Shown here: piece after piece, positions 1 through 64,000 of the stretch
How the letters are laid out: each line of letters starts with the position of its first letter
Position numbering within the stretch: the first letter of the stretch is position 1
Origin: Acidobacteriota bacterium
GTDB lineage: Bacteria; Actinomycetota; Acidimicrobiia; Acidimicrobiales; Ilumatobacteraceae
NCBI GenBank assembly: GCA_018970175.1
Contig: JAGWWV010000001.1
Coordinates: 29,605-93,604 of the forward strand
Direction: 5' to 3'
Length of the DNA stretch: 64,000 nt
The notes under the pieces: model-generated
Databases searched by the model: none
Seen by the model: the letters and a program-made list of their open reading frames with translations, nothing else
What the model was told of the DNA's origin: nothing
Translations under genes and position numbers: made by a program

Positions 1-127
1 CCCAGTCGCCGTCGCCGAGACCGACCGCGCGGAGCATCGCTCGCGCGGGCGCCTTCTGTGGGCCGTCGGTGACGTCGCGGCTGCGCGGTTTGATGTCGAC
101 TGGTGTGCCTTCAGGTGTCGGAGACAT
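1..127 (-). CDS. ilvD: dihydroxy-acid dehydratase, N-terminal fragment (gene runs off the left edge)
   Basis: A reverse-strand ATG at 127..125 opens [42 protein letters not shown]. This resembles the conserved IlvD N-terminus (RSR-VT-G ... AR-MLRA-G). It is too short to appear in the ORF track. Confidence 0.6.
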
Positions 128-155
128 GTGGCAAGGCTATTCGCCCGACCCGAAT

Positions 156-1004
156 TCAGGCGTGGCTCGGCACCTTTTCGTCCACGGAAGTTTTTGTCGT
201 CGATCCACCACGGCCGCCGTACAAGAACGCCCAGCCAACGGGGATCAGATAGGCGAAATACGCGATGACACGCACGTGCTCGGCCTCGTTGTGCCAGCCA
301 AAGAATCCCTTCATGAAGTCGTAGAAGGTGCCCGATGCCCACGCACCCGAGGCGACGCTCCACGTCGGCTCGACCAACCAACCGGATTCGAAACCGAGGA
401 GTTCGCGGTACTCGTGGAAGAACTTGCCGAACAGCCCCGCTGCGAAGAGGATCAACAACACGCCCGTGACGTTGAAAAAGACGCGCAGGTTCACCCGGTT
501 GCCGCCCACATAGACGAGACGACCGAGAACCGCGGCGACCACGAGTCCCAACAGGCCACCGATGACCACGGACGAACCACTCGACGACGCCGTCTCGGCC
601 GAAATGAGAAACAGAACGGTCTCGAGTCCTTCACGCACGACGGCGACGAATGCGATGGTCGCGAGCGCGCGGTCGGTCGTTGCCGAGTCGACCTGCGCAC
701 GCAACTCGGCGCCGAGACCGCGGGAGTGGCGACGCATCCAGAAGATCATCCACGTGAGAACACCGGCTGCCGCCAGAGCGATCGTGCCTTCGATGAATTG
801 TTCGGGCTTGCCCTCGAACTCACCGACGAAGACATGGAAGGCGATGCCACCAACGAGGCACAACAGGGCCGCCAGTCCGGCGCCCTTCCACACCGTTGCG
901 ATCTCGGAACGCCGACCACTCTTGGCGAGATACGCGACGAGAATCGCCAGAACCAGCGCAATTTCCAGGCCTTCGCGCAATGTGATGAGGAAGCTTGCTC
1001 CCAC
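156..1004 (-). CDS. efeU: FTR1/EfeU-family high-affinity iron permease
   Basis: The 282-aa polytopic membrane protein has two REGLE motifs (LREGLEIAL near the N-terminus and VREGLETVLF mid-protein). These are the hallmark REXLE iron-binding motifs of the FTR1 family. Confidence 0.75.
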   Translation of the reverse strand: MGASFLITLREGLEIALVLAILVAYLAKSGRRSEIATVWKGAGLAALLCLVGGIAFHVFVGEFEGKPEQFIEGTIALAAAGVLTWMIFWMRRHSRGLGAELRAQVDSATTDRALATIAFVAVVREGLETVLFLISAETASSSGSSVVIGGLLGLVVAAVLGRLVYVGGNRVNLRVFFNVTGVLLILFAAGLFGKFFHEYRELLGFESGWLVEPTWSVASGAWASGTFYDFMKGFFGWHNEAEHVRVIAYFAYLIPVGWAFLYGGRGGSTTKTSVDEKVPSHA

Positions 1005-1043
1005 GGGGACCTCCAGAGACTCGGGGTGTAAGGACTACCTAAC

Positions 1044-1062
1044 CCATGTTAGGCGTACCAAA
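1044..1062. promoter_or_regulatory. candidate IdeR/DtxR-like iron box upstream of the iron permease
   Basis: CCATGTTAGGCGTACCAAA matches about 14 of 19 positions of the degenerate consensus TWAGGTWAGSCTWACCTWA by my hand alignment. It overlaps the perfect inverted repeat CCTAAC-ccat-GTTAGG (1038..1053) and lies 40-60 nt upstream of the efeU start. Confidence 0.3.
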
Positions 1063-1093
1063 CACCCGCCGTCAACCTGCCGGCGGAAGAAAC

Positions 1094-2350
1094 CTAACGA
1101 CGGTCGGCCGACGCGCCGAAGCCGAAGAGTTGGCTGCCGACCTTGCGCATCTGGATTTCCTCGCTGCCCTCGGTGATCCGGTACCGACGGTGGTGTCGGT
1201 AGATGTGCTCGAAGGGCATGTGACGCGAATACCCGACCCCACCACAGGTCTGCATCGCGCGATCAGCCGCGTCGCAGGCCAGTCGGTTGGCGCGGTAGTT
1301 GCACATCGCGACGAGGTGCGTGACCTCCATGTGGTGTTTGTTGTCGAGAGACCACGCCGTGTAGCGCACCAACTGGCGCAACATGGCGGCTTCGGTGTGC
1401 AGTTCGACGAGTGGGAACTGAATCCCCTGGTTTGTCGACAGTTTCTTGCCCCACGTCACGCGGGTGTTCGAGTACTTCACGGCCTCGTTGATGCAGAACT
1501 GGGCTGCGCCAAGAGACGATGCTGCCTGGCGGATGCGGTTTTCGTGCACGAAGTGCTGTGCGAGTTCGAGACCGTGGTCGACGCGCCCGAACACCGCGTC
1601 GCTACCGACGCGCACGTCTTTCATGCTCACTTCGGCGTGGTCGGTCGGCATGTTGAAGGTCCACCAGAAGAACTCGACCTTGAACCCCGGGGAGTTCGTC
1701 GGCACGAGGAACGCGGTGATTCCCACGGGGTCACCGGGCTTTCCACTGGTGCGGGCAAAGATGATGTCGTGCGTCGCGTGGTGCAAACCACTGTTCCATC
1801 GCTTCATCCCGTTCAACACCCACTCGTCGCCATCGCGGAATGCAGTGGTTTCCATGTACGTGGCGTCACTTCCGTGATTCGGTTCGGTGAGACCGAATGC
1901 GAGTCGACGCGTGCCGTCGAGGAAACCAGGCATCCATTGGGCCTTTTGCGCATCGGTGCCGAAGTCGCGCATCATGAGCACGGTTGGAAAGTTGCCGACG
2001 ATGCTCGACTCGTTCTGCAGGTCGTTGTGCAGGCCCAGCCCCTTGGTGGCCAGATGTTCACGAATGATCGCCATCTCGAGGTTGCTCGCGTTGCGACCGC
2101 CGTATTCCTTGGGCAGTGCGAGCCGCAACCAGCCGGCGGCATCTGCGCGCCGACGCATCTCGCGAAGTAGCGCCTCCCAGTCCTCGCGCGGGACGCCACC
2201 GTTGTCGAAGTCCGTCCGGGCCCACTCACGACGGTGATCGAAAAAGCGGATGTTGTCGTCTTGTTGTTCAAGTGGCTTGATCTCGCGCTCGATGAAAGCG
2301 TCGATCTCGTCGAGCGTGGTCTGAATTTCCCTCGGAATCGCGAAGTCCAT
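1094..2350 (-). CDS. acyl-CoA dehydrogenase family protein
   Basis: The translation has typical ACAD features (LTEPNHGSDA, RWNSG..., C-terminal ITEGSEEIQ). I prefer the ATG at 2350 (MDFAIPREIQ...) because the ORF-track start at 2425 adds a basic, non-homologous leader. Confidence 0.85.
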   Translation of the reverse strand: MDFAIPREIQTTLDEIDAFIEREIKPLEQQDDNIRFFDHRREWARTDFDNGGVPREDWEALLREMRRRADAAGWLRLALPKEYGGRNASNLEMAIIREHLATKGLGLHNDLQNESSIVGNFPTVLMMRDFGTDAQKAQWMPGFLDGTRRLAFGLTEPNHGSDATYMETTAFRDGDEWVLNGMKRWNSGLHHATHDIIFARTSGKPGDPVGITAFLVPTNSPGFKVEFFWWTFNMPTDHAEVSMKDVRVGSDAVFGRVDHGLELAQHFVHENRIRQAASSLGAAQFCINEAVKYSNTRVTWGKKLSTNQGIQFPLVELHTEAAMLRQLVRYTAWSLDNKHHMEVTHLVAMCNYRANRLACDAADRAMQTCGGVGYSRHMPFEHIYRHHRRYRITEGSEEIQMRKVGSQLFGFGASADRR

Positions 2351-2426
2351 TACCCGAGGGTAGGCGACACGTTTCACGGGTTCCGAACGCGCTCGCCAGC
2401 GGTTACCCAACGGTAGGTGAGGCAAG

Positions 2427-3332
2427 ATGGAGGTTCAGAACGAAAGCAAGGTCGGACACATGCCAGCAAGCCAAGTATCCCGGGTCGGAATCGTCGGTTG
2501 TGGACTGATGGGCTCGGGTATTGCCGAGGTTTGCGCCAAAGCGGGACTCGACGTGATGGTCCGCGAGATCAGCGCCGCCGCGATGGAGGCTGGCCAGAAA
2601 CGGCTCACCGCCTCGCTCGACCGCGCTCTCGGTGCGAACAAGATCACTGAAGACGAACGCGACTCGGCCCTGTCGAGACTCAGTTTCACCACCGACCTCG
2701 CCGACTTCGCCGACCGACAACTCGTCGTCGAGGCCGTCATCGAAGACGAGGGCTTGAAGACGGAAGTGTTTGCCCATCTCGACAAGTACGTCGAGGACGA
2801 AAACGCGATTCTGGCCACGAACACCTCGTCCATTCCCGTCATGAAACTGGGAATGGCGACACAACGACCCTCACAGGTGGTCGGCGTCCACTTCTTCAAC
2901 CCGGTTCCGGTCCTGAAGCTCGTCGAGTTGGTGCCGTCGCTCCTCACGTCGAGCGACACGATCGATCGCGCGGTCGACTTCGCCGAGGGAACCCTGCACA
3001 AGAAGGTCATCCGTTCGAACGACCGCGCCGGTTTCATCGTGAATGCCCTCCTGGTCCCCTACATCCTCTCCGCGGTGCGGATGATGGAATCCGGTTACGC
3101 ATCCGCCGAAGACATCGACCTGGGCATGGTCGAAGGATGTGCGCACCCGATGGGACCACTGCGACTGGCCGACCTCATCGGCCTCGACACGATCGTTGCC
3201 ATCGCCGAAAGCCTCTACGCCGAATTCAAAGAGCCGCTGTACGCAGCCCCACCCCTGCTTTCGCGCATGGTTGATGCGGGTCTGCTCGGCCGCAAGGCCG
3301 GTCGGGGCTTCTACGACTACAGCAAGAAATAA
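2427..3332 (+). CDS. 3-hydroxyacyl-CoA / 3-hydroxybutyryl-CoA dehydrogenase
   Basis: It has a Rossmann motif VGIVGCGLMGSGIA, then HFFNPVPVLKLVE and the C-terminal GRKAGRGFYDY typical of the Hbd/FadB C-terminal domain family. GGTGAGG lies upstream of the ATG. Confidence 0.9.
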   Translation: MEVQNESKVGHMPASQVSRVGIVGCGLMGSGIAEVCAKAGLDVMVREISAAAMEAGQKRLTASLDRALGANKITEDERDSALSRLSFTTDLADFADRQLVVEAVIEDEGLKTEVFAHLDKYVEDENAILATNTSSIPVMKLGMATQRPSQVVGVHFFNPVPVLKLVELVPSLLTSSDTIDRAVDFAEGTLHKKVIRSNDRAGFIVNALLVPYILSAVRMMESGYASAEDIDLGMVEGCAHPMGPLRLADLIGLDTIVAIAESLYAEFKEPLYAAPPLLSRMVDAGLLGRKAGRGFYDYSKK

Positions 3333-3349
3333 GACGGAAAGGAACGACG

Positions 3350-4498
3350 ATGACGGAACACCAGTTCTCACTCGATGGTGAACAGATCGCATTTCGCGAT
3401 GTCGTGCGAAAGTTCGCCGAAGACAAGATCGCACCACTCGCCGCCGAAACCGATCGCACGGGCGAATACTCGTGGGATGCGTTCAAGGCACTGCAGGCCA
3501 TGGAACTCACGGCGCTGTCCTACCCCGCCGAATACGGCGGAAGCGGCGCATCGCTCGTCACCCAGGCCGTGGTGGCCGAAGAACTTGCACGGGTCTGTGC
3601 GAGCACCAGCCTCATGTTTCTCATCTCGAAGCTCGGAATGCTGCCGGTCATCAACTTCGGAAGCCACCAGCTGAAGGAGAAGTACCTGCCGCGCATTTGC
3701 AGCGGCGAGTCGCAGTGCAGCTACGGCCTGTCCGAAGCCGACGCAGGCAGTGACGTCGCGTCCATGACCACACGTGCAACACGCGACGGCAACGACTGGA
3801 TCATCAACGGTTCGAAGATCTGGATCACGAACGCGGGTGTCAGCGATCTCTACACCGTGTTCGCCCGCACCAGCGACGACCGCCACAAGGGAATCTCGGC
3901 GTTCTTGGTCGAGGCCAGCTGGGGCGTCCACATCGACAAGGTGGAACACAAACTCGGCATCAAGGGCTCCCCGACCGGGGTCATCCGCTTCGACAACCTG
4001 CGGGTGCCGGATGCCAACCGCATCGGTGAAGTCGGCGAGGGCTTCGCGATCGCGATGCACACTCTCGATCGCAGCCGCCCGACGATCGGGGCGCAGGCCG
4101 TCGGCATCGCCCAGGGGGCAATCGACTACGCCGTTGCCTACATGAAGGAACGCAAGACGTTCGGCGCCACCCTCGCAACACGCCAGGGTCTCCAGTGGAT
4201 GGTTGCCGAGGCGCAGATGCAAGTCGAGGCTGCGCGAACGCTCGTCTACCGCGCCTGTGCCGCCGTCGACGCCGGCGACCCGCACGGCGACCTGTCCACC
4301 CTCGGCGCGATGGCCAAGTGCTTCGCCTCGGATGTGGCGATGCAGGTCACCACCGACTGTGTGCAGCTGCTGGGTGGCTACGGCTACACCAACGACTTCC
4401 CGGTCGAACGGATGATGCGCGACGCAAAGATCACCCAGATCTACGAAGGCACCAACCAAATCCAGCGCATGGTGATCGCCAAGAAGGTCTTCGGCTGA
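3350..4498 (+). CDS. acyl-CoA dehydrogenase (short/medium-chain type)
   Basis: The 382-aa product carries YGLSEADAGSDVASM, ITNAG and the C-terminal QIYEGTNQIQRMVIAK, classic ACAD signatures. A GGAAAGGAA RBS precedes the start. Confidence 0.9.
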   Translation: MTEHQFSLDGEQIAFRDVVRKFAEDKIAPLAAETDRTGEYSWDAFKALQAMELTALSYPAEYGGSGASLVTQAVVAEELARVCASTSLMFLISKLGMLPVINFGSHQLKEKYLPRICSGESQCSYGLSEADAGSDVASMTTRATRDGNDWIINGSKIWITNAGVSDLYTVFARTSDDRHKGISAFLVEASWGVHIDKVEHKLGIKGSPTGVIRFDNLRVPDANRIGEVGEGFAIAMHTLDRSRPTIGAQAVGIAQGAIDYAVAYMKERKTFGATLATRQGLQWMVAEAQMQVEAARTLVYRACAAVDAGDPHGDLSTLGAMAKCFASDVAMQVTTDCVQLLGGYGYTNDFPVERMMRDAKITQIYEGTNQIQRMVIAKKVFG

Positions 4499-4515
4499 AC
4501 CAAACCACCCGCATC

Positions 4516-5625
4516 GTGGTGGCCGACGGAGTCGGCGCGCCGTGGGAGCTCCTGCGCGATCAAGTCGACGACATCCGGCAGAGGGGTGGCACGTGCGAGG
4601 TCTTCGTCGGTTGGTGTCTTGCAGACGGACTCAAGTGGCTCGATGCGTCGCCAGACACCACCGTCAGGTCGTTCATGGGTGGCAACGGATCACGCCACCT
4701 CTCGTCGTCACCGCATTTCAACTACGTACCGGTGCGCTTCTCGCATCTACCGCGCGCGCTCGCGACCTGGCTACAGCCCTACACGCTGTTGATGTCGGCC
4801 CGGCAGGTGGGGACGAGCTGGCACCTCGGCACGGAAGCGGGTTGGATTCCCGCAGCCATCGAGCACGCCGATCAGGTCATCGTCCGACCCAATCCCTCTC
4901 TCCCCTGCACCACGGCAATCGGCGATCTGCGCATCGATGCAGCGGTGTCGGTCAGTGAAGGGCAAACATCGCCGCCTGAAGTGATACCTCCGCCCGTGGT
5001 CGACGATGTTTCGCGCGCTATCGCCGAACGCATCGTTGCGTCGCTTCCCGAAAATGCCGCCATCCAGTACGGCCCGGGGCCGATCGGAGCGGCATGCGTC
5101 GCACTTCTGAAGAAACCGACCCGCATTCGTTCGGGCATCGTGAGCGACGCGGTCGTCGAGGCGATGCGGCGAGGCATCGTCGCGGGAACTCCTGCTGGTT
5201 CGTACGCCGTCGGTACCGAGTCGTTTTACGCCGAGATCACAGATCGCGGTTGGGTTGATCGGGTCGAACGAACCCATGATCACCGCTCGCTCGCGGACGA
5301 CACCTTCTTCGCGCTCAACACGGCCCTTGAAATCGACCTGTCGGGACAAGTGAACGTCGAGAACATTCGCGGCGCGACCGTCGCCGGCCTGGGGGGACAC
5401 GCCGACTTCGCCTTTTCAGCAGCATCGAGCCGTCGCGGTCTCAGCATCGTTGCGCTGCCGAGTCACCGTGGATCAAGGCCGACTCTCGTCGAAAAACTCG
5501 CGGAGAACGTGACGACCCAACGATCCGACATCGACGTAGTCGTCACCGAAAACGGGATGGCCGACCTGCGCGGACTGAGCGACCGTGAACGCGCCCGCGC
5601 GCTTGGTGCGTTGTGGAACGTGTGA
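4516..5625 (+). CDS. acetyl-CoA hydrolase/transferase family protein (4-hydroxybutyrate CoA-transferase-like)
   Basis: The C-terminal half (ALEIDLSGQVNVE...GLGGHADF...VVTENGMADLRGLS) matches the AcetylCoA_hyd/transferase C-terminal pattern. The ORF-track start (4195) overlaps the previous gene, so the real start is probably the GTG at 4516/4519. The start is uncertain. Confidence 0.6.
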   Translation: MVADGVGAPWELLRDQVDDIRQRGGTCEVFVGWCLADGLKWLDASPDTTVRSFMGGNGSRHLSSSPHFNYVPVRFSHLPRALATWLQPYTLLMSARQVGTSWHLGTEAGWIPAAIEHADQVIVRPNPSLPCTTAIGDLRIDAAVSVSEGQTSPPEVIPPPVVDDVSRAIAERIVASLPENAAIQYGPGPIGAACVALLKKPTRIRSGIVSDAVVEAMRRGIVAGTPAGSYAVGTESFYAEITDRGWVDRVERTHDHRSLADDTFFALNTALEIDLSGQVNVENIRGATVAGLGGHADFAFSAASSRRGLSIVALPSHRGSRPTLVEKLAENVTTQRSDIDVVVTENGMADLRGLSDRERARALGALWNV

Positions 5626-5629
5626 CGAA

Positions 5630-6907
5630 CTAGACCCGGCCGAGAACGACCGGCAGGGACTTCAGGCCCCGCGACAGCATCGTCGGATTCCAGGTCAGCT
5701 CGGAGCGGTCGGCTGCCATCGTGATCGTCGAGAATTCGCGCAACACCGCGGAGAGGGCGAGATCCGCTTCGAGGCGCGCGAGCGGCGCGCCGAGGCAGTA
5801 GTGCAGGCCGAAACCAAAACCGATGTGGCCCGTCGGATTGCGCCGCAGGTTGAGCGTGTCGGGATCGTCGAAGACGAGCGGGTCACGGTTCGCCGACGGA
5901 TTGACGAGGAATACTCGCTCGCCCGCCTTCATGTCGATGCCACCGAACTCGTGGTCCTCCTTCACGAGACGAACCATCGAACGCGCCGGGCCATCGAACC
6001 GGGTGATTTCTTCGATCGCCATCGGCATGATGTCGGGGTTGCGTCGCAGGTCGTTCATCTGGTCGGGGAACTCGAGCAGAGCCAGCAGACCGTTCGTGAT
6101 GAGGTTGGTGGTGGTTTCGTGACCGCCGAACAAGAGAAGCGTGCAGGTGGAAATGAGTTCGTCGCGCGACAGCGAGTCGCCGTCTTCCTGTTCGAGCAGG
6201 AGGCTGATGAGATTGTCTTCGGGCGCGACTTCGAATTTCTCGATCATCCCGAGGAGATAGTCGCGCAGGTCGAGCATGCCCCGCGCTGCTTCATGGAATC
6301 GATCGGGATTGTCGTAGGCGCCGAACACCAACGACGTCAGTTTGTCGGACCACTCCTTGAAGAGAATCCGGTCTTGAGGTGGCACACCGAGCATCTTTGC
6401 GATGACGATTGCCGGCAGTGGCGCGGCAAATTCACCGATGAAGTCGACCGGACGGCCCTCGGGCAGGTCGGCGATCAGACTGTCGACTACTTCTTGGATG
6501 TCGACGGTCTGGGCGCGCACGACTGACGGCGCGAAAATCCGGGACACAAGGCGGCGTAGACGCGTGTGATTCGGTGGATCGAGAAAGACCATCCAATTCG
6601 CGAGGATTCGGAACGTTTCGTCGACCGCTGCGGAGTTGGTTTGACGCATCACCGATGCGCGGAACGGCTCCATACGATCGGCGGTGAGATTCGTGTTGCG
6701 CATTGCGGCCGTCACCAATTCGTGGGTTGTGACCACCCACGCTTTGTGACGGGTGTTCCAGTGAATCGGCGCCGTATCGCGCAGGCTGCCGAAGAATTGG
6801 TAAGGGTCGCGCACTGCGTCGTCACACACGAGGTTGTGGTCGAATTGCGCGGTCGACAGCGCGCCACGCGGGGTGGCGTCGGTCGAGTTGGCGTCGGCGT
6901 CGCTCAT
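5630..6907 (-). CDS. cytochrome P450
   Basis: The heme-thiolate loop FGFGLHYCLGAPLA (FxxGxxxCxG), the I-helix LLLFGGHETT and an EEITRF (ExxR) motif are all present. Confidence 0.9.
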   Translation of the reverse strand: MSDADANSTDATPRGALSTAQFDHNLVCDDAVRDPYQFFGSLRDTAPIHWNTRHKAWVVTTHELVTAAMRNTNLTADRMEPFRASVMRQTNSAAVDETFRILANWMVFLDPPNHTRLRRLVSRIFAPSVVRAQTVDIQEVVDSLIADLPEGRPVDFIGEFAAPLPAIVIAKMLGVPPQDRILFKEWSDKLTSLVFGAYDNPDRFHEAARGMLDLRDYLLGMIEKFEVAPEDNLISLLLEQEDGDSLSRDELISTCTLLLFGGHETTTNLITNGLLALLEFPDQMNDLRRNPDIMPMAIEEITRFDGPARSMVRLVKEDHEFGGIDMKAGERVFLVNPSANRDPLVFDDPDTLNLRRNPTGHIGFGFGLHYCLGAPLARLEADLALSAVLREFSTITMAADRSELTWNPTMLSRGLKSLPVVLGRV

Positions 6908-6946
6908 TTCACCCTTTTTCTATCGTCGGATACGGAAACTTGTTCG

Positions 6947-7783
6947 TCACGAGAGCGTCATTCCCCCGTCGACGGTTATCACCTGACCGGTGACGAACGA
7001 CGCATCCCGACTCGCAAGAAACCCGACCACCGAGGCGATCTCCGAAGGATCTGCGAAGCGGCGCATCGGGATACCTCGCAACACGTTCTTCATCAATTCG
7101 TCACGCGTCGTTTTTGCATAGCTCGCCGCACGCTCGAGTGTTCCGTCGATCATGTCGGTCGTCGTGCTTCCGGGCGCGATGCAGTTGACACGCACACCGA
7201 ACCGCGCAAGTTCGAGAGCCTGTTGGATCGTCAGCGCCTCGACCGCCGCCTTCGACGCACAGTACGCGCCGTATCTGGCGAGCGGACGCTGTCCCGCAGT
7301 CGACGAGAAGTTGATGATCGATTTGTTGTCACTCCGCGACGCCTGGAGAAGGGGAACGAGGGCTCGACACATCTCGTGCACGGTGTCGACATTGATCTGA
7401 AAAGTCTCGCTCCACAGATCAGACGGGGTCTCGTGCGCGGTGTACGCATTCGCCTCGCCCGGGGTGCCGGCGTTGTTGACCACGGTCGCCAGATCGCCGC
7501 TCTGCTCCACCGCTTCGCGAATACTGGCGATCACCGTCGCTTTGCGAAGGTCCCCGACGACGGATACCGACGCACCTCCACCGGCCACGATTTCTTCAGC
7601 GACGGATTGTGCGCCACACCAGCCTGCTTCGCGTTCCCTCTCGGTCATCGACACGGCCGAATCAGTTCGACCATGAACGACGACGAAATAACCGTCGTTC
7701 GCAAGACGCAAAGCACACGCACGGCCAATGCCTCGCATGCGACCCGCGCCTGTCACGACTGCAACTTTGCGCACTTCGTTCAC
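6947..7783 (-). CDS. SDR-family oxidoreductase
   Basis: It has the N-terminal VAVVTGAGRMRGIG glycine motif, the YCASKAA catalytic YxxxK and NCIAPG. Confidence 0.85.
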   Translation of the reverse strand: MNEVRKVAVVTGAGRMRGIGRACALRLANDGYFVVVHGRTDSAVSMTEREREAGWCGAQSVAEEIVAGGGASVSVVGDLRKATVIASIREAVEQSGDLATVVNNAGTPGEANAYTAHETPSDLWSETFQINVDTVHEMCRALVPLLQASRSDNKSIINFSSTAGQRPLARYGAYCASKAAVEALTIQQALELARFGVRVNCIAPGSTTTDMIDGTLERAASYAKTTRDELMKNVLRGIPMRRFADPSEIASVVGFLASRDASFVTGQVITVDGGMTLS

Positions 7784-7887
7784 GTCTTCTCCCTCGGAAT
7801 CACGACGTTCGGGTCTTGAGCCCGGGGCCGGGGTGTGACCGGTGTGGGCCGGCAGAACCGACCCACACCGTCACCACCACCCGGGGA

Positions 7888-9024
7888 TCAGGGAAGCTGG
7901 TAGAACTTGCGCGGCGTGGCCTCCGACGCGCCCTCGGCGGGCACGTTGTCGGCGGTCACGAGCACCGAGGTCGCAAGGATCTGCTTGCCGGCGGTACCGG
8001 GAGCAGCGTTACCCGCGATCATGTCGGCCGCGATCTGGCAAGCAGCCTCGCCGCCGAACTCATGGCCGTCAGCCACGGTTGCGACAAAAGCGCCACCTTC
8101 ACGGATCGCTGCGTACTCCTCGGGGTCACCGTTCATCGAAACGACGATTGCCGAGCTGCCAGCGGCGGTCACAGCAGCTGCTGCACCAACGCCGAGCGAA
8201 CCGAAGCCACCAACGACAGCCTTCGCATCGGGGTTCGCCTGCAGCGCGGCCTCGACGGACTTCTGCGCCGACTCGGCGGAGAAGCCAAGTGCCTCACCAA
8301 CGACGACGAGTTCGATACCCGCCGCATCGAGCACTTCCTTCAGACCCTTTTCACGGCTCTGGAGGGCAGGGTTGTTCGCGTTGACGAGGATGACCTGGCC
8401 CGAGCCGAGCTTCTCGACGAGGTAGCGACCGATGATGCGACCGTCTTCTTCCTGGTTGGCATCGAGTGACACCACGCCCTCAGGATTGCCGGCGCCCCAC
8501 GTCACGACCGGGGTCTTTGCCTCGGTGAATGCAGCGATCAACGATTCCTGGCCGGTCATGTCGATGCCGATGTTGAAGACAGCGTCGACCTTGGCGCTTG
8601 CCCAGCCCTCGAGGAGCGCGGGCAGCTTGGTCGGGTCTCCACCGACGTCCTGATAATCGACGGTGCCGCCGTTCTTTTCGATGCAAGCCTGAAGCGGCTT
8701 CGACCAGCGCTCGGCACCGGGGACCGGCGCGAGGTTGGCAATGCCGACCTTCTTGCCCGACCACGTGGTGACGTCGCCCGCGATCGTGACTTCTGTGCCA
8801 CCCTCGGGAATGTCACCCTTCGACGGGTCGGATGCGGCTGCCGCAGTTGTATCGGCAGGCGCGGTTGTCTCTTCGGTGGCAGCTGCCGTGGTGTCGGCGG
8901 TTGCCGTCGTATCAGCGGTTGCAGTTGTGTCGGCCGTGGAGCCGCCGTCATCGTCCCCACAGGCTGAGAGCAGCGTCATGGCGACGAGCGGAAGCACCAC
9001 GAGTGCTTTCTTGGTCTTTCTCAT
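7888..9024 (-). CDS. sugar ABC transporter substrate-binding lipoprotein (RbsB-like periplasmic binding protein fold)
   Basis: The ATG at 9024 is preceded by a perfect AAGGAGGA SD. The lipobox is LLSAC-G, followed by a T/A/D-rich linker and a type-I periplasmic-binding-protein-like body. The ORF-track start (9090) is a leader extension. Confidence 0.8.
   Translation of the reverse strand: MRKTKKALVVLPLVAMTLLSACGDDDGGSTADTTATADTTATADTTAAATEETTAPADTTAAAASDPSKGDIPEGGTEVTIAGDVTTWSGKKVGIANLAPVPGAERWSKPLQACIEKNGGTVDYQDVGGDPTKLPALLEGWASAKVDAVFNIGIDMTGQESLIAAFTEAKTPVVTWGAGNPEGVVSLDANQEEDGRIIGRYLVEKLGSGQVILVNANNPALQSREKGLKEVLDAAGIELVVVGEALGFSAESAQKSVEAALQANPDAKAVVGGFGSLGVGAAAAVTAAGSSAIVVSMNGDPEEYAAIREGGAFVATVADGHEFGGEAACQIAADMIAGNAAPGTAGKQILATSVLVTADNVPAEGASEATPRKFYQLP
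8889..8935 (-). repeat. imperfect 18-nt coding tandem repeat (TTATAD x ~3) in the lipoprotein linker
   Basis: The plus strand reads gtgtcggcggttgccgtc / gtatcagcggttgcagtt / gtgtcggccgtgg, encoding ...DTTATADTTATADTTAAA... Confidence 0.6.
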
Positions 9025-9125
9025 TTTTCCTCCTTGGGTCATCCGAATCCGACTCCCCCTGTTGTTGTGGTGTGTGTGGCGCCGCACCACCGGTTGTCAG
9101 GCGACATCCGGCGCCGTGATGTCGC

Positions 9126-10382
9126 CTACGTTCGCCTGGCCGCCCTGCGGGCAAGACCCGCAAACGTAAGAGCGGCGATCAGGATCACGCCGTTGGCGAT
9201 TGTCTGTGCGTACCCCGGAACACCGAGAATGATGAGACCTGAGAACGTGACGGTCATCAGCAACACGCCGATGGCCGTTCCGAGAACGTGGAACTCACCC
9301 TCGCGCAATGTCACTGCCCCGAGGAAGCACGCGGTGTAGGCCTGGAGAAGATACGAGCCCTGGTTACCGACCAATGTGACGGCCGAACCGGTGCGACCCG
9401 CGGCAAGCACGACTCCGGCGATCGCGGCAATGACCGCGCACATCATGAAGGCCGCGAGCCGGTAGCGCTTCACATCGATACCGGCAAGACGCGACGCCTC
9501 GGGATTTCCGCCCACCGCGTCCATGCGACGGCCCGCTTCGGTCTGGCGCAGAAAGAACGAGATCCCGAACAAGATGACGGCCGCGGTCACGGCGATGATG
9601 GGCAGGCTCAGCCCGCCGAGATCGAGGTTGAAGGTGCGGCCTCCGACACTGACATCCCAGCCCCAGCTTTCAGGTGCCTTCCATCCAAAGAGAGTTCCCT
9701 GCGCGGTGTCAGTGACGTTCTTCGGCAGGGCAACCGACCGGCCGTCGGTGAGCCTAATGAGGTAGCCCTCGATGATTCCCGCAAGACCAAGGGTGCCGAT
9801 GAACGCACTGACGCCGAAGTACGACACAACGATGCCGTTGATGAGGCCCGCCAGCAGTCCGAAGAATGCAGCCGCAACGAAAGCAAAGAGGAACGTGTCC
9901 TGCCAATCAGCAGGTACAACGGCACCACCGCCGATGTCGGTGAAGGGAATAGTGGGCCACGTGACGACGTACTGCCCACTGAGGAAGAGGGCAAAGATTC
10001 CCCCGCCGAGCGTCAGCGCTGCCGCAATCGAGAGGTCGAATTCGCCCAGGATCAGGGCAATCGTCAGACCGCTCGCGAGGATCGCGAGCACGGCCGACTG
10101 ACGCAACAGCAACGTGAGGTTGTTTCCCGAGAGGAATCTCTGCTCACCCAGGCGGATTTCGCACAGAATCGTGAAGGCGACAACGAGGACGAGAAGAAAG
10201 ACGATCGTTCCGTAACGCGCCGCAAAGGCCATTCCCTTCGAGCCTGACGTCGAGCTTCCGCCGCCGATCTCCCGTCGACCAGGGATGATCCCCCCGACGG
10301 CAGAGCGAATTTTCGCAACTGCTGAACCCATGAGTCCCCCTCCGAGCCCCTCCAGTATCTCCCAAATTTTGGGGGTAGTCAA
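9126..10382 (-). CDS. sugar ABC transporter permease (RbsC/branched-chain type)
   Basis: The product is multi-span hydrophobic with the monosaccharide-permease style GGNPEASRLAGIDVKR motif. The N-terminal ~50 aa are non-membrane, so the true start may be an internal ATG (10331 or 10232). Confidence 0.8.
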   Translation of the reverse strand: MTTPKIWEILEGLGGGLMGSAVAKIRSAVGGIIPGRREIGGGSSTSGSKGMAFAARYGTIVFLLVLVVAFTILCEIRLGEQRFLSGNNLTLLLRQSAVLAILASGLTIALILGEFDLSIAAALTLGGGIFALFLSGQYVVTWPTIPFTDIGGGAVVPADWQDTFLFAFVAAAFFGLLAGLINGIVVSYFGVSAFIGTLGLAGIIEGYLIRLTDGRSVALPKNVTDTAQGTLFGWKAPESWGWDVSVGGRTFNLDLGGLSLPIIAVTAAVILFGISFFLRQTEAGRRMDAVGGNPEASRLAGIDVKRYRLAAFMMCAVIAAIAGVVLAAGRTGSAVTLVGNQGSYLLQAYTACFLGAVTLREGEFHVLGTAIGVLLMTVTFSGLIILGVPGYAQTIANGVILIAALTFAGLARRAARRT

Positions 10383-10399
10383 CCCACCGTTGGGTTAAC
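10378..10399. promoter_or_regulatory. candidate operator palindrome between the divergent ABC transporter genes
   Basis: GTCAACCCA-ccgt-TGGGTTAAC has 9-nt arms with 8/9 complementary positions (the inner 6 are perfect). It sits between the permease and ATPase genes. Confidence 0.35.
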
Positions 10400-10434
10400 T
10401 ATGGTGGAGACGTTCGCCGAAGGGGGGTTCGCGG

Positions 10435-11955
10435 ATGGCTGACACGCCAGGGTTCGTCGTTGAGATTTCAGGACTGTCGAAACGGTTTCCCGGGGTTCAG
10501 GCGCTGAACGACGCGTGGATCAAGATCCGACCCGGCGAAATCCATGGACTCGTTGGCGAAAACGGCGCCGGCAAGTCGACGCTCATCAAGATCCTCGCAG
10601 GCGCGCAACGCGGCGACGCCGGAACGATTCTCATCAACGGGGAGTCCGTCGATCTGTTGAGCGAGCGCGATGCAAGTCGACTCGAGCTGCACTTCATCCA
10701 CCAAGACGCCGCGCTCGTCGAACGCTTGAGCGTCGCCGAGAATCTCTTCCTCGGCAAGGACCTCCCCCGTCGCGGTCTCCGGGTTGATTGGAATGCCCTT
10801 GCCGAAGAGTCAGCTCGCATTCTTCGTGACTTCGTGGATGTCGACCCGACGGCGCCCGTGAAATCGCTGACCGTCGCAGAACGATGGATGGTGTCGATCG
10901 CCCGTGCGTGCGCGGGCCAACCCCGCCTTGTGGTGATGGACGAGCCCACCGTCGCGCTCGCCGACAGCGAAGTTGTGAAGGTTTTCGCCGCAGCCCGCCG
11001 CCTGAAGGAACGCGGTGTGGCCGTGTTGTTCGTCTCGCACCGACTCGGCGAGGTCCTCAAGATCACCGATCGCGTCACGGTGATGAAGGACGGCGAGACG
11101 GTTGGCGAAATCGATCGCAAAGACCTCACACGCGATCGACTAATCGAAGCCATCACAGGTAAATCCGTCGACAACGTCCGAGTGACCACCGGTAATGCAC
11201 GCGCTGAGGCAGCGCCGATGCTGTCAGTGGAGGGACTCGAAGGTGGCCCCCTGAAGGACGTCTCGTTCGACGTGAAGCCGGGCGAGATTCTCGGCCTCGG
11301 CGGACTCGTCGGATCGGGCCGCACGTCGATTCTCCTCAACATCTTCGGACAGTTGAAACCGACCGCGGGCACGATCGTTCTCGATGGTCGAGAAGTGACG
11401 TTCCGATCCCCCGCGGACGCAATCAGAAACGGTCTTGCACTCATTCCCGAAGATCGCCGTTCGACGGGCATCTATCCGATGCGAACGATTCGCGAGAACA
11501 CCGTGCTCGCCCACCTGCGCCAATTCAGACGCCACCCTCGCCTACCGCTTCCCAATCGCGGGCAGGAAGTCGACCAGACGAACCACCAGATCGAACGTCT
11601 CCGCGTAGTCACGACCGGCCACGACCAACGCATCGGTCAACTCTCCGGCGGCAACCAGCAAAAGGTCCTGCTTGCGCGCTGGCTGGTGGGCCGCGACACG
11701 AAAGTGCTGTTGCTCGACGAACCGACGAAAGGCGTCGATGTCGGTGCCCGCGGCGAGATTCTCCGCCAAGTGGCGGAACTCGCGGCAGAAGGTGTCGCCG
11801 TGATCATCGCGTCGTCCGACCTCGACGAAGTTGCCCAGGTCGCGCACCGTGTCGTCGTGCTGCGCGAAGGCAGGGTCGTCGGACAACTCGAACAACCGAT
11901 CACCGAAGCCGACATCCTCCGCGGCTGCTACGGCCACGACGATGCGACGGTCTGA
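10435..11955 (+). CDS. sugar ABC transporter ATP-binding protein (duplicated ATPase, RbsA/MglA type)
   Basis: Walker A GENGAGKST is present in the first half. The signature LSGGNQQK and Walker B LLLDEPT in the second half mark two fused ABC cassettes. Confidence 0.9.
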   Translation: MADTPGFVVEISGLSKRFPGVQALNDAWIKIRPGEIHGLVGENGAGKSTLIKILAGAQRGDAGTILINGESVDLLSERDASRLELHFIHQDAALVERLSVAENLFLGKDLPRRGLRVDWNALAEESARILRDFVDVDPTAPVKSLTVAERWMVSIARACAGQPRLVVMDEPTVALADSEVVKVFAAARRLKERGVAVLFVSHRLGEVLKITDRVTVMKDGETVGEIDRKDLTRDRLIEAITGKSVDNVRVTTGNARAEAAPMLSVEGLEGGPLKDVSFDVKPGEILGLGGLVGSGRTSILLNIFGQLKPTAGTIVLDGREVTFRSPADAIRNGLALIPEDRRSTGIYPMRTIRENTVLAHLRQFRRHPRLPLPNRGQEVDQTNHQIERLRVVTTGHDQRIGQLSGGNQQKVLLARWLVGRDTKVLLLDEPTKGVDVGARGEILRQVAELAAEGVAVIIASSDLDEVAQVAHRVVVLREGRVVGQLEQPITEADILRGCYGHDDATV

Positions 11956-12075
11956 ACCATGAAGAAAGAGTCTTTTCCATCTCGCCCGCCGGTGCACGGC
12001 TGACGAGTGAAGAAAGAAGGCGGCGAAAGCCGCACCAACCCAACAAACACCAAACCGAATCCCGAAGGGGGAACA

Positions 12076-13197
12076 GTGAAGAGAATGAGGAGCAAGGCCG
12101 TTGCGCTTGCGGTCGTTCTCGCCACCGCAGGCGCTCTCGCAGCCTGTGGCGACGACAGCGACAGCACCAGCACGGACACGGCCGCAGCGGAAGAAACTGC
12201 GGCAACCGAAGACACGATGGCAGCAACCGAAGACACGGTTGCGGCTGAAGAGGCCGCACCCGCGGAAGCCGCCGGAGCCGACCTGTCGGCCCTCAGCGGC
12301 AAGACCATCGGCATCATTTCCTTGGCACCGGGCCTCGAGCCCGTCGACCGCCTGCAAGCAGGTGTCGTCGAGTGTGCCGAAGCCAACGGTGGATCCACCC
12401 AGGTCTTCGACGCCAAGGGCGGCACCGAAGCCGTTCAGGCCTTCGAGCAGGCGAACAACGCCGGCGTCGATGCCATCTACAACGTTGCGAACGACATTGG
12501 CAACGGTTCGCTTGACGCCGCACTGAAGGCCGCCGGAGACGCAGGTCGTCCGGTTGTCACCGTGTGGGGTGGCCAGCGCACCGGTTCGTACTCGATCACG
12601 GGTCTCGAGTTCCAGAGCGCAGCGCGCGTTGGACAGTACGTGATCGATCGCATCGCAGCGGAGAACGGTGGAACAGCAGCCGGTGACGTCCTCATCGTCA
12701 ACGCACGCGTGACGCCGAGCCTCCGCCAGCGCGCCGACGCCTTCAAGGCGATGACCGGCGAAGGCAGCGAATACCCGGACATCAAGGTGACCGAGGTTGA
12801 AGTCGACCTCGCCAACGCGGTGGCCGATGCCCAGGCAAAGGTCGAGCAGGCCTTCCAGGCGAACCCCGACATCAAGGCCGTCTACGCCAGCTTCGACAGC
12901 CTCGGCCAGGGTGCTGCTGCAGCAGTCGACGGTCTTGGCAACAAGGCGTTCGTCGTGTCGTTCAACGGTGACTCGTCGGCACTCGACATGATCCGCGCAG
13001 GCAAGAGCTTTGCTGCAACCGCAGCGAACGACCTCGAAGGCACCGCCTCGTTGGGTTGCGAGCTCCTCGCCAAGCTGCTCGCCGGCGAGACGCCCGACGC
13101 AACCACGTACTGGATGGACAGCCCGCTCGTGACGAACAAGAACGTTCCTGCGAGTGGCTTCGCCACCGGCCCGGGTTCGTTCACCCTGTTCAACTAA
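12076..13197 (+). CDS. second sugar ABC transporter substrate-binding lipoprotein
   Basis: The start is the GTG at 12076 (or the ATG at 12085) after GAAGGGGGA. The lipobox is LAAC-G, followed by a D/S/T/A/E-rich linker and a periplasmic-binding-protein body similar in layout to 7888..9024. Confidence 0.8.
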   Translation: MKRMRSKAVALAVVLATAGALAACGDDSDSTSTDTAAAEETAATEDTMAATEDTVAAEEAAPAEAAGADLSALSGKTIGIISLAPGLEPVDRLQAGVVECAEANGGSTQVFDAKGGTEAVQAFEQANNAGVDAIYNVANDIGNGSLDAALKAAGDAGRPVVTVWGGQRTGSYSITGLEFQSAARVGQYVIDRIAAENGGTAAGDVLIVNARVTPSLRQRADAFKAMTGEGSEYPDIKVTEVEVDLANAVADAQAKVEQAFQANPDIKAVYASFDSLGQGAAAAVDGLGNKAFVVSFNGDSSALDMIRAGKSFAATAANDLEGTASLGCELLAKLLAGETPDATTYWMDSPLVTNKNVPASGFATGPGSFTLFN

Positions 13198-13211
13198 ATC
13201 ACCTGTCTGCA

Positions 13212-13242
13212 AGGGCGGGGTCGACTCGGTCGGCCCCGCCCT
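13212..13242 (+). terminator. stem-loop terminator candidate after the binding-protein gene
   Basis: AGGGCGGGG-(13 nt)-CCCCGCCCT forms a perfect 9-bp GC-rich stem 15 nt after the stop codon. The U-tract is weak (tctgcatttcc). Confidence 0.5.
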
Positions 13243-13305
13243 TCTGCATTTCCGACATCGGATGAGAAAAACAAACTCATCTATTCACGACAAAAGGAGA
13301 CACAC

Positions 13306-14058
13306 ATGACAACGAAACGGTTCGACGGAATGGTCGCCGTCATCACCGGTGCCCATCAAGGAATTGGTCGCGGCGTCGCGGAACGTCTGGGTACCGAGGG
13401 AGCGCACGTCATCTGCCTCGACCTGAAGGATTGCAGCGAAACGGTCGCGGCAATCAACGCAGCGGGTGGCAGCGCCGAGCGGGCGACGATGGACGTCACC
13501 GATCTCGCCCAGTGGAAAACAGAGATCAGCCGGATCGACGCCAAGCACGGGAAGATCGACGTGCTCGGAAACATCGCAGGTGTCGTTGCAACGACGGCCG
13601 ACACCGCGGTCGACCTCGAACAAGCACAGTGGGACCGCATGATCGCCCACGATCTCACCTCGGTTTGGTACGGAATGAAAACCGTCCTGCCCGTGATGAT
13701 CCGCGGCGGCTTCGGCCGGGTTCTGAACATCGCATCGCTCGCCGCTCTCCGGGGTCTGCCGAATCTGTTCTCGTACAGTGCGGCAAAGGCCGGCGTCACC
13801 GGAATGACCCGTCAGGCCGCAGTCGAGTACGCAGGCACGGGCGTGACGGTGAATGCAATCGCACCCGGCACGATCAACACGCCGATCCTCCAGGACATCA
13901 CGCCCGACATGCTCGATCAGTTCGCGGCAGCGCACGCCATCAAGCGTCTCGGAACACCGCGGGACATCGGCGCGATGGCCGCCTACCTGTGCTCCCCCGA
14001 GGCCGACTTCATCACCGGCATGACCTACCCGGTCGATGGCGGCTGGTCGATCGTCTGA
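13306..14058 (+). CDS. SDR-family oxidoreductase
   Basis: An AAGGAG RBS precedes the start. The product has VAVITGAHQGIGRG, the YSAAKAG catalytic motif and NAIAPGTINTP. Confidence 0.9.
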   Translation: MTTKRFDGMVAVITGAHQGIGRGVAERLGTEGAHVICLDLKDCSETVAAINAAGGSAERATMDVTDLAQWKTEISRIDAKHGKIDVLGNIAGVVATTADTAVDLEQAQWDRMIAHDLTSVWYGMKTVLPVMIRGGFGRVLNIASLAALRGLPNLFSYSAAKAGVTGMTRQAAVEYAGTGVTVNAIAPGTINTPILQDITPDMLDQFAAAHAIKRLGTPRDIGAMAAYLCSPEADFITGMTYPVDGGWSIV

Positions 14059-14085
14059 CGACGAGACACGTTGTACAAGAAAAGA

Positions 14086-14117
14086 AGAGGGGGAGGCGGT
14101 GAACCGCCTCCCCCTCT
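14086..14117. terminator. bidirectional hairpin terminator between convergent genes
   Basis: AGAGGGGGAGGCGG-tgaa-CCGCCTCCCCCTCT forms a perfect 14-bp stem with a 4-nt loop. It is flanked by A-run/T-run (aaaga...ctttc) and lies between the stops at 14058 (+) and 14142 (-). Confidence 0.7.
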
Positions 14118-14141
14118 TTCGAAACTTGCGGTGTCGATGCC

Positions 14142-14687
14142 TCAGCTGAAGGCGTTGATACCACTCGTGAAGTCGTACTTGTAGGTCGGGTCACCGGTGA
14201 TGGTGCCGTCCTTGTGCACGATGTGGGTCGACTTGCTACCCCACGTGATGAAGTCGCTGACCGTGAGGTCACCGATGCGCTCGGAGCGCGGGTCGGGCTC
14301 GGCGTGGTTCTGGAGAAGGACTTCGCTGTCGCTCTCGAAGATTCCCACCGACTCGAAGCCCTCCGGGCAGTCGCTGAACGGCGTGTGGAACGAACCGGCA
14401 GCCTCGTACGAGAACATGCCCTTCATGATCCGGCTCTCCTCGGGCTTCTCAGCCTCGCGGTATCCGAACCAACCTTTGACCGTCCATGCCATCGCGCGAC
14501 AGATGTGGAAGTGCGACGGGAAGTCCGGTGCACCTGGATCCATCTTGAAGCCGAAGGCCACGGTGTTGGTCGGAGCGTGAACCGTCAGGACCTTGAAATA
14601 GGAACCCGGAGCCACTTCCACCCACTCCAGATCGTTCATCTGAACGTCCGCAGTGATCTTTTCCATTGTTGCCAAATTGAGACCCAT
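14142..14687 (-). CDS. hypothetical protein, possibly cupin-fold
   Basis: The 181-aa ORF has coding-like third-position GC. The spacing of FPSHFH ... GWFGY ... AAGSFHTP is reminiscent of cupin His ligands. The function is not recognised. Confidence 0.5.
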   Translation of the reverse strand: MGLNLATMEKITADVQMNDLEWVEVAPGSYFKVLTVHAPTNTVAFGFKMDPGAPDFPSHFHICRAMAWTVKGWFGYREAEKPEESRIMKGMFSYEAAGSFHTPFSDCPEGFESVGIFESDSEVLLQNHAEPDPRSERIGDLTVSDFITWGSKSTHIVHKDGTITGDPTYKYDFTSGINAFS

Positions 14688-14779
14688 ATTCCCCCCAGTG
14701 TTTGTCGGTTACGTGGTCTGTGTGACGAAACGCACGATACCACAACAAGCGTTTGGTTATCAAGGGGCGAAGGCCGCAG

Positions 14780-16351
14780 TCAGTTGCCGGCGACCCGGCG
14801 CTCCTGCCCCGCCCAGAAAGGCTCGCGCAGCACCTTGCGCTGCACCTTGCCCACCGGACTCTTCGGCAACGGCTCGGTCTGGAAGAACACTTCGGCGGGC
14901 TTCTTGTACGAGCCAAGAACGCGGGAACACAGTTCCTTGATCTCGTCGGCGGACACCTTCGCGCCCTGCGCGGTCACGCACATCGCCGCCGGGCTCTCAC
15001 CCCAGCGCTCGTGGGGAATCGCAAAGACGGCGACCTCGATCACCTCGGGGTGTCCGAGGATGGCGTTCTCCAACTCGGCCGGCCAGATGTTGAAACCGCC
15101 GGAGATGATCATGTCGTCCTTGCGGTCGAGGACGTAGAGGTAGCCGTTTTCGTCGAGCTTGCCGATGTCGCCGGTGAGGACGAAGCCGTCGCCGGACATG
15201 CGTTCCTTCGTTGCAGCGTCGTTCTCCCAGAAGCCCAACATCTGACCGTCACAACGAATGGCGATCTCACCTTCTTCGCCGAGCGGCAGGGAGACCGAAC
15301 AGTCATCGGGGTCCCTGATTTCGAGATAGGCGAACGGCAGCGCTCGCCCGGCGGAACGCAGAGGATTCGACCCGGGCACGTCGGAGAACCACTCCTTCGG
15401 ACCCATCATGCACACCGGCAACGCCTCGGTTTGGCCGTAGCCCTGGTACAGCACGTCGCCGAACACCTCGCGAGCCAGCAACGCGGTGTCGTCTGCGATC
15501 GGTGCACCACCGATTTGGATGACCTTCAGTGCGGAGAAGTCGAGCTCGCGTGCCAGCGGATCGCGCGCCACCGCATTCAGCATTGCGGGAACCATGAACA
15601 TGAACGACACGCGCTCGCCTGCCATCAACTGCAGGGTCTCTTTTGCGTCGAAGTGGTCGAGCAAGAGGTTGGTTCCACCCGACAGCCACGTGGGTGTGTA
15701 GAGATAACCACTGCCGTGCGAGATCGGACCGACGTGCATGCACACTTCGCCCGCATCCATCGGTGGGAAGTTGTAGAACCAGTCCCGTCCGGCCGCCAGC
15801 CACGAACGGTGGCTGTAGGCAACGCCCTTCGGCTTGCCGGTCGTACCACCCGTGTGGCGGATGATGTACCAGTCGTCGGGTTCGATCTCGATCATCGGAT
15901 CGTCGGCCGAAAACGCAGCCAGCCACTTCTCGTAGCCCGCGTCGCGAACCACCACATGCTCGAGATCGGCAAGCTTCGAGGTCATGCCATCCATGTCGCT
16001 GCGGTATTTGTCGGCAACGACGACCGCCCGACAACCCGTATGGCCGAGCATGTGCTCGTGACTCTCGATCGAATTCCGTGCGTAGAGAGGCACGCGAACG
16101 AGGCCCGCGATTGCCGTACCGAGGAAGAAGTCCTGGGCGTCGATCGAGTTGTCTTCGAGCACGCCCACACGGTCGCCCGGCTTCAGGCCGAGCGAGAGAA
16201 GCCCGTTCGCCATGCGCGTTCCGCGATCCCATGCTTCGGCGAACGTGAGGGTGCGGTCGCCGTGTTTCACGGCGATGCGCTTGGCGTTGTAACGCGCCGC
16301 CTGGCGCATGAGTCCCGTGACAGTCAGGCCCTTGACTTTTTGGTTCGACAT
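14780..16351 (-). CDS. AMP-dependent acyl-CoA synthetase/ligase
   Basis: It has the AMP-binding motif IIRHTGGTTGKPKGV, plus YGQTE, GDIGKLDENGYLYVLDRKDD and a C-terminal PKSPVGKVQRK. Confidence 0.9.
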   Translation of the reverse strand: MSNQKVKGLTVTGLMRQAARYNAKRIAVKHGDRTLTFAEAWDRGTRMANGLLSLGLKPGDRVGVLEDNSIDAQDFFLGTAIAGLVRVPLYARNSIESHEHMLGHTGCRAVVVADKYRSDMDGMTSKLADLEHVVVRDAGYEKWLAAFSADDPMIEIEPDDWYIIRHTGGTTGKPKGVAYSHRSWLAAGRDWFYNFPPMDAGEVCMHVGPISHGSGYLYTPTWLSGGTNLLLDHFDAKETLQLMAGERVSFMFMVPAMLNAVARDPLARELDFSALKVIQIGGAPIADDTALLAREVFGDVLYQGYGQTEALPVCMMGPKEWFSDVPGSNPLRSAGRALPFAYLEIRDPDDCSVSLPLGEEGEIAIRCDGQMLGFWENDAATKERMSGDGFVLTGDIGKLDENGYLYVLDRKDDMIISGGFNIWPAELENAILGHPEVIEVAVFAIPHERWGESPAAMCVTAQGAKVSADEIKELCSRVLGSYKKPAEVFFQTEPLPKSPVGKVQRKVLREPFWAGQERRVAGN

Positions 16352-16396
16352 CTGCGATTCCTTTCGATTCCTTCGATCACTCGTGTCCGCGGAGGG

Positions 16397-16906
16397 TCAC
16401 GAATCCTTCTTGTCCTTGGCGGCGAGCCGCCGTTCGATCGTGCGGCGCGTCACGCGGGCCAGCATCTCCCTGTCGGATCTGTCTTCGAGAAGCTCGACGA
16501 TTTCATCGTCCGGGCCGTGCACGTAACAGGTCTTGTGAATGCCAAGGTCGACCGGTGCCGACTTCGCACGGAAGCCCGCGCCAACGACACGGGCGTGCAT
16601 CGCGTCAACGTCATCCACCTCGAGAGCGACGTGGGTGACGCCCTTGTCGGCGGGCCGATAGTCGGCCGACAGCGGTCGCCCCATCGGGTTCGCGTAACAC
16701 CACAACTCGACCAACGAGTCACCGGCCGCCAGCATGACGACGCGACCGATCGTGTCGGTCATGCCGACGACGGAGTCAAGACCCGCATGCCTGTCGACAT
16801 CCATGTCCATCACGAGCTCGAGGCCGAGCACGTCGCGATAGAAGCCGAGCGAGCGGTCCATGTCGGTGACACTGATTCCCGTGTGGTTGACCCTCGTGAC
16901 GCCCAT
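16397..16906 (-). CDS. VOC/glyoxalase-family protein
   Basis: From the ATG at 16906 the product reads MGVTRVNHTGISVTDMDRSLGFYRDVLGL... and ...THVALEVDD..., a typical glyoxalase/bleomycin-resistance/dioxygenase fold pattern. The upstream part of the 260-aa ORF is Arg-rich junk. Confidence 0.8.
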   Translation of the reverse strand: MGVTRVNHTGISVTDMDRSLGFYRDVLGLELVMDMDVDRHAGLDSVVGMTDTIGRVVMLAAGDSLVELWCYANPMGRPLSADYRPADKGVTHVALEVDDVDAMHARVVGAGFRAKSAPVDLGIHKTCYVHGPDDEIVELLEDRSDREMLARVTRRTIERRLAAKDKKDS

Positions 16907-16920
16907 TGCCCCCCTGTGCG

Positions 16921-16942
16921 TATAATAACCAAACGGTCGTTT
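16921..16942 (+). promoter_or_regulatory. candidate -10 box and small operator upstream of the TetR gene
   Basis: A perfect TATAAT lies at 16921..16926, 70 nt upstream of the TetR ATG. It is followed by the inverted repeat AAACG-gt-CGTTT (16931..16942) in the divergent VOC/TetR intergenic region. Confidence 0.35.
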
Positions 16943-16995
16943 CATTTCACCTGGCGGCGCGGTGCGCAGTGGGATGATTGCGGAGAGGGGGGAAC

Positions 16996-17628
16996 ATGCC
17001 ACGTCCAAGTCGCTGGAACGACATCGTCGAAGCCGCAGCCGAAGCATTCCGAACGAAGGGCTTCGCGGCGACCTCGCTTGAAGACATCGCCTCCGCGGTC
17101 GGCATCTGGAAGGGCAGCCTTTACCACTACATCGACACGAAGGAAGACCTGCTGTTTGCCGTCGTTCGCGAACCGGCACAGGACATTCTCGTCGGCCTGC
17201 GTGATCTGTCGCAGATGGACCTTCCCCCCACAGAAAAGATCCGACGCGCCACGCGCTCGCACCTCAAGGTCCTCGAAACGAACTTCGTCTACGCATCGGT
17301 TTATCTCCAGGAGATCGCCGGTCGGCGCAGGATGAAGGAGTGGTCGGCGATGGACCGCGAATACCTCGAACTTCTCGAGTCGATCATTCGCGAAGGTGTC
17401 GAAGCCGGCGAATTCGCACCGCTCACGAACCCGCGCATCGCGACTCTCGGCATCATCGGATCGCTGAACTGGCTCACGCACTGGTACCGCCCCGAGGGGC
17501 CCCTTCGTGCCGATGCGATCGCCGACCAGTTCTGTGACATGTTCCTTGCGGGCCTCATCAACCGGTCGAGCTCCGCCGCCTCCGCCAAACCCGCCAAACC
17601 GCGCGCAGCCGCGCGCAAGACCGCCTGA
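16996..17628 (+). CDS. TetR-family transcriptional regulator
   Basis: The ATG at 16996 follows GGAGAGGGGGG. The N-terminal HTH pattern is IVEAAAEAFRTKGFAATSLEDIASAVGIWKGSLYHYIDTKEDLL. Confidence 0.9.
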   Translation: MPRPSRWNDIVEAAAEAFRTKGFAATSLEDIASAVGIWKGSLYHYIDTKEDLLFAVVREPAQDILVGLRDLSQMDLPPTEKIRRATRSHLKVLETNFVYASVYLQEIAGRRRMKEWSAMDREYLELLESIIREGVEAGEFAPLTNPRIATLGIIGSLNWLTHWYRPEGPLRADAIADQFCDMFLAGLINRSSSAASAKPAKPRAAARKTA

Positions 17629-17637
17629 GGGAGCATC

Positions 17638-18906
17638 GTGGCGAACGTCTGGATCATCGGTGCCCACAGCACCGCCTTCGCGCGCCGTCCCGAGGACTCC
17701 TTGAAGGCCCTCGCGCGCGAGACCTTTACCGGAGTCCTGGCAGATGTCGGGATGGTCGATGGATCCGACATCGGGTCGGCCTGGTTCGGGAACTGTTTGA
17801 TGCACACCTGGGGCCAGGGCGGAGTGCGGGGACAGACCTGCTTCATCGAGATGGTCGACGAGGGCCTCTTCCCCGAACGTGTCCCGATGACCAACGTCGA
17901 AGGTGCGTGCGCCACGGCATCGATGGCGCTTCAGGGTGCCGTCAAGGACATCTTGAGCGGTGAAACAAACGTGTCGCTCGCCATCGGGGTCGAAAAAATC
18001 TACCGACCCGGCGCCGACAAGGACCCCGCCGTGCGGCAGCTGATGTTCGACTCGTACTACTCGGGTGTCGACAACTTCAATCTCGACAGGCTCTTTGACG
18101 AATACGACCGTGCAGCACAGTTCGCCGGTTGCAGTTTCGACAAGGGCGAGGGCCACACCATCTTCATGGAGACGTACGGAATCCAGGCGGCGCTCCACAT
18201 GAAGTTGTTCGGTACCACACAGCGGCAAATCGCCCATGCCGCGGCAAAGAACCACACCTACGCTGTCGACAACCCGAAGGCTCAGTACCGCTTCCCGATG
18301 ACCACCGAAGAAGTGTTGAACGACCGTCCCATCTCGTTCCCGCTCACACGGTCGATGTGCGCACCAATCGGTGACGGTGGCGCGGCTGCAATCGTCTGCT
18401 CCGACGACTACCTGAAGTCACTGCCCGAGTCGGTGCGGTCGCGCGCGATCCGCATCGCCGCAACCGCGCTGACCGGCGGGAAGTACCGCGCCTACGACGA
18501 ACCCTCGCTGTCGCACCATGCCGCGCGTCGCGCGTACGACCGCGCCGGCATCAAGCCCGCCGACATCGACGTTGCCGAAGTTCACGACGCAACTGCGTTC
18601 TGCGAGATCTACCAAACGGAAATGCTCGGCTTCTGCCCCATCGGCTCGGGTGGCGCCTTCGTCGAAGCCGGGGAAACCGGCCCCGGCGGCTCGATTCCCA
18701 TCAACACCTCCGGCGGCCTGGTGTCGAAGGGCCACCCCGTCGGCGCCACCGGCCTGTCGATGGTCTACGAACTCGTGGTCCAGTTGCGCGGCGAAGCAGG
18801 TGCCCGCCAGGTTCCGAACGCACGCCTCGCCCTGGCGGAAAACGGCGGTGGCGTCATCGGCCTCGAAGAGGCCGCCTGCGCCGTCACCATCCTCGAACGC
18901 ACCTGA
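17638..18906 (+). CDS. thiolase-family protein (SCP-x/lipid-transfer-type thiolase)
   Basis: The GTG start follows GAGGGAG. The product has NVEGACATAS (active-site Cys region), INTSGGLVSKGHPVGATG and GGGV near the C-terminus. Confidence 0.85.
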   Translation: MANVWIIGAHSTAFARRPEDSLKALARETFTGVLADVGMVDGSDIGSAWFGNCLMHTWGQGGVRGQTCFIEMVDEGLFPERVPMTNVEGACATASMALQGAVKDILSGETNVSLAIGVEKIYRPGADKDPAVRQLMFDSYYSGVDNFNLDRLFDEYDRAAQFAGCSFDKGEGHTIFMETYGIQAALHMKLFGTTQRQIAHAAAKNHTYAVDNPKAQYRFPMTTEEVLNDRPISFPLTRSMCAPIGDGGAAAIVCSDDYLKSLPESVRSRAIRIAATALTGGKYRAYDEPSLSHHAARRAYDRAGIKPADIDVAEVHDATAFCEIYQTEMLGFCPIGSGGAFVEAGETGPGGSIPINTSGGLVSKGHPVGATGLSMVYELVVQLRGEAGARQVPNARLALAENGGGVIGLEEAACAVTILERT

Positions 18907-18913
18907 TTCGCGT

Positions 18914-20053
18914 TTACAGTGCCGACGTCGGCACCGAAAGATTCGTGACAACCGACGCGAGTCGAACGGACTCTTCGCCGATGTCGGACATGTGATTCGA
19001 GTCGAGGTCGATAACGGCAACGACCTTGTCGTGTTCCCACCAAAACTTCATTCCGGCATACGACTTGTTCCAGTCGTTCAGTTCGTTCAGCAGGAACTCG
19101 CTGCACGCGACGTTTCGCGCCACGATTCCCGACAGACGACAGACGGGATGACGTCCACCGTGAACCTGGGCCCTGACCTGAGCGCCGTCGACGAGAAACT
19201 CAACCGCGCGCTCTCCATCGCGCTGATACTCGAATCCCGCGGAGATGAGCTCTCGCCGCATGGTCCCTGCCCACTCGACGGCGACCGGGTCGATGAACGG
19301 GCAGGTGAGCACCCAGTCGGACGACACGACGCGACAACCAGAACCATCGGGGCCGTCGACCCTGAACTCGACGGTCTCGTCACCGTCGTCGAGGACGGTG
19401 AAGTCACGCAACACGCGTGCAACGAGACTCACGGCGCTGTGGAATTGCGTGGTGCCCCGGGTGGCCGCGTCGACCGACACCGTTGCGCGTCCGTGGTCGT
19501 ATGCCGACCAATCGGAATGGAAAGTGATCTTGCCATCACCGATGACGCACCACAGCGGCGGCCCGTATCCGATGATGTCGACTCCGATGGGCGGCGTCCG
19601 CGCCGCATCGAGAACGTCGGCAAGGCGTTTTGCCGACACCACCGCACTGCACTCGACGGGGTCGAGAAAAACCGTTGGACCCGGGTTGTGTGACGGGATG
19701 TCGAAGACGATCGAAGCATCGCCAGCCGACACCGTCAGGGAATCTTTGTCGGCGAGGCAAAGTTCCGTGTCGAAGGATGTCGTCGCAATGTCGGTCATCG
19801 CGTGGATTGCACGCACGGGGATGGGAACGGTGAACGACCCTTTGGCCCCGTCGTCGACGGCAGTGAATTCGAAGTGGAAGCGATGCGACTCGATGTGCCA
19901 CACACGACGCCCGGCCGAAACCTCGATCCATACACGGAAGAACACGGAGTCCTTGGCATCGAATGCGTTGACGAAGTGCCACATGCGCCACCATTCGTCG
20001 AAGGGAATCGACTGAGGATTTTCGGCAAGGCCGTACCGATTGAGGGAACTCAC
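18914..20053 (-). CDS. hypothetical protein (central clamp-like motif, C-terminal YbjN-like pattern; both tentative)
   Basis: The 379-aa ORF has coding-like codon bias and a GTG start 7 nt after the stop of the upstream ORF. I recognise no confident family. Confidence 0.6.
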   Translation of the reverse strand: MSSLNRYGLAENPQSIPFDEWWRMWHFVNAFDAKDSVFFRVWIEVSAGRRVWHIESHRFHFEFTAVDDGAKGSFTVPIPVRAIHAMTDIATTSFDTELCLADKDSLTVSAGDASIVFDIPSHNPGPTVFLDPVECSAVVSAKRLADVLDAARTPPIGVDIIGYGPPLWCVIGDGKITFHSDWSAYDHGRATVSVDAATRGTTQFHSAVSLVARVLRDFTVLDDGDETVEFRVDGPDGSGCRVVSSDWVLTCPFIDPVAVEWAGTMRRELISAGFEYQRDGERAVEFLVDGAQVRAQVHGGRHPVCRLSGIVARNVACSEFLLNELNDWNKSYAGMKFWWEHDKVVAVIDLDSNHMSDIGEESVRLASVVTNLSVPTSAL

Positions 20054-20060
20054 GAGACCC

Positions 20061-20522
20061 TCACCACGCCGTACGCGGATGATGCCGCGACGTCACGTGA
20101 AACGGCTCGAGGGGCGCTGCGACCGGCTCGAACGGTGCGAGAACGTACTCCGCCGCACTGTCCGGGTCGTGCTCGGAACTTTCGGTATCGAAGTCGGTCG
20201 ATGGAACCGACGTGATCGCGACTCCCGCGGCGATGTCCTCGAGCAGGTTTGCCAGCCGTGCCGTTGCCGCGATGGTGATGGGCGCAAACGTGACGACGGG
20301 GGTTCCGTCGTGTGTTGCGAGCTCCACCCAAGGTTGCGCGGCGCCACCGACGGGTTGCGGACACAAGCCGAGGTCGGCGAGGGCGCGCAGGAGGCGCCGA
20401 TAGACGGCCGGCGAGGGGTCGTTCGGTGCGCCGCCGGGAGGCGTACCGGTTATCGGATTGGTCGTGGACAAAGAGGGCCCCTTTCCGCCGAGAAAACGCC
20501 AAGTCTGACGATGGGGTGTCAC
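20061..20522 (-). CDS. hypothetical protein
   Basis: The 153-aa ORF has high third-position GC. Its TGA is followed by GAGGG and the GTG of the next gene, which suggests co-translation. The true start may be internal and no family is recognised. Confidence 0.4.
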   Translation of the reverse strand: MTPHRQTWRFLGGKGPSLSTTNPITGTPPGGAPNDPSPAVYRRLLRALADLGLCPQPVGGAAQPWVELATHDGTPVVTFAPITIAATARLANLLEDIAAGVAITSVPSTDFDTESSEHDPDSAAEYVLAPFEPVAAPLEPFHVTSRHHPRTAW

Positions 20523-20623
20523 ACGACGCCCCGACCGGCCGCCGCATTCGCCGGGGGGCCCGAAAAGCCACTACTTTCGGGGTTTCCAGCGGCCGGACGG
20601 GCTGCGGCACAAGGGGACCAGAC

Positions 20624-21538
20624 ATGTTCGATTTCAAGGGAAAGACCGTTCTCATCACCGGCGCCTCGTACGGCCTCGGTGCAAGCTTCGCCGAGGGCTT
20701 CGCGAAAGCAGGCGCCAACCTCGTGCTCACCGCCCGCACGACGGAACTTCTCGAGCAGACCGGTGAGGCGTGCAGGAAGGCCGGCGCCAAGGTTCTGTGT
20801 GTCACCGGCGACGTGTCGATCGAAGACGACGTGAAGAGGACCGTCGCAGCGGGCATCAAGGAGTTCGGCGGCATCGACACACTCGTGAACAACGCGGGCA
20901 TCTCCGACGTACTCGGCATCGGCGCCGAGCGCTTCCCCACCGACACCTTCGACAAGATCATGGCCGTCGACCTGCGCGGCGCGTTCCTCTACATGCGCGA
21001 AGTCGGTCTTCACATGCTGATGAAGAAGAGCGGCAACATCGTCAACATCTGTTCGATCATGGGCAGCGGCGCGAACGAGATGAACATCATCGCCTACACA
21101 GCGGCGAAGGGCGCGCTGCGCAACATCACCCAGCAGCTCGGCTGTGAATGGGCCGACCGTGGCGTGCGCGTCAACGCAGTCAGCCCCGGCTTCATCATCA
21201 CCGAAATGACCCGCGTCGCACTCGAGGGAATGGGCATGGACAAGTGGATCGCCTCGCGCACACCGATGCGTCGCCTCGGCGAAGTGTCTGAGATCGTTGC
21301 TCCGGTCATGTTCCTCGCCTCCGACATGGCCGGCTACATCACCGGCCACGATCTCCTCGTCGACGGTGGCACCAACGCTGGAAACGGCTACTACCAGTTG
21401 CAGCCGATCCACCACGCGTGGAACGCCGACACGGCACCGATGGCGCCGGGCGCGTACCCCGGTCTCTTGCCGCGGCCCGAATGGGCAACGCCGTTGCTGC
21501 CGGGTATCCCCGGCGTTCACTACCCGCTGCCGGAGTAG
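20624..21538 (+). CDS. SDR-family oxidoreductase with a C-terminal extension
   Basis: The ATG at 20624 follows AAGGGGA. The product has VLITGASYGLGASFA, YTAAKGA and NAVSPGFI motifs, plus a ~50-aa Pro-rich tail. The upstream part of the 408-aa ORF is Arg-rich shadow. Confidence 0.85.
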   Translation: MFDFKGKTVLITGASYGLGASFAEGFAKAGANLVLTARTTELLEQTGEACRKAGAKVLCVTGDVSIEDDVKRTVAAGIKEFGGIDTLVNNAGISDVLGIGAERFPTDTFDKIMAVDLRGAFLYMREVGLHMLMKKSGNIVNICSIMGSGANEMNIIAYTAAKGALRNITQQLGCEWADRGVRVNAVSPGFIITEMTRVALEGMGMDKWIASRTPMRRLGEVSEIVAPVMFLASDMAGYITGHDLLVDGGTNAGNGYYQLQPIHHAWNADTAPMAPGAYPGLLPRPEWATPLLPGIPGVHYPLPE

Positions 21539-21547
21539 TCCGAACGC

Positions 21548-22555
21548 GTGGGCGGCAAGCCACGGCAATCGAACGACGAAATTCTGAAGTCGCTGCGCGA
21601 CTCGGTTCCTGCGGCCGGCGTGCCGAAACATGAAGAGCCCGGACATGAAAAGCACGGGCGAAAACTGGTGACCGTGGAACTGCGCGAGCACGCAGCAGAC
21701 GGCGGATGGCACTGGGTCGCACGCGATGGATCGTTGCGTGGGGTTCTCGATGCCGAGCATCTCGTTGGTCTGGGTGAACTGCGCGAGTGCGACACGGTGA
21801 AAATTCAGGTCGAGGTTGGGCGAACCGAGTTCCGCATCGTTCAGGTCGTACCCGGGTCCCGAAGGACGCTGTCCGACAAGGACCGCCGCGAACGGGTCCG
21901 GGAAATCAAGCGTCTCACCCGACCGAAATCCGAAAAAAAGTTGACCCATCTCGACACGGCTCCACCCCCGGGCCTGCGTCGCACGGTGCGCGCCGTGGTG
22001 CGAATGATCGATGGGGATCGCATCACGTGGCAAACCGACCAGGGCGACGAATCGATGATCTCGTCCTCACCACGGGCAGCGGAGCTGACGGCCGGCCAGC
22101 AGATCAACGTGGTGCTGCAGGAGGTCGAGGGTGCCTTCCAATTCGTCGACTTCGTCGCACACACCCTCCAGGCCCGAGATGACAAACCCGAACGACCGAA
22201 ACTCGGCGAGCTGTCACTCGACGCCATGTACAACTTGGAAGCAGGCGACATCGTCGATGCCTGGCTGTCGTTCGACGGTATTCCCGGCGCCGACGATGCC
22301 GGCCGCGAAGGCAAGACACGACCGGCGATCTTCATTGCGAAACGCGGAACACTCGTGCTGTTACGGGGCATCACCGACGGCGAGAGTTCCTACGCTCAGC
22401 GCCAAGGCACGACACCGATTCGCGACTGGCGGGAAGCCGGCCTGAAGAAGCCGAGTGTCGTGATGACCTACGACCAAGAGGTCGACATCGCCGACGTGTG
22501 GGTGCGTCGCGGACGACTCAGCGAATACGACCGACGGAATCTCCAGATCAGTTAG
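21548..22555 (+). CDS. hypothetical protein with a C-terminal PemK/MazF-like domain
   Basis: The C-terminal ~105 aa (GDIVDAWLSF...GKTRPAIFIAKRG.LVLLRGITD...AGLKKPSVVM...VWVRRGRLSEYD) follow the PemK/MazF toxin pattern. The N-terminal ~225 aa are not recognised. Confidence 0.55.
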   Translation: MGGKPRQSNDEILKSLRDSVPAAGVPKHEEPGHEKHGRKLVTVELREHAADGGWHWVARDGSLRGVLDAEHLVGLGELRECDTVKIQVEVGRTEFRIVQVVPGSRRTLSDKDRRERVREIKRLTRPKSEKKLTHLDTAPPPGLRRTVRAVVRMIDGDRITWQTDQGDESMISSSPRAAELTAGQQINVVLQEVEGAFQFVDFVAHTLQARDDKPERPKLGELSLDAMYNLEAGDIVDAWLSFDGIPGADDAGREGKTRPAIFIAKRGTLVLLRGITDGESSYAQRQGTTPIRDWREAGLKKPSVVMTYDQEVDIADVWVRRGRLSEYDRRNLQIS

Positions 22556-23028
22556 TCGGCAAGCGCTGCGCGTGCAGCTGCAGGATCGGACTCGAAGCCC
22601 GGTGTGTCGCGACAGAACTCGACCATGATGCCGTTCGGGTCGAGGTAATACTGCGAGTGACACCATCCGTGGTCGACATCCATGATCGGCTCGATTCCAC
22701 CCGCCGCCAGCGAGGCCTTCGCCTGCGCCTGACGGGCCTCGTCGGCGGCGAATGCCACATGGTTCACCCACACCGGAAGCCCGTTCCCCGTCGACACGTC
22801 GGAACGCCAGCCCTCTTGTTCACCCACGTTGTGCAGTTCGAAAAAAGCGATGCACTTGCCGTCGCCGGTGTCGAAGAAGAGATGCCGAAAGAACGACTCG
22901 CTGCCCGGTACGCGCTGCACCTCGGTGTGTACCAGCGGGAAGCCGAGAAGGTCCTCGTAGAAATGGCGCGTCGCTTCGGTGTCGCGGCACGCGAATGCAA
23001 CGTGGTGGAAACCGTTCGGTCGTGTCAT
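22552..23028 (-). CDS. VOC/glyoxalase-family protein
   Basis: From the ATG at 23028 the product reads MTRPNGFHHVAFACRDTEATRHFYEDLLGF...VNHVAFAA.... The rest of the 387-aa ORF upstream is off-frame overlap with the neighbouring gene. Confidence 0.8.
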   Translation of the reverse strand: MTRPNGFHHVAFACRDTEATRHFYEDLLGFPLVHTEVQRVPGSESFFRHLFFDTGDGKCIAFFELHNVGEQEGWRSDVSTGNGLPVWVNHVAFAADEARQAQAKASLAAGGIEPIMDVDHGWCHSQYYLDPNGIMVEFCRDTPGFESDPAAARAALAD

Positions 23029-23648
23029 CTCACCCTCAATTTCATCCTCGGGCCGTCGGGGCCGTCGACTTCGACGATCGGGTCGTCGCGGTCGTCGAAT
23101 TCGGTGCGCAGTGCCCGGCTCATGACGGCGTGCATGTCGTACATCGCGGTGATGTAGGTGAACTCGAGTATCTGCTCGTCGGACAGTTCCGCCTTCAGTG
23201 CCGCAAAAACTCCGTCGGCGACGCGCCCTCCGTCGTACACGAGTGCATCGGTGTACGCGAGCACCGCTCGTTCGATGGGCGAAAAGCACGAAGCCGTCTG
23301 CCAGTGTGGTATCGCCTCGATCTTCTCTTCTTCTATTCCGACCTCGCGGCACGACTTGCAGTGCTGGGAGAAGACGAACTGGCTGGCCCGGGCCCAGCCG
23401 ACGCGGGTCTGGCCGAGTTCGCGAAGTTTCGGGTCGAGCCGTCGCGCCGGGTTTCGGTACAACACGAAACCCCGAACGGCGTGGTCGAAGATCTCGGGGT
23501 CGAGCGCAAAGACCGTCCACCAGTCCCCCGGTGTTCCCGTGGCCGTTCCGGGCTGGGCAACCGGATCGCGGTCGCCGAACAACAGGTCGTACATGGGCAG
23601 CACCGACGGATCGGCCTGCGATCGCGGCACCTGACGAAGTCTCGGCAT
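23025..23648 (-). CDS. carboxymuconolactone decarboxylase (CMD/AhpD-like) family protein
   Basis: From the ATG at 23648 the product has FVFSQHCKSCREVG and ERAVLAYTDAL patterns typical of the CMD family. It has a 4-nt overlap with the downstream VOC gene. Confidence 0.65.
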   Translation of the reverse strand: MPRLRQVPRSQADPSVLPMYDLLFGDRDPVAQPGTATGTPGDWWTVFALDPEIFDHAVRGFVLYRNPARRLDPKLRELGQTRVGWARASQFVFSQHCKSCREVGIEEEKIEAIPHWQTASCFSPIERAVLAYTDALVYDGGRVADGVFAALKAELSDEQILEFTYITAMYDMHAVMSRALRTEFDDRDDPIVEVDGPDGPRMKLRVR

Positions 23649-23702
23649 GTTCACACCCCCACGTCTTTCTACCATCAACCGAACTTCGGCAAGACTGGGA
23701 CC

Positions 23703-25514
23703 ATGGGGGCAACAACGATGCAGAGTCGCTCGCCGCTCATCGGCACCGTCATCGCGGTGAATGCCTCTTCGGGCGACGCCGTGCGGGCGGGCCACGAGGT
23801 GGTCATTCTCGAATCGATGAAGATGGAACACCCCGTCGTCGCCGAGTCCGACGGAACCATCGCCGACATCGGTGTCGCCGTCGGTGACACCGTCGAAGAG
23901 AACCAGGTGCTCTTCACCCTTACCCCCGGCGCCATTGAGGCCGACCGGACCGTCGCCGGCCCCGGTACTTCGTCGACCGAGCGGGCCGACCTCGCCCGCT
24001 TCCAGGAACGTCGTCGCCTCACCACGGATGACGCGCGCCCTGCCGCCGTCGACAAGCGACGCGCCAAGGGCCAGCGCACCGCACGCGAAAATGTCGCCGA
24101 CTTGGTCGACCCCGGCTCGTTCCATGAAGTTGGCTCGTTCGCCGTCGCCGCCCAACGCCAACGTCGCAGCGCCGATGATCTGATGGTGAACACCCCGGCC
24201 GACGGTCTCGTCGGCGGAACCGCGACGCTCGACGGCAAACCAATTGCCGTCGCCTCGTACGACTACACGGTCCTTGCCGGAACCCAGGGCCTCATCAACC
24301 ACATCAAGAAGGACCGCCTCTTCGCCTTCACCGAAGAGTTGCGGCTCCCCTTCGTTCTCTTTGCCGAAGGCGGCGGTGGCCGACCGGGCGACACCGACTC
24401 GCACGGCGTCACCGGCATGGACTGCATGGCGTTCTCGCTCTTCGGTGCGCTGTCGGGTCTGGTGCCGCTTGTCGGCATCGCCTCGGGTTACTGCTTCGCG
24501 GGCAATGCCGCGTTGCTTGGTTGCTGCGACGTCATCATCGCGACGGAGAACTCGAACATCGGCATGGCCGGCCCCGCGATGATCGAAGGTGGCGGCCTCG
24601 GCCGTGTCGAACCCACGGCAATCGGCGACATCGACACCCAATCACGCAACGGTGTCGTCGATGTTCGCGTTGCCGATGAGGCTGCGGCGGTGAGCGCCGC
24701 CAAGCGGTACCTCAACTTCTTCCTGCACCGGCGCATCGAACCGAGACCGGGCAACGACGAAGCCCTGCGGGGCGTCGTCCCCGAACAACGCACGCGCGTG
24801 TATCCCGTGCGTGAGGCAATCACCCATCTCGTCGACGGCGCCGACTGGCTGGAACTTCGAGCCGACTTCGGGGTCGGCATCGTCACCGCCCTCGGCCGCA
24901 TCGGCGGCCATGCGGTGGGCATCATCGCCAACAACCCCGCACATCTTGGCGGCGCCATCGACAGCGACGCATCCGACAAAGCGTCTCGCTTCGTGCAACT
25001 CTGCGACGCCCACGACCTGCCGATCGTTTCGCTGTGCGACACGCCCGGCTTCATGGTCGGACCCGAGGCGGAAAAATCGGCCCAGGTACGCCACTTCGGT
25101 CGCATGTTCGTCGTCGCCGGCAGCATCACCGTCCCGTGGATCACCGTGGTCTTGCGCAAGTGCTACGGACTCGGTGCACAGGCAATGGCGGGTGGAACTC
25201 TTCACGGTCGGTACCCGACGTTGTCGTGGCCGACAGGTGAGTTCGGGGGCATGGGTCTCGAAGGTGCGGTGCGTCTTGGCTACCGCAAGGAAATCGAGGC
25301 CATCGCAGATCCGGTCGAGCGGCAAGCGCTCGAAGACAAGCTGATTGCAGCGGCCTACGAACGCGGCGGTGCACTGAACATCGCCGCACATGCCGAAATC
25401 GACGAGGTCATCGACCCCGCCGACACCCGCGCACGCCTCATTGCCTTGCTCGATGCCGCGCCCGTGCCACAACCACGTACCGGCAAGAAGCGCCCGATGA
25501 TCGATACATGGTGA
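23703..25514 (+). CDS. biotinyl-domain / carboxyltransferase fusion protein (acyl-CoA carboxylase beta-like)
   Basis: From the ATG at 23703 there is an N-terminal biotin-attachment domain (EVVILESMKMEHPV, MKM motif). It is followed by a ~520-aa carboxyl transferase domain (GGARIQE-type region replaced by FAEGGGGRPGD, later PIVSLCDTPGFMVG). The upstream 317 codons of the 920-aa ORF are shadow. Confidence 0.8.
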   Translation: MGATTMQSRSPLIGTVIAVNASSGDAVRAGHEVVILESMKMEHPVVAESDGTIADIGVAVGDTVEENQVLFTLTPGAIEADRTVAGPGTSSTERADLARFQERRRLTTDDARPAAVDKRRAKGQRTARENVADLVDPGSFHEVGSFAVAAQRQRRSADDLMVNTPADGLVGGTATLDGKPIAVASYDYTVLAGTQGLINHIKKDRLFAFTEELRLPFVLFAEGGGGRPGDTDSHGVTGMDCMAFSLFGALSGLVPLVGIASGYCFAGNAALLGCCDVIIATENSNIGMAGPAMIEGGGLGRVEPTAIGDIDTQSRNGVVDVRVADEAAAVSAAKRYLNFFLHRRIEPRPGNDEALRGVVPEQRTRVYPVREAITHLVDGADWLELRADFGVGIVTALGRIGGHAVGIIANNPAHLGGAIDSDASDKASRFVQLCDAHDLPIVSLCDTPGFMVGPEAEKSAQVRHFGRMFVVAGSITVPWITVVLRKCYGLGAQAMAGGTLHGRYPTLSWPTGEFGGMGLEGAVRLGYRKEIEAIADPVERQALEDKLIAAAYERGGALNIAAHAEIDEVIDPADTRARLIALLDAAPVPQPRTGKKRPMIDTW

Positions 25515-26887
25515 AAACCGTCAATACCGTCAATACGGCGAAGCGAATCTGCGTCACGCTCTGCGCGGCGATTCTTGCTGCGTCGTGCAGTTCGAGCCAA
25601 CCCACCACCTCGGAGCCGACCACAACGACCGCACTCGACTGGACCTCGTGCAACGGCGTCGAGTGTGCCGACCTCGACGTGCCATTCGCCTACGACGATC
25701 CCTCGCGCGGTACGTTCACGCTGAAGGTCAGCCGGCAGCGGGCGTTGAAGGCCGATCAACGCGTCGGCGTGCTGATCGTCAATCCGGGAGGGCCCGGTGG
25801 ACCCGGTGTCTCGTTGGCCCAGAATGCCGCGTTCTACTTCAGCCGTGACATCATCGACCGATTCGATATCGTCGCCTGGGATCCTCGAGGTACGGGTGTG
25901 TCGACCCCCGCAGTTGATTGCATCGACAACTACGACGACTACTTCACACGGCCCCTCGATGCGCAGACGGCGCAACGCTTCGTCGACGCCTGCACCGAAC
26001 GCTCGGGCGACGTACTCCCCTACGTCGGGACCGCGAACTCGGCACGTGACATCGATGCCTTGCGGCGTGCACTGGGTGAAGAATCGGTCTCGTACTTTGG
26101 GTTCTCCTACGGCGGGGTTCTCGGTCTCACGTGGCAGGGCCTTTTCCCCGAGACCGTGCGCGCGATGGTTCTCGACGCACCGCCCAACCCGGCTGCCAGC
26201 CGGGCGGAACGCATCGCGGCACAGGCCACTGTGTTCGAGTCGCTCCTCGACGAGTTCCTCGAACCACCCGGACGGATGGATGCGTGGAACGCGGTGATGG
26301 CATCGCCCCCGACTGGTATCACCGCCCAGATGGTGCTCACCGCCACGATTTCGGCGCTCTACGACACCGAATCTTGGGGTGAACTTGAAACCGCGCTGAC
26401 CGCTGCCTCTGCAGGTGACGGCTCGAAGATCCGCGCAATGTACGAGGGCTTCTACTACCAGGACGCGGGATTCGAGGACTTGCGCAACACCTTCGAGGCG
26501 TCCGTCGCCATTTCATGCGTCGACGACACGACTCGCACACCCATCGATGACCTGACGAAAGTTGCACCGCGTCTCCATGTATTTTTTGGCCCCGATGAAT
26601 TGTGCTCGCGCTGGCCCGCCGCCACTTCCGAGTCGTACGACCCGCCCGCGGCAGGCGCGACCCCCACGGTGATCATCGGCGCAACGAAGGATCCCGCGTC
26701 ACCTTTCGCCGGCGTTCGGGCCACCGCAATGGCTTCCGGAAACACCCGATTGATCACCGTCGAAGGAAACCGACATACCAGCTACTTCGGGGTCGACTGC
26801 GTCACGGCGCTGGTCGATTCGTATCTCATCGGCCTCACCGATCCGGGTGACACCACCTGCCCGCCGGGGGCAAAAATCAGCGAATGA
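25508..26887 (+). CDS. exported alpha/beta hydrolase (TAP/tripeptidyl-aminopeptidase-like, S33-type)
   Basis: The lipobox is LAASC-S, followed by a T-rich linker, the nucleophile elbow GFSYGG and a TAP-like C-terminal region. The ATG overlaps the previous stop (ATGGTGA). Confidence 0.8.
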   Translation: MVKTVNTVNTAKRICVTLCAAILAASCSSSQPTTSEPTTTTALDWTSCNGVECADLDVPFAYDDPSRGTFTLKVSRQRALKADQRVGVLIVNPGGPGGPGVSLAQNAAFYFSRDIIDRFDIVAWDPRGTGVSTPAVDCIDNYDDYFTRPLDAQTAQRFVDACTERSGDVLPYVGTANSARDIDALRRALGEESVSYFGFSYGGVLGLTWQGLFPETVRAMVLDAPPNPAASRAERIAAQATVFESLLDEFLEPPGRMDAWNAVMASPPTGITAQMVLTATISALYDTESWGELETALTAASAGDGSKIRAMYEGFYYQDAGFEDLRNTFEASVAISCVDDTTRTPIDDLTKVAPRLHVFFGPDELCSRWPAATSESYDPPAAGATPTVIIGATKDPASPFAGVRATAMASGNTRLITVEGNRHTSYFGVDCVTALVDSYLIGLTDPGDTTCPPGAKISE

Positions 26888-29800
26888 AGACCTGCACGGC
26901 CATCGACCGTCGGAGACCCGTCGTGTTGTTGCAGCAGCCGAGCACGTCGCCCGCAGACCAACCGTTGTCGCTGAGTCCGATTCCGCCCGACGTGTCGTCC
27001 GAACCCTTGTAGCCGTTCGGCCACAAGCCGCCGCCGTTTTCGTTCCACCCGAAGCCCCAACGCGCCTTACGGTTGTCATTCCAGTTGAATCCGTAGAAGC
27101 GGATATCGGCCTGCGACGACCAGATCGTGCCCCGGTAACCGTCGAAGAGAAGCGCGTCGGAGACGAATTGTTCGTCGGTCCCCTGGAACACGGAGAGAGC
27201 GGTCTTCGGCCCACTCGGCACCGATGTCTTCCACGTCCATCCGTAGTTGTGTCCGTCGACGGATCCACGTTCGGTCGCCCCGAACGACGACGTGTCGATG
27301 TCCGGGAAGATCGCGAGGAGTTCGGTGCCCCGCAGTTTGTTGAAGGTCGAGAACTTCGCATCGGACGACGTGGTGTTGGTGGAGCCTTCGTTCAGTGTGT
27401 TGGCCGTCGTCCAGTAGTTGGATGAGTACGGGAACGTCGTGCTGTTCTGCGCCGCCTTCATGATCATCGTCCAGCCACCACCGGCCATCGCGCTATCCAT
27501 CAGGCAGTAGGCCTGCGTCGGGACGATGACCCCGCCCGAGTTGACATTGATCGTGTAGACGCCGTTCGCGTTCGTTCCGGTCGTTTCCTTGATGTCCTTG
27601 CACGACTCGCGACGCTGCCACGACCGTACGGCCCGAACCTTGGCTGTCTGATCGATTGGGCTGGCTGAGGCGGTTCCGGACTGGTCGACGACGTGAGCTT
27701 GCCGAGACGTCATCGTGACGTCGAACGTCAGGATTGTGTGGTCCCACGCATAGTTTCCTGAACCGCGTCCGACGATGACATAGATCATCTCGCCGGCCGC
27801 GAGTGTCACGGACGAAGCAGTCGTAGTTGCAGTTGTGGTCACGCCCGAGCTGATTGAGCCACTGCCAAGGAGCTGATAATTCGTCTCACCCACAAGGCCA
27901 CGTTGGACCCAATAGTCGATTCCATCGGCGTTGTTGAACGGATACGCCAACTTGAGCCCCGCGGACAGATCGACCGTGATTCCCGAACCGGTCGTGTTCT
28001 TCCACGCAACGCCGACGCCGTAGCCGCTGTCGTCAGGATGAATGAGAATGCTGGGCCCGGTCATCGCGGAGCCGGACGGCGCAGTCGTCACGTTCTGGAC
28101 GTACGGATAGTTGGGACCGGCCCATTGCGTGCGGTTGTTGTCCCACTGAGGCTGATTCGGAATATTTTCGTTGCCCGCGGTCTGCCAGTCCGACAGCAGC
28201 GTTGCCGAAGTCCTTCCGGCGGGGACCTCGAAGTACTGCCAGGTGTTGTTCGACGACTGAGCCGTCGGTCCACTGACAAATCCACTTTGCACGCTAGACA
28301 CCGTCGGCAACCCGCTGGCACCGGACGAAGTCCAGTAGCTGCCCGTTGGCAACGTGATGTTCTTCGCCGCGAGATTGGTGATCGCAGTCTCAAGCTCGAG
28401 CTTCGACGGCAGATACCAGTCGGTCGTGGCACTCGACGGGAGCGAGGCGGTCTTCACCCAGACAGCCATGGTTGCGGGGACATAACCCGAGCCGGTACCG
28501 CTGCCGGTCACGTATCCATTCGAACCGCTGTGGTGCAAATAGAGAGCACTGAACGCTTGACTGTCCTCGTTCCAGTCGAGCTGCGGATTGATGCCAGGAT
28601 TCGAAACGAGACCATACGCGGATCCATAACGAACCCCGAACGTCTTGTTGCGCATGTACATCTGGGAAGGCAGCGACGACGCGCCCTTCAATTTGTTGAC
28701 TGTCACGAGGGACTGGTCGGCCGACGTTCCATTCAGCGAGAACGAAGAGGCCGAACCGTTGTAGACCGGGGGCGAGGACGTAGTCCCCGACAATGTCATC
28801 TGAGCAGCGCTCGGAAGCGCGAACGACACCGCGTTGTCGTAGGACATGATTCCACCAGTGGGCAATCCTCCGCCCGGGTTCATCCAAGAGATCACCATGT
28901 CGCTCGCACCCTGGATGGCGGAAAGAGCATTGAGATTGGCCGACCCCGTGCGGGTCGCGGCGTTGAAAGAACCGTTTGCAACGTTCCACTTGCCGAATGA
29001 GCCGTTCTCCCCGTACGCAACGAGTTTCCAACCGCCGCCCGCCGTCGACATGTCAACATAGGTCGTTCCGAGTCCACTCACCGCGGAGATGCCGGATGTT
29101 GTCGGCAGACCGGTGTTCGTCGCATAACCATCCGCTGCAGATGCCGCGGCACACGAACTACTTGCCGCCAAGATCGCCGACGTGTTCGCAGCGCCGGTCC
29201 CGATCGCCGTACCGGTCGTTGCCGAGGCAGCACTGTTGGGACACCACGTCGCTGACGTAGATGCGTCGGCAGCGGCGATCTCCATGAAGTCGAGGTCGGG
29301 GTACTGGTTGTTGGTATCGAGGAGGAAGACCGTTCCGCCACCCGGGCCCTCGTCACCGATTCGACACGTGCCACCGTCCTTGCAGAGCGCACCGACGGCC
29401 AGTTCGAAGGTCAGCGAGGCATTGGTCCAGTTCGCCCCGCCCGGCACCGACGCAGTGAGAATTGTGGAACCTGCGGCAAGGAGGTCGACCACGCCCGTTG
29501 TCGAGTTGATGGTTGCCACGGCACCATCACTGCTCGTGTAGGTCACCGATCCCGCACCGTTCGTGTTCGGTATCGCAGGGTTCATCGTGAAATTCGGATC
29601 GTCCGCGCGGTACGGACCGCCCGGAGCGGTGAATCCGGTCAGCGTGGGAGTCGCCTTTGTGACGGTGAACGACGCGGTCTGAGTCTTCACAAGATACGCG
29701 CCGTACGCAGGCTCGGTTGCTGTGAACGTGGTCGAACCGGCCCCCACGATCGTCACGCGACCGGAGTATTGGTCGATGGTCGCAACCGCCGTGTTGCTGC

Positions 29801-32800
29801 TGGAGTACTCGGTGACCGCGGGGTTCAGCGAAGTTGGCGCGGTGACGGAGAATGGCGCGGTTCCGAATACGTACGACGATGCGGGCAGCGCGAAGCCCGA
29901 CAGCGATGCATTGATGACGACGGAACCCTTCGCCGCGAAGGCGCGAATCGGCATGATTCCACGGAGATCGGTCTTCAGGGCGTCGTATCGAACTCCCGAA
30001 ACCAGGTCGACCGTGTAGGCGCGTGTGGCATTGACCTGATTCGACGCCCAGAACTCACCCGTTACCCCGGTCAAGAGTCCCGCATCGACCAGGTTGGTCT
30101 TGACGAGCTGCAACTCCGTCGGCGCGGGCAGGTACCAATCGGTCTTCATCCCACCCTGGAACAAGCGCGCCGTGTGTGCCGCGCTGCTGGTGCAATTCGT
30201 GAGGATTCCCCGCATGTTGAAGATGCCTTGGGCGTTGTCGGATGTGCCCGACAGCGACGTCGTGGCGGCGGCCGTGTTGCACCAGCTGGTGGTCCCGCCG
30301 ACGACCGCAACCTCGAGATAGTCGACACCGACGTAGTCGTCGTTCGTGTCGACGAAGAAGACCTTTCCGCCTCCTGGGCCGGTGTCTCCGATTGCACATG
30401 AGATACCGAGCTGACAGTCGGTGAGACTTCCGCCGACCGGTGGTGTCTCCGGTGCCACACACGCCCCGCCGTCGGCACAGGACCTCGCAACCGAGAGCGT
30501 GACACGACTGCTTGCCGCCTTCGCGGCTCCGGTGCCGCCCTGTGATGCGCCGAGAACGGTGGTTCCCGCCCCGGTGATCGTCACGACACCGGTACGAGCA
30601 TTCACCGTCGCGACGCCGGGGTTCGAGCTCACGTAGGAGATCGGTGTCGCCTCGCTTGTCGGAGCGAACGCGCGAATCGGACGAACGTAGCGATTGTCCC
30701 ATTTGCCCGCGTAGGTCGGGGTGTCCTGGCAGGGATGTTGCAGGTAGTGATAGTTCGCATCGAACTCGGTGGATGTCGAGTACCACTCGTCGCACGGCAG
30801 ATACCCGATGGTGTCGCGCTTGAGATAAACCTGCCGCATCTCCTCCAATGACGGCAGGTACCAATCCGACAGTCCACCGCCGTTGTAGGTCCGCGCCATC
30901 GTCGCAGCGCGGCTGATCGTCGACGACTGGGCGACGATTGCCTGTGAGTTTGCGAAGCCTGCACCGATTCCCACACCGCGCGCGGACGCACCGATGGCGA
31001 CGTTGGTGATTCCCGACCATGGTGCGCGCGGATCCTGATTTGCGCCGGACCAGGTCGCCGGCGCGGCTTCGAGATACTTGCACGACGAACCACACGCGGT
31101 ACCCGGCGCGGCAAAGCCCTTCGACACAAAGAAGACCCGACCACCACCGGGGCCGGTGTCACCCACGACGCACGGACCGCCCTGGGCGCACGTCACGGTT
31201 TCGATCGCCCGGCTCGATGTCGGCGCCGTGAGCGTGAACGAGGGGCTTGCCGTGGTGTAGTTCGAACCGGGCAGTGTGAGCGCGCCGAGGGTCGTCGACG
31301 CGGGTCCAGACCCGGCGAATGAATTGGAGACGTCGGTCGGCGTGTTGACGTTGCCCGACGTGATGTTGCCGATTTGGCCCCAATCGTTGTAGCCCCAACA
31401 CTTCATCGCATCGTTGGCGACGATCGCGCAGGTCGAATAGCCGTTCGATGCCGAGAGCTCGAAGACCCCCGAGGAGAGTCCGGATACATCAGTGGGAACG
31501 TAGCGACGTGTCGTCGTACCGTCCCCGAGTTCACCGCTGTCATTGCGGCCCCAACACTTGACACCGCCGCCCGTCGTGATCGCACACGTGTGGAGACCAC
31601 CTGCGACGACGCGCGCCACGCCCGTCGAGAGTCCGGTCGGGGTCGTCGGTGTGCTGCGGTCACTCGTCGTACCGTCGCCCAACTGGCCGTATCCGTTGTA
31701 GCCCCAACAACGCACACCACCTGTGTTCAACACCGCACACGAATGGTGGAAGCCGGCGGCAATGCCGACCGCACCGGAGAGTCCGCTGACCGTACGGGGC
31801 GTATAGCGAACCGTCGTGGTGCCGTCACCCAGGTTGCGCCAATCATTGCGACCCCAACACCGCACGGTTCCGTTCTCGAGAAGTGCGCACGAATACTCGT
31901 AACCGAGATCGATCTGAACGACCCCCGACGTGAGACCGACAACGTCGACGGGGGTCGTGCGGTTCTCGTTCGTACCATCACCCAACTGTCCGTAACCGTT
32001 GTAGCCCCAGCACTTGACTCCCCCGGCGGCGGTCAAGGCACACGTGTGCTGATAGCCGGCGTCGACTTGAACCACACCCGACGAAAGCCCCGTCACCGCG
32101 ACCGGGACGTAAGGCCGAACAGATGTGGTACCGAATCCGATCTGACCGTTGTCGTTCAAGCCCCAGCACACGACCCCTCCGCGGCTCGTCACTGCGCACG
32201 TGTGGTGATGTCCAACGGCGATCGACGCTGCGCCCGACCCGAGGTCGGTCACCGTTGTCGGGACCAAGCGACGCTCGGTCGTCGAGTTGCCAAGCTGACC
32301 CCAATCTCCGTTACCCCAACACTTCGCTTCACCGGCGGCGGTGATGCCGCACGATGTGTGGTACCCGGCACTCACCTGGACGTATTCGCTGTCGGGCACC
32401 CCGACACGTGCCAGAGACACCATTGCAGACTGCGTCGCCGTCGCGGGAAGGCTGGCCCTGACATAGGCGACACCCGTCCCGACGATTGAAATGGTGCGTG
32501 CAGTCGCATCGACGGTCGCAACCGCAGGGTTTGTGCTGCTGTACGTGATCGAGTCCGAACGGTTCGTCGTGGCAGCGGCGAACGAAACGTTTGTGTCACC
32601 GACGCGGAAGCGCTGCGTCGACAGGGTGACCGGCGAGAGCTGTGTTTCGGGATCCGTGGTGATGGTTGTCTTGATGCCGGTGACGCCCACCGGTGAATAC
32701 CGGTTCGTCGACGACTTGTCGCCGAGTTCGTTGCCGTCGTTTCGGCCCCAACACCACACCGCACCCTTCACCGAGAGCGCACAGGAGAAGCCGTACCCCG

Positions 32801-35800
32801 TGCTGAGGTCGCGAACGTCCGTGAGGTCGGCAACCGCCACGGGGGTCGTCGAATTCGAGGTGTTGCCGGTGGCGAGTTGTCCGTACCCGTTCCATCCCCA
32901 GCAGCGCACGGTTCCTGTCGAGAGTCGAGCACACACATGCTGGTAGCCGCCGGACACATCGATGGCGTTGGTGATCCCGGTGACGGGTACCGCCGTCGCA
33001 TATTGATTGCCGGTTCCGTTTCCGTTCTGACCGTTGGCGCCGTAGCCCCAGCACATCACACCGCCGGCGCCGGTGACCGCGCAAGCCGAATGACGAAGCA
33101 CGGAAATGCGAACAGCACCCGAGGTGATGCCGAGAACGTCGACGGGCGTGGTGCGCATCGTCGTCGTGCCGTCTCCCAGGTTGCTCCAGTCGTTGCGACC
33201 CCAGCACTTCGCTGCCCCGCTGACCGTTGTGGCGCAATAGAAGGTTTCGGTACCGGAAACGTCGGTGACGCCGCTCGTCAGGCTGGGAACGGGAACCGGG
33301 ACGTTCGAACTGGCGCCGGTTCCGTTGGCGAGTTCGCCGTATCCGTTGTGACCCCAACACGTCAATGCACCAGTCGCAAGAATCGCACAGGTTGCGTAGG
33401 CGGATGCCGCGATGTCGGTGGCGTTCGTGATTCCCGTGACCTGAACGGCCGTGTTGCTGTCGGTCGAGGTGCCGTTGCCGAGGTTTCCCCACGAGTTGCG
33501 ACCCCAACACCGAACCGTGCCGTTGGCGAGAACCGCGCAACTGTGCCAGTAGCCGGTGGCGATCTTCACGACGCCCGTCGACAGTCCCGTCACGGCAACC
33601 GGTGCCGACCTGCTGGTACGCGTACCGTCACCCAGCTGACCGAAGTCGTTGAATCCCCAGCAGACCACGCCGCCCTGGTCGGTGATGCCGCAGCTGTGGC
33701 GATCGCCGCTCTCGATGTTGACGACCGTTTCACCGTTGATCGTCAGAGTGGTGTTGACCCGTGACTCGGCAAACTCACCCGTCTCGGCCTGCACCGCGGT
33801 GATGGTCGCGGTACCCGCGGCCGCGACGCTGATGAGTCCTGTCGCGGGGTCCCATTTGGCGACGGCAGTGTTCGAGCTTTCGTACGACCACGCGCCGGGG
33901 CTGTCGGACGTGGGTGGCGTCGGGGTGAAGGGGGCCGAGGCGAAGGTGATACCGGTCGGAAGCGTGAATGACCCAACCGTCGCACGGCGCAAGACACGCA
34001 GATCGATCGACGTGCTGGTCGAGGCCCACGTTCCGCTCGCTGCCTGGGTGGCTGTCAATGTCGCGGTACCGCGCCCGACAACGGTGACCAGACCCGTCGT
34101 TGCATCAATGGTGGCAACAGACGTGTTGCTGCTCGAGTACGTGATCGCGCCGGGGCTGTTCGACGTGGGCAATGTCGGCGTGAATGGTGCATCACCTTCG
34201 GCCTTCGTCAGACCCATGCCGGCGAAGTAGTAGCCGGTGCCGTTGTAGATCGTGGTGTTGCTGCCCGGCGGGGTGAACCGCACGATGATCGCGTCGCCTC
34301 CGCCATTCTCACCGAACTGAATGCGAATCGGATAGAAGGTGCCCCCGACAAGCGTCGTCGTGTTGCAGATTTCCCGCATTCCGTGCAGGCCCGCATTGTT
34401 CACGAGACTGTTTGAGGTCGCGAAGCCGGCTTTTGCGTTCGGACCCAGCCAGAGATAGCTCGCATCATCGGAGTTGGTGCAGAACGTGTAGACGCCGGAG
34501 ATCGATGCCTTGAACGACCCCGTCCATTCCCAGCTGTAGAGGTCGGCGCTCGAGGTGAAGTTGGTGAAGTTGGTGATCTGGTTGGTTTCACCGTGCTTCG
34601 TGGCGGTGGCGAACCAGTTCACGTTGTCGTTGAAGTAGCCCACGTAGCGGGTGCCCTTCAGACCCGCGCCCGATCCGCTGTCGCCACCGAACGCCGTCAG
34701 TGTCGGCGTCACGCCGTTCACGACGAATACAGCGGTCACCGAGCCGGCGGCAAAGTTCGTCGTTGCAGCCTGAGAGGCCGTGATCGTCGCCGATCCGGTC
34801 CCGACGATCGTGATCGTCCGTGTTGAGGAGTTCACGGTGGCGATTGAGGTGTTGCTGCTGGAGTACGTGAACGCTCCGGTGCTGTTCGACGTCGGCGCAG
34901 TGAACGTGAAGGGCGCATCCCCGAAAGTCTTCGACGGCACGGACAGCGCTCCGATTGTCGGGTTGGCCGGAAGAACCTTCAATTCGGCGGTGACCGCCGC
35001 AGACGAGTGCATCGGGGTGGTCGCCTGGGTGGCCGTGATGATGGCCGTTCCCGGCACACCGATGGTCACTGCACCCGTGGACGAGTTGATGGACGCAACG
35101 GACGTGTTGTTCGAGGCCCAGGTCCATGTTCCACTGCTCGTCGAGTTTGGCGCGCTTATCGTGAAGCCGCCGCCGAGATAGAAACGGTCGGCCAGAACCA
35201 ATGGCGCAATCGTCGGAACCTGCTTCGAAACCGTGATCGTGGTGGTCGCCGAGGTTGCAGAAGTGAAGTTCGAATCAGCCGCCTTCGTGGCCGTGATGGT
35301 GCAACTGCCGCTTGCCGTCGTCACGAGAGACGTCCCGTTGACCGAACACCCGGCAGTTCCGGCACTGACGACAGTGAACGACATCGAGCCGGTTCCCGAT
35401 CCTCCGCTTGCCGCCAGCGCGAGGTTGATACCCGCGATGGCCGTCGTTGTCGAGATGACCACTGGCGACGACTGACTGATGCGGTTGAACGTGATCGTCG
35501 TGTTGGCCGAAGTCGATTCGTCGTAGTTGCGATCGGCTGCCTTTGTCGCAGCAATGGTGCACGTGCCGCCCGACGTCGTTGTCAACGTCGCGCCGCTGAC
35601 CACACAATTGGCACTGCCGGCATCGACAACGCGGTAGGAGATGGCACCGGTGCCCTGACCACCGATGGTTGTGAGGCTGAGGGGCGCACCGAACGTTCCC
35701 GACGTCGACGTGATGGCAAGTCCCGAGCCGGCACCATTTGCCAACTGGGCAATTTCTGTCGCGCCAAGCGAACGGTTGTAAATGGTGACTTCATCGAGCA

Positions 35801-38800
35801 GGCCGGAGAACCATTCGTTGCCAACCGTCTTGCCGACCGCAAAGTTCTCTGCGGTGGCATTGTTAGGTCCCCGGTTCGTGTCGGAAACCGCGACGACCCC
35901 GTTGACCCAGATTCTTCGTGTCGTACCGTCATATGTGGCAACGACATGCGCCCACGGCCCGTTGAGGGAGATCTCGTTCGGACGACCTCCCATGATGAGG
36001 TCATTGCCCCACCAGTAGTTGTGCAGTCCACCATCGCTGTGCAGTCGGAAAGCATTCGTACGGTTACCGCTTCCATTTCCATAGGCGCCCCAGCCGACGA
36101 TGCCGCGTTGCCCGAAAGCCGACGGCTTGATCCATGCCGACACGGTGTACGAGGAGTTACCGACGGGAAGTCCCGTGATCGAACCACTGGGGAGGTACAA
36201 ATAGGCGCCGTATCCATTCAGCGATACGGCACCACCGATCTTCCCGCTCGACGTCCACGTCGGCCCACCGGTTTCGGTGAGGTTCCCGGTCCCCGCCGCG
36301 TTGACACCGAGAGTGTTTGCCGAGTCGAACGACCAACGAGCCACCAAGCCGTCGACCAACGTGCTCTGCTGGGCGACACGGCCAACGGTCAACGTCGCGG
36401 TGATCGATGCGGCCGCATAGTTCGCCGTTGCAGCCTGATTCGCCCGAATCTGAACGGTTCCGGCTTCGCCGAGGGTCACCTGGCCGGCAGAGTCGACCTT
36501 TGCAACGTTCGGATTCGATTCCGTACCGGCGACGATTTCGTACGTGAAAGCTCCCGATGAAGTCGACGTGGGCGCCGTCAAACCGAATACTGCGTCACCG
36601 AACTTTTTAGCGGGAATCACGAAATTCGACAGGGTGGGCGCGAGTTTGTCGATCGTCAACTTGGCGGTCGTCGAGTCGGCCGCGTAGAGGTCGGTTGCCG
36701 CCTGCATAGCTGTGATGGTCACGGTGCCGGCCTTGAGAATCGTCACGCGACCGGCAGCCGACGCGGTTGCAATCGTTGGATCATCGACCGTGTACGAGAA
36801 GTCACCCTTCGAATTCGACTTCGGTGCGACGAGGTCGAACGCTTCGTCGCCGAAGGTTTTGTTTGCGATTGTCCACGTGAACGTTGGCACAGCCTTCTTC
36901 ACCGTGACGCTGACGGCGACCGAGCCCGCCTCGTAATTGGCCGATGACTCCTGTCGAGCGGTCAACGTGGCTGTTCCGGTGCCGATGATCTTGACCAGTC
37001 CCGTCTTCGCGTCGACCGAGAAGATGTCGGACTTGTCGGTCGAGTAGGAAAACGCCGCGGGGCTGGTGGAGGTGGGCTTCAGTGTGAAGTCGGCATCGCC
37101 GTACACCTTGTCGGCCACGAGCAGGTCCGAGATGGTGGGAGTCGCCTTGGCAACCGTCACCTTCGCGGAAATCGAGCCCGCGCTGAAGCTGGTGGATGCA
37201 GCCTGCGAGGCGGTGATCGTGGCCGTGCCCGCACTGATGATGCTGACCCTGCCGTCGCGCTCGCCAACCGTCACGACCTTGGAGTCGCTTGATGTGTACG
37301 TGATGGCACCGGGTGCATTCGACTTCGGCGCAGCCAGATCGAACGGCGCATCACCGAAGGTCTTTGCGACATCCTGGAATTCCGTCAGCACCGAACTTGC
37401 CTGTGCGACGACGACTCGGAACGTCGTTGTCGCCGCAAGCCAGTCGTTCGTCGTTGCCTGCGACACCGTGATTGTCGCTGTTCCGGCAGAGCGCACCGCA
37501 GCGCGGGCACCGGAAATGTTCACGACGTTCGTGTCGGACGACGTGTACGTGAATGCACCACGACTGTCGGATGTCGGTCGCGGTAGATCGAAGTCGGCGT
37601 CGAGGAACGACTTGGAGACGTCGGCGGGGGCCGTCAGGGTCGGGGCGCCCTTTCGGACCGTCACGACAAAGCTGTCGGTGGTACCGACGAAGTCGTCATT
37701 CGCGGCCTGCGTGACGGTGATGGTCGCGCGACCGGCACCGGAGACAAACCAGCGCCCGGTTGTCTTCGATTGCTTCACCACGTCTTCATCACTGCTCACG
37801 AATGTGAAGGCGCCCGGGGAGGTGGATGTGGGCTTCGCAATCGTGAATGAATCGTCACCAAAGGTCTTGATGATGTCCTTGAGGGAGGAATTTTCGGGAG
37901 TCGCCTTTGCGACGATCAGGGTCGCCGAGATCGTCGCGGCCTCGAAACCACGGACCGCCGCTTGCGTGGCGGTGATCGAGGTATTTCCCGCGCCGACGAT
38001 CGTCACGCGACCGGTGGTTGCATTCACCGTCGCCACGTCGGTGCGACTCGATGAGTACCTGAACCCGCCGGGGCTGTTCGAATCGGGTGGGTCGAGGGTG
38101 AACGCGTCGTCACCGAAGGTCTTGGTCGAGATACGGAAGCCGGAAAGGGTCGGCTTGACGACTGCAGGGACGGTCGTCGGCGTCGCTCCGGCTGCAGTGA
38201 CCGAGCGCGCAACGGTCGTTGTCGGGAGGGCCGCGTTACGCGTCTGGACCGTGGATGCAGTTGGGGCGTTCGCAGGCAGCGTCGTTGTCGGGAGGGCCGC
38301 ATTACGCGTCTGGACCGTGGATGCAGTTGGGGCGTTCGCAGGCAGCGTCGTTGTCGGGAGAGCCGCATTGCGTGTCTGCACAGTTGACGGAGTTTCGCCA
38401 CGAGGTGTCGACGTCGTTGTTGCGGCCGCAATCTCCTTCGCGCCCGTGGCCGTGGGAACAGTTGTCGTCGGCGCGACATAGGCCTCGTCGGTCTTGTAGT
38501 TCGGGTTGTTCAGGTTGCGATCTTCCATCTTGGGCAACGCTTCGATCGCCTTGCTCTCGAGTGCCGGCGGGAGTACGACTTCAACCTTGTTCAGATTCAA
38601 CGCTGAGGCGTCAACGATGGTTTGAGTTTTCGTTCCGTCCGAGGCGATCTCGGTCTTTTGCACTTCACCGGTCGACGATGCTTCGAGCACGGTGACACCG
38701 CCGGCTGCATCGGCCTTCACCTGCACGGCCGGAGTGTCAACGGTGACTTGTTGCTGAATCACCTCACCGTTTGCGGTGGTGACCTGAACGGCAAGAGTTC

Positions 38801-40262
38801 CACCACTGGACCCCAACTCGACCGATGGGCCGGACGCATTGGCCACCAGGTTCCCCGATGCGAGAGTCAGATCGACGTTCGGGTCGCTCGACTTGATGGA
38901 ACGGGCTCCAACTTCAACCGGCTTGTCCTTCGAACCCGGCGTCGAGAACTGGGCGACACCGCCGGGCGTCACGGCAAATACCGATGCCGCGCCGCCGAAG
39001 AGAAGCTTCGCCAAGGAGCCCCCGTTGTCAACCGGTGTCGAAGCAGTCGACGCCACGGTGGTTGTGGTCACGATCTTCGGCCTCTGGCCGTCGCTCACGA
39101 ACGCATCGAGCCGCGGTGCCGGCAGGCCGGCAGTTGCCTCGTCGCCCGTCGTTGACGGTGCCGCCGAAGAACCATTCTCGAGAATGTCATTTGGAATGGT
39201 GATCATGAAGTCGTAGGACGACCGCTCGGTTGCCCGCGGCGCGAGACGTGTGATGACCACACCGCCCTTGATGGGGCGCGCCGCCGCACCGTCGCTGTTC
39301 GTCGCCTGCGTCGGCGACACCGCGCCAGCCGGGGTTTCGACCGACCAATCGAGATTGTCGGTTCGTACCAACATCGTCGTCGCCTGAACCTTGGTCTCGT
39401 CACCACAGAATGGGCATGTCCCCTCACGCGCCTCGAATGGCGTCAGATCCATGTCAACGGCTCCACCCGACCAGATGTTGGGGTCGTTGGCCGGATCATC
39501 CCCTGCGAACGAGAACGACCATTTGTCATTCGCCAGATCGACGTCGACGTAACGATTGCGTCCGGGCCAGTTCGAGTCGTACACCATGATGCGAGCAACG
39601 TCGGGCGTTGGATACTCGATTGCGTAGGGCAGGATCGCGTGACCACCGGACTCGACGTAGACGCCGAGGGTGTACTCCAACTTGTCACTGGCGAACGACC
39701 GCTTCAACTCGTCGACTTTTTCTTTGAGTGATGCCTTCGTCCACTTCTGGATCGACTCTTGCACTTCGGGAACGAACTGTGTCGCGAAAGCTCGCATCAC
39801 CGCGCGGATCTCTTCCTCCTGCGACGGAAGCTTCACCGTCTCGGGAAGTTCGGCTTTGTTGAAGCGCGCGGACGCGAGTGCGACGAGACCTTCACAGTGG
39901 CCGGTCGCACGTGCTTGATTGACCATGCGCGCCCATGCCGCAGCCTCGGCCGTGAGTGTGCAGGGATCGGCGACACCATCGACGCACACCTCGGGCCCCG
40001 CGCCGAACATCGAAACAAGATCGGCCGTATCGAAGTTGAGGTCAGGGAACGTCGCAGACGGGAAGTTGGGAAATGCCCATCCGTTCAATTGAGGTTGCAT
40101 TTTTGTTGCAACCGCACCCGTTGGTGCCGGAGCCGAGTTCTTCGCCTGGCTCGCGCCGTCACCGCCACCCTGGGACGAACCACCGCCGCCACATGCAGCA
40201 AGGACGAGAAGACACACGGCGATGAGCGCTGCAGTCGCGCGCCGTCGTGCTTCCGATTCCAT
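26877..40262 (-). CDS. giant exported mosaic surface protein (4461 aa)
   Basis: This is a single uninterrupted ORF with the lipobox LVLAAC-GGGG.
Domains recognised by motif, in order:
- an unknown ~640-aa N-terminal region;
- at least 15 Ig-like Big_2-type modules (KTFGDxxFxL...PGAFTYSSSNTSVATV...G.VTIVGAGTATITA);
- LamG/ConA-like (LVARWSFD...LLDEVTIYNRSL);
- PA14 (GLKGTRYVGYF...);
- two blocks of seven RCC1 repeats (CWGxNxxGQLGDG);
- three DUF1566-like units (GDTGPGGGxVFF...DWYLPSxxEL...PIRAF);
- a fibrinogen-like C-terminus (GVYTI...YCLMD...GGGWTMI). Confidence 0.9.
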   Translation of the reverse strand: MESEARRRATAALIAVCLLVLAACGGGGSSQGGGDGASQAKNSAPAPTGAVATKMQPQLNGWAFPNFPSATFPDLNFDTADLVSMFGAGPEVCVDGVADPCTLTAEAAAWARMVNQARATGHCEGLVALASARFNKAELPETVKLPSQEEEIRAVMRAFATQFVPEVQESIQKWTKASLKEKVDELKRSFASDKLEYTLGVYVESGGHAILPYAIEYPTPDVARIMVYDSNWPGRNRYVDVDLANDKWSFSFAGDDPANDPNIWSGGAVDMDLTPFEAREGTCPFCGDETKVQATTMLVRTDNLDWSVETPAGAVSPTQATNSDGAAARPIKGGVVITRLAPRATERSSYDFMITIPNDILENGSSAAPSTTGDEATAGLPAPRLDAFVSDGQRPKIVTTTTVASTASTPVDNGGSLAKLLFGGAASVFAVTPGGVAQFSTPGSKDKPVEVGARSIKSSDPNVDLTLASGNLVANASGPSVELGSSGGTLAVQVTTANGEVIQQQVTVDTPAVQVKADAAGGVTVLEASSTGEVQKTEIASDGTKTQTIVDASALNLNKVEVVLPPALESKAIEALPKMEDRNLNNPNYKTDEAYVAPTTTVPTATGAKEIAAATTTSTPRGETPSTVQTRNAALPTTTLPANAPTASTVQTRNAALPTTTLPANAPTASTVQTRNAALPTTTVARSVTAAGATPTTVPAVVKPTLSGFRISTKTFGDDAFTLDPPDSNSPGGFRYSSSRTDVATVNATTGRVTIVGAGNTSITATQAAVRGFEAATISATLIVAKATPENSSLKDIIKTFGDDSFTIAKPTSTSPGAFTFVSSDEDVVKQSKTTGRWFVSGAGRATITVTQAANDDFVGTTDSFVVTVRKGAPTLTAPADVSKSFLDADFDLPRPTSDSRGAFTYTSSDTNVVNISGARAAVRSAGTATITVSQATTNDWLAATTTFRVVVAQASSVLTEFQDVAKTFGDAPFDLAAPKSNAPGAITYTSSDSKVVTVGERDGRVSIISAGTATITASQAASTSFSAGSISAKVTVAKATPTISDLLVADKVYGDADFTLKPTSTSPAAFSYSTDKSDIFSVDAKTGLVKIIGTGTATLTARQESSANYEAGSVAVSVTVKKAVPTFTWTIANKTFGDEAFDLVAPKSNSKGDFSYTVDDPTIATASAAGRVTILKAGTVTITAMQAATDLYAADSTTAKLTIDKLAPTLSNFVIPAKKFGDAVFGLTAPTSTSSGAFTYEIVAGTESNPNVAKVDSAGQVTLGEAGTVQIRANQAATANYAAASITATLTVGRVAQQSTLVDGLVARWSFDSANTLGVNAAGTGNLTETGGPTWTSSGKIGGAVSLNGYGAYLYLPSGSITGLPVGNSSYTVSAWIKPSAFGQRGIVGWGAYGNGSGNRTNAFRLHSDGGLHNYWWGNDLIMGGRPNEISLNGPWAHVVATYDGTTRRIWVNGVVAVSDTNRGPNNATAENFAVGKTVGNEWFSGLLDEVTIYNRSLGATEIAQLANGAGSGLAITSTSGTFGAPLSLTTIGGQGTGAISYRVVDAGSANCVVSGATLTTTSGGTCTIAATKAADRNYDESTSANTTITFNRISQSSPVVISTTTAIAGINLALAASGGSGTGSMSFTVVSAGTAGCSVNGTSLVTTASGSCTITATKAADSNFTSATSATTTITVSKQVPTIAPLVLADRFYLGGGFTISAPNSTSSGTWTWASNNTSVASINSSTGAVTIGVPGTAIITATQATTPMHSSAAVTAELKVLPANPTIGALSVPSKTFGDAPFTFTAPTSNSTGAFTYSSSNTSIATVNSSTRTITIVGTGSATITASQAATTNFAAGSVTAVFVVNGVTPTLTAFGGDSGSGAGLKGTRYVGYFNDNVNWFATATKHGETNQITNFTNFTSSADLYSWEWTGSFKASISGVYTFCTNSDDASYLWLGPNAKAGFATSNSLVNNAGLHGMREICNTTTLVGGTFYPIRIQFGENGGGDAIIVRFTPPGSNTTIYNGTGYYFAGMGLTKAEGDAPFTPTLPTSNSPGAITYSSSNTSVATIDATTGLVTVVGRGTATLTATQAASGTWASTSTSIDLRVLRRATVGSFTLPTGITFASAPFTPTPPTSDSPGAWSYESSNTAVAKWDPATGLISVAAAGTATITAVQAETGEFAESRVNTTLTINGETVVNIESGDRHSCGITDQGGVVCWGFNDFGQLGDGTRTSRSAPVAVTGLSTGVVKIATGYWHSCAVLANGTVRCWGRNSWGNLGNGTSTDSNTAVQVTGITNATDIAASAYATCAILATGALTCWGHNGYGELANGTGASSNVPVPVPSLTSGVTDVSGTETFYCATTVSGAAKCWGRNDWSNLGDGTTTMRTTPVDVLGITSGAVRISVLRHSACAVTGAGGVMCWGYGANGQNGNGTGNQYATAVPVTGITNAIDVSGGYQHVCARLSTGTVRCWGWNGYGQLATGNTSNSTTPVAVADLTDVRDLSTGYGFSCALSVKGAVWCWGRNDGNELGDKSSTNRYSPVGVTGIKTTITTDPETQLSPVTLSTQRFRVGDTNVSFAAATTNRSDSITYSSTNPAVATVDATARTISIVGTGVAYVRASLPATATQSAMVSLARVGVPDSEYVQVSAGYHTSCGITAAGEAKCWGNGDWGQLGNSTTERRLVPTTVTDLGSGAASIAVGHHHTCAVTSRGGVVCWGLNDNGQIGFGTTSVRPYVPVAVTGLSSGVVQVDAGYQHTCALTAAGGVKCWGYNGYGQLGDGTNENRTTPVDVVGLTSGVVQIDLGYEYSCALLENGTVRCWGRNDWRNLGDGTTTVRYTPRTVSGLSGAVGIAAGFHHSCAVLNTGGVRCWGYNGYGQLGDGTTSDRSTPTTPTGLSTGVARVVAGGLHTCAITTGGGVKCWGRNDSGELGDGTTTRRYVPTDVSGLSSGVFELSASNGYSTCAIVANDAMKCWGYNDWGQIGNITSGNVNTPTDVSNSFAGSGPASTTLGALTLPGSNYTTASPSFTLTAPTSSRAIETVTCAQGGPCVVGDTGPGGGRVFFVSKGFAAPGTACGSSCKYLEAAPATWSGANQDPRAPWSGITNVAIGASARGVGIGAGFANSQAIVAQSSTISRAATMARTYNGGGLSDWYLPSLEEMRQVYLKRDTIGYLPCDEWYSTSTEFDANYHYLQHPCQDTPTYAGKWDNRYVRPIRAFAPTSEATPISYVSSNPGVATVNARTGVVTITGAGTTVLGASQGGTGAAKAASSRVTLSVARSCADGGACVAPETPPVGGSLTDCQLGISCAIGDTGPGGGKVFFVDTNDDYVGVDYLEVAVVGGTTSWCNTAAATTSLSGTSDNAQGIFNMRGILTNCTSSAAHTARLFQGGMKTDWYLPAPTELQLVKTNLVDAGLLTGVTGEFWASNQVNATRAYTVDLVSGVRYDALKTDLRGIMPIRAFAAKGSVVINASLSGFALPASSYVFGTAPFSVTAPTSLNPAVTEYSSSNTAVATIDQYSGRVTIVGAGSTTFTATEPAYGAYLVKTQTASFTVTKATPTLTGFTAPGGPYRADDPNFTMNPAIPNTNGAGSVTYTSSDGAVATINSTTGVVDLLAAGSTILTASVPGGANWTNASLTFELAVGALCKDGGTCRIGDEGPGGGTVFLLDTNNQYPDLDFMEIAAADASTSATWCPNSAASATTGTAIGTGAANTSAILAASSSCAAASAADGYATNTGLPTTSGISAVSGLGTTYVDMSTAGGGWKLVAYGENGSFGKWNVANGSFNAATRTGSANLNALSAIQGASDMVISWMNPGGGLPTGGIMSYDNAVSFALPSAAQMTLSGTTSSPPVYNGSASSFSLNGTSADQSLVTVNKLKGASSLPSQMYMRNKTFGVRYGSAYGLVSNPGINPQLDWNEDSQAFSALYLHHSGSNGYVTGSGTGSGYVPATMAVWVKTASLPSSATTDWYLPSKLELETAITNLAAKNITLPTGSYWTSSGASGLPTVSSVQSGFVSGPTAQSSNNTWQYFEVPAGRTSATLLSDWQTAGNENIPNQPQWDNNRTQWAGPNYPYVQNVTTAPSGSAMTGPSILIHPDDSGYGVGVAWKNTTGSGITVDLSAGLKLAYPFNNADGIDYWVQRGLVGETNYQLLGSGSISSGVTTTATTTASSVTLAAGEMIYVIVGRGSGNYAWDHTILTFDVTMTSRQAHVVDQSGTASASPIDQTAKVRAVRSWQRRESCKDIKETTGTNANGVYTINVNSGGVIVPTQAYCLMDSAMAGGGWTMIMKAAQNSTTFPYSSNYWTTANTLNEGSTNTTSSDAKFSTFNKLRGTELLAIFPDIDTSSFGATERGSVDGHNYGWTWKTSVPSGPKTALSVFQGTDEQFVSDALLFDGYRGTIWSSQADIRFYGFNWNDNRKARWGFGWNENGGGLWPNGYKGSDDTSGGIGLSDNGWSAGDVLGCCNNTTGLRRSMAVQVFIR
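31330..32400 (-). repeat. RCC1 repeat block 2 (seven blades) within the giant CDS
   Basis: Seven consecutive ~50-aa units each contain CWG(x)N(x)(x)GQ(L/I)G(D/N): AKCWGNGDWGQLGNS ... MKCWGYNDWGQIGNI. Confidence 0.8.
32680..33735 (-). repeat. RCC1 repeat block 1 (seven blades) within the giant CDS
   Basis: Seven units run from VVCWGFNDFGQLGDG to VWCWGRNDGNELGDK. Confidence 0.8.
38215..38388 (-). repeat. 66-nt coding tandem repeat (22 aa, two near-identical copies plus a degenerate third)
   Basis: Copies at 38215..38280 and 38281..38346 differ at one nucleotide, and a third diverged copy follows. They encode ASTVQTRNAALPTTTLPANAPT x2, then ASTVQTRNAALPTTTVARS. Confidence 0.9.
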
Positions 40263-40268
40263 GTGAGG

Positions 40269-40274
40269 ATTTTA
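40269..40274 (-). promoter_or_regulatory. candidate -10 hexamer (TAAAAT) for a leaderless transcript of the giant gene
   Basis: The minus strand reads TAAAAT-cctcac-ATG. The hexamer ends 6 nt before the start codon, no SD is present, and the 74-nt spacer is the most AT-rich stretch in the locus. Confidence 0.3.
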
Positions 40275-40336
40275 TGGCAGTTTTGGTGACTATTTCAGGT
40301 CGCCCCCCACCATTTCTTCGATAGAAAACCTTTAGT

Positions 40337-41626
40337 TCACGGACGTTTGGGAAGAAATGGCTCGACCACGCAGACCCCGAGGTCGGCGCCCGCGTCGATG
40401 CTGAATCGGTAGTGAATTCCGCCCAAGACGCGTGACTCGCCGGCCTCGGCTGCTGCGGCGAGAAATGAGTCGAACGAGCGAGGTGACAGCTCGAATTTCT
40501 TGCGTGAACCGTCGGTGAGACCCCACCCCGGATCGGTGAACGACCACTCCCCAACCGCGCTGGTCAACACCTCGGCGGCCACGCGCGAAATCGTGGAGTG
40601 ACCCGACGGGTACTCGGGGAAAGCGGGCGTCGTGAGATACGAATTCCATTCGGCGTCGTCGCGTGCGAGGACCGATACCGGACGCTCGACCGCCCACCTG
40701 TACTTCTCTCGCCAGTTGGCGACGACGCCGTCGGCGAGCGCCATTGACATCGTGCCGAACATCGTGATCGTGTCACCCACCGGCAACGCCTTGGCCTCGG
40801 CAGCGCGCGCGGCAATCTCGACCCAGTGACCCGACGGCGTGCTGCTACGACCGCGGCTGTCGTCCCAGAACCGCGCGATCAACTTCTGTTCCTCGGTCAG
40901 TACGGCCGCCACGTCGGCCACCTCGCGTGCCGCCTCAACGAACGGGTTCTTCGGGTCGTCACCGCGCGGTGGTTCGGGCAGGTCGCACGACGTGGTCGAC
41001 GGCAAGTACGTGCGCAATGTGCCCCACCCCGGATCGATCGCACCCTGGAAACCCGGCGGCGTCGGAATCCATCCGCCCGCCGACTCGGGGGCGACGTACT
41101 TCACCTTCAACGCGTCGTCGAGGCCGTCGTTCTTCGCACGCGCCAGCACCGCATCAACGGCTTGCGCACCGCGAGCAAGGCTCGCCCGCACATCGACATC
41201 GTCGGTTGCCGTTGCGACGAGACCTGCGAGAAGTTTGTCGCGCAGTTCGGCGTAGGTAGTGCGGTCGAGTTGAGTCGGCATCAGCTTTCGCACGGCGGTG
41301 GTTCCTGCCGCAACCGCTGCGATGGCGTCGTCGACCCCGTCGACTGCGTCGGGAACTTCCACCGGTTCGTTCACGTCGGCGAGGAAAGCCGGACGCTCAC
41401 TCGATGCCGCGAGCATCGCGTAGCCGATGATCCCATAGAGGCGGCTGGTCCGCGTGGGGCCCTGACGGTTGCGCGAGATGAGTGGCGCCATTTCGGTGAG
41501 AACCGCCGACACTTCGGCCGTGCCGCGCGGGGCAGTCGTGCCCTCGTCCGCAGCCGCCACACCTGTTACCACGAGCCCTGACGTCGCAAGCACCAGAGCG
41601 GCACCAAGTCGGATCAACCTCAACAT
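40337..41626 (-). CDS. exported PAP2-superfamily protein, vanadium-haloperoxidase/acid-phosphatase-like
   Basis: There is a signal peptide (MLRLIRLGAALVLATSGLVVTGVAAA). Motifs present are FWDD...TPSGHW, KYRWAVERP (KX6RP), EYPSGHST (PSGH) and SRVLGGIHYRFS (SRX5H). The start could instead be at 41668. Confidence 0.75.
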   Translation of the reverse strand: MLRLIRLGAALVLATSGLVVTGVAAADEGTTAPRGTAEVSAVLTEMAPLISRNRQGPTRTSRLYGIIGYAMLAASSERPAFLADVNEPVEVPDAVDGVDDAIAAVAAGTTAVRKLMPTQLDRTTYAELRDKLLAGLVATATDDVDVRASLARGAQAVDAVLARAKNDGLDDALKVKYVAPESAGGWIPTPPGFQGAIDPGWGTLRTYLPSTTSCDLPEPPRGDDPKNPFVEAAREVADVAAVLTEEQKLIARFWDDSRGRSSTPSGHWVEIAARAAEAKALPVGDTITMFGTMSMALADGVVANWREKYRWAVERPVSVLARDDAEWNSYLTTPAFPEYPSGHSTISRVAAEVLTSAVGEWSFTDPGWGLTDGSRKKFELSPRSFDSFLAAAAEAGESRVLGGIHYRFSIDAGADLGVCVVEPFLPKRP

Positions 41627-42171
41627 GCGGGTTCCGCCACTTCGCCGTCGGGGAGGGTCGTGTTGCATGCAAAGAAGGCCGCCACGAGCTCGGCTTGCCT
41701 GGTGGCACCGAGAACTGCATCGGTGAACTTCGCATCGGTGGCAAAGGCCCCCGCAAAGTCGGCGGCATCGATCTGCGCGCCGCGCAGAGAGGCGCTGCTG
41801 AGGCGTGACCGCGCGAGGTTCGCACCTGCCAGGTTTGCCTCGTCGAGCGAGGCCCGTACGAGTGCTGCACCGGCGAGGTTCGCACCCGCGAGATTCGCCC
41901 CAATCAGGTTCGCATCGGTAAGGTTCGTACCCGAGAGATTCGCTCCGGCAAGATCCGCCTCACGCAGATCGATTCCCGACAGGTCGATCCCCGACAGGTC
42001 GGCCCCCACCAGGTCGGCACCGCGGCACGCGCCGCGCGCCACGGGCGTGCAGGTTGCGACAGTGGTTCCGACGACGACCGCATCGTTCGCGGTCGTGTCG
42101 TTTCCGTCCCCGCACGCCCCGAGAACGACGGCGCACACGCCAACTGCGGCAATCCGGACAAAGCGCTTCAC
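41620..42171 (-). CDS. exported pentapeptide-repeat lipoprotein
   Basis: The lipobox is VVLGAC-GDG, followed by ~25 tandem pentapeptides (ADLVGADLSGIDLSGIDLREADLAGANLSGTNLTDANLIGANLAGANLAGA...). The GTG start overlaps the upstream stop (GTGA). Confidence 0.85.
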   Translation of the reverse strand: MKRFVRIAAVGVCAVVLGACGDGNDTTANDAVVVGTTVATCTPVARGACRGADLVGADLSGIDLSGIDLREADLAGANLSGTNLTDANLIGANLAGANLAGAALVRASLDEANLAGANLARSRLSSASLRGAQIDAADFAGAFATDAKFTDAVLGATRQAELVAAFFACNTTLPDGEVAEPAC

Positions 42172-43919
42172 GGTGCGGGTTCGACCACTTCGACGGCGGT
42201 GTTCCGTTCGACGTCGCTCAGCACGACGGTTTCTTCGCTGAGTGGGAAATACACCTCGATGCGATGCGCTGGCTCGATTCCACCACCCAGACCGACACGC
42301 AGGAGCGCGGTGTCCTGCGAGAGATACGTCCCTGTCGTTCCGGTGAAGTACTTCTTCGTCGGCCCGCCGGGCAACGCGGTCACCGACACGATCGCCCCGA
42401 GAGCATCACGGTTGCTGCGCGTGCCCACCACGCGAATGTCGACGTAACGACCGACGACGGGCGTGACATTGTGGAAGAACGCGGGCGTCTCGGCATCGCG
42501 GGTGACGAGCAGGTCCATACGACCATCGTTGTCGGCATCGAATACGAGGGTCCCCTTGGTGGGTTTGGTCTCGATAACGCCGACCCTGACAGCTACCTCG
42601 TCGTAGGTGTCGGTGCCATCGTTGCGCCAGTACATGACGGGGTCTTTCGCGTGGCAGCCCGCGGGGTTCGACCAGGGCTCGTCGATACCGGCTGCCTGCA
42701 CGAGGTCGCGGGACCCGGAGTTGGTTGCATCGATGAAGCTCGCACCCCAACCCCAACCGCCGTCGCGTACTCCGGCGCGGTCGGTGATGTCGTCGAACAC
42801 GCGGTCCGTGCCGTACTGGTAGAGCCGGTTGCCCGTTCCGACCAATCCACTGTCGTCCTTGCAGTCCGACAGCGACTTGATTGACGAGATGAAGAGTGTT
42901 GGCTTCTGATCAGGCCCATGGAAGTCGACGGCAAGACCCATGCCGTTCTCCTCTCCCCCGAGTCCCGACTCGTAGGTGGTGTTGTCGAACGTCCCGTCTC
43001 GGTTGTTCCAGAACAACTTCGTGGTGTTGAAGTCGGCTACGACGGCCAGATCGGGGTACCGGTCACCGTCGAAATCGGTGAAGATCGAACTGAACGTCCA
43101 CGTCGTGTCGACCACGGAATCGACACGCGTTTTTGCCACCTCGGTGACGTCTTCGAAAACACCGGGCTTGCCCTGCGCACCGAGATTGCGGAACAGCCGG
43201 GAGTGCGACGGCACACCGAGGTTCGCCACGATCGACGACTGCCATTCGTTGGTGTGCATGTCGATCCAACCGTCGAGGTCGTAGTCACCGAACGAAACAC
43301 CCTGGCCAGCGTGCGGTTCACCGTCGACCATGCCGACCCCGCGTGCCACGGCCTCCTCGGTGAACTTCCCCGTCCCGTCATTCACGAGGAGATACATCTG
43401 CGGCGATGCGATGCCCGTGAGGACCACGTCCTTGTCGCCGTCGTTGTCGATGTCGGCAAAGCCGACACCATTCGTTGCACCTTCGACGAGATCGAAACCC
43501 GACCCGACCGTGGCGTCGCGGAACATCGGTTCGCCGGGTGTGCTTTCGTTCACGTAGAGGATCGGATGACCCGTGAGACGGGTGAAAACCACGTCGTCGA
43601 GACCGTCACCGTTGACATCTACCGCGGCGGCACCCGAAGTCATCCGTTCGGGCACGCACTGGTTGAACCGCAGACCCGACGCAACACCCGCCTCCTGCAA
43701 CTTCGGAAACATCACGGCCAGTTTCGACTTGCTGAACAGGCAGGTGGCGGCGTCGTTGCGCGCACCCTGGGTTGCGGTGAAACCGACAGCCGCGCCCTTT
43801 TCGACAAACGTCGGCAGCGTGTCGGGGATCACGGGTTCGAGTTTTTGGTTGGCCGAACCCGAACAGCCGAGCGCGGCTGCCGGAACCAGCACGAGTGCCA
43901 GTACCGACAGCCGCGCCAT
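42168..43919 (-). CDS. CRTAC1-family lipoprotein (FG-GAP/VCBS repeats plus UnbV/ASPIC C-terminal domain)
   Basis: From the ATG at 43919 the product begins MARLSVLALVLVPAAALGC-S. It has repeated Ca-binding-like DxDxDG loops (DVNGDGLDD, DIDNDGDKD, DYDLDGWID, DFDGDRYPD, DADNDGRMD). The C-terminus NRDALGAIVSV...YLSQD... is typical of UnbV_ASPIC. Confidence 0.8.
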   Translation of the reverse strand: MARLSVLALVLVPAAALGCSGSANQKLEPVIPDTLPTFVEKGAAVGFTATQGARNDAATCLFSKSKLAVMFPKLQEAGVASGLRFNQCVPERMTSGAAAVDVNGDGLDDVVFTRLTGHPILYVNESTPGEPMFRDATVGSGFDLVEGATNGVGFADIDNDGDKDVVLTGIASPQMYLLVNDGTGKFTEEAVARGVGMVDGEPHAGQGVSFGDYDLDGWIDMHTNEWQSSIVANLGVPSHSRLFRNLGAQGKPGVFEDVTEVAKTRVDSVVDTTWTFSSIFTDFDGDRYPDLAVVADFNTTKLFWNNRDGTFDNTTYESGLGGEENGMGLAVDFHGPDQKPTLFISSIKSLSDCKDDSGLVGTGNRLYQYGTDRVFDDITDRAGVRDGGWGWGASFIDATNSGSRDLVQAAGIDEPWSNPAGCHAKDPVMYWRNDGTDTYDEVAVRVGVIETKPTKGTLVFDADNDGRMDLLVTRDAETPAFFHNVTPVVGRYVDIRVVGTRSNRDALGAIVSVTALPGGPTKKYFTGTTGTYLSQDTALLRVGLGGGIEPAHRIEVYFPLSEETVVLSDVERNTAVEVVEPAP

Positions 43920-43942
43920 GCGACTACCAGTGGTGAGTCGGA

Positions 43943-46900
43943 TCACCGAATGCCGTAGCGACGACCGTCGTAGTCGACCCAGATGCTGGTCGGGTTGACC
44001 GAGAAGCCTAGGCCGAGGCTCACCCAGTTGGACCAGCCGGTCCAACCGTCGTTCCACCAACACTTCGGCTTCCAGGCACGACAACCCGCGTCGATGTAGT
44101 AGCGCGAACCCTGGACGCTGACCGTACCGCTCGCACTGAACGAGAAGTATGGCGACCAGCTGTAGATCCGCAGCGATGCATTGACGCTGGCCGACAGGCG
44201 CAGCTTCACGACAACGAGGTACACCTCGCCCGAGTTCCAGTTGAAGCCGGAGTTCACGGAGAAGTCGAAGCTACCGTTCGCGTTGATGTTGCCCGAGAAC
44301 CAGAAGCCGATACCTGCCGTCTCGAAGTAACCCGAGACGCTGAAGTACGTGCCACCGCGGTAACGCTGGCCGTTCCAGTAGGCGACGTTGCCCATCTTGA
44401 GGGTGCCGCCCGCGCGGACGATACCGAGCGAGACGCTGACACCGATGCTGGCGTCGAATGTGCCGTCGGCATTGATGGCGATCGAACCGCTACCCGAGAT
44501 ACCCGGCACCTGCAGCGACACCGACGCCGACATTCCTTCGCGGCCGGGCTCGTTCGAGATGGTGAACGAACCGCTCGCTGCGACACCGGCTGCCGACAAC
44601 GAGGCGTTGCCGGTCATGGTGAAGCGGAAGGCGTTGTTGGTGCGCGAGAAGTTGCCACTGAAGCCGACGTCAACCGCACCCAGAACTCGGATGTTGGTCG
44701 ACAGTGCGAAGGCCCAGTTGGCGCCCGACTTGCTTCCGCTCACGTTGACCGCGGCGGAGAATCCGACGAGATTCAGGTTGCCGCTGCCGGCAAAGCGGAA
44801 GTTGCCATCTGTGCCGAAGTCACCACTGACGCTGAGGTTGCCGCCGATGTTGCCCGATCCGATCGAGAACGAAGCGTTGAACCGTGCGTAGGCGACGCCG
44901 CTGGCGCGTCCCACCAGCACCGACCCGCTGGCACCGAAGCCACCGAGGTTGATGGTGATGTTGTCGGCCCCGACACGGAAGTCACCGGCTGCCGCCGTGA
45001 CGGTTTGTCCGTCACGGTTGACGATGGTGATACCCGATCCGGCCGCCCACACCACCTGACCGGTGAGCTGGGCGCTGAACACGCCGCCCACCGAGATGGT
45101 GCCGGTGATCTTGACCTGGTTCTTGTCGACGACACCGGTCACTCGACCGAAGTCGTAGCCGGCAACCGAGCCCGTCGCATCGAATGCGAGCGTCGGGAAC
45201 TGGCCGTCCTTGTAGTCGATCGAGAACGTGCCGTCGATCTTGACGACGCCCGCAATCGTTCGGACCGCCCGGACGTTGGCCTTCAAAGTCTGCAACTTGA
45301 AGTTCGACATCGACATCGCGAAGTCGACCTGCGTGACGGCACCGAGGAAGTTGAAGTCACCTCGTGCCTGGACCTCGGCGAAGCCATTCTTCGGTCGCAC
45401 GTTCACACGCACGGCCGCTGAACGGATCTCGAGGAAGCCCGGGACGATACTGAGGTTGTCGACGCTGCCCGTCAGGTCGACCCACGGTCCATCGGTGACG
45501 TTGTAACCGATGTTGCCGTTGACCGAGACCTTGGTGCTGCCGATCGTGATGCCACCGGCGAAGGCGACGAACGATTCGGTTGGCGACACCTTGATGGTGA
45601 GACGGGTCTCATCGACCTGAACACCACCAGCGCGGAACGCACCGATCGCCAGGCTGGCCTCGAGCGAGAACGGATTGGTTCCGATCTTCGCGCGAACATC
45701 GACCGGAGTGCCGAGAACGGTGCCAGAGAAACCGACCGAAATACCCGGGTCGAGGATCTGGTTGCCGATCTGGCAGCCGAGCGGCGCGATGGTGAGATCC
45801 ATGAACGTCGAGGTGAGAACCCCGCTGCCCACGTTGATGACCTTCGCCGAGCCTGCCGAGATGGTCTTGCCATCACCACCGAGCGTGCCCGCCTTGAACT
45901 GGAAGCACGGCTTCGTGACGTCGATGTTCGCCATCAGACGAACCGCGACACCGGCCTCCATGCCAAGCGGCTTCTTCCATGCGTCGGGCAACTGTGCCGT
46001 TGCCGCAATACCAATGGTCGGCAGCGGGAACGGAGTCGTTGCAAAGTTGATACCCACCTGAATGGCGGCGTCGGACAACGTGAGACCGCTGATACCGAAG
46101 GCGTTCTTCCACTCGTAGGGCTTGCCTGTCGTCGAGTCGATGCCGAGGCTGAGTGCCATCGAGATTGCGGTGGTCGAGACCGTGCCGCGCACCTCGAGCG
46201 GGATCGGGGTCTGACCCGAACCGGTGATGAACTCGATGTTGCCGATGAGGCTCATCGACGGAGTCGGGCTGCCACCGATCTCCACGCCGAATCCGGCGAA
46301 GCGCATCGAGAGCGAGCTCGTCTTGAAGAGGAACCAGTCACCCGGGGTCGGGAGCATGATCTTGAGCGTCGGCAGCTTGCCCGCTGCCAGGTCCTTCAGC
46401 GGCACCGTCACCGGCACCACATTGAGACTCGGTTGCTTGACCATGTCCTTCAGCCACTGCGGAACCTTGAAACCCGCGAGGAGCGTCGGGTTGTTGAGCG
46501 GAATGTCGACCTTGCCGAGGTTCGGCGCGTTCGGCAACGTCACCTGCAGCGCGTTGTAGGTCGCAAATGCGAACGACGCGTTGGTGAGTGTCGGGCCGCC
46601 GGGGATCGGCGTCCAGTCGTTCATGCCGCCCGAGACGATGACGCCCTGTGCGGAGAACGTTGCCGACATCGACAACGTCGTGCCGAGAACGTCGGCGCTG
46701 CCCGCGACACTGGCCGAGAGACCGCCCTGTGTTGCATAGGCAACCGCGAGGGTCGGGGCCTTGATCGTGACTCCTGCGGTGACCGGGAGATCGGCGAACA
46801 CCGCCTTCAGTTCCGACCTGTCCTTGGTGAACGTGCCGGTCAGTGTCGCAGGCGTTGTCCAGCCCTGTCCGACGTTGACCGAGACCCTGCCGGTGGCGGT

Positions 46901-49900
46901 GAAGACAAGTTCGCACTTGCCTCCAACCTGACATGTGGCCGTCACGGCCGCACCGGGCTCACTCACCCTGACGCCGGGTCCGGCAGCCGAACCGACCGGG
47001 AACCAGTCGGTGATGCCCTTGAAGGCGAGGCTGAAGGTGCGGGTCTGGTCCTTGCGAACCATCGTGCCGGTGAGGTTGCCGAGCGGCAGGCTGAATCCGG
47101 GGAACGGCGACCATGACGTCGTGCCGCCCGTCGGCTTCACCGTCACCTGGAACGAGTAGTCGGTGGACGACACGTAGTTCAGGTTGAAGCCCAAGACGAT
47201 CGGTGTCGTCGGAGTCGAGATCTCGATGTCACCCGTACCGGTTGCCTGAACGGAACCGGTGGTGTTGTTCAATTTGAGGTCGAGCGAGGCCACCTTCACA
47301 CCGTCGATGACGGTGAGTGGCTGCTTCACCTTGGCCGAGATGTCGTAGACGAGGTTCTTGCCCGTTCCTTCACGCGAGAATGTTCCGGTGATGTTGGTTG
47401 CGTTCGAGTCGTAGGTTGCCGTGAGCGAGAACGCTCCGCTGGCAAGGGTCATGTTGCCCTCGACCTTGACCGCACCGAAAGTGAGAGTGGTGCTTCCCGA
47501 CAGCTGCTTCACGACGTCGGGGGTCGGCATCGACAGCACGAGGCGTGGTGCGCCTGCGGGCAGGCTGATGGCCGGCAGCGACGGGAAGTTCGGAACCTTC
47601 GGCGTCCAGTTGATGTTGCTGGGCGCGCGCAGCGCCCAGGCGAACTGACCACCGTCGAAACCGATGTCGGAGTTCGGGAACTTGAACGACGGGAAATCGC
47701 CCGTGAGCAGGACGCCCGCCGAGCTGAAGTTGACGTTCGCATTCAGGGTCGCGCCGAAGAGCGCGAACGTGCCCGACAACGAAGCCGATGCACGGTCGGT
47801 GCTGGTCTTCGGCGGGATCGCCAAACTGAAGGTCGGTGCCAACAGCTTGATGTCGGCGTTGAACGCGAGGTCGTTGAACTTCGCAGAGAATGCAAAGCCC
47901 TTGTCGTCGAGTTTCCCGCTGATCTCCGCCGAGTTCAGACCCGTGATACCGAGGTCGAAGCCGAGCGTGCCCTTCAGGTCGAACGCCGGGACGCACTTGG
48001 CACCCGTGTTGCAGGTGACAGACGCCTTGGCCGACACGTTGGTGACACTCAGCCCGCTGACCGGCTTCCACGGACCAGCCGTCGACAAGTTGACGTCGAG
48101 GACGCTGCCTGCGGCGGTGCGCTTGAACGTACCGCTCGCCTGACCGAGGCTCAATGCCTCGCCACCGGTGACCGCAAACGACGGGGCCGTTGCTCCGGCC
48201 GACACGGTGACCGTGAAGTCGGTGGCCGAGTTGTAAGCAACCGCGCCGGCGACGGTGACGACCGTCGAATCGGGCAGCTTCACGTCAACCGAACCGTTGC
48301 CGGTGAGGGTGAGCGGGCCACCCGCCGTTGCGTTGCCGAAGGTGACGTCGAGCGTGGTGATCGACACCGAGTCGGTGAGGGCGATGGCCTTCTTCACCTT
48401 GCCGGTGAGGTTGTACTTGAACGGATCTCCGGTCTTCTCGCGGCTGATTGCACCCGCAAGGTCGATCGAATCGTTCGACAACGATGCAGCGAGGCTGAAC
48501 TTGCCGGTCGAGAAGTCGACTTCGCCGTCGAGGGCGATGTCACCGACATTGCTGACCGTTGCCGAAGCGAGACCCTTGATCTGCTCGGGCAGTGCGATTG
48601 CCATGTTGAGACGCGGCACCTTGGGTGTGAGGTTGACGGACTTGATGTTCGGCAACGACGGCACCTTCGGTGTGATCGAGATCGGACCCGACGACCAGCT
48701 GAGCTGACCCGGCTTCCAGACCGGACCGCTTGCGCCGAACGGCGCGAGCTCCGGCAGATCGGCGGTCAGCAACACGCCGGTCTTCGAGAACGTGGCCGAA
48801 GCACTGACGGTCTTTTCGAACACGGTCATCGAACCCGCCAACGTGACGGTGGTCGCCGCGTTGGCTGCACCGATGTTGGTGGAATCGATCGAGAGCGACG
48901 CCGAGGTGATGTCGAGACCCGCGACGAGCGGAATCTTGTCGAGCGACGCCTTCAGCGAAGCGGTCTTGTTCGTGATGTCGACCGCGCCGGTGATCTTGCC
49001 GGTTGTCGAAGTTGAACCAAGGGTCACTTCCGCACCCGAGTCGAGGTTGACCTTCACATCGCAGGCACCCGTGGCCGGGCATTGTGCAGTCGCCTTGATG
49101 GTGGGTGCAACGAACTTGAGACCCGAGAACGGCGAGACATCGCCACCAACGACGGTGACGTCGATTGTCTTCGCGCCGTCCTTGGCAACGTACGAACCCG
49201 ACGCGCTGGCGAGCGGGATGGAGATGTCCTTGCCCGGGCTCCACTTCCCACCCGTTGTCGCGGCCTTCACCGCGAACGAATGGTTGTTGGCATCGGTGTA
49301 GTTGAGATCGGCAGTCACCGCGAGTGCGGTGTCCCCGGAACCAATGGTCATCGTGCCGGAGCCGGTGATTGCACCACCCTTGTCGTACGACGCCGACAAT
49401 GCCGTGATCTTCACGTTCGACGTGAGGGCGATTTCACCCTGGAGTGCGCCTGCAAGGCTCACCGCAACGTCGGCCTCGGGAGTTTCACGCTTCACCGAAC
49501 CGGTGAAGTCGATCGTCGAACCAAAGAGTTCGAACCCATTGGCGAGCGATGCGTCGAGGGAGAACGTGCCGTTCGTGGCGACTGCACCCGCAATGCGGGC
49601 CGTCGGCTTCTTGCCGTTCTTCTCGGGACCGGTTGCAGTTGCCTCGAGGCTGACGGCCTTGCCACCCTCGGCATCAACGCTGAAGGTCAGCGTCGCTGCG
49701 GGTGTCCAGCCAGCGGGCAGCTTGAGGAACGGCATCGAGCCGGATTCGATCTTGCCTTCGAAGGCGCCGATGGCGACCGACGCACGCGAGAACGGGATGA
49801 AGAGACCGACGGGGTCGGTTCCACCGATCGAGAACACGGGTGAACCCCACGACTCGGGTCCGGTGAATGTCGCCGAGCGGATGGTGAGACCCGCGGCACT

Positions 49901-52900
49901 GATCGTGCCACTGGCACCTGACACGGTGAGATAACCAGCGAGCGAGAACCCGGCGTTCGAGAACGACACCTTCGAGCTCTCCGAACACGTCGAGGAGTTC
50001 ACCTTGAGCTGTGACAGATCAAGATTGCCGATACCGATCGCCTTGTAGGTCGCTTCGAGCTTGGAAGAGGTGTTCGTCGAGATTGCCTCGACGAAGTCAC
50101 ACAACGGAGTTGGTGCACCGCTCGGGTTCATCTGCAGTGTGATCTGGTCGGTCGCACTGGCGCCGGTGGCGTCGGTGGCGGTGACCAAGATGACCGCGGT
50201 GCCGATTGCAGCCGACGCCGCAATCGAGAGCGCTGCAGTGTTTGCGCCGTTCAGCGTGAGAGCAGGACCCGACACCTGTGACCAGGCGTAGGTAATGGCA
50301 CCCGAACCAGTGGCGGTTGCGTTCAGTGCAACTGCTTTCGCCGTGTCGACCGCCAATGGACCTTCGCCCTCGGCGATGTTCGCCGACAACGTGGCAGCGC
50401 CACCGGTGCCGACAACGACGGTGACGACGTCGGTTGCCTTCTCACCGCGCGAGTCGGTGGCAACCACACGGAGGCTGATGGTCGTGTTCGCGGCGGGTGC
50501 GGTGAATGCAACCGTCGCGGTGTTCGTGGCTGCTGCTGCAAGCACCGACGGTGTCGGACCTGCGGCCTGCGACCATGCGTAGGTGACGGCGCCCACGCCC
50601 GAAGCCGCAGCAGTAACCGACACCGCGGCACCTTGCGCGACGGTGAGTGTGGAACCACCGAAGATGTTGCCGTTGACGGTGACGCCGGCGTTGGCCGACG
50701 TCAGAACGGAGGTGTCACCCGCGCCGGATGTGGGCGCGGTAGCAGCGAATGCGCGAACGCTCGGCCCCGACTGCTTCGGCACGCGACGCAGCACGGACGA
50801 ACCGCTACCGCTTCCGGCCTTACCGGTCGGACCCTGCGCGGTCGGCAATGGCTGGACGCGCACGGAGAAGCGTGCGGTGTGCGAGGTTCCGGCCTCGTCG
50901 AGTGCCGTTGCTTCGAATACCAGCGTCTCTTCGGCCTTCACCGCGGGTGCGAGCAGGTTCGCCGTGGGGCCCGTGGACGGGGCGTCGTTGACCCACTTGG
51001 CCGCTGACGTGACGGCCTTGCACTGTCCGTTCGACGCCTTCACATCGGCGTCGGTGGTGCAGAGCTGGCGCCACGTGAACTTCGAGCCATCGGCGTTGCC
51101 AACGGTCGTGAGAAGAATCGACGAGGGCATGCGCTTGCCCGTTGCGTCGACGATCTGGTCGACGATGACGTCGGGTCCCTGGATCGAGAACGACAGGGGT
51201 GCGCGCAGGTCGATTTCCTGCGTCGAGGTTTGGCTGGTTGGCTGGCCGTAGATGTTCGAGACGATCGACGTCGCCTGCAGCACCATCTTCTTTGCCTTGG
51301 GGTCACTCGACTGGTAGTCGACGGCGACGGCCTTCGACACTTCGCCGACCTTCAACGGCAGCTTGCGCGAGCAGGCGATGAACCCCTCGGCGATGAATCC
51401 GCCGACAACTGCACAGCTCCAACCCTCACCCTTGGCACCGGTCAAGCGACCGCCCTTGGTCTTGATGATCATCGACTGGGCGTTGGAGTCGGCCGTGCCT
51501 TCGTTCTTCACGCTGAACTGCGCGGCGGCCTTGCCACCCGGACGTGGTCCTGCGGGTGCGGCGATCGCTGCGGTGAGTGCGGGTTGCTGCTTGACGATGG
51601 TGATGCCCATGCCGTAGCGCGCGACCGGAGCGGTCTTCACCGTGGGCAGTGACGCGTACACCGGCCACTCGGGCTTGCCCGGCTTGGCCGAATTTGCGGC
51701 CTCGACCGTGAGGTTGAGAATCGGTGTCTGGGCCTCGGGGGCAACGGCTGCTGCGAGAGTCAGCTCGCAACGAATCGCTGCACCCTTCTTGCCCGGTGTG
51801 GCAACGGGAGCCGGAGCGGCGATGGCTTCACCCGCGCCCGCGAGGGACTCGGGCAACTGCACCACGGGGGGCGTGCCCTGACCTGCAACGCAGGCCCACT
51901 GGCCCGGTGTTGCAGGGATCTTCTTTCCATCGAGATCACCCTTGAAGTCGGCGTCCTTCGGTGCCGACTTGCCCGAGAAGATCGCGAAATCGGAAACGAA
52001 CTGTTCGAGGCGAACGACGGTTCCCGCCGCGATCGGAACTGCGCCGAGGTTCGACACTGCAAGGCCGTAGCTCGCCTTCTTGCCGACGACGATCTCGGTC
52101 GTCGAGCCATCGCTGACCGCCTGGGTTGCACCCTTCTCATCGGCGCGCGTGAAGACGATGCCGGGCATGGCGGCCGGAGCAGGCTGCACGAGCAGCGTCT
52201 GACCGGAGCGGTTGTTCTCGACCTTCGCTGCATCTTCGTTCTCGGCGGAGATGACGCTGATGACCTGGGCCGCGCCCGTTTCTGTTTCCTCGGTCGTCGT
52301 GAACTTGAAGGCAATCGTCTCTTCGGCGGTGTCGAACAGTTCGGCCTTCACGCACTTGAGCGCGGTCGAACCCTCGCCTGCGGCGGGGTCGGCGGCGGCA
52401 GAAGCACAGGTCCAGCCGGGTGATCCGTCGGCTGCCTTCTCCATCGTGACGCCCTTGCGGACACCGACGGTGACGGCGACGTTCTGGCCGATGCCGTTGA
52501 TCGAACGCACCTTCGCGTCGACGAGCAGAGTGCCGGGTGCGACCATGCTGGTCTTGCCGTCACGGGCGATGACCTTCGCCACGAGATCGGGCTTCGGCGC
52601 CTCGTTGATCTGCGACGTGAGCTCGGCGAGAGCCTCGAGCTGCGTGCCATCGGCCTTCACGCGGCTGACCGAGTTGACCTTCCACGTGAACGGCTGGGCC
52701 GTCACTGCTGCGGTTTTCGACGTGCGGCCTTCGATGATGAGGGGCTCACTGAAGAAACTCGGCTGAATTTCGCCGCCGGTGCGCGTGCAGCGCTTCGGCG
52801 CGGCGGGGTCGTCGCAGGTCCAGCCGTTGCCCGAGATCTTCACATCGGTGAGGCCGATCTGTGCGGGAAGGATGTCGGTGAAAGTGATGTCACCCGAAAA

Positions 52901-53920
52901 GGCCTGATCGCACACCGGAAGGGTGCGCAGGACGATCTTGAATCGACCACCGGGGTAGGTGTTGCCGGACGGTTCACCATCGACATAGACACATGAACTA
53001 CGACGAGTGTCGTCGGCGGCGCTGGTGCCCGCGTTGCTACGCGGTGCACCGAGAACTGCAAGTGCGAACTCGTCGTTCTCCGGGGCGACGTCACCCGCGA
53101 GTGACGCGCGGACGAGGAAGTGCGGCACGGTGCGCGACAGCGCCTGGATGCCGGCGATGTCGCGCTTCTCCGCGAGGTCGTTGCTCTTGGTCGTGTACGC
53201 ATCGTCCGCGACGAAGAGCTCCGCATCTGGTGCGTAGTTCACGCGCAGATCGGCGCGCACGACACCCGCAACGGGGATGATGCCGCTCGAGATTCCCGCA
53301 TCGGTCTTCTGCTTGAGCGTGCACGATGTCGCGTTGCACTCCCAGCCCTGGTCGCCAATGGCCGACTTGTCGTTCAATGTGGGCAGGACTTCGAGCACCT
53401 TGACGCCACGCGGCAACTTGGCGAGCGAGAACGAGACGGGTGCCTCGATACCGGCAGCCACATTACCCATGTTCGACAAACGAACGATGACGACCGCATT
53501 GAGGTCGGTCGTGACGACGCTGGTTTGGTTGGCGGAAGCCATGATGTCGGGACCCGACTTCGTGTTGCCGGCGGTTGCGGGCGGCAGCGTCGAGGCGGGT
53601 GCGGTTGTGGCGGGCACCAAGTCGACGTTGTCGGGCTTGGCGTCGCTCGGCAACGGTGCGAGCAACGTGTTGTCGAGACCCGGAATGGTGGTGGGCACGG
53701 CAGTATCGGTTGCAGCGGGTGCGGCAGCACCCGGGACCGTCGTCGTGGTGGCATCACCGGAAGCGGGCGCACCCGTGGTGGTGGTCGCCTCGGCTGCCGG
53801 AGCAGCGGTGGTCGTCGTCGGATCGTTCGGGCTGCTGGCGCCGACCGGGGTGATGTCGACGATCGCGATGCTGATCGCGGCCGTTGCCAATGCAAATTTC
53901 TTGAAGCTATTCATGCTCAT
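43943..53920 (-). CDS. giant exported protein of unknown function (~3325 aa)
   Basis: This is an uninterrupted ORF. The ATG at 53920 overlaps the upstream stop (ATGA) and opens MSMNSFKKFALATAAISIAIV..PVGA, a signal peptide (the ORF track starts 3 codons earlier, at 53929).
Regions in order:
- a T/A/P-rich linker;
- several DUF11/CARDB-like beta-sandwich patterns;
- two PKD-like units (xxTYAWSQxxGP);
- three ~355-aa modules;
- a ~770-aa Gly/Ser/Asn/Phe-rich beta-type tail ending in a Trp-rich segment. Confidence 0.85.
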   Translation of the reverse strand: MSMNSFKKFALATAAISIAIVDITPVGASSPNDPTTTTAAPAAEATTTTGAPASGDATTTTVPGAAAPAATDTAVPTTIPGLDNTLLAPLPSDAKPDNVDLVPATTAPASTLPPATAGNTKSGPDIMASANQTSVVTTDLNAVVIVRLSNMGNVAAGIEAPVSFSLAKLPRGVKVLEVLPTLNDKSAIGDQGWECNATSCTLKQKTDAGISSGIIPVAGVVRADLRVNYAPDAELFVADDAYTTKSNDLAEKRDIAGIQALSRTVPHFLVRASLAGDVAPENDEFALAVLGAPRSNAGTSAADDTRRSSCVYVDGEPSGNTYPGGRFKIVLRTLPVCDQAFSGDITFTDILPAQIGLTDVKISGNGWTCDDPAAPKRCTRTGGEIQPSFFSEPLIIEGRTSKTAAVTAQPFTWKVNSVSRVKADGTQLEALAELTSQINEAPKPDLVAKVIARDGKTSMVAPGTLLVDAKVRSINGIGQNVAVTVGVRKGVTMEKAADGSPGWTCASAAADPAAGEGSTALKCVKAELFDTAEETIAFKFTTTEETETGAAQVISVISAENEDAAKVENNRSGQTLLVQPAPAAMPGIVFTRADEKGATQAVSDGSTTEIVVGKKASYGLAVSNLGAVPIAAGTVVRLEQFVSDFAIFSGKSAPKDADFKGDLDGKKIPATPGQWACVAGQGTPPVVQLPESLAGAGEAIAAPAPVATPGKKGAAIRCELTLAAAVAPEAQTPILNLTVEAANSAKPGKPEWPVYASLPTVKTAPVARYGMGITIVKQQPALTAAIAAPAGPRPGGKAAAQFSVKNEGTADSNAQSMIIKTKGGRLTGAKGEGWSCAVVGGFIAEGFIACSRKLPLKVGEVSKAVAVDYQSSDPKAKKMVLQATSIVSNIYGQPTSQTSTQEIDLRAPLSFSIQGPDVIVDQIVDATGKRMPSSILLTTVGNADGSKFTWRQLCTTDADVKASNGQCKAVTSAAKWVNDAPSTGPTANLLAPAVKAEETLVFEATALDEAGTSHTARFSVRVQPLPTAQGPTGKAGSGSGSSVLRRVPKQSGPSVRAFAATAPTSGAGDTSVLTSANAGVTVNGNIFGGSTLTVAQGAAVSVTAAASGVGAVTYAWSQAAGPTPSVLAAAATNTATVAFTAPAANTTISLRVVATDSRGEKATDVVTVVVGTGGAATLSANIAEGEGPLAVDTAKAVALNATATGSGAITYAWSQVSGPALTLNGANTAALSIAASAAIGTAVILVTATDATGASATDQITLQMNPSGAPTPLCDFVEAISTNTSSKLEATYKAIGIGNLDLSQLKVNSSTCSESSKVSFSNAGFSLAGYLTVSGASGTISAAGLTIRSATFTGPESWGSPVFSIGGTDPVGLFIPFSRASVAIGAFEGKIESGSMPFLKLPAGWTPAATLTFSVDAEGGKAVSLEATATGPEKNGKKPTARIAGAVATNGTFSLDASLANGFELFGSTIDFTGSVKRETPEADVAVSLAGALQGEIALTSNVKITALSASYDKGGAITGSGTMTIGSGDTALAVTADLNYTDANNHSFAVKAATTGGKWSPGKDISIPLASASGSYVAKDGAKTIDVTVVGGDVSPFSGLKFVAPTIKATAQCPATGACDVKVNLDSGAEVTLGSTSTTGKITGAVDITNKTASLKASLDKIPLVAGLDITSASLSIDSTNIGAANAATTVTLAGSMTVFEKTVSASATFSKTGVLLTADLPELAPFGASGPVWKPGQLSWSSGPISITPKVPSLPNIKSVNLTPKVPRLNMAIALPEQIKGLASATVSNVGDIALDGEVDFSTGKFSLAASLSNDSIDLAGAISREKTGDPFKYNLTGKVKKAIALTDSVSITTLDVTFGNATAGGPLTLTGNGSVDVKLPDSTVVTVAGAVAYNSATDFTVTVSAGATAPSFAVTGGEALSLGQASGTFKRTAAGSVLDVNLSTAGPWKPVSGLSVTNVSAKASVTCNTGAKCVPAFDLKGTLGFDLGITGLNSAEISGKLDDKGFAFSAKFNDLAFNADIKLLAPTFSLAIPPKTSTDRASASLSGTFALFGATLNANVNFSSAGVLLTGDFPSFKFPNSDIGFDGGQFAWALRAPSNINWTPKVPNFPSLPAISLPAGAPRLVLSMPTPDVVKQLSGSTTLTFGAVKVEGNMTLASGAFSLTATYDSNATNITGTFSREGTGKNLVYDISAKVKQPLTVIDGVKVASLDLKLNNTTGSVQATGTGDIEISTPTTPIVLGFNLNYVSSTDYSFQVTVKPTGGTTSWSPFPGFSLPLGNLTGTMVRKDQTRTFSLAFKGITDWFPVGSAAGPGVRVSEPGAAVTATCQVGGKCELVFTATGRVSVNVGQGWTTPATLTGTFTKDRSELKAVFADLPVTAGVTIKAPTLAVAYATQGGLSASVAGSADVLGTTLSMSATFSAQGVIVSGGMNDWTPIPGGPTLTNASFAFATYNALQVTLPNAPNLGKVDIPLNNPTLLAGFKVPQWLKDMVKQPSLNVVPVTVPLKDLAAGKLPTLKIMLPTPGDWFLFKTSSLSMRFAGFGVEIGGSPTPSMSLIGNIEFITGSGQTPIPLEVRGTVSTTAISMALSLGIDSTTGKPYEWKNAFGISGLTLSDAAIQVGINFATTPFPLPTIGIAATAQLPDAWKKPLGMEAGVAVRLMANIDVTKPCFQFKAGTLGGDGKTISAGSAKVINVGSGVLTSTFMDLTIAPLGCQIGNQILDPGISVGFSGTVLGTPVDVRAKIGTNPFSLEASLAIGAFRAGGVQVDETRLTIKVSPTESFVAFAGGITIGSTKVSVNGNIGYNVTDGPWVDLTGSVDNLSIVPGFLEIRSAAVRVNVRPKNGFAEVQARGDFNFLGAVTQVDFAMSMSNFKLQTLKANVRAVRTIAGVVKIDGTFSIDYKDGQFPTLAFDATGSVAGYDFGRVTGVVDKNQVKITGTISVGGVFSAQLTGQVVWAAGSGITIVNRDGQTVTAAAGDFRVGADNITINLGGFGASGSVLVGRASGVAYARFNASFSIGSGNIGGNLSVSGDFGTDGNFRFAGSGNLNLVGFSAAVNVSGSKSGANWAFALSTNIRVLGAVDVGFSGNFSRTNNAFRFTMTGNASLSAAGVAASGSFTISNEPGREGMSASVSLQVPGISGSGSIAINADGTFDASIGVSVSLGIVRAGGTLKMGNVAYWNGQRYRGGTYFSVSGYFETAGIGFWFSGNINANGSFDFSVNSGFNWNSGEVYLVVVKLRLSASVNASLRIYSWSPYFSFSASGTVSVQGSRYYIDAGCRAWKPKCWWNDGWTGWSNWVSLGLGFSVNPTSIWVDYDGRRYGIR
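46250..49440 (-). repeat. three divergent tandem ~355-aa protein modules inside the giant CDS
   Basis: Several landmarks recur at a period of ~1065 nt:
- NVKITALSASY / SVSITTLDVTF / GVKVASLDLKL;
- a C-x-x-G-x-x-C loop (CPATGAC near 49075, CNTGAKC near 48005, CQVGGKC near 46922);
- SMTVFEKTVSASATFSKTGVLLT / SGTFALFGATLNANVNFSSAGVLLT / SADVLGTTLSMSATFSAQGVIVS. Confidence 0.75.
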
Positions 53921-54990
53921 TTCGCACATCCTGTCGAAGCGAAGCCGGTGAGAGCCCGGGCGTCACCCGAGCTCGCAAAAACTGGACGGTAAGTGGGCGT
54001 GGCGAAAGCCACCCGATCGATTGCGGCGCGTTGGCGCACGAGGCTCGCGGTTTCGGCCGTCGCGCCCTTCAGCAACTTGGCTGCATCCGCGAGGAGAATC
54101 TTCGGGCCGCCGTTCTGGAGCGCCGACGTGCAGTTGGCCACCGACCAGATTTGGTTCTTCCAACGCAGTTCGCCGATACCCAGTTCGACGTTGCGGCAGG
54201 TGGCCGCGGTGTCACCCGAACAGCCGAGCGCCCAGTCGCGGATTGCGTTGCCGGTCTTTTGCGCCTCGGCACTTGCGGGGTCACCGATGAGGACTTCGAA
54301 GCCCCAACCGCTGCCCTGGTACTGCCCGACTCCGACCGCAGTCGCATCGAGGCCCCGGACTCCGGTGATCCCCGAGCCGGGAAGGGTTGCCGCGAGCAGG
54401 GCCTTCACCACTTTCTTTGCGGTGGGCGAAAGGAAGGCGCAGTTGTCGCACGGTTTGCCGTTGACCGTCCAACGAAGCGTGAGCGGAGTGGCAGTACCCG
54501 ACCATTCGGCCGCAGTGACGTTGAGAATGCCGTCGGCGTCGGCGCGGTACGTGGTGCCGACTGCCTTGGCCGCGTTTGTCGTGATCGATGCCTCGGCGGG
54601 AAGTGCGGGGCGCGGAGAGCCGAGCGGGTCAGTGGTTGCGAGATACGTCGCCTGGTAGCCGCCCGGGTCCTTCACTTTGGTGACTTCGGGAACCGTCACC
54701 TCGGGTGCAGCAGTTGTTGCAGGTGACGCAGTGGTCTCTGTCGTCGCGGCTGCGGTGGTTGCCGGCGCAGTAGTCGTTGTCGGAGCAACGGTTGTTGCGG
54801 GTGCCGTTGTTGTCTCGGTTGTCGCCACCGCAGTTGTCGTGGGTAGCGCGGCGTTCTTCACGCGCGTCGATGCGGTTGTGTCATTCGACGACGAGTCGGA
54901 TGACCCGCCGCACGAAGCCAACACGACCATGGCCGCGATGACCCCGGTCAAGAACGATCGTTTCCTCATGATTGATGTACCTCTCATCAT
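53917..54990 (-). CDS. exported lipoprotein of unknown function
   Basis: The lipobox is VVLASC-GGSS, followed by a ~75-aa T/A/P-rich linker containing ASTRVKNAALPTTT and a ~250-aa Cys-containing globular region. The ATG overlaps the upstream stop (ATGA). An alternative start is at 54969 (MRKRSF). Confidence 0.7.
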   Translation of the reverse strand: MMRGTSIMRKRSFLTGVIAAMVVLASCGGSSDSSSNDTTASTRVKNAALPTTTAVATTETTTAPATTVAPTTTTAPATTAAATTETTASPATTAAPEVTVPEVTKVKDPGGYQATYLATTDPLGSPRPALPAEASITTNAAKAVGTTYRADADGILNVTAAEWSGTATPLTLRWTVNGKPCDNCAFLSPTAKKVVKALLAATLPGSGITGVRGLDATAVGVGQYQGSGWGFEVLIGDPASAEAQKTGNAIRDWALGCSGDTAATCRNVELGIGELRWKNQIWSVANCTSALQNGGPKILLADAAKLLKGATAETASLVRQRAAIDRVAFATPTYRPVFASSGDARALTGFASTGCAK

Positions 54991-55505
54991 TTCCCGGGCT
55001 CACAGTTCGCCTTCACCCACGTCTGCACGTTGGCGGACGCGGTGTTGGCATCGGATGTTGCGAATTGTTCGATCAGCGAGTTGAACTTGTCCAAAGTCGG
55101 GTCGCCGGAAATTGCCTCGGCCATTCCGCGCGCTGCGGTGGCAACCGCATCGGCATCGGCCTTCACATCGCTCGGTGCGACCGCTGCCATCTCTTCGAGT
55201 GCCGTGGCATTCGCCGACAACTTCTCGGCGATCGCGGCGGGGTCGTCGTCGGCTGCGATGTCGGCGCCGCCCTGGTTGTCGAGTGCCGACTTGCAGAACT
55301 CTTCAACCGACCCCGTTGCTGCTGCAGCAGCGGTGTCGGTTGTTTCACCTTCTGCGTCGGCTGCAACCTCGGTGGTGTCGGCAGTCGATTCATCGTTCGA
55401 TGACGAGTCGGAACCACCGCATGCACCCATCGCAAACGCACCGACGATGCACACAGCAAAAAATTTTCCCCTCGCACGACGAACGCTCACCGCTGCCCCC
55501 TTCAA
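54987..55505 (-). CDS. small exported lipoprotein of unknown function
   Basis: The lipobox is FAMGAC-GGSD, followed by an acidic T/A/D/E linker and a ~100-aa helical-looking region. The GTG at 55490, preceded by GAAGGGGG, may be the real start instead of the TTG at 55505. Confidence 0.65.
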   Translation of the reverse strand: MKGAAVSVRRARGKFFAVCIVGAFAMGACGGSDSSSNDESTADTTEVAADAEGETTDTAAAAATGSVEEFCKSALDNQGGADIAADDDPAAIAEKLSANATALEEMAAVAPSDVKADADAVATAARGMAEAISGDPTLDKFNSLIEQFATSDANTASANVQTWVKANCEPGK

Positions 55506-55626
55506 TTGGACTTGCCCCCAAGGTAATGAGAGACCCCATTATTGACCAGTCAGGTGACACATCCTTCAATCGCCGTTTTCCGGTGATTCATTCTGGACCG
55601 GTCGCGCCGGTGATGCAGGCTCGGGG

Positions 55627-56160
55627 TCAGCCCGCGAGGGCGGTCAAACGTCCCGCGACTTCGGACGCCGAGGGGGCCCCGAGCACAAGTTCACGAGAGC
55701 CATCGGCACCCTGGAACACCCATGCCGGCTGGCCCGACACGCCGAAAGAGGCGAAAATCGACCCGTCCGGGTCGCGCACGTTGGTGAAGGTCAGGCCGTG
55801 GCGCGACACAAAGTCGTCGATTTCGTCCTCGCTGCCGTTCCAGCCGACACCGACAACCGTGACCTTCCCGGCCCACTTCTTGCTTGCCGCCTCGACCGAG
55901 GGGGCTTCGCTGTTGCAGGTGCCTCAATAAGGCGCCCAGAACCAGAAGGCGACGGGTGACCCGTTGTACCGCGACCCGAAGTCGCCGGACGGTGGCGTGA
56001 CCGTCTCCGGCGTCGCTGCTGGCATTGTCGAATCCACGGTCGACGCGGACGCGTTGGCACTCGTCGCGACGACTGCTGCGTCACTCGGTTGCGTGGCGTC
56101 CTCGGCACAGCCCGCTACCAGAGCGCATGCGAGAAGCGCGACACCGATCGGACGTTTCAT
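55627..56160 (-). CDS. MPT53/DsbE/TlpA-like thioredoxin-fold lipoprotein with an in-frame TGA at the first CxxC position (candidate selenoprotein, or pseudogene)
   Basis: The ATG at 56160 overlaps the gatB stop (ATGA), and the lipobox is LVAGC-A. Hand translation across 55926..55924 (TGA) stays in frame with no further stop: ...VAFWFWAPY-TGA-GTCNSEAPSVEAASKKWAGKVTVVGVGWNGSEDEIDDFVSRHGLTFTNVRDPDGSIFASFGVSGQPAWVFQGADGS.... This is the TlpA/MPT53 layout, where WxWxPWCxxCxxEAP is expected. Confidence 0.55.
55886..55905 (-). promoter_or_regulatory. SECIS-like hairpin downstream of the in-frame TGA
   Basis: The mRNA sequence GCC-C-CCUC[GGUC]GAGG-C-GGC starts 19 nt after the UGA. It forms 3+4 bp with one C-C mismatch. 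Its apical loop GGUC matches the loop sequence I recall for the E. coli fdhF SECIS. Confidence 0.3.
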
Positions 56161-57611
56161 GATCCGCGGCGCTCTTGCAACATCGCCGTGACGACCTTGC
56201 CGTCGGCTTTCCCCTTGCTCGCCTTCATGATGGCGCCGACCAGCGCACCGGCAGCTTTCTCTTCGCCGGCGCAGTACTTGGCCCACGCATCGGGTTGCGC
56301 GGCTATTGCATCGTCGACGAAGGTCGCGATCGATGACGTGTCGAGCGCTTCGAAGCCCTTCGATGCCGCTATTGCGACGGGGTCTCCTCCGCCGTTCGCG
56401 AGCATCTCGCCGAGAACGGTCTTTGCCTGCGTCGCAGTGATCTTGCCTTCGCGTTCCATCACGGTGAGTGCGGCGAGGTCCTTTGCCGGAAGGCGCGGGG
56501 ACTCTCCTTCTTCGGCGAACGACTGTTGAACCCACACGAGTGCGCGCCCTGCTTCACCGCCCGCGTCGACGACCGACTTCACGTACGGGTCCTGGCCGCG
56601 TTCGACAACGACCGACACCGCTTCGCCTTCGACGTCGGCGCCGGTGAGTGCAGCGAGCAACGCGCGACGTGCCGCGGGTAACGCCGGCAGGGCCGAGCGA
56701 ACGCGCTCGACCCATGCAGCATCGGGAGCGAGCGGCACGAGGTCGGGTTCGAGGAAGTAGCGGTAGTCGTCGGCATCTTCCTTGGTGCGAAGCGTGTGGG
56801 TGCGACCCTCGGCGTCGTCCCAGTGGCGCGTCTCTTGACGAATACTCCCGCCGGTTTCGAGGATGTCGACTTGCCTGCGAGCTTCGTACTCGATTGCGCG
56901 ACCAAGCGACCGCACCGAGTTCACGTTCTTGATTTCGCAGCGAGTGCCGAGCGGATCACCGAAACGGCGAACCGACACGTTCGCGTCGCAACGCATCGAC
57001 CCTTCTTCCATCTTCGCGTCGCTCGCACCGATGGCCACGAGGATCGCGCGGAGTTCACTCACGTACTGCTTGGCCTGCTCGGCAGTACGAATGTCGGGGC
57101 GGGAGACGATCTCAACCAGCGGCACGCCTGCACGATTGAAGTCGATGAGCGAGTACTCGCTGCCGTGAATACGACCGCCGGCACCACCGAAGTGGGTCGA
57201 CTTTCCGGTGTCCTCTTCGAGGTGGGCCCGTTCGACCTCGACCCGAACGTTGCCGGGCAACATGAGATACCCATCGACGTTCAACGGCTGGTCGTACTGG
57301 CTGATCTGGTAGGCCTTCGGCAGGTCGGGATAGAAATAGTTCTTCCGGTGAAACGTGCAGGGTTGAACGCTGCAGTTGAGTGCGAGCCCGATTCGCATCG
57401 CCAACTCGACGGCGTGTTCGTTCAGAACCGGCAGGGCACCAGGGAGACCCAGGGTGACGGGGTCGATGTTCGTGTTGGGTTCGTCGCCGAAACGATTCGG
57501 GGATGCGCTGAAGAGTTTCGTCTTCGTTGCCAATTCGACGTGGACCTCGAGACCAACGACAAGTTCCCATCCGTCGGGCAGCCCGTTCTGAAACTTCGAT
57601 GAATCGCTCAT
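56157..57611 (-). CDS. gatB: Asp-tRNA(Asn)/Glu-tRNA(Gln) amidotransferase subunit B
   Basis: The 484-aa product has VVGLEVHVEL, NRAGVPLVEIV and CDANVSVR, and its C-terminal YqeY-like tail is typical of GatB. The ATGA overlaps the gatA stop. Confidence 0.95.
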   Translation of the reverse strand: MSDSSKFQNGLPDGWELVVGLEVHVELATKTKLFSASPNRFGDEPNTNIDPVTLGLPGALPVLNEHAVELAMRIGLALNCSVQPCTFHRKNYFYPDLPKAYQISQYDQPLNVDGYLMLPGNVRVEVERAHLEEDTGKSTHFGGAGGRIHGSEYSLIDFNRAGVPLVEIVSRPDIRTAEQAKQYVSELRAILVAIGASDAKMEEGSMRCDANVSVRRFGDPLGTRCEIKNVNSVRSLGRAIEYEARRQVDILETGGSIRQETRHWDDAEGRTHTLRTKEDADDYRYFLEPDLVPLAPDAAWVERVRSALPALPAARRALLAALTGADVEGEAVSVVVERGQDPYVKSVVDAGGEAGRALVWVQQSFAEEGESPRLPAKDLAALTVMEREGKITATQAKTVLGEMLANGGGDPVAIAASKGFEALDTSSIATFVDDAIAAQPDAWAKYCAGEEKAAGALVGAIMKASKGKADGKVVTAMLQERRGS

Positions 57612-59032
57612 ACGGCGCGCTCCAATTCGGCCGCCGCACGGAACATCGTCGCTTCACCCAGTGTCGGTGCGAGCACCTGTACCCCGACCGGCATGCCGTC
57701 TTGCCCTGTGCCGAAGGGGACGCTCATCGCGGGGTGCCCCGCGAGATTCGTGGGGATGGTGAAGATGTCGCAGAGATACATCGCGAGCGGATCGTCGGTC
57801 TTCGACCCGAAGCGGAATGCCACCGACGGTGAAGTCGGCGTGAGGATGACGTCGGCGTCTGCATACGCGCGCGCAAAGTCGTCGGCGATGAGTCGGCGGA
57901 CCTTCAATGCTTTGCCGTAGTACGCGTCGTAGTAGCCGGCGGACAGCGCATAGGTGCCGAGCATGATGCGTCGCTTGACTTCGTCGCCGAAACCGGACTC
58001 GCGAGTGTCGGCATACATCGTGTTGATGTCGCCGGCCGCGACGCGCTTGCCGTAGCGGACGCCGTCGTAACGAGCGAGGTTGCTGCTGGCTTCAGCCGGA
58101 GCAATGAGGTAGTACGCGGTGAGAGCAAACGACAACGACGGCAACCTGACGTCGACAATCGTGGCACCCGCTTCCGCGAGCGCATCGAACGCTGCATCGA
58201 GACGTGCGAGCACGTCGGGATCGGCGCCTTTCGGCAGATCGGCCACGCGTCCGATTCGCAGGCCCTTCACACCCGCGCCGAGGACGCCGACGAGATCGGG
58301 GGCAGGTTGCGGAATGCTGGTCGAGTCCATCGGGTCGTGACCCGCGATCACCTCGGTGAGGATTGCCGCGTCTTCGACCGTGTGCGTGAACGGGCCGATT
58401 TGGTCGAGACTGCTCGCAAAAGCGACCAGGCCGTAACGACTGACCAGACCGTACGTGGGCTTCACGCCAACGAGACCGCACAACGCAGCGGGCTGACGGA
58501 TGCTGCCGCCCGTGTCGCTGCCCAGACTTCCCGCGGCAAAACCGGCGGCGACGGCAGCCGCGCTTCCTCCGCTGCTGCCGCCCGGAACGCGCGACGTGTC
58601 GAGCGGATTGCGGGTCGGACCGAACGCAGAGTTCTCGGTGCTCGACCCCATGGCAAACTCGTCGAGGTTCGTCTTGCCGATGAAGACGGCGCCCTCTGCG
58701 GCGAGCTTCTTGACTGCTGTCGCATCGTACGGAGGCTTCCATCCCTCGAGGATCCGCGACGAGCACGTGGTGTCGACGCCGCGTGTGCACATGTTGTCCT
58801 TCAGGGCAACGGGAACACCGGCGAGCCTGCCCGGATTGTCGCCGCGCTTGACTCGGTCGTCGATCTCAGCGGCGGACTCGAGGGCGCGTTCGCGCATGAC
58901 CAGGTTGAACGCATGGACCTCGCCTTCGCGAGTGTCGATACGTACGAGATGTTGCTCGAGGATCGCACGCGCCGACGCTCGACCGGAAGCGACATCGGCG
59001 GCGATCGACGCGACGGTTCCGAAGTCACTCAT
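57608..59032 (-). CDS. gatA: Asp-tRNA(Asn)/Glu-tRNA(Gln) amidotransferase subunit A
   Basis: The amidase signature GGSSGGSAAAVAAG...GSDTGGSIRQPAA is present and the length is 474 aa. Confidence 0.95.
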   Translation of the reverse strand: MSDFGTVASIAADVASGRASARAILEQHLVRIDTREGEVHAFNLVMRERALESAAEIDDRVKRGDNPGRLAGVPVALKDNMCTRGVDTTCSSRILEGWKPPYDATAVKKLAAEGAVFIGKTNLDEFAMGSSTENSAFGPTRNPLDTSRVPGGSSGGSAAAVAAGFAAGSLGSDTGGSIRQPAALCGLVGVKPTYGLVSRYGLVAFASSLDQIGPFTHTVEDAAILTEVIAGHDPMDSTSIPQPAPDLVGVLGAGVKGLRIGRVADLPKGADPDVLARLDAAFDALAEAGATIVDVRLPSLSFALTAYYLIAPAEASSNLARYDGVRYGKRVAAGDINTMYADTRESGFGDEVKRRIMLGTYALSAGYYDAYYGKALKVRRLIADDFARAYADADVILTPTSPSVAFRFGSKTDDPLAMYLCDIFTIPTNLAGHPAMSVPFGTGQDGMPVGVQVLAPTLGEATMFRAAAELERAV

Positions 59033-59327
59033 GCAGACCGCCCGATGGTGGCACGCGGAACCGACCGTCCTCGGCCGCAGGTGCGACCGACAGAACTTCG
59101 TCGCGGTCGAGACAGGGTTGTTCGACGTCGGGGCGCAACACGTTGACGAGCGGGTACGGCTGCGTCATCGGCTCGACGTTCGCCAGTTCGAGACTGTCGA
59201 TGTCGGCAAAGTGGTCGAGCATTCCGTCGAGTTGACGCGTGTAGCGTTCGACTTCCTCTGGCGAAACGTTGAGACGCGCAAGGCGCGCAACTTTCGCCAC
59301 ATCGGCGGCGGTGAGACGCTGTGACAC
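59025..59327 (-). CDS. gatC: Asp-tRNA(Asn)/Glu-tRNA(Gln) amidotransferase subunit C
   Basis: The 100-aa product begins VAKVARLARLNVSPEEVERYTRQLDGMLDHF..., a GatC pattern, and sits at the head of the gatCAB order. Confidence 0.9.
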   Translation of the reverse strand: MSQRLTAADVAKVARLARLNVSPEEVERYTRQLDGMLDHFADIDSLELANVEPMTQPYPLVNVLRPDVEQPCLDRDEVLSVAPAAEDGRFRVPPSGGLHE

Positions 59328-59338
59328 GACGTGGGATG

Positions 59339-60163
59339 CTAACGAGCAACCGGGGTGAATTGCGGGGGTCGCTTTTCGAGGAAGCTGGCGACGCCCTCCT
59401 TGAAGTCCGGTCTGCGCAACGACTCCTTCATCAACTGAAGGGCCTTTTGCTCGGCATCGCCGAGGGACGTCCCGTAGTCGGCGTATACCTGTTCTTTCAT
59501 GACGGCCATCGAGGTCGGCGACACGTTCGCCGCGAGATCAGCCGCATAGGTGATTGCATGGTCGAGGAGAGCGTCGGCGGGCAACACGGCATTCACCATG
59601 CCCATTGCCTGTGCCTCCTCGGCGAGCACGACCCGCGCAGACAAGAGAAGGTCGAGTGCGTTCGCCGTTCCGACGAGTCGCGGCAAAAGCCAACTCATTC
59701 CGTATTCGGCGATGAGTCCGCGGCGACCGAATGCGGTTGTGAACTTGGCACCCGCCGCGGCGAAACGGATGTCGCAGGCAAGGGCCTGCACCATGCCGAT
59801 ACCGGCGCACGCGCCGTTGACCGCCGCGATGACCGGCTTGGGAACGGTGGTCGTGAACGACTGAAGATGGGAACCCGACGCGGCCTCGGCGCTCGGCGCA
59901 CGACCCGACGAAGTGCCGATCGACTGCAGTGCATCCATGTCGGCACCCGCGCAGAATCCACGACCGGCACCCGTGACCACGATCGCGCGGACATCGTCGC
60001 TTTGTGCGCAGTGGTCGAGGAGCTCGAAGTAGCGCGCGGACAGTTCGGCGTTCCACGCGTTCATTCGATCGGGTCGGTTGAGCGTCAGGAGCGCCACGCC
60101 CGGAGCGGGCGTGGAATAGAGAACGACGTCGCTGCCGGAGGCTGGGTTACTGCTGGGGCTCAT
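59339..60163 (-). CDS. enoyl-CoA hydratase/isomerase (crotonase) family protein
   Basis: It has LNRPDRMNAW, VTGAGRGFCAGADM and AAVNGACAGIG oxyanion-hole patterns. Confidence 0.9.
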   Translation of the reverse strand: MSPSSNPASGSDVVLYSTPAPGVALLTLNRPDRMNAWNAELSARYFELLDHCAQSDDVRAIVVTGAGRGFCAGADMDALQSIGTSSGRAPSAEAASGSHLQSFTTTVPKPVIAAVNGACAGIGMVQALACDIRFAAAGAKFTTAFGRRGLIAEYGMSWLLPRLVGTANALDLLLSARVVLAEEAQAMGMVNAVLPADALLDHAITYAADLAANVSPTSMAVMKEQVYADYGTSLGDAEQKALQLMKESLRRPDFKEGVASFLEKRPPQFTPVAR

Positions 60164-60983
60164 GGCTCGCCACGCTAGACCCGGGCCGCCGATCGGCCCG
60201 AACCTGAATGGCGAAAAGCACCACGGAGACAGCGAACACCACCAGCGAAACCCACTGGTTCAGCCGCAGGCCACCTGCCTCATGGGCGCGGTCGATGCGA
60301 AGACCCTCGATGAAGAACCGCATCACGGTGTAGCCCGCCGCATACAGCCAAAAGACGCGTCCGGGCTTCAGTGAACCGTGACGGTTGACGGTCAGCAGCA
60401 CGACGCACAGCACCGCACACCACAACGACTCGTAGAGAAAGGTCGGATGGAACGTCGTTCCCGGATCGAACCCCGCGGCGATCGCCTTGGCGTCACTGAC
60501 GCGCAACGCCCAGGGAAGGTCGGTCGGCTTGCCGAAGAGTTCCTGGTTGAACCAGTTGCCCCACCGGCCAACGGCCTGTGCCGCGGCGATCGCCGGAGCG
60601 GCAACGGTGACGACGACCGCGACGTCGAGTCCACGGCGACGAGCCGCCCACATTCCGACGGGCACACCGAGTGCGATGCCGCCCCAAATGCCGAGGCCTC
60701 CCTGCCAGACCTTCACGACGTCACCGATGTTTCCCGAGAACCTGTCCCAATCGGTGACGACGTGGTACACCCGCGCACCGATGACGCCCGCCGGCACGGC
60801 CCACATCGCGACCGCGCCGAAGTCATCCCTGGTTCCGGCACCGCGCCGCTCGAGTGCCTTGCCCGCGATGCGCACCGCGAGAATGACACCAAGGGCGATC
60901 ATCAACCCGTAGGCGTTGAGCCTGAGCGGGCCGAGTTCGAGCGCATTCGACGACGGGCTCGGAATTGTCGCAAGCAGCGACAC
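60147..60983 (-). CDS. lgt: prolipoprotein diacylglyceryl transferase
   Basis: This multi-span protein has GARVYHV, GLGIWGG and GRWGNWFNQELFGKPTDLPWAL, classic Lgt motifs. Confidence 0.9.
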   Translation of the reverse strand: MSLLATIPSPSSNALELGPLRLNAYGLMIALGVILAVRIAGKALERRGAGTRDDFGAVAMWAVPAGVIGARVYHVVTDWDRFSGNIGDVVKVWQGGLGIWGGIALGVPVGMWAARRRGLDVAVVVTVAAPAIAAAQAVGRWGNWFNQELFGKPTDLPWALRVSDAKAIAAGFDPGTTFHPTFLYESLWCAVLCVVLLTVNRHGSLKPGRVFWLYAAGYTVMRFFIEGLRIDRAHEAGGLRLNQWVSLVVFAVSVVLFAIQVRADRRPGSSVASHEPQQ

Positions 60984-60986
60984 CGA

Positions 60987-61751
60987 TCAGACCCCCGTCA
61001 CACGTCGGGCAAAGGCGACGGATCCGGCGAAGATCTCGCCCTTGTCGTAGTCCTGGGTGGCGACGTGAAAGCTGCGCTCGAGGCTGACCCGTTCGACAGT
61101 GCCTCCGTACACCTCGGCCAAACGATCGCTCTGGGCGGGGTCGACCACGTGGTCGTTCACCGACGTATAGAGAAGGAGTGGTACGCGGGTGGCGGAGTAG
61201 CGCCGCGACAACGGTGCCAGTCCCTCGTCCATGAAAGAGAGAAGGGGCCGCACGGGCGTACCCGGATAGGCGTTCTCGGTGACGTCGGGATCCGCGATGT
61301 CACTGCCGATTCCCGGAATCACCTCCGTGCCGCCCTCGAGAATCCCCCGAATCGCGGTCATCATCTCGTCGGCCAGGGGAAACGTCGCCGGGTTCACACA
61401 GACGATTCCTTTGGTCTCGGGATGCTCGGCTGCCAGCCACAAGGTGAGCGACCCGCCCATCGACAAACCCATCACGACGACGTTCTTCGTGCGCGATGCC
61501 AATCGTGCATATGCCGCATCGGCGTCACGACACCAGTCGACCCACCGTGTCGAAAGCATGTCGTCGACGCAGGTTCCGTGACCGGCGAGTCGCGGCATCT
61601 CGACGTGCAGACCGGCGGCCGCACATGCCTCAGCGAGACCGCGCATCGACCCCGGGTTGCCGGTGAACCCGTGCACCACGACCACACCTGCATCGAGTGT
61701 TCCCTCGTGGGACCACGCTTCTGCTCCCTGCATCACCTGCGACTCGCTCAT
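60987..61751 (-). CDS. alpha/beta hydrolase (carboxylesterase/lysophospholipase-like)
   Basis: It has VVVVHGFTGNPGSM, the nucleophile elbow GLSMGG and a C-terminal H in SFHVAT. Confidence 0.8.
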   Translation of the reverse strand: MSESQVMQGAEAWSHEGTLDAGVVVVHGFTGNPGSMRGLAEACAAAGLHVEMPRLAGHGTCVDDMLSTRWVDWCRDADAAYARLASRTKNVVVMGLSMGGSLTLWLAAEHPETKGIVCVNPATFPLADEMMTAIRGILEGGTEVIPGIGSDIADPDVTENAYPGTPVRPLLSFMDEGLAPLSRRYSATRVPLLLYTSVNDHVVDPAQSDRLAEVYGGTVERVSLERSFHVATQDYDKGEIFAGSVAFARRVTGV

Positions 61752-61761
61752 TCACTCAGTG

Positions 61762-61779
61762 TAGACACGGTGGTGTCTA
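61762..61779. promoter_or_regulatory. perfect 7-bp inverted repeat in a divergent intergenic region
   Basis: TAGACAC-ggtg-GTGTCTA lies between the hydrolase start (61751, -) and the M48 peptidase start (~61791, +). Confidence 0.3.
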
Positions 61780-61790
61780 GCCTCGGTCGC

Positions 61791-62681
61791 GTGGCGCGAC
61801 GAAAGAAACGAACCGTCGACGCGGCTGCGTTCACGGCGGTGCTTCCCGTCGCGGCGCTGCTCCCCGCCTGGTTGGTGGCGGTCTCGTTGATCTGGCTCGT
61901 CGTGTCGCTTCCGTTCGACATCGCCTACCCCGTGTTCATCACCATCGCCGTTCTCGCATCCGTTGTCATGTTCGTTCCGATCACACAACGACTCTTCGTC
62001 ATGCGGCTCCTCGGCGTACGCGCTCCGCACCGCGACGAACAACGCCGACTTGCCGTTGCGGTACGGATGGTTCTTGCCGCGGCGGGGACTCCGCGGCGAC
62101 GATTCCTGCTCGCGGTCGAGGACAGCGACGACTTGAACGCTTTCGCGTGCGGAGGCCACATACTCGTCGTCAGTTCGTTCGCGATCGCGACACTCGACGA
62201 AGAAGAGATCATCGGAGTCGTGGCACACGAGTTCAGCCACCACCTCGGGGCCCACACGGTTGCACTCTCGTTCGCCCAGTGGTTCAGCCTGCCCGTGCTG
62301 TTCTTCAACCAGATCGGCGAGTGGTTGCGTCGCCTCGCAGATGCGCCGGTGCGACGCGCGGAAGGAATGTCGGGAGTCGTTCCGTACGTCGCGGGCGCCG
62401 TACGAAGTCTGCTCACCGCATTTTCGTGGCTGTTCGGGGCGACACTCGGTGTTGCACAGCGGCTGAACGACCTCGTCGGTCGCGACGCCGAGTTCAACGC
62501 GGACAAGCGCGTCGTCCAACTCGGCTTCGGCCGGCAGCTGTCTCGCGCGCTCACCCACGTCGCGGCCCGCGATCCGAGCGCCGTCGGACGCAGTCGACAC
62601 GAACGGATCTTCTCGTCGCATCCGCCCGCGCGCACGCGCATCGCACGCATCGAAGCGCTCCTGCGCACCCGGTCCCGCTAG
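61791..62681 (+). CDS. M48-family (HtpX-like) zinc metallopeptidase
   Basis: There are two to three N-terminal TM segments, then the HExxH motif VAHEFSHHLGAH, and SSHPPARTRIARIE near the C-terminus. The start is assigned to the GTG at 61791 (uncertain). The 5-prime 1.4 kb of the 767-aa ORF is antisense shadow over lgt and the hydrolase. Confidence 0.75.
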   Translation: MARRKKRTVDAAAFTAVLPVAALLPAWLVAVSLIWLVVSLPFDIAYPVFITIAVLASVVMFVPITQRLFVMRLLGVRAPHRDEQRRLAVAVRMVLAAAGTPRRRFLLAVEDSDDLNAFACGGHILVVSSFAIATLDEEEIIGVVAHEFSHHLGAHTVALSFAQWFSLPVLFFNQIGEWLRRLADAPVRRAEGMSGVVPYVAGAVRSLLTAFSWLFGATLGVAQRLNDLVGRDAEFNADKRVVQLGFGRQLSRALTHVAARDPSAVGRSRHERIFSSHPPARTRIARIEALLRTRSR

Positions 62682-62714
62682 TCGAAAACTTCGTGCAGCG
62701 GTAGCCTGCCGCAC

Positions 62715-63758
62715 GTGGCTGCCTCCCCCGCCGACTCAGCCTTTCTCCTCGCGGCCAAAGGTGTGCCTGCCACCCACACCCCGGTGTGGTTCATGCGACA
62801 GGCCGGACGCAGCCTGCCCGAGTACCGGGCCTTGCGCGGCGAGGGCAGCATTCTCGATGCGATCAAGAAACCCGACCTCGCGGCCGAGTTCACTCTGCAA
62901 CCCGTCCGCCGCTACGGGGTCGACGCCGCGGTTCTCTACAGCGACATCGTCGTGTCGTCGCACGCCGTCGGATTCGGTATCGATGTCGCACCCGGAACAG
63001 GGCCCGTCGCCGAGGCTCCGTTGCGCAGCGCCGCCGACCTTGCTCGTCTTCGCCCGCTCGATGCGGAAACCGACATGGGCTACGTCATGGAGACGATCGA
63101 CATCCTCGTTCAACAACTCGACGTGCCACTGCTCGGGTTCGCGGGTGCCCCCTTCACGGTTGCCAGCTATCTCATCGAGGGACGCCCCAGCCGCACGTAC
63201 GAACACACCCTCGCCATGATGCGCGATGAACCCATCCTCTGGGGCGACACGATGGAACGCCTCACGCAACACGCGATCGAACTCGTCGATCGACAGATCG
63301 CACACGGCGCACAGGCCTTCCAGATTTTCGACAGTTGGATCGGTGCGCTCGACATCGACACGTACCGACGGGCGGTTCTCCCACACACCCGCACCCTCTT
63401 CACCGAACTTCGTCGTCTGCACCCGAACGTCGCGGGAATTCACTTCGGTGTCGGCTGCTCGCACCTGCTCGAAGCCATGCACGATGCAGGAGCCGCGGTG
63501 CTCGGCGTCGACCAAACCGTCCCCCTCGACGAAGTGCGGCGGCGCATCGGACCCGACACCATCCTGCAAGGGAACCTCGACCCGGCGGAGGTGCTCGCCG
63601 GACTCGACCGCGCCATTGCCGCAACCGACGGCGTGCTCGCCGCCAATGGCGGACATCCCGGACACATCTTCAATCTCGGCCACGGTGTCACACCCCAGTG
63701 CGATCCCGATGTTCTTCTCGCCGTGGTGCAACATGTTCACGAAAGGACCCGCCGATGA
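62715..63758 (+). CDS. hemE: uroporphyrinogen decarboxylase
   Basis: It has PVWFMRQAGRSLPEYR, the GFAGAPFT motif and C-terminal FNLGHGV, diagnostic for HemE. Confidence 0.95.
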   Translation: MAASPADSAFLLAAKGVPATHTPVWFMRQAGRSLPEYRALRGEGSILDAIKKPDLAAEFTLQPVRRYGVDAAVLYSDIVVSSHAVGFGIDVAPGTGPVAEAPLRSAADLARLRPLDAETDMGYVMETIDILVQQLDVPLLGFAGAPFTVASYLIEGRPSRTYEHTLAMMRDEPILWGDTMERLTQHAIELVDRQIAHGAQAFQIFDSWIGALDIDTYRRAVLPHTRTLFTELRRLHPNVAGIHFGVGCSHLLEAMHDAGAAVLGVDQTVPLDEVRRRIGPDTILQGNLDPAEVLAGLDRAIAATDGVLAANGGHPGHIFNLGHGVTPQCDPDVLLAVVQHVHERTRR

Positions 63759-64000
63759 TTTCCGTTGTTCTCATGGCCTACGGCACGCCTCGCAGTCGTG
63801 AAGAAATTCTCCCGTACTACACCGACATTCGACGCGGCCGACCACCGACCGACGAGTTGCTCGCCGAGCTGACGGGTCGCTACGAAGCAATCGGCGGGCT
63901 GTCACCGCTGGCGGCACTCACCGAGGCCCAGCGCGACGCGGTGCAGCGTGCACTCGATGCGGTGCAGCCCGGCCGCTTTCGCGTCACGCTCGGTCTGAAG
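63755..64000 (+). CDS. hemH: ferrochelatase (5-prime fragment, runs off the right edge)
   Basis: The ATG at 63755 overlaps the hemE stop. MISVVLMAYGTPRSREEILPYYTDIRRGRPP...YEAIGGLSPL matches the ferrochelatase N-terminus. In Actinomycetota this would be the coproporphyrin type. Confidence 0.8.
   Translation, partial: MISVVLMAYGTPRSREEILPYYTDIRRGRPPTDELLAELTGRYEAIGGLSPLAALTEAQRDAVQRALDAVQPGRFRVTLGLK

Follow-up and report, generated by a model that had tools for sequence, protein, structure and literature searches.

A modular, co-inherited set of genes for giant and lipoprotein-type exported proteins in freshwater Acidimicrobiia

Seven minus-strand ORFs fill a 28.6-kb block, from 55505 down to 26877, of the 64,000-nucleotide stretch of DNA that we analyzed (the window), and its genes stay together in many freshwater Acidimicrobiia. 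It is a modular unit and not one fixed seven-gene system: g1-g2-g3 are its core, g4-g5-g6 are an accessory trio that nearly always lies behind g3, and g7 looks like a semi-independent unit. On balance, we favor the view that the locus encodes a cell-surface module that these bacteria (Ilumatobacteraceae and relatives) carry on the chromosome and inherit vertically, and whose parts act jointly outside the cytoplasmic membrane. We counted the coupling of g1-g2-g3, and their inheritance and duplication as a block, in favor of a joint module; the export signals on all seven products, five of them lipoproteins, count in favor of action outside the membrane. The reading given in the initial annotation thus stands as to a co-inherited, coupled set that matches no named system, but not as to a fixed seven-gene unit.

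Layout and inheritance of the locus

The genes and their immediate surroundings are as follows.

55627..56158, minus strand: redoxin-like lipoprotein gene between gatB and g1 (Pfam AhpC-TSA/Redoxin)
54987..55505, minus strand: g1, small acidic lipoprotein of 172 aa, lipobox AMGAC
53917..54990, minus strand: g2, lipoprotein of 357 aa, lipobox LASC
43943..53920, minus strand: g3, Sec-exported giant of 3325 aa; alternative start at 53929
42168..43919, minus strand: g4, CRTAC1-like lipoprotein of 583 aa with FG-GAP beta-propeller and UnbV/ASPIC C-terminal domain
41620..42171, minus strand: g5, lipoprotein of 183 aa, pentapeptide-repeat beta-helix (PF00805, 88 bits)
40337..41626, minus strand: g6, Sec-exported vanadium-haloperoxidase-like enzyme of 429 aa, PAP2 superfamily
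40263..40336, minus strand: AT-rich g6-g7 gap; promoter-like CTGAAA-18-TAAAAT ends 7 nt before the g7 ATG
26877..40262, minus strand: g7, lectin-rich, adhesin-like mosaic lipoprotein of 4461 aa, lipobox LAAC

The ORF listing of the window gives 54987-55505, 53917-54990, 43943-53929, 42168-44084, 41620-42171, 40337-41668, and 26877-40262, all on the minus strand, with internal ATGs at 43919 in the g4 ORF and at 41626 in the g6 ORF. Two start sites have alternatives: 53929 for g3 (its overlap with g2 would then be 13 nt) and a GTG ~15 nt downstream of TTG 55505 for g1. The four overlapping junctions read as previously described: ATGA between g1 and g2 (54987-54990) and between g2 and g3 (53917-53920), GTGA between g4 and g5 (42168-42171), and the 7-nt ATGTTGA between g5 and g6 (41620-41626). 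Gaps of 23 nt and 74 nt separate g3 from g4 and g6 from g7. The earlier count of five lipobox and two Sec-type products was borne out: g1, g2, g4, g5, and g7 fit a PROSITE PS51257-type pattern, while the N termini of g3 and g6 combine a basic n-region with a hydrophobic core and show no lipobox. Nor did we find a known anchor motif in the giants, in agreement with the initial annotation: scans of g3 and g7 for LPXTG/LAXTG, RTX repeats, and any transmembrane-like segment other than the signal peptide were negative, as were Pfam and motif scans for sortase, SLH, and RTX anchors.

The redoxin-like gene just upstream of g1 encodes a candidate selenocysteine TlpA/redoxin-like lipoprotein: an in-frame TGA (55924-55926) lies in WAPY-U-GTC (UxxC) and is kept in nine related loci. 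Its coupling partner is gatB rather than g1.

We compared 22 species-level genome loci whose g3 orthologues are 44 to 97% identical. All 14 informative genome loci carry g1-g2 upstream of g3, and g3 comes directly after g2 both in these (14/14) and in an independent metagenome sample (27/27 loci of ≥6 kb). Farther downstream, g3 is succeeded by g4 in 19/22 loci, g4 by g5-g6 in 13/13, and g6 by g7 in 10 of the 11 loci long enough to tell. A reverse query with g6 homologues (46 to 49% identity) returned the same order of giant, FG-GAP/UnbV, pentapeptide, vanadium haloperoxidase (VHPO), and giant; among the cases examined, g6-type enzymes at this identity occur in this gene context only. Stop/start overlaps of 4 to 13 nt are kept in relatives down to ~45% identity, and L002, L007, and two long metagenome contigs contain the whole g1-g2-g3 block more than once. 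g5 and g6 form a single polypeptide in at least one lineage: L001 encodes a 571-aa lipoprotein with pentapeptide and VHPO-like parts, within which a signal peptide is absent from all frames, and P0300 is a second such fusion. In Microthrix-like genomes, g3 relatives of ~26% identity adjoin a 2580-aa secreted pentapeptide-repeat protein and an NHL propeller. Because of the synteny counts, the g5-g6 fusion, the block duplication, and the pairing seen in these distant relatives, the gene set is not a chance neighborhood, and the earlier proposal of a co-inherited, translationally coupled exported set, syntenic in other genomes, holds.

The composition of the set varies. L011, cultured Ilumatobacter coccineus, and second copies lack g4-g6 beside g3; in the latter two, only a small protein and the giant are left of the core, and in I. 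coccineus a small membrane protein with two Cys is coupled to the giant, in another genomic context. g7 is missing from its usual position in L021. The seven genes are therefore not an obligate set. We regard g7 as the most loosely attached part because of its absence in L021 and the gap with a promoter-like site before it; since such sites are not more numerous than in shuffles, the site is suggestive only.

Could the seven genes be unrelated neighboring envelope proteins with no joint function, their order kept only by the kinship of the compared genomes? All close relatives belong to one class, and the housekeeping neighbor gatB and the redoxin gene keep their places beside the locus in most relatives as well, so some of the order seen here may stem from a general persistence of gene order in that class. 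The separate promoter-like gap of g7, the absences of g7 and of g4-g6, and the occurrence of stand-alone proteins with the g7 N-terminal domain in other, unrelated contexts fit this explanation too. However, it accounts poorly for overlaps kept to ~45% identity, the fusion, the block duplication, the confinement of g6-type enzymes to this context in the cases examined, and the recurrence of a giant beside a pentapeptide protein and a propeller in another genomic setting; we consider it unlikely.

The giant g3 and its small lipoproteins

g3 orthologues belong to a family of 393 clusters in which every named member is from Actinomycetota. The protein divides into four regions after its signal peptide.

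53531..53830, minus strand: aa 31-130, Thr/Pro/Ala-rich low-complexity stalk (58% G/S/T/A/N)
50771..53530, minus strand: aa 131-1050, five ~160-aa repeats found by sequence inspection
50051..50770, minus strand: aa 1051-1290, two K319L-like PKD domains (PF22352, E=8e-15, two stretches)
43946..50050, minus strand: aa 1291-3325, ~2000-aa predicted amphipathic antiparallel beta-hairpin meander

The five repeats are presumed Ig-like modules; each has a GW[TSE]C...C motif (QWAC in one), and the region has 14 Cys. By eye, residues 1291-3325 comprise three ~360-aa repeat units and a terminal module of ~870 aa that ends in a Trp-rich, two-Cys tail. Residues 131-1050 and 1291-2500 gave nothing in Pfam at E≤5, and residues 1291-3325 matched neither Pfam nor PDB sequences, leaving the PKD pair as the only domains recognized by Pfam. 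The initial annotation was correct that g3 has no recognizable catalytic domain, but a noncatalytic structure can be discerned: the C-terminal ~2000 aa are a predicted, previously unannotated beta-hairpin meander. The AF2 model of residues 2501-3325 (pLDDT 79, pTM 0.45) has about 55 strands of 10 to 22 residues with tight turns between them, and the strands are two-faced, one face hydrophobic (KD +2.0) and the other polar (-1.1). Its best Foldseek matches also have long amphipathic antiparallel hairpin runs (LptD and usher barrels, the ApoB100 beta-belt, the TamB/AsmA groove, and MORN-repeat sheets), but the likeness is local (TM 0.1 to 0.26, RMSD above 20 Å), sequence similarity to these proteins is lacking, the host is presumably a monoderm actinobacterium, and g3 is several-fold longer than any single-chain barrel. 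Given the pTM and a Foldseek TM of at most 0.26, the overall shape of this region is not fixed by the model.

The same model bears on whether g3 is a fiber at all. It might instead be a sheet that binds lipids or other hydrophobic substrates, in the manner of ApoB100 or TamB/AsmA, and captures or moves such matter at the surface, with the lipoproteins as docking partners. The strongly amphipathic strands would suit such a role, the highest query TM is to ApoB100 (0.22 to 0.26) and not to closed barrels (0.12 to 0.17), and distant g3 relatives occur in genomes like that of Microthrix, which is known for lipid uptake. Nevertheless, these TM scores are far below fold-level similarity, g3 lacks the N-terminal membrane anchor of AsmA-type proteins, the module has no lipid-metabolism genes, and an amphipathic sheet is equally expected of a two-layer or self-associating protein. 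A lipid-binding g3 therefore seems improbable to us.

Neither small lipoprotein in front of g3 matched a Pfam family. g1, which has a ~110-aa domain whose two Cys lie close to its ends, had no NCBIfam match either; it lies directly upstream of g2 in every locus (relatives 32 to 92% identical), and in I. coccineus the giant is preceded by a positional analogue of 162 aa that has two Cys as well. g2 consists of its lipobox, a ~70-aa Thr/Ala/Pro linker with the motif TRVKNAALPTTT, and a ~250-aa domain with six invariant Cys (C181, C184, C257, C265, C287, and C355; alignment A3, mean column identity 66%). g2 had no match in Pfam or in a PDB profile search and represents a new family.

The g4-g5-g6 trio and the g7 mosaic

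Pfam confirmed the domains assigned earlier to the trio. g4 (lipobox ALGC) matches PF13517 (E=4.6e-24) and PF01839, with UnbV_ASPIC (PF07593) marginally below its cutoff (22.8 versus 23.4 bits). It thus resembles CRTAC1/ASPIC-UnbV proteins, for whose bacterial members we know of no established function; unlike others of this type, g4 is a lipoprotein encoded between a giant gene and a pentapeptide/VHPO pair. g5 (lipobox LGAC) shares a clear right-handed beta-helix with MfpA/Qnr, HetL, and PipB2. Characterized pentapeptide-repeat proteins are cytoplasmic DNA mimics or injected effectors, whereas g5 is an extracytoplasmic lipoprotein that in relatives is represented by a 2580-aa secreted giant or tethers a VHPO-like enzyme as its N-terminal part.

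g6 matches PF01569 and PF22778 (PAP2/VCPO_2nd), and its homologues carry the NCBI name "vanadium-dependent haloperoxidase." By phmmer it aligns over aa 56-421, through both helical bundles, with the Zobellia galactanivorans vanadium iodoperoxidase 4CIT (E=1.4e-38); identity is low outside the motifs. Those motifs (KYRWAVERP, PEYPSGHS, and SRVLGGIHYR) retain the Lys/Arg, Ser-Gly-His, and Arg/His vanadate-site residues, and cofactor-binding residues are kept across the class (PMC11871015). We therefore take g6 to be a vanadium haloperoxidase homologue whose cofactor-site motifs are intact and whose activity is putative, although haloperoxidase and phosphatase are indistinguishable at a PAP2-type site by sequence alone. 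Unlike known VHPOs, g6 either shares an operon with a pentapeptide-repeat lipoprotein or is fused to it, an arrangement of which our literature search found no description; the L021 homologue seemingly has its own lipobox.

The module might instead be mainly a chemical or physical defense or a substrate-processing station. A tethered haloperoxidase would then produce hypohalous acid at the cell surface, which would act against microbes, interfere with quorum signals, or oxidize dissolved organic matter, and the giants would be a shield or ligand binders. This reading fits the intact g6 motifs, the tethering by fusion or lipobox in some lineages, the many lectin-type domains of g7, and a candidate selenocysteine-containing thiol oxidoreductase lipoprotein directly upstream that could repair oxidative damage, but is quite unlikely given that the core occurs without g6, that no H2O2 source or halogenated product is indicated, and that the redoxin gene goes with gatB.

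The earlier description of g7 as an adhesin-like mosaic agrees with Pfam, to which NCBIfam adds the fibrinogen-like GGGWT domain (NF040941).

39243..40100, minus strand: aa 55-340, new N-terminal domain (alignment A2)
38187..38384, minus strand: aa ~627-692, 2.5 tandem 66-nt repeats (TRF period 66, 95% matches)
26880..38162, minus strand: aa 701-4461, Big_2 array, Laminin_G_3 (aa 1350-1505), PA14/GLEYA (1867-2000), RCC1 propellers (~2100-3000; PDB matches UVR8/HERC2), Lcl_C/DUF1566-type modules (~3030-3720), GGGWT (from aa 4220)

The N-terminal domain, whose papain-like signature was not mentioned previously, has near-invariant GHCEG ... GGHA ... YDSNWPG in the papain Cys-His-Asn order (n = 42). 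It matched neither Pfam nor PDB sequences; its AF2 model (pLDDT 88, pTM 0.78) has clan CA peptidases (IdeS/Mac-1, SpeB, and staphopain) as top, weak Foldseek matches (E 0.02 to 0.2, TM 0.2 to 0.3). Motif pattern and fold matches together suggest a putative cysteine-peptidase-like, membrane-proximal domain. The 66-nt repeats encode three copies of VQTRNAALPTTT, which a motif scan found to be common to the g2 linker.

Comparison with known systems and proposed role

Searches of libraries and the literature did not identify the seven-gene set as a named secretion, adhesion, or S-layer system, as anticipated in the initial annotation, and most sequence of the block is without known relatives. Among systems dominated by giants, Giant1-5 of Apilactobacillus kunkeei (PMC12863079) are encoded by consecutive genes and reportedly have N-terminal parallel beta-solenoids; they share with our locus very large Sec-exported surface proteins encoded side by side, a large share of a small genome, and elongated beta-rich architectures without catalytic domains in the giants, but no sequence or domain kinship, and the antiparallel meander, two dedicated lipoproteins, and enzyme trio set our locus apart.

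Lap-type systems (LapA/LapG/LapD) and the SiiE T1SS adhesin likewise combine a giant repetitive adhesin with accessory proteins that control its retention. In Lap, a papain-superfamily cysteine protease cuts near the anchor and frees the adhesin, which resembles the idea of the g7 N-terminal domain acting on the NAALPTTT linker. These systems are Gram negative and T1SS secreted with RTX repeats, whereas neither RTX repeats nor T1SS genes were found at our locus, export is Sec/lipoprotein based, and the protease-like domain lies inside the giant g7 itself.

For the joint surface module that we favor, we propose that Sec exports all seven proteins and that Lgt/Lsp would lipidate g1, g2, g4, g5, and g7 at the outer face of the membrane, where Thr/Pro/Gly-rich stalks of the lipoproteins could span the wall. 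g3, which has no anchor of its own, would be held and assembled by the dedicated lipoproteins g1 and g2, and its ~2000-aa sheet may hide its hydrophobic face against another copy or a surface, giving an extended sheet or fiber on the cell. The g5 beta-helix might be a membrane tether or scaffold for g6, which with the Ca-binding-type propeller g4 could oxidatively modify or cross-link the assembly or bound ligands; g4-g6 may serve as its maturation enzymes. g7 would be an adjoining glycan-binding adhesin, probably with its own promoter, and its papain-like domain may process the linker motif common to g7 and g2. We infer that the locus would serve these bacteria to build a surface assembly that is held by lipoproteins and carries a tethered oxidative enzyme.

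Gene organization and export signals

ORF listing of the window recovered all seven minus-strand genes, g1 to g7, between 55505 and 26877, and the four overlapping junctions described in the initial annotation are present in the sequence (ATGA at 54987-54990, ATGA at 53917-53920, GTGA at 42168-42171, and ATGTTGA at 41620-41626). The other two junctions do not overlap: the g3-g4 gap is 23 nt and the g6-g7 gap is 74 nt. The export signals that had been claimed were likewise recovered, namely, five lipoboxes matching a PROSITE-type pattern (in the small lipoproteins g1 and g2, the FG-GAP/UnbV-like protein g4, the pentapeptide-repeat protein g5, and the 4,461-aa giant g7) and two Sec-type N termini without a lipobox (in the 3,325-aa giant g3 and the 429-aa vanadium-haloperoxidase [VHPO]-like protein g6). 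In each of the five, the match to PS51257, with its invariant Cys, falls inside the first 29 residues, and lipoboxes are kept in orthologues of the locus lipoproteins; we class these five as predicted bacterial lipoproteins (Lgt/Lsp substrates). G+C content is 61 to 66% throughout the window, with no compositional break at the locus, which is flanked as follows.

Genes flanking the g1-g7 locus
Upstream: gatA, gatB, then enoyl-CoA hydratase and lgt; housekeeping
56158-55627, minus strand: TlpA/redoxin-like lipoprotein ORF of 177 codons, with a TGA at 55926-55924; between gatB and g1
Downstream: convergent TAP-like alpha/beta hydrolase and acyl-CoA carboxylase; housekeeping

The lgt gene (prolipoprotein diacylglyceryl transferase; 60147-60983, minus strand) lies ~4.6 kb upstream of the five-lipoprotein locus; this proximity is probably a coincidence of housekeeping synteny.

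The starts of two genes are ambiguous: g1 has an alternative GTG ~15 nt inside, and g3 may start at 53929 or 53920. All relatives share an "MC.M" g3 N terminus, which is an overlapping-frame reading of the invariant g2 C terminus (...TGCA[KQ]-stop, 53917-53929); as a by-product of g2 coding, its conservation is uninformative about the g3 start. The g6-g7 gap (40263-40336) is AT-rich and contains CTGAAA-18-TAAAAT, which stops 7 nt short of the g7 ATG; this element resembles an actinobacterial promoter and would fit a separate, possibly leaderless g7 transcript. A promoter/terminator scan found no promoter-like sites in the region above the level of shuffled sequence and no terminator after g7, and Rfam and tRNA scans of the 64-kb window gave no matches.

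Standard gene callers would truncate the redoxin-like ORF at its TGA, which occupies the first Cys position of a thioredoxin-fold motif (WAPY-U-GTC); with Cys substituted, the product matches AhpC-TSA and Redoxin (Pfam). The in-frame TGA is retained in nine related loci at 56 to 82% protein identity, and coding conservation continues downstream of it. A hairpin (CCUC-GGUC-GAGG) is located ~19 nt 3' of the UGA; its fold is not more stable than those of shuffles (z = 0.64), and its codons are near-invariant at synonymous sites in 10 of 10 sequences, with variation in the neighboring codons. Our scan of the 64-kb window found no tRNA-Sec. Selenocysteine use in Acidimicrobiia was recently reported for Actinomarina (bioRxiv 10.64898/2026.04.03.716425), and we consider this gene a strong candidate for an exported selenoprotein. 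Its start overlaps the gatB stop, which places it in the gatB transcription unit rather than that of g1.

The giant proteins g3 and g7

After its signal peptide, g3 runs from a ~100-aa Thr/Pro/Ala stalk through five repeats of ~160 aa that all carry a GW[TSE]C...C motif and two PKD domains into ~2,000 aa of beta-rich sequence. Pfam and NCBIfam recognize only the PKD domains (K319L type, ~aa 1100-1270). Residues 131-1050 and 1291-2500 have no Pfam match even at an E value of ≤5; we therefore dropped a DUF11/CARDB label for the GWxC repeats. No sequence relative was found in the PDB, even by alignment-profile search. Repeats of ~360 aa in residues 1380-2450 (landmarks TPKVP...LP and C..G.KC) are visible by eye only, which makes them a weak claim, and BLASTP of g3 against itself reported no internal repeat.

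In an AlphaFold2 model built on a 13-sequence alignment (pLDDT 79, pTM 0.45), the last 825 aa form ~55 antiparallel strands of 10 to 22 residues joined by two- or three-residue turns. The modeled strands are amphipathic; their two faces have mean hydropathies of +2.0 and −1.1. The model gives good support for a very long amphipathic hairpin meander as the local architecture, but not for any particular overall shape. Foldseek against the PDB returned LptD, ushers, SprA, SlpA, and the ApoB100 beta-belt (E = 1e-6 to 1e-3) with TM-scores of just 0.12 to 0.26 and RMSD of >20 Å, and against viral structures it returned only generic beta-rich tail fibers and MORN-repeat sheets. An outer-membrane barrel (LptD/usher) and an AsmA/TamB-like protein were rejected because TM-scores were ≤0.26, versus the ~0.5 required, and because there was no Pfam, NCBIfam, or PDB sequence match; in addition, g3 has a Sec signal with an AxA-type cleavage site, not the N-terminal membrane anchor of an AsmA-like protein. 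One rival explanation is that g3 forms a belt binding lipids or hydrophobic substrates; the ApoB100 match and the hydrophobic strand face lend themselves to it, and an ApoB-type assignment as such was rejected on TM-scores.

A word-indexed search with the C-terminal 826 aa returned 12 proteins, all hypothetical, and when 1.84 billion representatives were scanned in full with an HMM of this module, 393 clusters matched at E ≤ 1e-3, 136 of them at E ≤ 1e-30. Members are mostly 2,000 to 3,500 aa long, some reaching ~7,200, with a signal peptide in front and the module at the C terminus. All named members are from Actinomycetota, and none that we found carries a functional annotation. Ilumatobacter coccineus YM16-304 is a cultured carrier, and its protein YM304_04720 (WP_041297919/BAN00786) offers a cultured entry point to the family.

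The other giant, g7, is a mosaic of Big_2, Laminin_G_3, PA14/GLEYA, RCC1 propellers, Lcl_C, and a fibrinogen-like GGGWT segment (Pfam/NCBIfam); its RCC1 part matches UVR8 and HERC2 structures in the PDB. A new domain spans residues 55-340; Pfam and NCBIfam return only noise for it at E ≤ 10, and it has no PDB sequence match. Its motifs GHCEG, GGHA, and YDSNWPG show ≥90% conservation across an alignment of 42 sequences and follow the papain Cys-His-Asn order. Alignment profiles of this domain and of g2 had no PDB match. The best Foldseek matches to an AlphaFold2 model of the domain (pLDDT 88, pTM 0.78) are the clan CA peptidases IdeS/Mac-1, SpeB, and staphopain; because these are weak (E = 0.02 to 0.2, TM 0.2 to 0.3), assignment as a clan CA papain-like cysteine peptidase or transglutaminase-like domain is plausible, not proven. 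The same domain is found in ~60 clusters of 500- to 1,100-aa Actinomycetota proteins. In the one case checked (P0051; locus L030, 10001-12103), it is part of a stand-alone ~700-aa lipoprotein flanked by two TetR-family regulators, a context unrelated to the g3 locus.

Between its N-domain and Big_2 array, g7 has a linker with three copies of VQTRNAALPTTT, encoded by 66-nt tandem repeats. The g2 linker carries one copy of the same motif, as TRVKNAALPTTT, whose core residues vary little or not at all; the motif recurs in g2 and g7 of three related loci (L001, L003, and L004). A shared processing or docking site is our speculation from the sequence.

Positions of the linker motif T-[RQ]-[VT]-[KR]-N-A-A-L-P-T-T-T, minus strand
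54864: g2, aa 42-53
38378, 38312, and 38246: g7, aa ~629-685

Accessory proteins and conservation among relatives

Neither g1 nor g2 belongs to a Pfam or NCBIfam family, with noise only at E ≤ 10. In g4, FG-GAP_3 scores 85 bits and UnbV_ASPIC 22.8 bits, just under its 23.4 cutoff; UnbV_ASPIC is listed for the g4 orthologues of three related loci (L001, L094, and L095), and g4 is a putative member of the CRTAC1/ASPIC-UnbV family. The tandem A(D/N)LXX repeats of g5 score 88 bits for PF00805 (cutoff, 20.2) and 41 for PF13576 (cutoff, 27).

Pfam assigns g6 to PAP2/VCPO_2nd, and its homologues carry precomputed PF22778 matches and the NCBI name "vanadium-dependent haloperoxidase." Residues 56-421 of g6 align with chain residues 58-444 of 4CIT, the Zobellia vanadium iodoperoxidase (E = 1.4e-38); further VHPO matches are 9L8X, 9PTR, and NapH1 (E = 1e-6 to 1e-4), and PAP2 phosphatases match only weakly (E = 0.08 to 0.45). 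Its KYRWAVERP, PEYPSGHS, and SRVLGGIHYR segments align with the cofactor-site motifs of 4CIT (KxxxxxxRP, PSGH, and SRxxxGxH), and VHPO cofactor-binding residues are conserved across the class (PMC11871015). Thus g6 is clearly a VHPO homologue; the cofactor motifs are common to PAP2 phosphatases, so haloperoxidase rather than acid-phosphatase activity is predicted only.

L001 encodes its g5 and g6 homologues as a single 571-aa lipoprotein, and a second protein (P0300) has the same fused architecture. An assembly frameshift was ruled out as the source of the L001 fusion, because the g6 signal peptide is absent at the junction in all frames and because P0300 exists; the L001 protein is a true fusion. 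The g3 orthologue in the same contig is split into overlapping ORFs (3688-10197, 2,169 aa; 10001-13039, 1,012 aa) by either an assembly indel or a real frameshift, and automatic gene calls placed spurious opposite-strand genes over its first part. In a further locus (L021), the g6 homologue seemingly has its own lipobox. These fusions and this lipobox suggest that the VHPO-like enzyme works membrane-tethered and that g5, where separate, may be its tether or partner. A second rival explanation, that the locus is a surface haloperoxidase station for defense or processing, would draw on the same tethering and carries the same qualification as to activity.

Among GTDB species representatives, 27 loci were recovered, every one of them in an Acidimicrobiia-type MAG or genome; their parts were placed by tblastn and ORF maps. 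The order gatB, g1, g2, g3, g4, g5, g6, g7 is seen in relatives at 44 to 97% identity, and g3 homologues proved to be syntenic with FG-GAP/UnbV, pentapeptide, and PAP2 genes, a neighborhood check that the initial annotation had suggested.

Gene linkage among informative loci
g1-g2 directly upstream of g3: 14 of 14
g4 after g3: 19 of 22
g5-g6 after g4: 13 of 13
g7 after g6: 10 of 11

An independent metagenome scan seeded with g2 found g3 after g2 in every one of the 27 loci that were 6 kb or longer, and a search begun from g6 homologues (46 to 49% identity) returned the order giant, FG-GAP/UnbV, pentapeptide, VHPO, giant. In L021, g7 is absent and g6 abuts the TAP-like hydrolase that stands after g7 in the window. 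Seven of the GTDB representative contigs with the locus (L003, L009, L017, L019, L021, L022, and L024) are titled "uncultured Bifidobacterium sp.," probably wrongly, since they are 54 to 95% identical to Ilumatobacteraceae/Acidimicrobiia loci.

The core genes have also been duplicated as blocks. A second g1-g2-g3 unit comes after g3 in L002 and L007, and a second g2-g3 unit lies 3' of g7 on contigs Ga0222712_10000233 (L052/L087) and OUVC01000092 (L054/L081); with such modules, the locus can exceed 40 to 50 kb. In L011, the genes downstream of a paralogous g1-g2-g3 encode a solute-binding protein and a small lipoprotein that carries the g7 N-domain.

More distant giants occur in other settings. 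The I. coccineus giant (24% identity) stands in another genomic context, its gene still coupled to that of a membrane-anchored, acidic protein of 162 aa with two Cys, which is like g1 in layout, not in sequence. In ~26%-identity giants of Microthrix-like MAGs and the complete genomes KE-4 and TE-7, Fn3 replaces PKD; these are followed on the same strand by a 2,540- to 2,580-aa secreted protein that consists of pentapeptide repeats nearly throughout and then by a ~500-aa NHL propeller/Fn3 protein. The pentapeptide giant (L028, 12517-20259; also in L025, L026, and L029) has 24 Pfam stretches totaling 624 bits and a LamG-like segment; a beta-helix of this size would be a very long rod. Because these relatives also combine a giant beta-meander protein with an extracytoplasmic pentapeptide helix and a propeller, we conclude that this triad predates the Ilumatobacteraceae locus.

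The remaining rival, a coincidental neighborhood, gains from the finding that gatB also adjoins the locus in most relatives, which makes conserved order alone weaker evidence than first apparent, and has against it the block duplications, fusion, and distant-relative cases, which do not depend on local context.

A proposed surface module

We rate the locus as a giant surface-protein operon with accessory proteins, with four unannotated protein families or modules inside. Neither giant has an L[PA]xTG motif or a hydrophobic C-terminal segment, and none of the seven proteins has an SLH match in Pfam, which bears out the earlier statement that the giants lack LPXTG and SLH anchors. A sortase-anchored class was rejected on the first two of these grounds, and a transmembrane anchor for the giants was rejected by sequence scan. 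There is no GGxGxD motif or HemolysinCabind match, and the flanks are gatA/gatB and metabolic enzymes, which excluded an RTX/T1SS giant adhesin. Within the searches made, the view that the set is not a named system stands: sortase, RTX/T1SS, SLH, and outer-membrane barrel features are absent, and literature searches (Ilumatobacter/acIV giant proteins; pentapeptide, haloperoxidase, and FG-GAP combinations; Microthrix surface proteins) returned nothing relevant and no such arrangement. What the literature searched does not describe is an arrangement of the known VHPO, pentapeptide, and FG-GAP/UnbV families as exported, coupled or fused proteins beside a giant. Lap-type protease-controlled giant adhesins resemble the locus conceptually only, as does the giant surface-protein cluster Giant1-5 of Apilactobacillus kunkeei (PMC12863079).

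On balance, we favor a module whose products function together outside the cytoplasm, with g1-g2-g3 as its core and g4-g6 as an accessory trio, a reading that builds on the observed export signals, translational coupling, co-inheritance, g5-g6 fusion, and domain identities. The lipoproteins would sit on the outer face of the membrane, where g1 and g2 might retain g3, itself devoid of an anchor, and assemble it. The hydrophobic face of the amphipathic g3 sheet could be buried by self-association or against another surface, giving an extended surface structure. Tethered by g5, g6 might act with the propeller g4 in oxidative modification of the assembly or its ligands, and g7 would be a glycan-binding adhesin with a built-in protease-like domain. 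Each of these steps, taken individually, is unlikely to be right as drawn. Both the hydrophobic-substrate belt and the haloperoxidase station are compatible with the module. We hold still more doubtful the broader idea that the g3 family is an unrecognized actinobacterial envelope class, in which hundreds of hairpins would form an outer sheet or belt on a monoderm cell, assembled by the two lipoproteins and chemically cured by a membrane-tethered VHPO on a pentapeptide helix.

The associations of g1/g2 with g3, of g5 with g6, and of the giant with the pentapeptide protein are testable. About 3,000 of the 3,325 g3 residues are without family, structure, or literature, as are all of g1, g2, and the g7 N-domain. 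For the small genomes of Ilumatobacteraceae-type Acidimicrobiia, which are common in freshwater bacterioplankton, a 28.6-kb locus, doubled in some of them, is a large investment. If the tethered VHPO-like enzyme is active, it would bear on halogen and iodine cycling and on the surface chemistry of lake bacteria. If the sheet or belt with chemical curing is real, it would be a new cell-surface architecture, with a new role for pentapeptide repeats and haloperoxidases; a g3 sheet that formed a new envelope layer would be categorically new.

Follow-up and report, generated by a model that had tools for sequence, protein, structure and literature searches.

Giant modular adhesins, such as the ice-binding RTX adhesin MpIBP of Marinomonas primoryensis, are built from Ig-like extenders with distal sugar-binding modules. 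The protein described here, encoded in a 64-kb window (the whole stretch of DNA analysed, 64,000 nt) from a planktonic freshwater Acidimicrobiia/Ilumatobacteraceae-type bacterium, is a member of this known kind, and the family to which it belongs is itself uncharacterised. It shares with MpIBP-type proteins the very long chain, the many tandem Ig-like (Big-type) spacers and the distal binding modules, including PA14, as well as a proposed part in fixing planktonic bacteria to surfaces or to other cells. MpIBP-type adhesins are type-1-secreted RTX proteins of the Gram-negative outer membrane, whereas here a Sec/SPII lipoprotein signal is found in a monoderm actinobacterium, RTX repeats are absent, the base is predicted to be papain-like, and the kinds of binding-type modules are far more numerous.

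Other described proteins resemble individual parts of the chain. Secreted RCC1-repeat proteins of bacteria (“alpha-tubulin suppressor-like”, ATS1-type) mostly have the propeller as their principal domain, accompanied by FG-GAP, fn3 or Calx-beta, whereas the two canonical seven-repeat propellers found here are beads in a far larger mosaic. Intelectins or X-type lectins (XEEL 4wmo, 7e1e) and GGGWT_bact share with the C-terminal 246 aa a Cys...Cys...GGGWT fibrinogen-like opening. The clan CA peptidases IdeS/Mac-1 (C66), SpeB (C10) and staphopain (C47) share with the predicted N-terminal head a helix that opens with Cys and packs against a β-sheet, which carries the His and, about 21 residues on, the Asp; the head differs from them in having no detectable sequence similarity, an additional bundle of helices separating Cys from His, a presumed lipid anchor, and fusion to adhesin-type tails. 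The C-terminal domain of Legionella Lcl is matched or resembled by three units, which differ in being monomeric beads in one chain rather than a trimer on a collagen stalk, in carrying N-terminal Cys pairs, and in the interruption of the third by two foreign modules. A survey of giant genes (10.1101/2023.11.21.568195) describes giants made only of RCC1 in Oscillospiraceae and a different sort of actinobacterial giant, without the present architecture, and our literature search found no paper linking Ilumatobacteraceae with giant proteins.

The gene, at 26877..40262 on the minus strand, is a single ATG-to-stop ORF of 4461 aa with a GC3 of 0.75, in line with the other genes of the window. An ORF of this length might also arise as a chimera assembled from repeated Ig modules or represent a decaying pseudogene, and not encode one functional protein; Big_2 modules in repeated copies and a 66-nt tandem repeat, both typical break points, are present, and Logan contigs do break at three places (32013-32151, 34605-34665 and 38265-38331). 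At the same time, contigs of the public run X1 tile the whole gene with zero mismatches and overlapping ends, which excludes an assembly artefact, and collinear orthologues occur in four MAG assemblies made independently, covering the initial ≈ 3,700 aa (L001, 84.8%; L002, 88.7% over 3698 aa), ≈ 3,000 aa (L009) and ≈ 2,250 aa (L003), in each case to the end of the compared DNA. The indels of population X4 (−1/+1 within 6 nt, −6 and −66) leave the reading frame intact, and the GC3 is gene-like. So, the chimera or pseudogene explanation is effectively refuted, and the ORF, as proposed by the first-pass annotation, is a genuine gene. A search of sequencing runs for expression returned three runs of unspecified type, holding about 25% of the gene's words, and no clearly RNA-derived run.

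The same annotation had listed the domains of this protein from the letters of the DNA, and profile searches confirmed nearly all of them above the curated cut-offs and in the order given (Table 1). Homology searches were run on three sub-regions of the protein.

Table 1 Features of the 4461-aa protein and their positions in the window
Feature (aa)	Position (nt)	Strand	Basis
Lipoprotein signal peptide, 1-24; lipobox LAAC, Cys24	40191..40262	-	Translation
Conserved head domain, 52-345	39228..40109	-	Alignments, AF2 model, Foldseek
Beta-rich domain after head, 415-560	38583..39020	-	AF2 pLDDT >90, ~14 consecutive strands
Thr/Pro/Ala-rich linker, 597-703	38154..38474	-	Translation
Seven tandem Big_2-like Ig modules, 704-1295	36378..38153	-	Pfam Big_2; self-HMM
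LamG/ConA-like (Laminin_G_3), ~1303-1510	35733..36356	-	Pfam match 1350-1505
Two divergent Cys-containing Ig-like modules, 1518-1680, and two Big_2-like, 1683-1850	34713..35711	-	Self-HMM; Pfam Big_2
PA14/GLEYA, 1867-2000	34263..34664	-	Pfam
Two Big_2-like modules, 2016-2177	33732..34217	-	Pfam; self-HMM
RCC1 seven-repeat propeller 1, 2178-2535	32658..33731	-	WD40_RLD 229.9 bits; 7 RCC1 stretches
Big_2-like spacer, 2541-2623	32394..32642	-	Pfam; self-HMM
RCC1 seven-repeat propeller 2, 2625-2985	31308..32390	-	WD40_RLD 358.4 bits; 7 RCC1 stretches
Lcl_C/DUF1566 unit 1 (3024-3200), partial Ig module (3197-3260), Cys-rich linker, unit 2 (3283-3445)	29928..31193	-	Pfam, unit alignment
Two Big_2-like modules, 3454-3625	29388..29903	-	Pfam; self-HMM
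Lcl_C/DUF1566 unit 3, split: 3627-3713, 3945-3985, about 4192-4215	27618..29384	-	HMM of units 1 and 2
Insert A, independent module without fold match, 3714-3944	28431..29123	-	Homologues
Insert B, second independent module without fold match, 3986-4191	27690..28307	-	Homologues
Fibrinogen-related/intelectin-like domain, 4216-4461	26880..27617	-	NCBIfam GGGWT_bact; PDB profiles

The N-terminus, MESEARRRATAALIAVCLLVLAAC, is composed of a positively charged n-region (MESEARRR), a hydrophobic h-region (AALIAVCLLV) and a canonical lipobox, L-A-A-C24, in agreement with the pattern [LVI][ASTVI][GAS]C used here. Almost all of the 30 head-family relatives compared have the lipobox Cys at the aligned position, and the Gly-rich stretch that comes after it is also conserved in them. 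By sequence criteria the protein is thus a Sec/SPII lipoprotein, as had been claimed, and it would be lipidated and exposed at the surface. The linker further along contains a 22-aa repeat, present as a 66-nt unit in 2.5 copies at 38215-38378 (TRF); in run X4, one contig lacks precisely 66 nt of it, which indicates that the copy number of this repeat varies. The seven Big_2-like modules expected at about 36380-38140 were recovered by a self-built HMM at E values of 1e-34 to 1e-38 each, and the further Ig-like modules bring the number in the protein to 17 by the same HMM; Pfam Big_2 (PF02368) alone recognises 10 stretches over the whole protein (138.6 bits, cut-off 22.8).

The head was described initially as an unknown region of ~640 aa. 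This holds insofar as its sequence has no match in Pfam, NCBIfam or PDB, including two head-family profiles (A1 and A7) that gave nothing meaningful against PDB; at the same time, it represents a large conserved lipoprotein family with a predicted papain-like domain and is the most novel element of the protein. The family comprises 1,748 clusters at 50% identity, with 337 matches among 8,000 candidates scored in a word-indexed search; GTDB species genomes contain 181 loci, the 80 best of which all lie in freshwater Acidimicrobiia/Ilumatobacteraceae-type MAGs, and many genomes among the best-matching loci carry two to four head loci each. No second head paralogue was found within the window. 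Ten divergent members had no Pfam family, and no source names the divergent members beyond “hypothetical protein”.

Alignments of 30 and 60 members show no variation at C123, H208, D229 and N231. Among 29 divergent members (27-42% identity), H208, D229 and N231 remain invariant, and position 123 is Cys in 28 and Ser in one; this single natural Cys-to-Ser member fits a nucleophile at that position. The head also has a CPFC motif at 283-286, and C93 and C101 probably form a disulphide. In the AF2 model of the 301-aa domain alone (pLDDT 86.5), C123 opens the helix 123-135, H208 lies in the strand 206-219, and D229 comes after the adjacent strand, 222-228. The 13 best Foldseek matches of this model in PDB are all cysteine peptidases, with IdeS/Mac-1, IdeC, TDE0362, SpeB, staphopain and AvrRpt2 at the top; the clan CA peptidases score at E 6e-3 to 0.2 and TM 0.2-0.27, and the best match is itself weak (E 5.8e-3, probability 0.97, TM 0.22). 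These weak but consistent matches, with the geometry of the motif, weakly point to a papain-like Cys-His-Asp fold, and no sequence profile ties the head to a peptidase family. Note that they came from re-predicting the head alone; a 600-aa model of head plus beta-rich domain gave just weak propeller-like noise, which originated in the beta half. The beta-rich domain, which comes after the head in nearly all family members, likewise has only weak beta-propeller-like matches (E > 0.01).

The head is the sole constant part of the family, and many members are head-only lipoproteins of 540–800 aa, which argues that it has a function of its own. One explanation built on this is that the protein is a tethered, lectin-targeted exo-peptidase for nutrient capture, with an active cysteine peptidase head as its functional core and a tail that gathers glycoproteins, wall debris and algal exopolymers for cleavage and uptake. 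The invariant or nearly invariant Cys/His/Asp/Asn residues, with their one Cys-to-Ser member, and the fold matches, all of which are secreted bacterial cysteine peptidases, agree with this explanation. However, the head adjoins the lipid anchor, ahead of the Thr/Pro linker, which would place it beneath or inside the wall; judging by the domain count, as much as ≈ 100 nm would separate it from the distal binding modules, and no profile assigns it to a peptidase family. Peptidase activity of the head may exist, and we consider the exo-peptidase explanation as a whole rather unlikely.

In the tail, Laminin_G_3 (PF13385) is matched over profile positions 2-151 of 151 (E 1.3e-22, 81 bits, cut-off 27.6), and the next ligand-binding-type domain scores with both GLEYA (PF10528, 54.6 bits, cut-off 26.2) and PA14 (PF07691, 42.9 bits, cut-off 24). 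This PA14/GLEYA domain has an SDD motif at aa 1931-1933, a candidate element of a Ca2+-dependent carbohydrate-binding loop. Both RCC1 propellers (models PF25390 and PF00415) exceed the WD40_RLD cut-off of 150 bits, and thousands of RCC1-repeat proteins in public genome and metagenome data are 40–58% identical to them. So, LamG, PA14 and the two propellers were all correctly recognised from the sequence. When the RCC1/Lcl_C part was used as the query, 7,977 of 8,000 scored candidates had E ≤ 1e-20; generic RCC1 proteins of bacteria dominated this search, which was uninformative on architecture. Its best listed matches come from public genome and metagenome collections, few of them with organism names, and those are bacterial. 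The description of the mosaic as partly eukaryote-like therefore carries little weight, since the named RCC1/Lcl_C matches are bacterial and GGGWT_bact is itself an NCBI bacterial family. RCC1 propellers and Big_2 modules are generic scaffolds, and the lectin-type names are family labels; glycan binding by the tail modules is suggested by these names.

Of the three DUF1566-like units first proposed, Pfam recognises the first two, and the third is a putative unit seen in pieces. Lcl_C (PF07603) passes marginally over the whole protein (36.1 bits, cut-off 34.9), with its best stretch in unit 1 (aa 3113-3197) and two stretches in a segment scan. Unit 3 went undetected by Pfam; with an HMM built from units 1 and 2, it is matched at aa 3627-3713 (HMM positions 2-103, E 1e-14) and 3945-3980 (positions 107-143, E 2e-5), and it aligns with an uninterrupted unit of L033, a close variant from another genome, where the fibrinogen-related domain (FReD) comes directly after. 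What had been termed an unknown beta-rich region consists of two independent modules inside this third unit. Neither insert has a Pfam or PDB profile match. Insert A is 55–59% identical to the N-terminal domain of eight proteins (P0123-P0130; 459–902 aa) that carry Gly_rich_2, and it is missing at the equivalent point in the homologues P0121 and P0122 as well as in L033. Insert B is 56% identical to a module of the paralogue L005 (aa 1328-1534), occurs in P0131 (a record labelled Verrucomicrobia), and is also missing from L033. A second, degenerate fibrinogen-like domain was considered for insert A because of a GGGW motif and was rejected (hhalign probability 0.2). These nested inserts are a clean natural case of domain insertion into a C-type-lectin-like fold. 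The Lcl C-terminal domain is C-type-lectin-like and binds sulphated glycosaminoglycans, and the generic role of DUF1566 is regarded as unclear (PMC11162425). A diversity-generating retroelement acting on the Lcl_C units was also considered and rejected: in the window, frames open for at least 200 aa contain no Y[AVLIMC]DD reverse-transcriptase active-site motif, and the Lcl_C coding regions have no repeat outside the gene.

The fibrinogen-like C-terminus was identified with GGGWT_bact (NCBIfam, aa 4220-4267, 46.8 bits, cut-off 30, E 2.2e-12). Pfam Fibrinogen_C is below threshold here (14.2 bits against 22, profile positions 4-56 of 221) and above it in the 60% identical homologue P0122 (25.2 against 22). 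PDB profiles match the serum lectin 7e1e (E 2.6e-5) and Xenopus XEEL 4wmo (E 3e-3), and both alignments end after the first ≈ 95 residues, short of the ligand-binding P subdomain and of the part that binds Ca2+ and diols in intelectins. By sequence, the match is to the N-terminal third of the domain only, outside its known ligand-binding part.

The architecture, unfamiliar to the first-pass annotation, is recurrent, yet uncharacterised, being collinear in at least four related MAGs and having close variants in other genomes, L033 (3470 aa; head, Big_2, PA14, two RCC1, Lcl_C and FReD) and L023 (2880 aa). Paralogues share the head and carry shuffled tails of Big_2, PA14, RCC1, Lcl_C, LamG, SUEL, discoidin, FBA, fn3 and intelectin-like modules, the tails measuring between 0 and over 3,700 aa and varying in lectin-type content; L010, for example, has only the head, a Big_2 array and FReD, and L005 carries insert B beside LamG. 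The view of the tail as a collection of lectin-type modules is thereby strengthened, SUEL, F5/8 type C, FBA and a second LamG being added by the paralogues.

The locus itself is variable. The relative L007 lacks the adjacent 15 kb, including a second giant gene, nucleotide identity is 77–83% in the gene body against 84–87% in the flanks, and the C-terminal part is absent at ≥ 95% likeness in population X21. Such flexibility, the faster divergence of the gene body and the several paralogues with shuffled tails per genome would suit a mainly protective coat, in which the variable tail forms a hypervariable surface layer altering the view for phages or grazers and does not bind nutrients, while the papain-like domain acts on peptidoglycan stem peptides in an amidase- or transpeptidase-like manner to insert or attach the fibre. 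The position of the head next to the membrane, ahead of a wall-spanning-type linker, is also in line with an envelope-anchoring or wall-remodelling base. Nevertheless, the head has no Pfam similarity to the NlpC/P60, sortase or L,D-transpeptidase families, and the tail is made of binding-type modules, not of a self-assembling S-layer lattice, so this explanation seems to us improbable, and slightly more so than the exo-peptidase.

We favour, with moderate confidence, the interpretation of the protein as a surface fibre that is lipid-anchored, spans the wall and carries many modules of glycan-binding type on a freshwater Acidimicrobiia (Ilumatobacteraceae-type) bacterium. Acylated Cys24 would hold the N-terminus at the outer face of the cytoplasmic membrane, with a conserved membrane-proximal base composed of the ≈ 300-aa papain-like Cys123-His208-Asp229 domain and the ≈ 150-aa beta-rich domain. 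The Thr/Pro-rich linker would cross the cell wall, and ≈ 3,750 residues would project outward, their seventeen Ig-like spacers presenting, in order, LamG, PA14/GLEYA, two RCC1 propellers, three Lcl_C units with two modules nested in the last, and the terminal intelectin/fibrinogen-like domain. Such a fibre could bind, in multivalent fashion, dissolved polymers or the polysaccharides or glycoconjugates found on particles, algae or other cells; the host-matrix recognition suggested originally is unsupported, the organism being planktonic. Against this interpretation, the base of an extended fibre would lie far from the distal modules, which makes cooperation between base and tail hard to picture. 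With a constant base and a tail rebuilt by module shuffling and insertion, each genome may hold several binding repertoires.

A more far-reaching proposal, which we offer tentatively, is that the head founds an undescribed family of lipid-anchored papain-like Cys-His-Asp enzymes serving as the universal base of a combinatorial lectin-type display. With the same reservation, modules shuffled between paralogues and inserted into one another might provide each cell with a small repertoire of glycan-binding fibres. If the base is catalytic, in wall attachment, fibre release or processing of captured substrates, this would be a new envelope system in widespread lake bacteria. The head, with its ≈ 300 well-predicted residues and four conserved candidate catalytic positions, is a concrete target that could define a new peptidase-like family.

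Ilumatobacteraceae-type Acidimicrobiia recur in lake, reservoir, estuary and drinking-water communities, and almost none of them have been cultured. Very large surface proteins, with two to four paralogues among the best-matching loci of many genomes, are a large investment for a bacterium, and the family offers a direct way into the question of how polymers, algae or particles are bound or harvested by these cells; it may also bear on surface variation under phage or grazer pressure. The gene's sequence was found mainly in freshwater, reservoir, drinking-water and estuary metagenomes, and X1-X3, the three runs closest to it, carry the label soil metagenome.

The giant gene is a single ATG-to-stop ORF of 4461 aa on the minus strand, running from 40262 down to 26877, with a GC3 of 0.75, similar to that of the other genes in the window. 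Collinear orthologues were found at four loci in GTDB species genomes, L002 (88.7% identity over 3698 aa), L001 (84.8%, 3700 aa), L003 (75.6%, 2254 aa) and L009 (69%, 2967 aa), these lengths being lower bounds set only by the extent of the DNA retrieved, and synteny with L001-L003 extended over 10 kb upstream of the gene. Contigs of sequencing run X1 tiled positions 26000-41000 with 0 mismatches, breaking at internal repeats only, and the indels in the diverged population of run X4 were all frame-preserving (-1/+1 within 6 nt, -6, -66). An assembly chimera or a pseudogene is therefore excluded, and the ORF stands as the first-pass annotation had described it.

The domain list of that annotation was confirmed almost item by item by Pfam and NCBIfam profile searches, and the nucleotide positions it gave for LamG, PA14 and the Big_2 array were off by no more than a few codons. 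With an HMM derived from the seven modules in tandem at aa 704-1295, 17 Ig-like modules were detected in total, serving to space the remaining domains apart.

Features of the giant protein (aa) and of its gene cluster (window positions)
Feature	Position	Strand	Basis or remark
Big_2	10 stretches		Pfam
Laminin_G_3	aa 1350-1505		Pfam
PA14/GLEYA	aa 1867-2000		Pfam
RCC1 propeller 1	aa 2178-2535		Pfam; seven repeats
RCC1 propeller 2	aa 2625-2985		Pfam; seven repeats
Lcl_C (current name of DUF1566)			Pfam
Lcl_C unit 3, piece 1	aa 3627-3713		HMM positions 2-103
Insert A	aa 3714-3944		between pieces of unit 3
Lcl_C unit 3, piece 2	aa 3945-3980		HMM positions 107-143
Insert B	aa 3986-4191		between pieces of unit 3
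Lcl_C unit 3, closing '...VRAVRSW' segment	about aa 4192-4215		
GGGWT_bact, bacterial fibrinogen-like domain	aa 4220-4267		NCBIfam
Sigma-70-like -35/-10 pair	40269-40298	-	CTGAAA, 18 nt spacer, TAAAAT
PAP2 phosphatase-family protein	40337-41668	-	directly before the giant in cluster order
FG-GAP/ASPIC protein	42168-44084	-	between second giant and PAP2 gene
Second giant secreted protein	43943-53929	-	3328 aa; apparent N-terminal signal peptide

The third Lcl_C unit was matched in two pieces by an HMM of units 1 and 2. In the protein records P0121 and P0122, which are without insert A, a single residue bridges positions 3717 and 3947 of the giant in the alignment, and at locus L033 the matching Lcl_C unit is unbroken, with the fibrinogen-like domain directly after it. 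The stretch previously listed as an unknown beta-rich region thus exists, but not as one region: it consists of two domain insertions nested in one probable Lcl_C unit, which is C-type-lectin-like. Neither insert has a relative in Pfam or the PDB. Insert A shares 55-59% identity with the N-terminal domain of P0123-P0130, otherwise unrelated proteins of 459-902 aa in which a Gly_rich_2 domain follows, and insert B has relatives beside a LamG domain (paralogue L005) and in P0131. The latter (604 aa, from a record labelled as a Verrucomicrobia MAG) carries relatives of insert B at aa 1-175 and of insert A at aa 274-494, in reversed order relative to the giant; the two modules therefore travel together outside Actinobacteria. 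Insert A contains a GGGW motif, and its reading as a second fibrinogen-related domain (FReD) was rejected (hhalign probability 0.2). The terminal 246 aa of the giant matched intelectin-type lectins (serum lectin 7e1e, E 2.6e-5; XEEL 4wmo, E 3e-3) over only the first ~95 of these 246 residues; Pfam Fibrinogen_C fell under its cut-off here, a cut-off that a 60%-identical homologue passed.

Among 8,000 candidates scored, 337 were related to the first 600 aa of the giant at E <= 0.001. The 120 relatives listed (all E <= 1e-99) were without any Pfam domain in the head region, and the few with organism names were MAGs labelled Actinobacteria, Actinomycetota or Ilumatobacteraceae, with one exception labelled Acidobacteria. 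A profile of aa 52-306 matched 1,748 clusters at E <= 1e-3 (300 at E <= 1e-30) among 1.84 billion representative proteins. The head, listed as unknown in the first-pass annotation, represents a large conserved family with no Pfam or NCBIfam model. It is encoded at 181 loci in GTDB species genomes, the best 80 of which all lie in freshwater Acidimicrobiia/Ilumatobacteraceae-type MAGs, many of these genomes holding 2-4 of the 80. The record titles of L002, L004, L008, L010, L013, L023, L029, L040, L045, L047, L060, L066 and L068 name either 'uncultured Bifidobacterium sp.' or 'Bifidobacterium breve'; for such freshwater Acidimicrobiia-type GTDB representatives these titles are apparently taxonomic mislabels.

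A LAAC-type lipobox is common to nearly all of 30 aligned head-family members, which are accordingly predicted lipoproteins. Invariant in this alignment, among others, were C93, C101, N115, R118, G121, C123, G125, G207, H208, Y228, D229, S230, N231 and W232. In 29 members at 27-42% identity, H208, D229 and N231 were invariant and C123 was kept in 28, with Ser in one. That one, P0233 (894 aa), has GHSEG in place of GHCEG and retains His, Asp and Asn.

AlphaFold2 modelled the head with a pLDDT of 83.8 (600-aa model) or 86.5 (aa 45-345), placing C123 at the start of a long helix, H208 on a beta-strand and D229 at the end of the next strand, which is, in the model, a papain-like arrangement. The 13 best Foldseek matches of the isolated head in the PDB were IdeS/Mac-1, IdeC, Treponema TDE0362, SpeB and staphopain, with AvrRpt2 further down. 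These scores were weak (best E 5.8e-3, probability 0.97, TM about 0.22), and no sequence profile tied the family to a peptidase family; the papain-like Cys-His-Asp label is therefore kept as a well-motivated prediction rather than an established membership. The head is followed by an all-beta domain of ~150 aa (pLDDT >90, no informative Foldseek match) and a Thr/Pro/Ala-rich linker with a 22-aa repeat, STVQTRNAALPTTTLPANAPTA, encoded by a 66-nt tandem repeat (38215-38378, 2.5 copies, 95% matches). Exactly one 66-nt unit was skipped (38235->38302) in a contig of freshwater run X4, indicating that copy number is polymorphic between populations.

The shortest head-first ORFs, of about 540 aa, had a brief Thr/Pro tail after the head and beta domain, and the longest exceeded 3,600 aa; tail contents were determined by Pfam scans and alignments to the giant. 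L033 (3470 aa) combines Big_2, PA14/GLEYA, two RCC1, Lcl_C and FReD, and L023 (2880 aa) repeats this theme with no FReD detected. Other tails contain Big_2 with RCC1 (L016, 1751 aa), PA14 and Flg_new (L014, 1724 aa), PA14 (L015, 1559 aa) or insert B and two LamG (L005, 1958 aa); the tail of L010 (1498 aa) has only a Big_2 array and an FReD, L026 (1823 aa) has SUEL lectin and F5/8 type C, and L059 (1747 aa) Lcl_C, fn3 and FBA. The FReDs of L033 and L010 were recognized from alignment. With a shared head and varied tails across loci, the giant is thus no one-off: the theme recurs, and among its known representatives this protein is the longest and the most elaborate.

Lectin folds (LamG, PA14/GLEYA, C-type-lectin-like Lcl_C, intelectin-like, SUEL, discoidin, FBA) have been recruited repeatedly, which makes the proposed glycan recognition plausible as an inference from sequence. 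The sole characterised Lcl_C member binds sulphated glycosaminoglycans; the authors of that study regard any generic role of DUF1566 as unclear (PMC11162425). Host-directed recognition was not borne out, and the epithet 'eukaryote-like' proved uninformative, since the collection of public genomes and metagenomes that was searched is very rich in RCC1-repeat proteins. In the best-supported model, the giant would be a lipid-anchored, wall-spanning fibre for multivalent binding of glycans or glycoconjugates, ordered from the membrane outward as anchor, papain-like base with beta domain, Thr/Pro linker and Ig-spaced binding modules, with paralogues providing alternative binding sets. For the base, we rank first a role shared by the whole family at the wall or membrane, whether enzymatic or in attachment, second an exo-peptidase acting on captured material, and third a non-catalytic scaffold. 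The giant would belong with the giant modular surface adhesins, a known kind; genuinely new are the nested insertions in the Lcl_C unit and the unannotated, probably papain-like head family, and interest would grow if the head proved enzymatically active and so defined a new enzyme family.

The giant is the last gene of a same-strand cluster. The -10 box of the promoter-like pair ends 7 nt before its ATG and no Shine-Dalgarno sequence precedes this codon, so the gene may have its own leaderless transcript, the pair being a consensus match only (1 found vs 0.3 expected). In the second giant protein, Pfam matched only two K319L-like PKD domains, the remainder being unannotated and beta-rich. Locus L007 (VGAC01000013.1) matches 55624-64000 and then passes almost directly into the giant's head; because the intervening 15 kb (~40305-55624, with the PAP2, FG-GAP and second giant genes) are missing from this relative, the block looks like a flexible genomic island. 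Nucleotide identity to L001/L002 was 77-83% inside the giant gene and 84-87% upstream. Additionally, in the population of run X21 the larger part of the gene was covered at 95-99% likeness, but hardly any contigs reached its last 2.5 kb (26501-29005; the fibrinogen-like domain and inserts A and B), which means that this population has a different C-terminal end or none. Together, these observations point to a surface locus that is flexible and evolves fast. A diversity-generating retroelement was ruled out, since neither a reverse-transcriptase motif nor a template repeat was found in the window. Elsewhere in the window, a 920-aa ORF (22752-25514, plus strand) combines, behind an N-terminal part of ~320 aa without a Pfam match, a biotinyl/lipoyl carrier domain (aa 326-390) and a carboxyltransferase domain (aa 436-902) in one chain.

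What the first reader, a model, noticed from the sequence alone, without database searches (positions are those of the whole stretch)
43943..53920. A ~3325-aa exported protein with almost no recognisable domains
This is an uninterrupted ~10-kb ORF with a Sec signal peptide and a T/A/P-rich linker. I recognise only generic beta-sandwich-like patterns:
- DUF11/CARDB-style strands such as VVIVRLSNMGNVAAG, ASYGLAVSNLGAVPIAAG and AAQFSVKNEGTADSNAQ in roughly 50930-53510;
- two PKD-like units.

The remaining ~2200 aa (modules plus tail) match nothing I know. There is no catalytic motif, anchor motif, RTX, RHS/YD, haemagglutinin or collagen-type repeat. The composition is dominated by G, S, T, A, V and N with regularly alternating hydrophobic residues, which suggests an extended all-beta architecture.

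A protein this large that is translationally coupled to a dedicated lipoprotein upstream is a strong candidate for a new family of surface structure.
Basis: inference. Interest (0 to 1): 0.75.

Follow-up and report, generated by a model that had tools for sequence, protein, structure and literature searches.

The report
Giant secreted all-beta protein, new family
A real 3,325-residue secreted protein of freshwater Ilumatobacteraceae has a C-terminal 2,000 residues that match no known family and are predicted to form one very long two-faced beta-sheet; relatives with this core occur across Actinomycetota and none has been studied.

Summary
Window 43943-53929 (minus strand) is one ORF of 3,328 codons; the likely start is 53920, giving 3,325 aa. 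It overlaps the stop of an upstream lipoprotein gene by ATGA.

Pfam, NCBIfam and PDB sequence searches recognise only two PKD domains. The N-terminal ~960 aa give only weak CARDB/DUF11 signals, seen in relatives and not in the window protein.

The last ~2,040 aa consist of a 'pre' region, three 355-aa modules and an 820-aa tail. They match no curated family or solved structure. AlphaFold2 predicts about 130 beta-strands joined by tight hairpins. One face is V/F/I/L/A/G, the other S/N/T/G. Foldseek finds only generic low-TM similarity to ApoB100 and LptD.

Full-length collinear orthologues (3,318-3,358 aa) occur in freshwater Ilumatobacteraceae. They always sit in a translationally coupled cassette: small lipoprotein, 350-aa Cys-rich lipoprotein, giant. 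The pre-module-tail core sits at the C-terminus of 312 representative proteins, including ones from cultured Ilumatobacter coccineus and Nocardioides. All that carry a name are 'hypothetical' or are named only after a PKD/Ig-like domain.

My best reading is a disulfide-stabilised envelope fibre built on a new beta-meander core. A hydrophobic-cargo conduit or belt is the interesting alternative. Function is untested.

The parts
43943..53929 (-). Giant ORF: 3,328 aa from the first ATG; probable start at 53920 (3,325 aa); stop codon at 43943-43945
   Evidence: 13 collinear orthologues of 3,318-3,358 aa
53837..53920 (-). Sec-type signal peptide (aa 4-31, MSMNSFKKFALATAAISIAIVDITPVGA|SS)
   Evidence: read from the sequence; no predictor was run
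53546..53836 (-). Thr/Ala/Pro-rich acidic linker (aa 32-128)
   Evidence: composition
50660..53545 (-). N-terminal ~960 aa with recurring N-x-G...W-x-C...C motifs and seven local Cys pairs. Probably diverged Ig-like (CARDB/DUF11-CLIPPER-like) stalk domains. This is the most divergent part of the protein.
   Evidence: no PDB sequence match
50075..50659 (-). Two K319L-like PKD domains (aa ~1091-1285)
   Evidence: E 8e-15; 41% identity between copies
49574..50074 (-). 'Pre' region (aa 1286-1452), conserved ahead of the first module in many distant relatives
48506..49573 (-). Module 1 (aa 1453-1808)
47441..48505 (-). Module 2 (aa 1809-2163): about 25 predicted beta-strands, a CxxxxxC loop and a Pro-rich end segment
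46400..47440 (-). Module 3 (aa 2164-2510)
43946..46399 (-). Tail (aa 2511-3328): 58 predicted strands in a hairpin meander, strictly two-faced, with a Trp-rich extreme C-terminus and two Cys pairs
53917..54990 (-). Partner lipoprotein (357 aa): lipobox LASC, TAP-rich linker, conserved 250-aa domain with six invariant Cys. Its stop overlaps the giant's start (ATGA).
   Evidence: no Pfam or PDB match
54987..55505 (-). Small lipoprotein (172 aa; lipobox GACGGS; two invariant Cys). Its stop overlaps the start of the 357-aa lipoprotein gene.

Best explanation
This is a Sec-exported, disulfide-stabilised giant protein of the cell envelope of a freshwater Ilumatobacteraceae bacterium.

Shown:
- It is made from a three-gene, translationally coupled cassette: a 172-aa lipoprotein, a 357-aa Cys-rich lipoprotein, then the giant.
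- Its order of parts is signal peptide, Thr/Ala/Pro linker, ~960 aa of diverged Ig-like sandwiches, two PKD domains, then a ~2,040-aa core (pre, three modules, tail).
- That core defines a previously undescribed protein family of Actinomycetota.
- The core is predicted to be a nearly uninterrupted antiparallel beta-hairpin meander of about 130 strands, with one hydrophobic face and one Ser/Asn/Thr/Gly face.

Inferred:
- The hydrophobic face is buried by the sheet curving or folding onto itself. Glycines on that face at mid-strand are conserved, which fits this. The result would be a long rigid body.
- This conserved C-terminal body is the envelope-proximal, function-defining part. It is held or assembled by the two membrane-tethered lipoproteins.
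- The fast-evolving Ig-like N-terminal half projects outwards as the exposed, variable stalk.

It would then act as a structural or adhesive surface fibre, alongside the neighbouring surface proteins (FG-GAP lipoprotein, PAP2-like protein, 4,461-aa RCC1/Big_2/lectin giant).
For: - Export: the signal peptide and 13 strictly local Cys pairs.
- Stalk domains: PKD confirmed; CARDB/DUF11 signals in relatives. DUF11/CLIPPER is a documented stalk domain of fibrillar adhesins (PMC12617251).
- All-beta meander: AF2 tail model, pLDDT 80.8, 58 strands; two-module model, pLDDT 77.5, 51 strands.
- Two-faced strands: mean hydropathy +2.1 against -1.1 in the window protein, kept across 78 relatives (+1.9 against -0.9). 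The hydrophobic face is the more conserved, and mid-strand Gly on it is up to 95-100% conserved.
- Conservation gradient: the N-terminal 900 aa are 23-50% identical among distant orthologues; modules and tail are 50-70%.
- The core sits at the extreme C-terminus in relatives whose N-terminal halves differ.
- The cassette is conserved with 4-nt overlaps, including at a second genomic site.
- Neighbours are all exported or surface-type proteins.
Against: - No anchor motif is present: no LPXTG near the C-terminus, no SLH domain and no terminal TM helix.
- No adhesive domain is recognised.
- The orientation (C-terminus proximal) is inferred only from conservation. The Thr/Pro linker right after the signal peptide would fit the opposite orientation equally well.
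- The AF2 alignments were shallow (14 and 7 sequences) and pTM was only 0.45 and 0.56.
- Model coordinates could not be inspected, so how the hydrophobic face is buried is not shown.
- Distant relatives lack the lipoprotein partners.
Confidence: 0.45

Rival explanations
1. Hydrophobic-cargo conduit or belt. The ~130-strand two-faced sheet forms an open groove, or wraps lipid, and carries or holds hydrophobic molecules (lipids, fatty acids, pigments) across or on the thick cell wall. It would be a functional analogue, in a single-membrane bacterium, of TamB/AsmA/Lpt bridges or of the ApoB100 beta-belt, with the lipoproteins at the membrane end.
For: - The best Foldseek matches to the tail are lipid-handling beta-sheets: ApoB100 (E 8e-8) and LptD-LptE (E ~1e-6).
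- One face is almost purely V/F/I/L/A/G and is conserved in character across the family.
- A lipoprotein partner recalls LptE with LptD.
- Low pTM despite good pLDDT fits a long flexible object.
Against: - TM-scores are only 0.1-0.23, so the matches reflect a generic hairpin meander rather than a shared fold.
- There is no sequence relation to AsmA/TamB/Lpt families in Pfam or to E. coli TamB by profile (probability 0.06%).
- There is no crossing loop every five strands as in repeating-beta-groove proteins.
- No second membrane is known in Acidimicrobiia to bridge to (general knowledge).
- A buried protein core would give the same two-faced pattern.
Confidence: 0.2
2. Lattice or coat protein. 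The hydrophobic faces of modules and tails pair between molecules, or between modules, to form a two-dimensional S-layer-like sheet around the cell, tethered by the lipoproteins.
For: - The large flat two-faced sheets need a partner surface.
- There are weak Foldseek hits to the Deinococcus SlpA/SDBC S-layer protein.
- The outer face is rich in S/T/N/G and poor in charge, as is common in exposed coats.
- Fragment clusters in freshwater metagenomes are large, up to 81 members.
Against: - No SLH or other S-layer anchoring domain is present.
- The SlpA hits have TM ~0.14.
- A ~960-aa Ig-like stalk is unusual for lattice proteins.
Confidence: 0.15
3. Outer-membrane-type beta-barrel(s) with an autotransporter-like layout: signal peptide, passenger, C-terminal barrel. 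This would imply a cryptic outer membrane in these Actinomycetota.
For: - Foldseek lists LptD, ushers, VDAC/Tom40, porins and TonB-dependent receptors.
- Each module has about 25 strands, the size of large barrels.
- The beta domain is always C-terminal.
Against: - TM-scores to every barrel are at most 0.27.
- Tyr and Trp are each 1.8% of the hydrophobic face, so there is no aromatic girdle.
- Loops are short on both edges of the sheet.
- The protein ends in ...GIR, and family C-termini rarely end in an aromatic residue.
- Strands reach 16-22 residues, longer than a membrane requires.
- Actinomycetota outside Corynebacteriales are not known to have an outer membrane or BAM (general knowledge).
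Confidence: 0.05
4. Secreted toxin or effector, for example a pore-former or a cocoon that encloses a payload as in Tc/RHS toxins.
For: - The protein is large and secreted.
- There is a weak Foldseek hit to the TcdB2-TccC3 cocoon (E 0.036).
Against: - No YD/RHS repeats, no toxin or protease domain, and no variable C-terminal payload; the C-terminus is part of the conserved beta core.
- It sits in a syntenic chromosomal housekeeping context next to gatCAB in free-living plankton.
- No immunity-like gene lies downstream.
Confidence: 0.05

Closest known systems
Fibrillar adhesins with tandem Ig-like stalks (CLIPPER/DUF11, CARDB, PKD), as surveyed in PMC12617251
   Same: Long secreted protein. It has PKD domains and probable DUF11/CARDB-like sandwiches carrying a W-x-C...C disulfide motif. 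It sits among other surface-protein genes.
   Different: No recognised adhesive head and no sorting or anchor motif. More than 60% of the protein is an unrelated beta-meander core, which is the conserved part of the family.
AsmA-like/TamB and Lpt (LptA/LptD-LptE) lipid conduits of double-membrane bacteria
   Same: Very long antiparallel beta-sheet with one purely hydrophobic face. A lipoprotein partner is present. LptD-LptE is among the best fold matches.
   Different: No sequence or profile relation. TM-scores are at most 0.2. The host has a single membrane, with no outer membrane to reach. Turns are tight hairpins rather than groove-crossing loops.
ApoB100 beta-belt of human LDL (PDB 9e9r, 9ea7)
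   Same: Top Foldseek hit. It is likewise a continuous amphipathic antiparallel sheet hundreds of residues long.
   Different: TM 0.23 and 8% identity. There is no vitellogenin-type N-terminal lipid-transfer domain. Any resemblance is analogy at most.
Type V autotransporters
   Same: Same order of parts: signal peptide, Ig-like 'passenger', C-terminal beta domain.
   Different: No PF03797-type barrel and no beta-signal. The beta domain is 10-15 times larger. The host lacks an outer membrane.
Giant1-5 surface proteins of Apilactobacillus kunkeei (PMC12863079)
   Same: Clustered genes for 3,000-8,000-aa extracellular proteins in a Gram-positive bacterium, described from AlphaFold models, with function still inferred.
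   Different: Those are built from alpha-helical repeats, an N-terminal beta-solenoid and a C-terminal SH3b wall-binding domain. None of these is present here.

Membership tests
PKD domain proteins (PF22352 K319L-like PKD) | Match to the Pfam model above its gathering score | tested here: met
   55 bits against a cut-off of 27, two stretches at aa ~1095-1281. This covers only ~190 of 3,325 aa.
DUF11/CLIPPER or CARDB Ig-like stalk domains | Match to PF01345 or PF07705 | tested here: inconclusive
   The window protein gives no hit even at E<=1. Three of 9 orthologues hit CARDB weakly (E 0.0018). Two of 18 distant relatives hit DUF11 (E 1.2e-6). The W-x-C...C motifs recur.
Fibrillar adhesin (functional class) | Stalk repeats plus an identifiable adhesive domain plus a cell-anchor motif | tested here: not met
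   Stalk-like domains are present. No adhesive domain appears in Pfam or NCBIfam. There is no LPXTG near the C-terminus and no SLH, LysM or SH3b domain.
AsmA-like / TamB (PF05170, PF13502, PF04357 and relatives) | Sequence-profile match to the clan | tested here: not met
   No Pfam hit in the window protein or in 9 orthologues at E<=1. hhalign of the core profile against E. coli TamB gives probability 0.06%.
AsmA-like / TamB | Beta-taco groove with a hydrophobic interior spanning two membranes | not testable with these tools
   Model coordinates could not be inspected. Only the amphipathic pattern and low-TM LptD/ApoB hits are available.
Outer-membrane beta-barrel / autotransporter | Closed barrel fold, aromatic girdles, C-terminal aromatic beta-signal | tested here: not met
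   TM is at most 0.27 to any barrel. Tyr and Trp are each 1.8% of the hydrophobic face. The C-terminus is ...YGIR, and relatives rarely end in F or W. There is no PF03797 hit.
RHS/YD-repeat or Tc-toxin cocoon | YD repeats (Pfam RHS_repeat) and a C-terminal payload | tested here: not met
   No Pfam or NCBIfam hit. The only fold hit, 6sup, has E 0.036 and TM 0.07.
RTX / haemagglutinin / collagen-like repeat adhesins | Corresponding Pfam repeat models | tested here: not met
   No hits.
New family proposed here: actinobacterial 'pre-module-tail' giants | C-terminal core of pre (~160 aa), one or more 355-aa modules and an ~820-aa tail, after an N-terminal signal peptide | tested here: met
   The tail profile finds 312 representatives at E<=1e-3, 98 of them at E<=1e-30, mostly with the match at the extreme C-terminus. 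Of 62 long representatives, 41 have a detectable module (33 with one, 4 with two, 4 with three). The long representatives inspected begin with signal-peptide-like N-termini.

The most novel reading that the evidence does not exclude
The pre-module-tail core is a new kind of very long amphipathic beta-sheet machine in single-membrane Actinomycetota. It would be either an open hydrophobic groove or belt that moves or holds lipids and other hydrophobic molecules across the cell wall (a Gram-positive counterpart of bridge-like lipid-transfer proteins), or the scaffold of an undescribed outer hydrophobic layer. In Ilumatobacteraceae it would be assembled with two dedicated lipoproteins.
Probability: 0.2. 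Interest if true: 0.85.

Novelty: new variant of a known kind. Interest (0 to 1): 0.6.

Why it matters
Ilumatobacteraceae and related Acidimicrobiia are abundant in lakes, and their cell surface is almost unstudied. This gene takes 10 kb of a small genome. Its length is held within about 1% across orthologues that are only about 50% identical. Its ~1,300-2,000-aa C-terminal core has no entry in Pfam, NCBIfam or the PDB, yet it recurs across Actinomycetota, including the cultured Ilumatobacter coccineus and Nocardioides yefusunii.

If the predicted continuous two-faced beta-meander is real, it is a fold class without a solved example in bacteria with a single membrane. Working out how its hydrophobic face is buried (self-packing, partner or lipid) would show whether Gram-positive bacteria have their own long beta-sheet conduits or coats. 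The cultured relatives make this testable.

Tried and rejected
- Full-length homologue search: timed out.
- Search with a profile of the three modules: nothing scored among 8,000 low-complexity candidates. Module orthologues were taken from genome loci instead.
- Tail as degenerate modules: rejected; hhalign probability is at most 1.2%.
- Clear tandem repeats in the N-terminal region: not found; best self-hit probability is 5.6%.
- PDB sequence and profile searches of the whole protein, tail, N-terminus, whole core and partner lipoprotein: no meaningful hits.
- Foldseek against the viral library: only low-TM tail-fibre and MORN-repeat matches.
- TamB relation: rejected.
- The 160-aa membrane protein upstream of the I. 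coccineus homologue as a relative of the 172-aa lipoprotein: not supported by BLASTP or hhalign.
- Conserved gene context in distant relatives (I. coccineus, Gaiellaceae, one other): none shared.
- Literature searches for a prior description (Ilumatobacteraceae giants, AsmA-like proteins in single-membrane bacteria, Acidimicrobiia envelope, giant beta-sheet proteins): nothing on this family.
- Other copies of the domain in the window: none; the 4,461-aa neighbour does not carry it.
Full report
**Observation**

The finding describes a real gene. On the minus strand, window 43943..53929 is a single ORF of 3,328 codons. At the window's base composition, the chance of 3,328 stop-free codons is about 10^-40, and third-position GC is 0.81, as expected for a coding region in this genome.

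The same junction (MC[EIA]M in the giant's frame) is kept in 13 orthologous loci.

The N-terminus reads as a Sec signal peptide: a KK n-region, a 13-residue hydrophobic core and VGA|SS. It is followed by about 95 aa that are 23% Thr, 22% Ala and 17% Pro. No signal-peptide predictor was available, so this rests on the sequence.

After the probable start, all 26 cysteines fall into 13 local pairs. That is what one expects of a disulfide-bonded protein outside the cytoplasm.

**What is recognisable**

Pfam finds only two K319L-like PKD domains at aa ~1095-1281 (E 8e-15). NCBIfam finds only the same region, through the C-terminal PKD part of an unrelated peptidase model. PDB sequences give only marginal PKD-like hits.

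- The window protein itself hits neither family even at E<=1.
- Three of nine orthologues hit CARDB (best E 0.0018).
- Two of 18 distant relatives hit DUF11 (E 1.2e-6).
- The N-x-G...W-x-C...C pattern recurs through the region.

DUF11 was recently renamed CLIPPER. It was shown to be a CnaA-like stalk domain of fibrillar adhesins that carries a small disulfide motif (PMC12617251).

**The unknown 2,040 aa**

Self-comparison shows three tandem ~355-aa modules at aa 1453-1808, 1809-2163 and 2164-2510. They are 24-32% identical and related at 99.5-99.9% profile probability. Each has an invariant CxxxxxC loop and a Pro-rich end segment.

A ~165-aa 'pre' region comes before the modules, and an ~820-aa tail follows. 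The tail is not detectably related to the modules.

Nine orthologues of this whole stretch give no Pfam hit at E<=1, and its profile finds nothing in PDB sequences.

**Predicted structure**

- Tail (14-sequence alignment): mean pLDDT 80.8, pTM 0.45, 58 strands mostly 10-16 residues long, joined by 2-4-residue turns, with only two short helices.
- Modules 2+3 (7-sequence alignment): pLDDT 77.5, pTM 0.56, 51 strands.

The core is therefore predicted to be about 130 strands of antiparallel hairpin meander.

In the tail, one strand face is V/F/I/G/A/L (mean hydropathy +2.1). The other is S/G/N/T/A/R/D (-1.1), and Tyr and Trp are scarce. Across 78 relatives the alternation persists (+1.9 against -0.9). 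The hydrophobic face is the more conserved, and several mid-strand glycines on that face are 85-100% conserved.

Foldseek against the PDB returns ApoB100's beta-belt (E 8e-8), LptD-LptE, SlpA, ushers and SprA for the tail, and LptD (E 6.5e-4) for the modules. All have TM-scores of 0.1-0.27 and RMSD of 20-50 Å. The viral library gave tail fibres and MORN repeats at similarly low TM.

I read these as matches to the generic hairpin-meander pattern, not to a shared fold. How the sheet closes or packs is therefore unresolved.

**Relatives**

A scan of one genome per species found 19 loci, all in freshwater Acidimicrobiia or Ilumatobacteraceae MAGs. A few of these are labelled 'uncultured Bifidobacterium' in their record titles.

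Twelve complete orthologues (plus one contig-truncated copy) are 3,318-3,358 aa and collinear over their whole length. Among distant orthologues the N-terminal 900 aa are the most divergent (23-50% identity). Modules and tail are 50-70% identical. Several MAGs carry two copies. L005 shows a giant's end followed directly by another lipoprotein pair.

A profile of the tail searched against 1.84 billion representative proteins found 312 hits at E<=1e-3, of which 98 are at E<=1e-30. Most are 2,000-3,600 aa with the match at the extreme C-terminus, and the long ones inspected begin with signal-peptide-like N-termini. Where names exist they are Ilumatobacter coccineus YM16-304 (YM304_04720, 3,470 aa), Nocardioides yefusunii, and Gaiellaceae, Thermoleophilia, Acidimicrobiales and Actinomycetota MAGs. 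All are 'hypothetical' or 'PKD domain-containing'.

Among 62 long representatives, 33 have one detectable module, four have two and four have three. The family signature is therefore pre-module-tail, and the triplication is a feature of the Ilumatobacteraceae clade. The N-terminal halves vary between DUF11, PKD and fn3 domains.

**Context**

On the minus strand the gene order is:
1. gatA and gatB.
2. A thioredoxin-fold lipoprotein.
3. A 172-aa lipoprotein.
4. A 357-aa lipoprotein.
5. The giant.
6. An FG-GAP/ASPIC lipoprotein.
7. A PAP2-like exported protein.
8. A 4,461-aa RCC1/Big_2/LamG/PA14 giant.

This order comes, and it is conserved in the orthologous loci.

The 357-aa lipoprotein has a lipobox (LASC), a TAP-rich linker like the giant's, and a 250-aa domain with six invariant cysteines. 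It has no Pfam or PDB relative. Its 55 homologue clusters are all at least 56% identical. In all three further contexts examined, the gene is preceded by the small lipoprotein gene and followed by a ~3,300-aa PKD-bearing giant, each with 4-nt overlaps. One of those contexts is not next to gatCAB.

Distant relatives lack these partners and share no context.

**Interpretation**

The following points are shown:
- The protein is exported and rich in probable disulfides.
- It is made from a coupled three-gene cassette.
- Its conserved, family-defining part is a very long predicted amphipathic beta-meander that belongs to no described family.

My preferred mechanism is inferred. The meander buries its hydrophobic face by curving or folding onto itself, forming a rigid elongated body. 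This conserved C-terminal body is the envelope-proximal part, handled by the two lipoproteins. The variable Ig-like half is the exposed stalk. The whole would be a surface fibre among other surface proteins.

The orientation rests only on the conservation gradient, and the N-terminal Thr/Pro linker could argue the reverse.

The main rival is a hydrophobic-cargo groove or belt. It explains the lipid-type fold matches and the purity of the hydrophobic face. It has no homology support and no second membrane to serve.

A lattice or coat role and an outer-membrane-type barrel are less likely. The barrel fails on the aromatic girdle, the terminal signal, loop asymmetry and TM-scores. A toxin role has essentially no support.

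**Novelty**

The kind of object, a giant secreted protein with Ig-like stalk domains, is known. The core that makes up 60% of it, and that defines a family across the phylum, is not in Pfam (2025 copy), NCBIfam (June 2026) or the PDB. I found no paper describing it. I therefore rate it a new variant of a known kind. There is a moderate chance that the core is mechanistically new.

**Limits**

- The AF2 alignments were shallow.
- No model coordinates or PAE could be inspected.
- No signal-peptide or lipoprotein predictor was run.
- There are no expression or localisation data.

Noticed in passing
window 55627-56160, minus strand; in-frame TGA at 55924-55926: A thioredoxin-fold (TlpA/ResA-like) lipoprotein ORF is interrupted by an in-frame TGA exactly where the first Cys of the CxxC motif should be (FWFWAPY-TGA-GTC). 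The TGA, the coding sequence on both sides and a GC-rich hairpin (GCCCCCUCGGUCGAGG) about 20 nt downstream are conserved in nine related loci. This looks like a selenocysteine (UxxC) oxidoreductase with a bacterial SECIS element. It lies between gatB and the lipoprotein-giant cassette, whose products are Cys-rich.
   Followed up: partly
window 26877-40262, minus strand: A second giant ORF (4,461 aa) has RCC1 repeats (at least 11), ten Big_2 domains, LamG, PA14/GLEYA and Lcl_C domains. It is conserved about 3.7 kb downstream of the first giant in many orthologous loci and does not carry the pre-module-tail core.
   Followed up: partly
window 42168-43919 and 40337-41668, minus strand: Two exported proteins lie between the giants. 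One is a lipoprotein with FG-GAP repeats and an ASPIC/UnbV domain, starting 24 nt after the giant's stop. The other is a PAP2 / vanadium-haloperoxidase-like protein with a signal peptide. Both are syntenic in the orthologous loci.
   Followed up: partly
L005 7695-9432; L009/L019 and L012/L016 (pairs from the same MAGs); L023: The cassette is duplicated in some genomes. In L005 one giant's end is followed directly by another lipoprotein pair. Several MAGs hold two loci. In L023 the three-gene cassette sits away from gatCAB.
   Followed up: partly
L001, L007, L015, L018 (record titles): MAG contigs titled 'uncultured Bifidobacterium sp.' carry 54-95% identical copies of this Ilumatobacteraceae-type gene and its synteny. 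The taxonomic labels therefore look wrong.
   Followed up: no
window 1-25500 and 59300-64000: The rest of the window is ordinary chromosomal metabolism: 3-hydroxyacyl-CoA and acyl-CoA dehydrogenases, a P450, a branched-chain ABC transporter, an acyl-CoA carboxylase, enoyl-CoA hydratase and an alpha/beta hydrolase. Lgt is annotated near gatCAB in the related loci L024 and L025. The giant is therefore not on an obvious mobile island, and GC content is flat at 0.61-0.66.
   Followed up: partly
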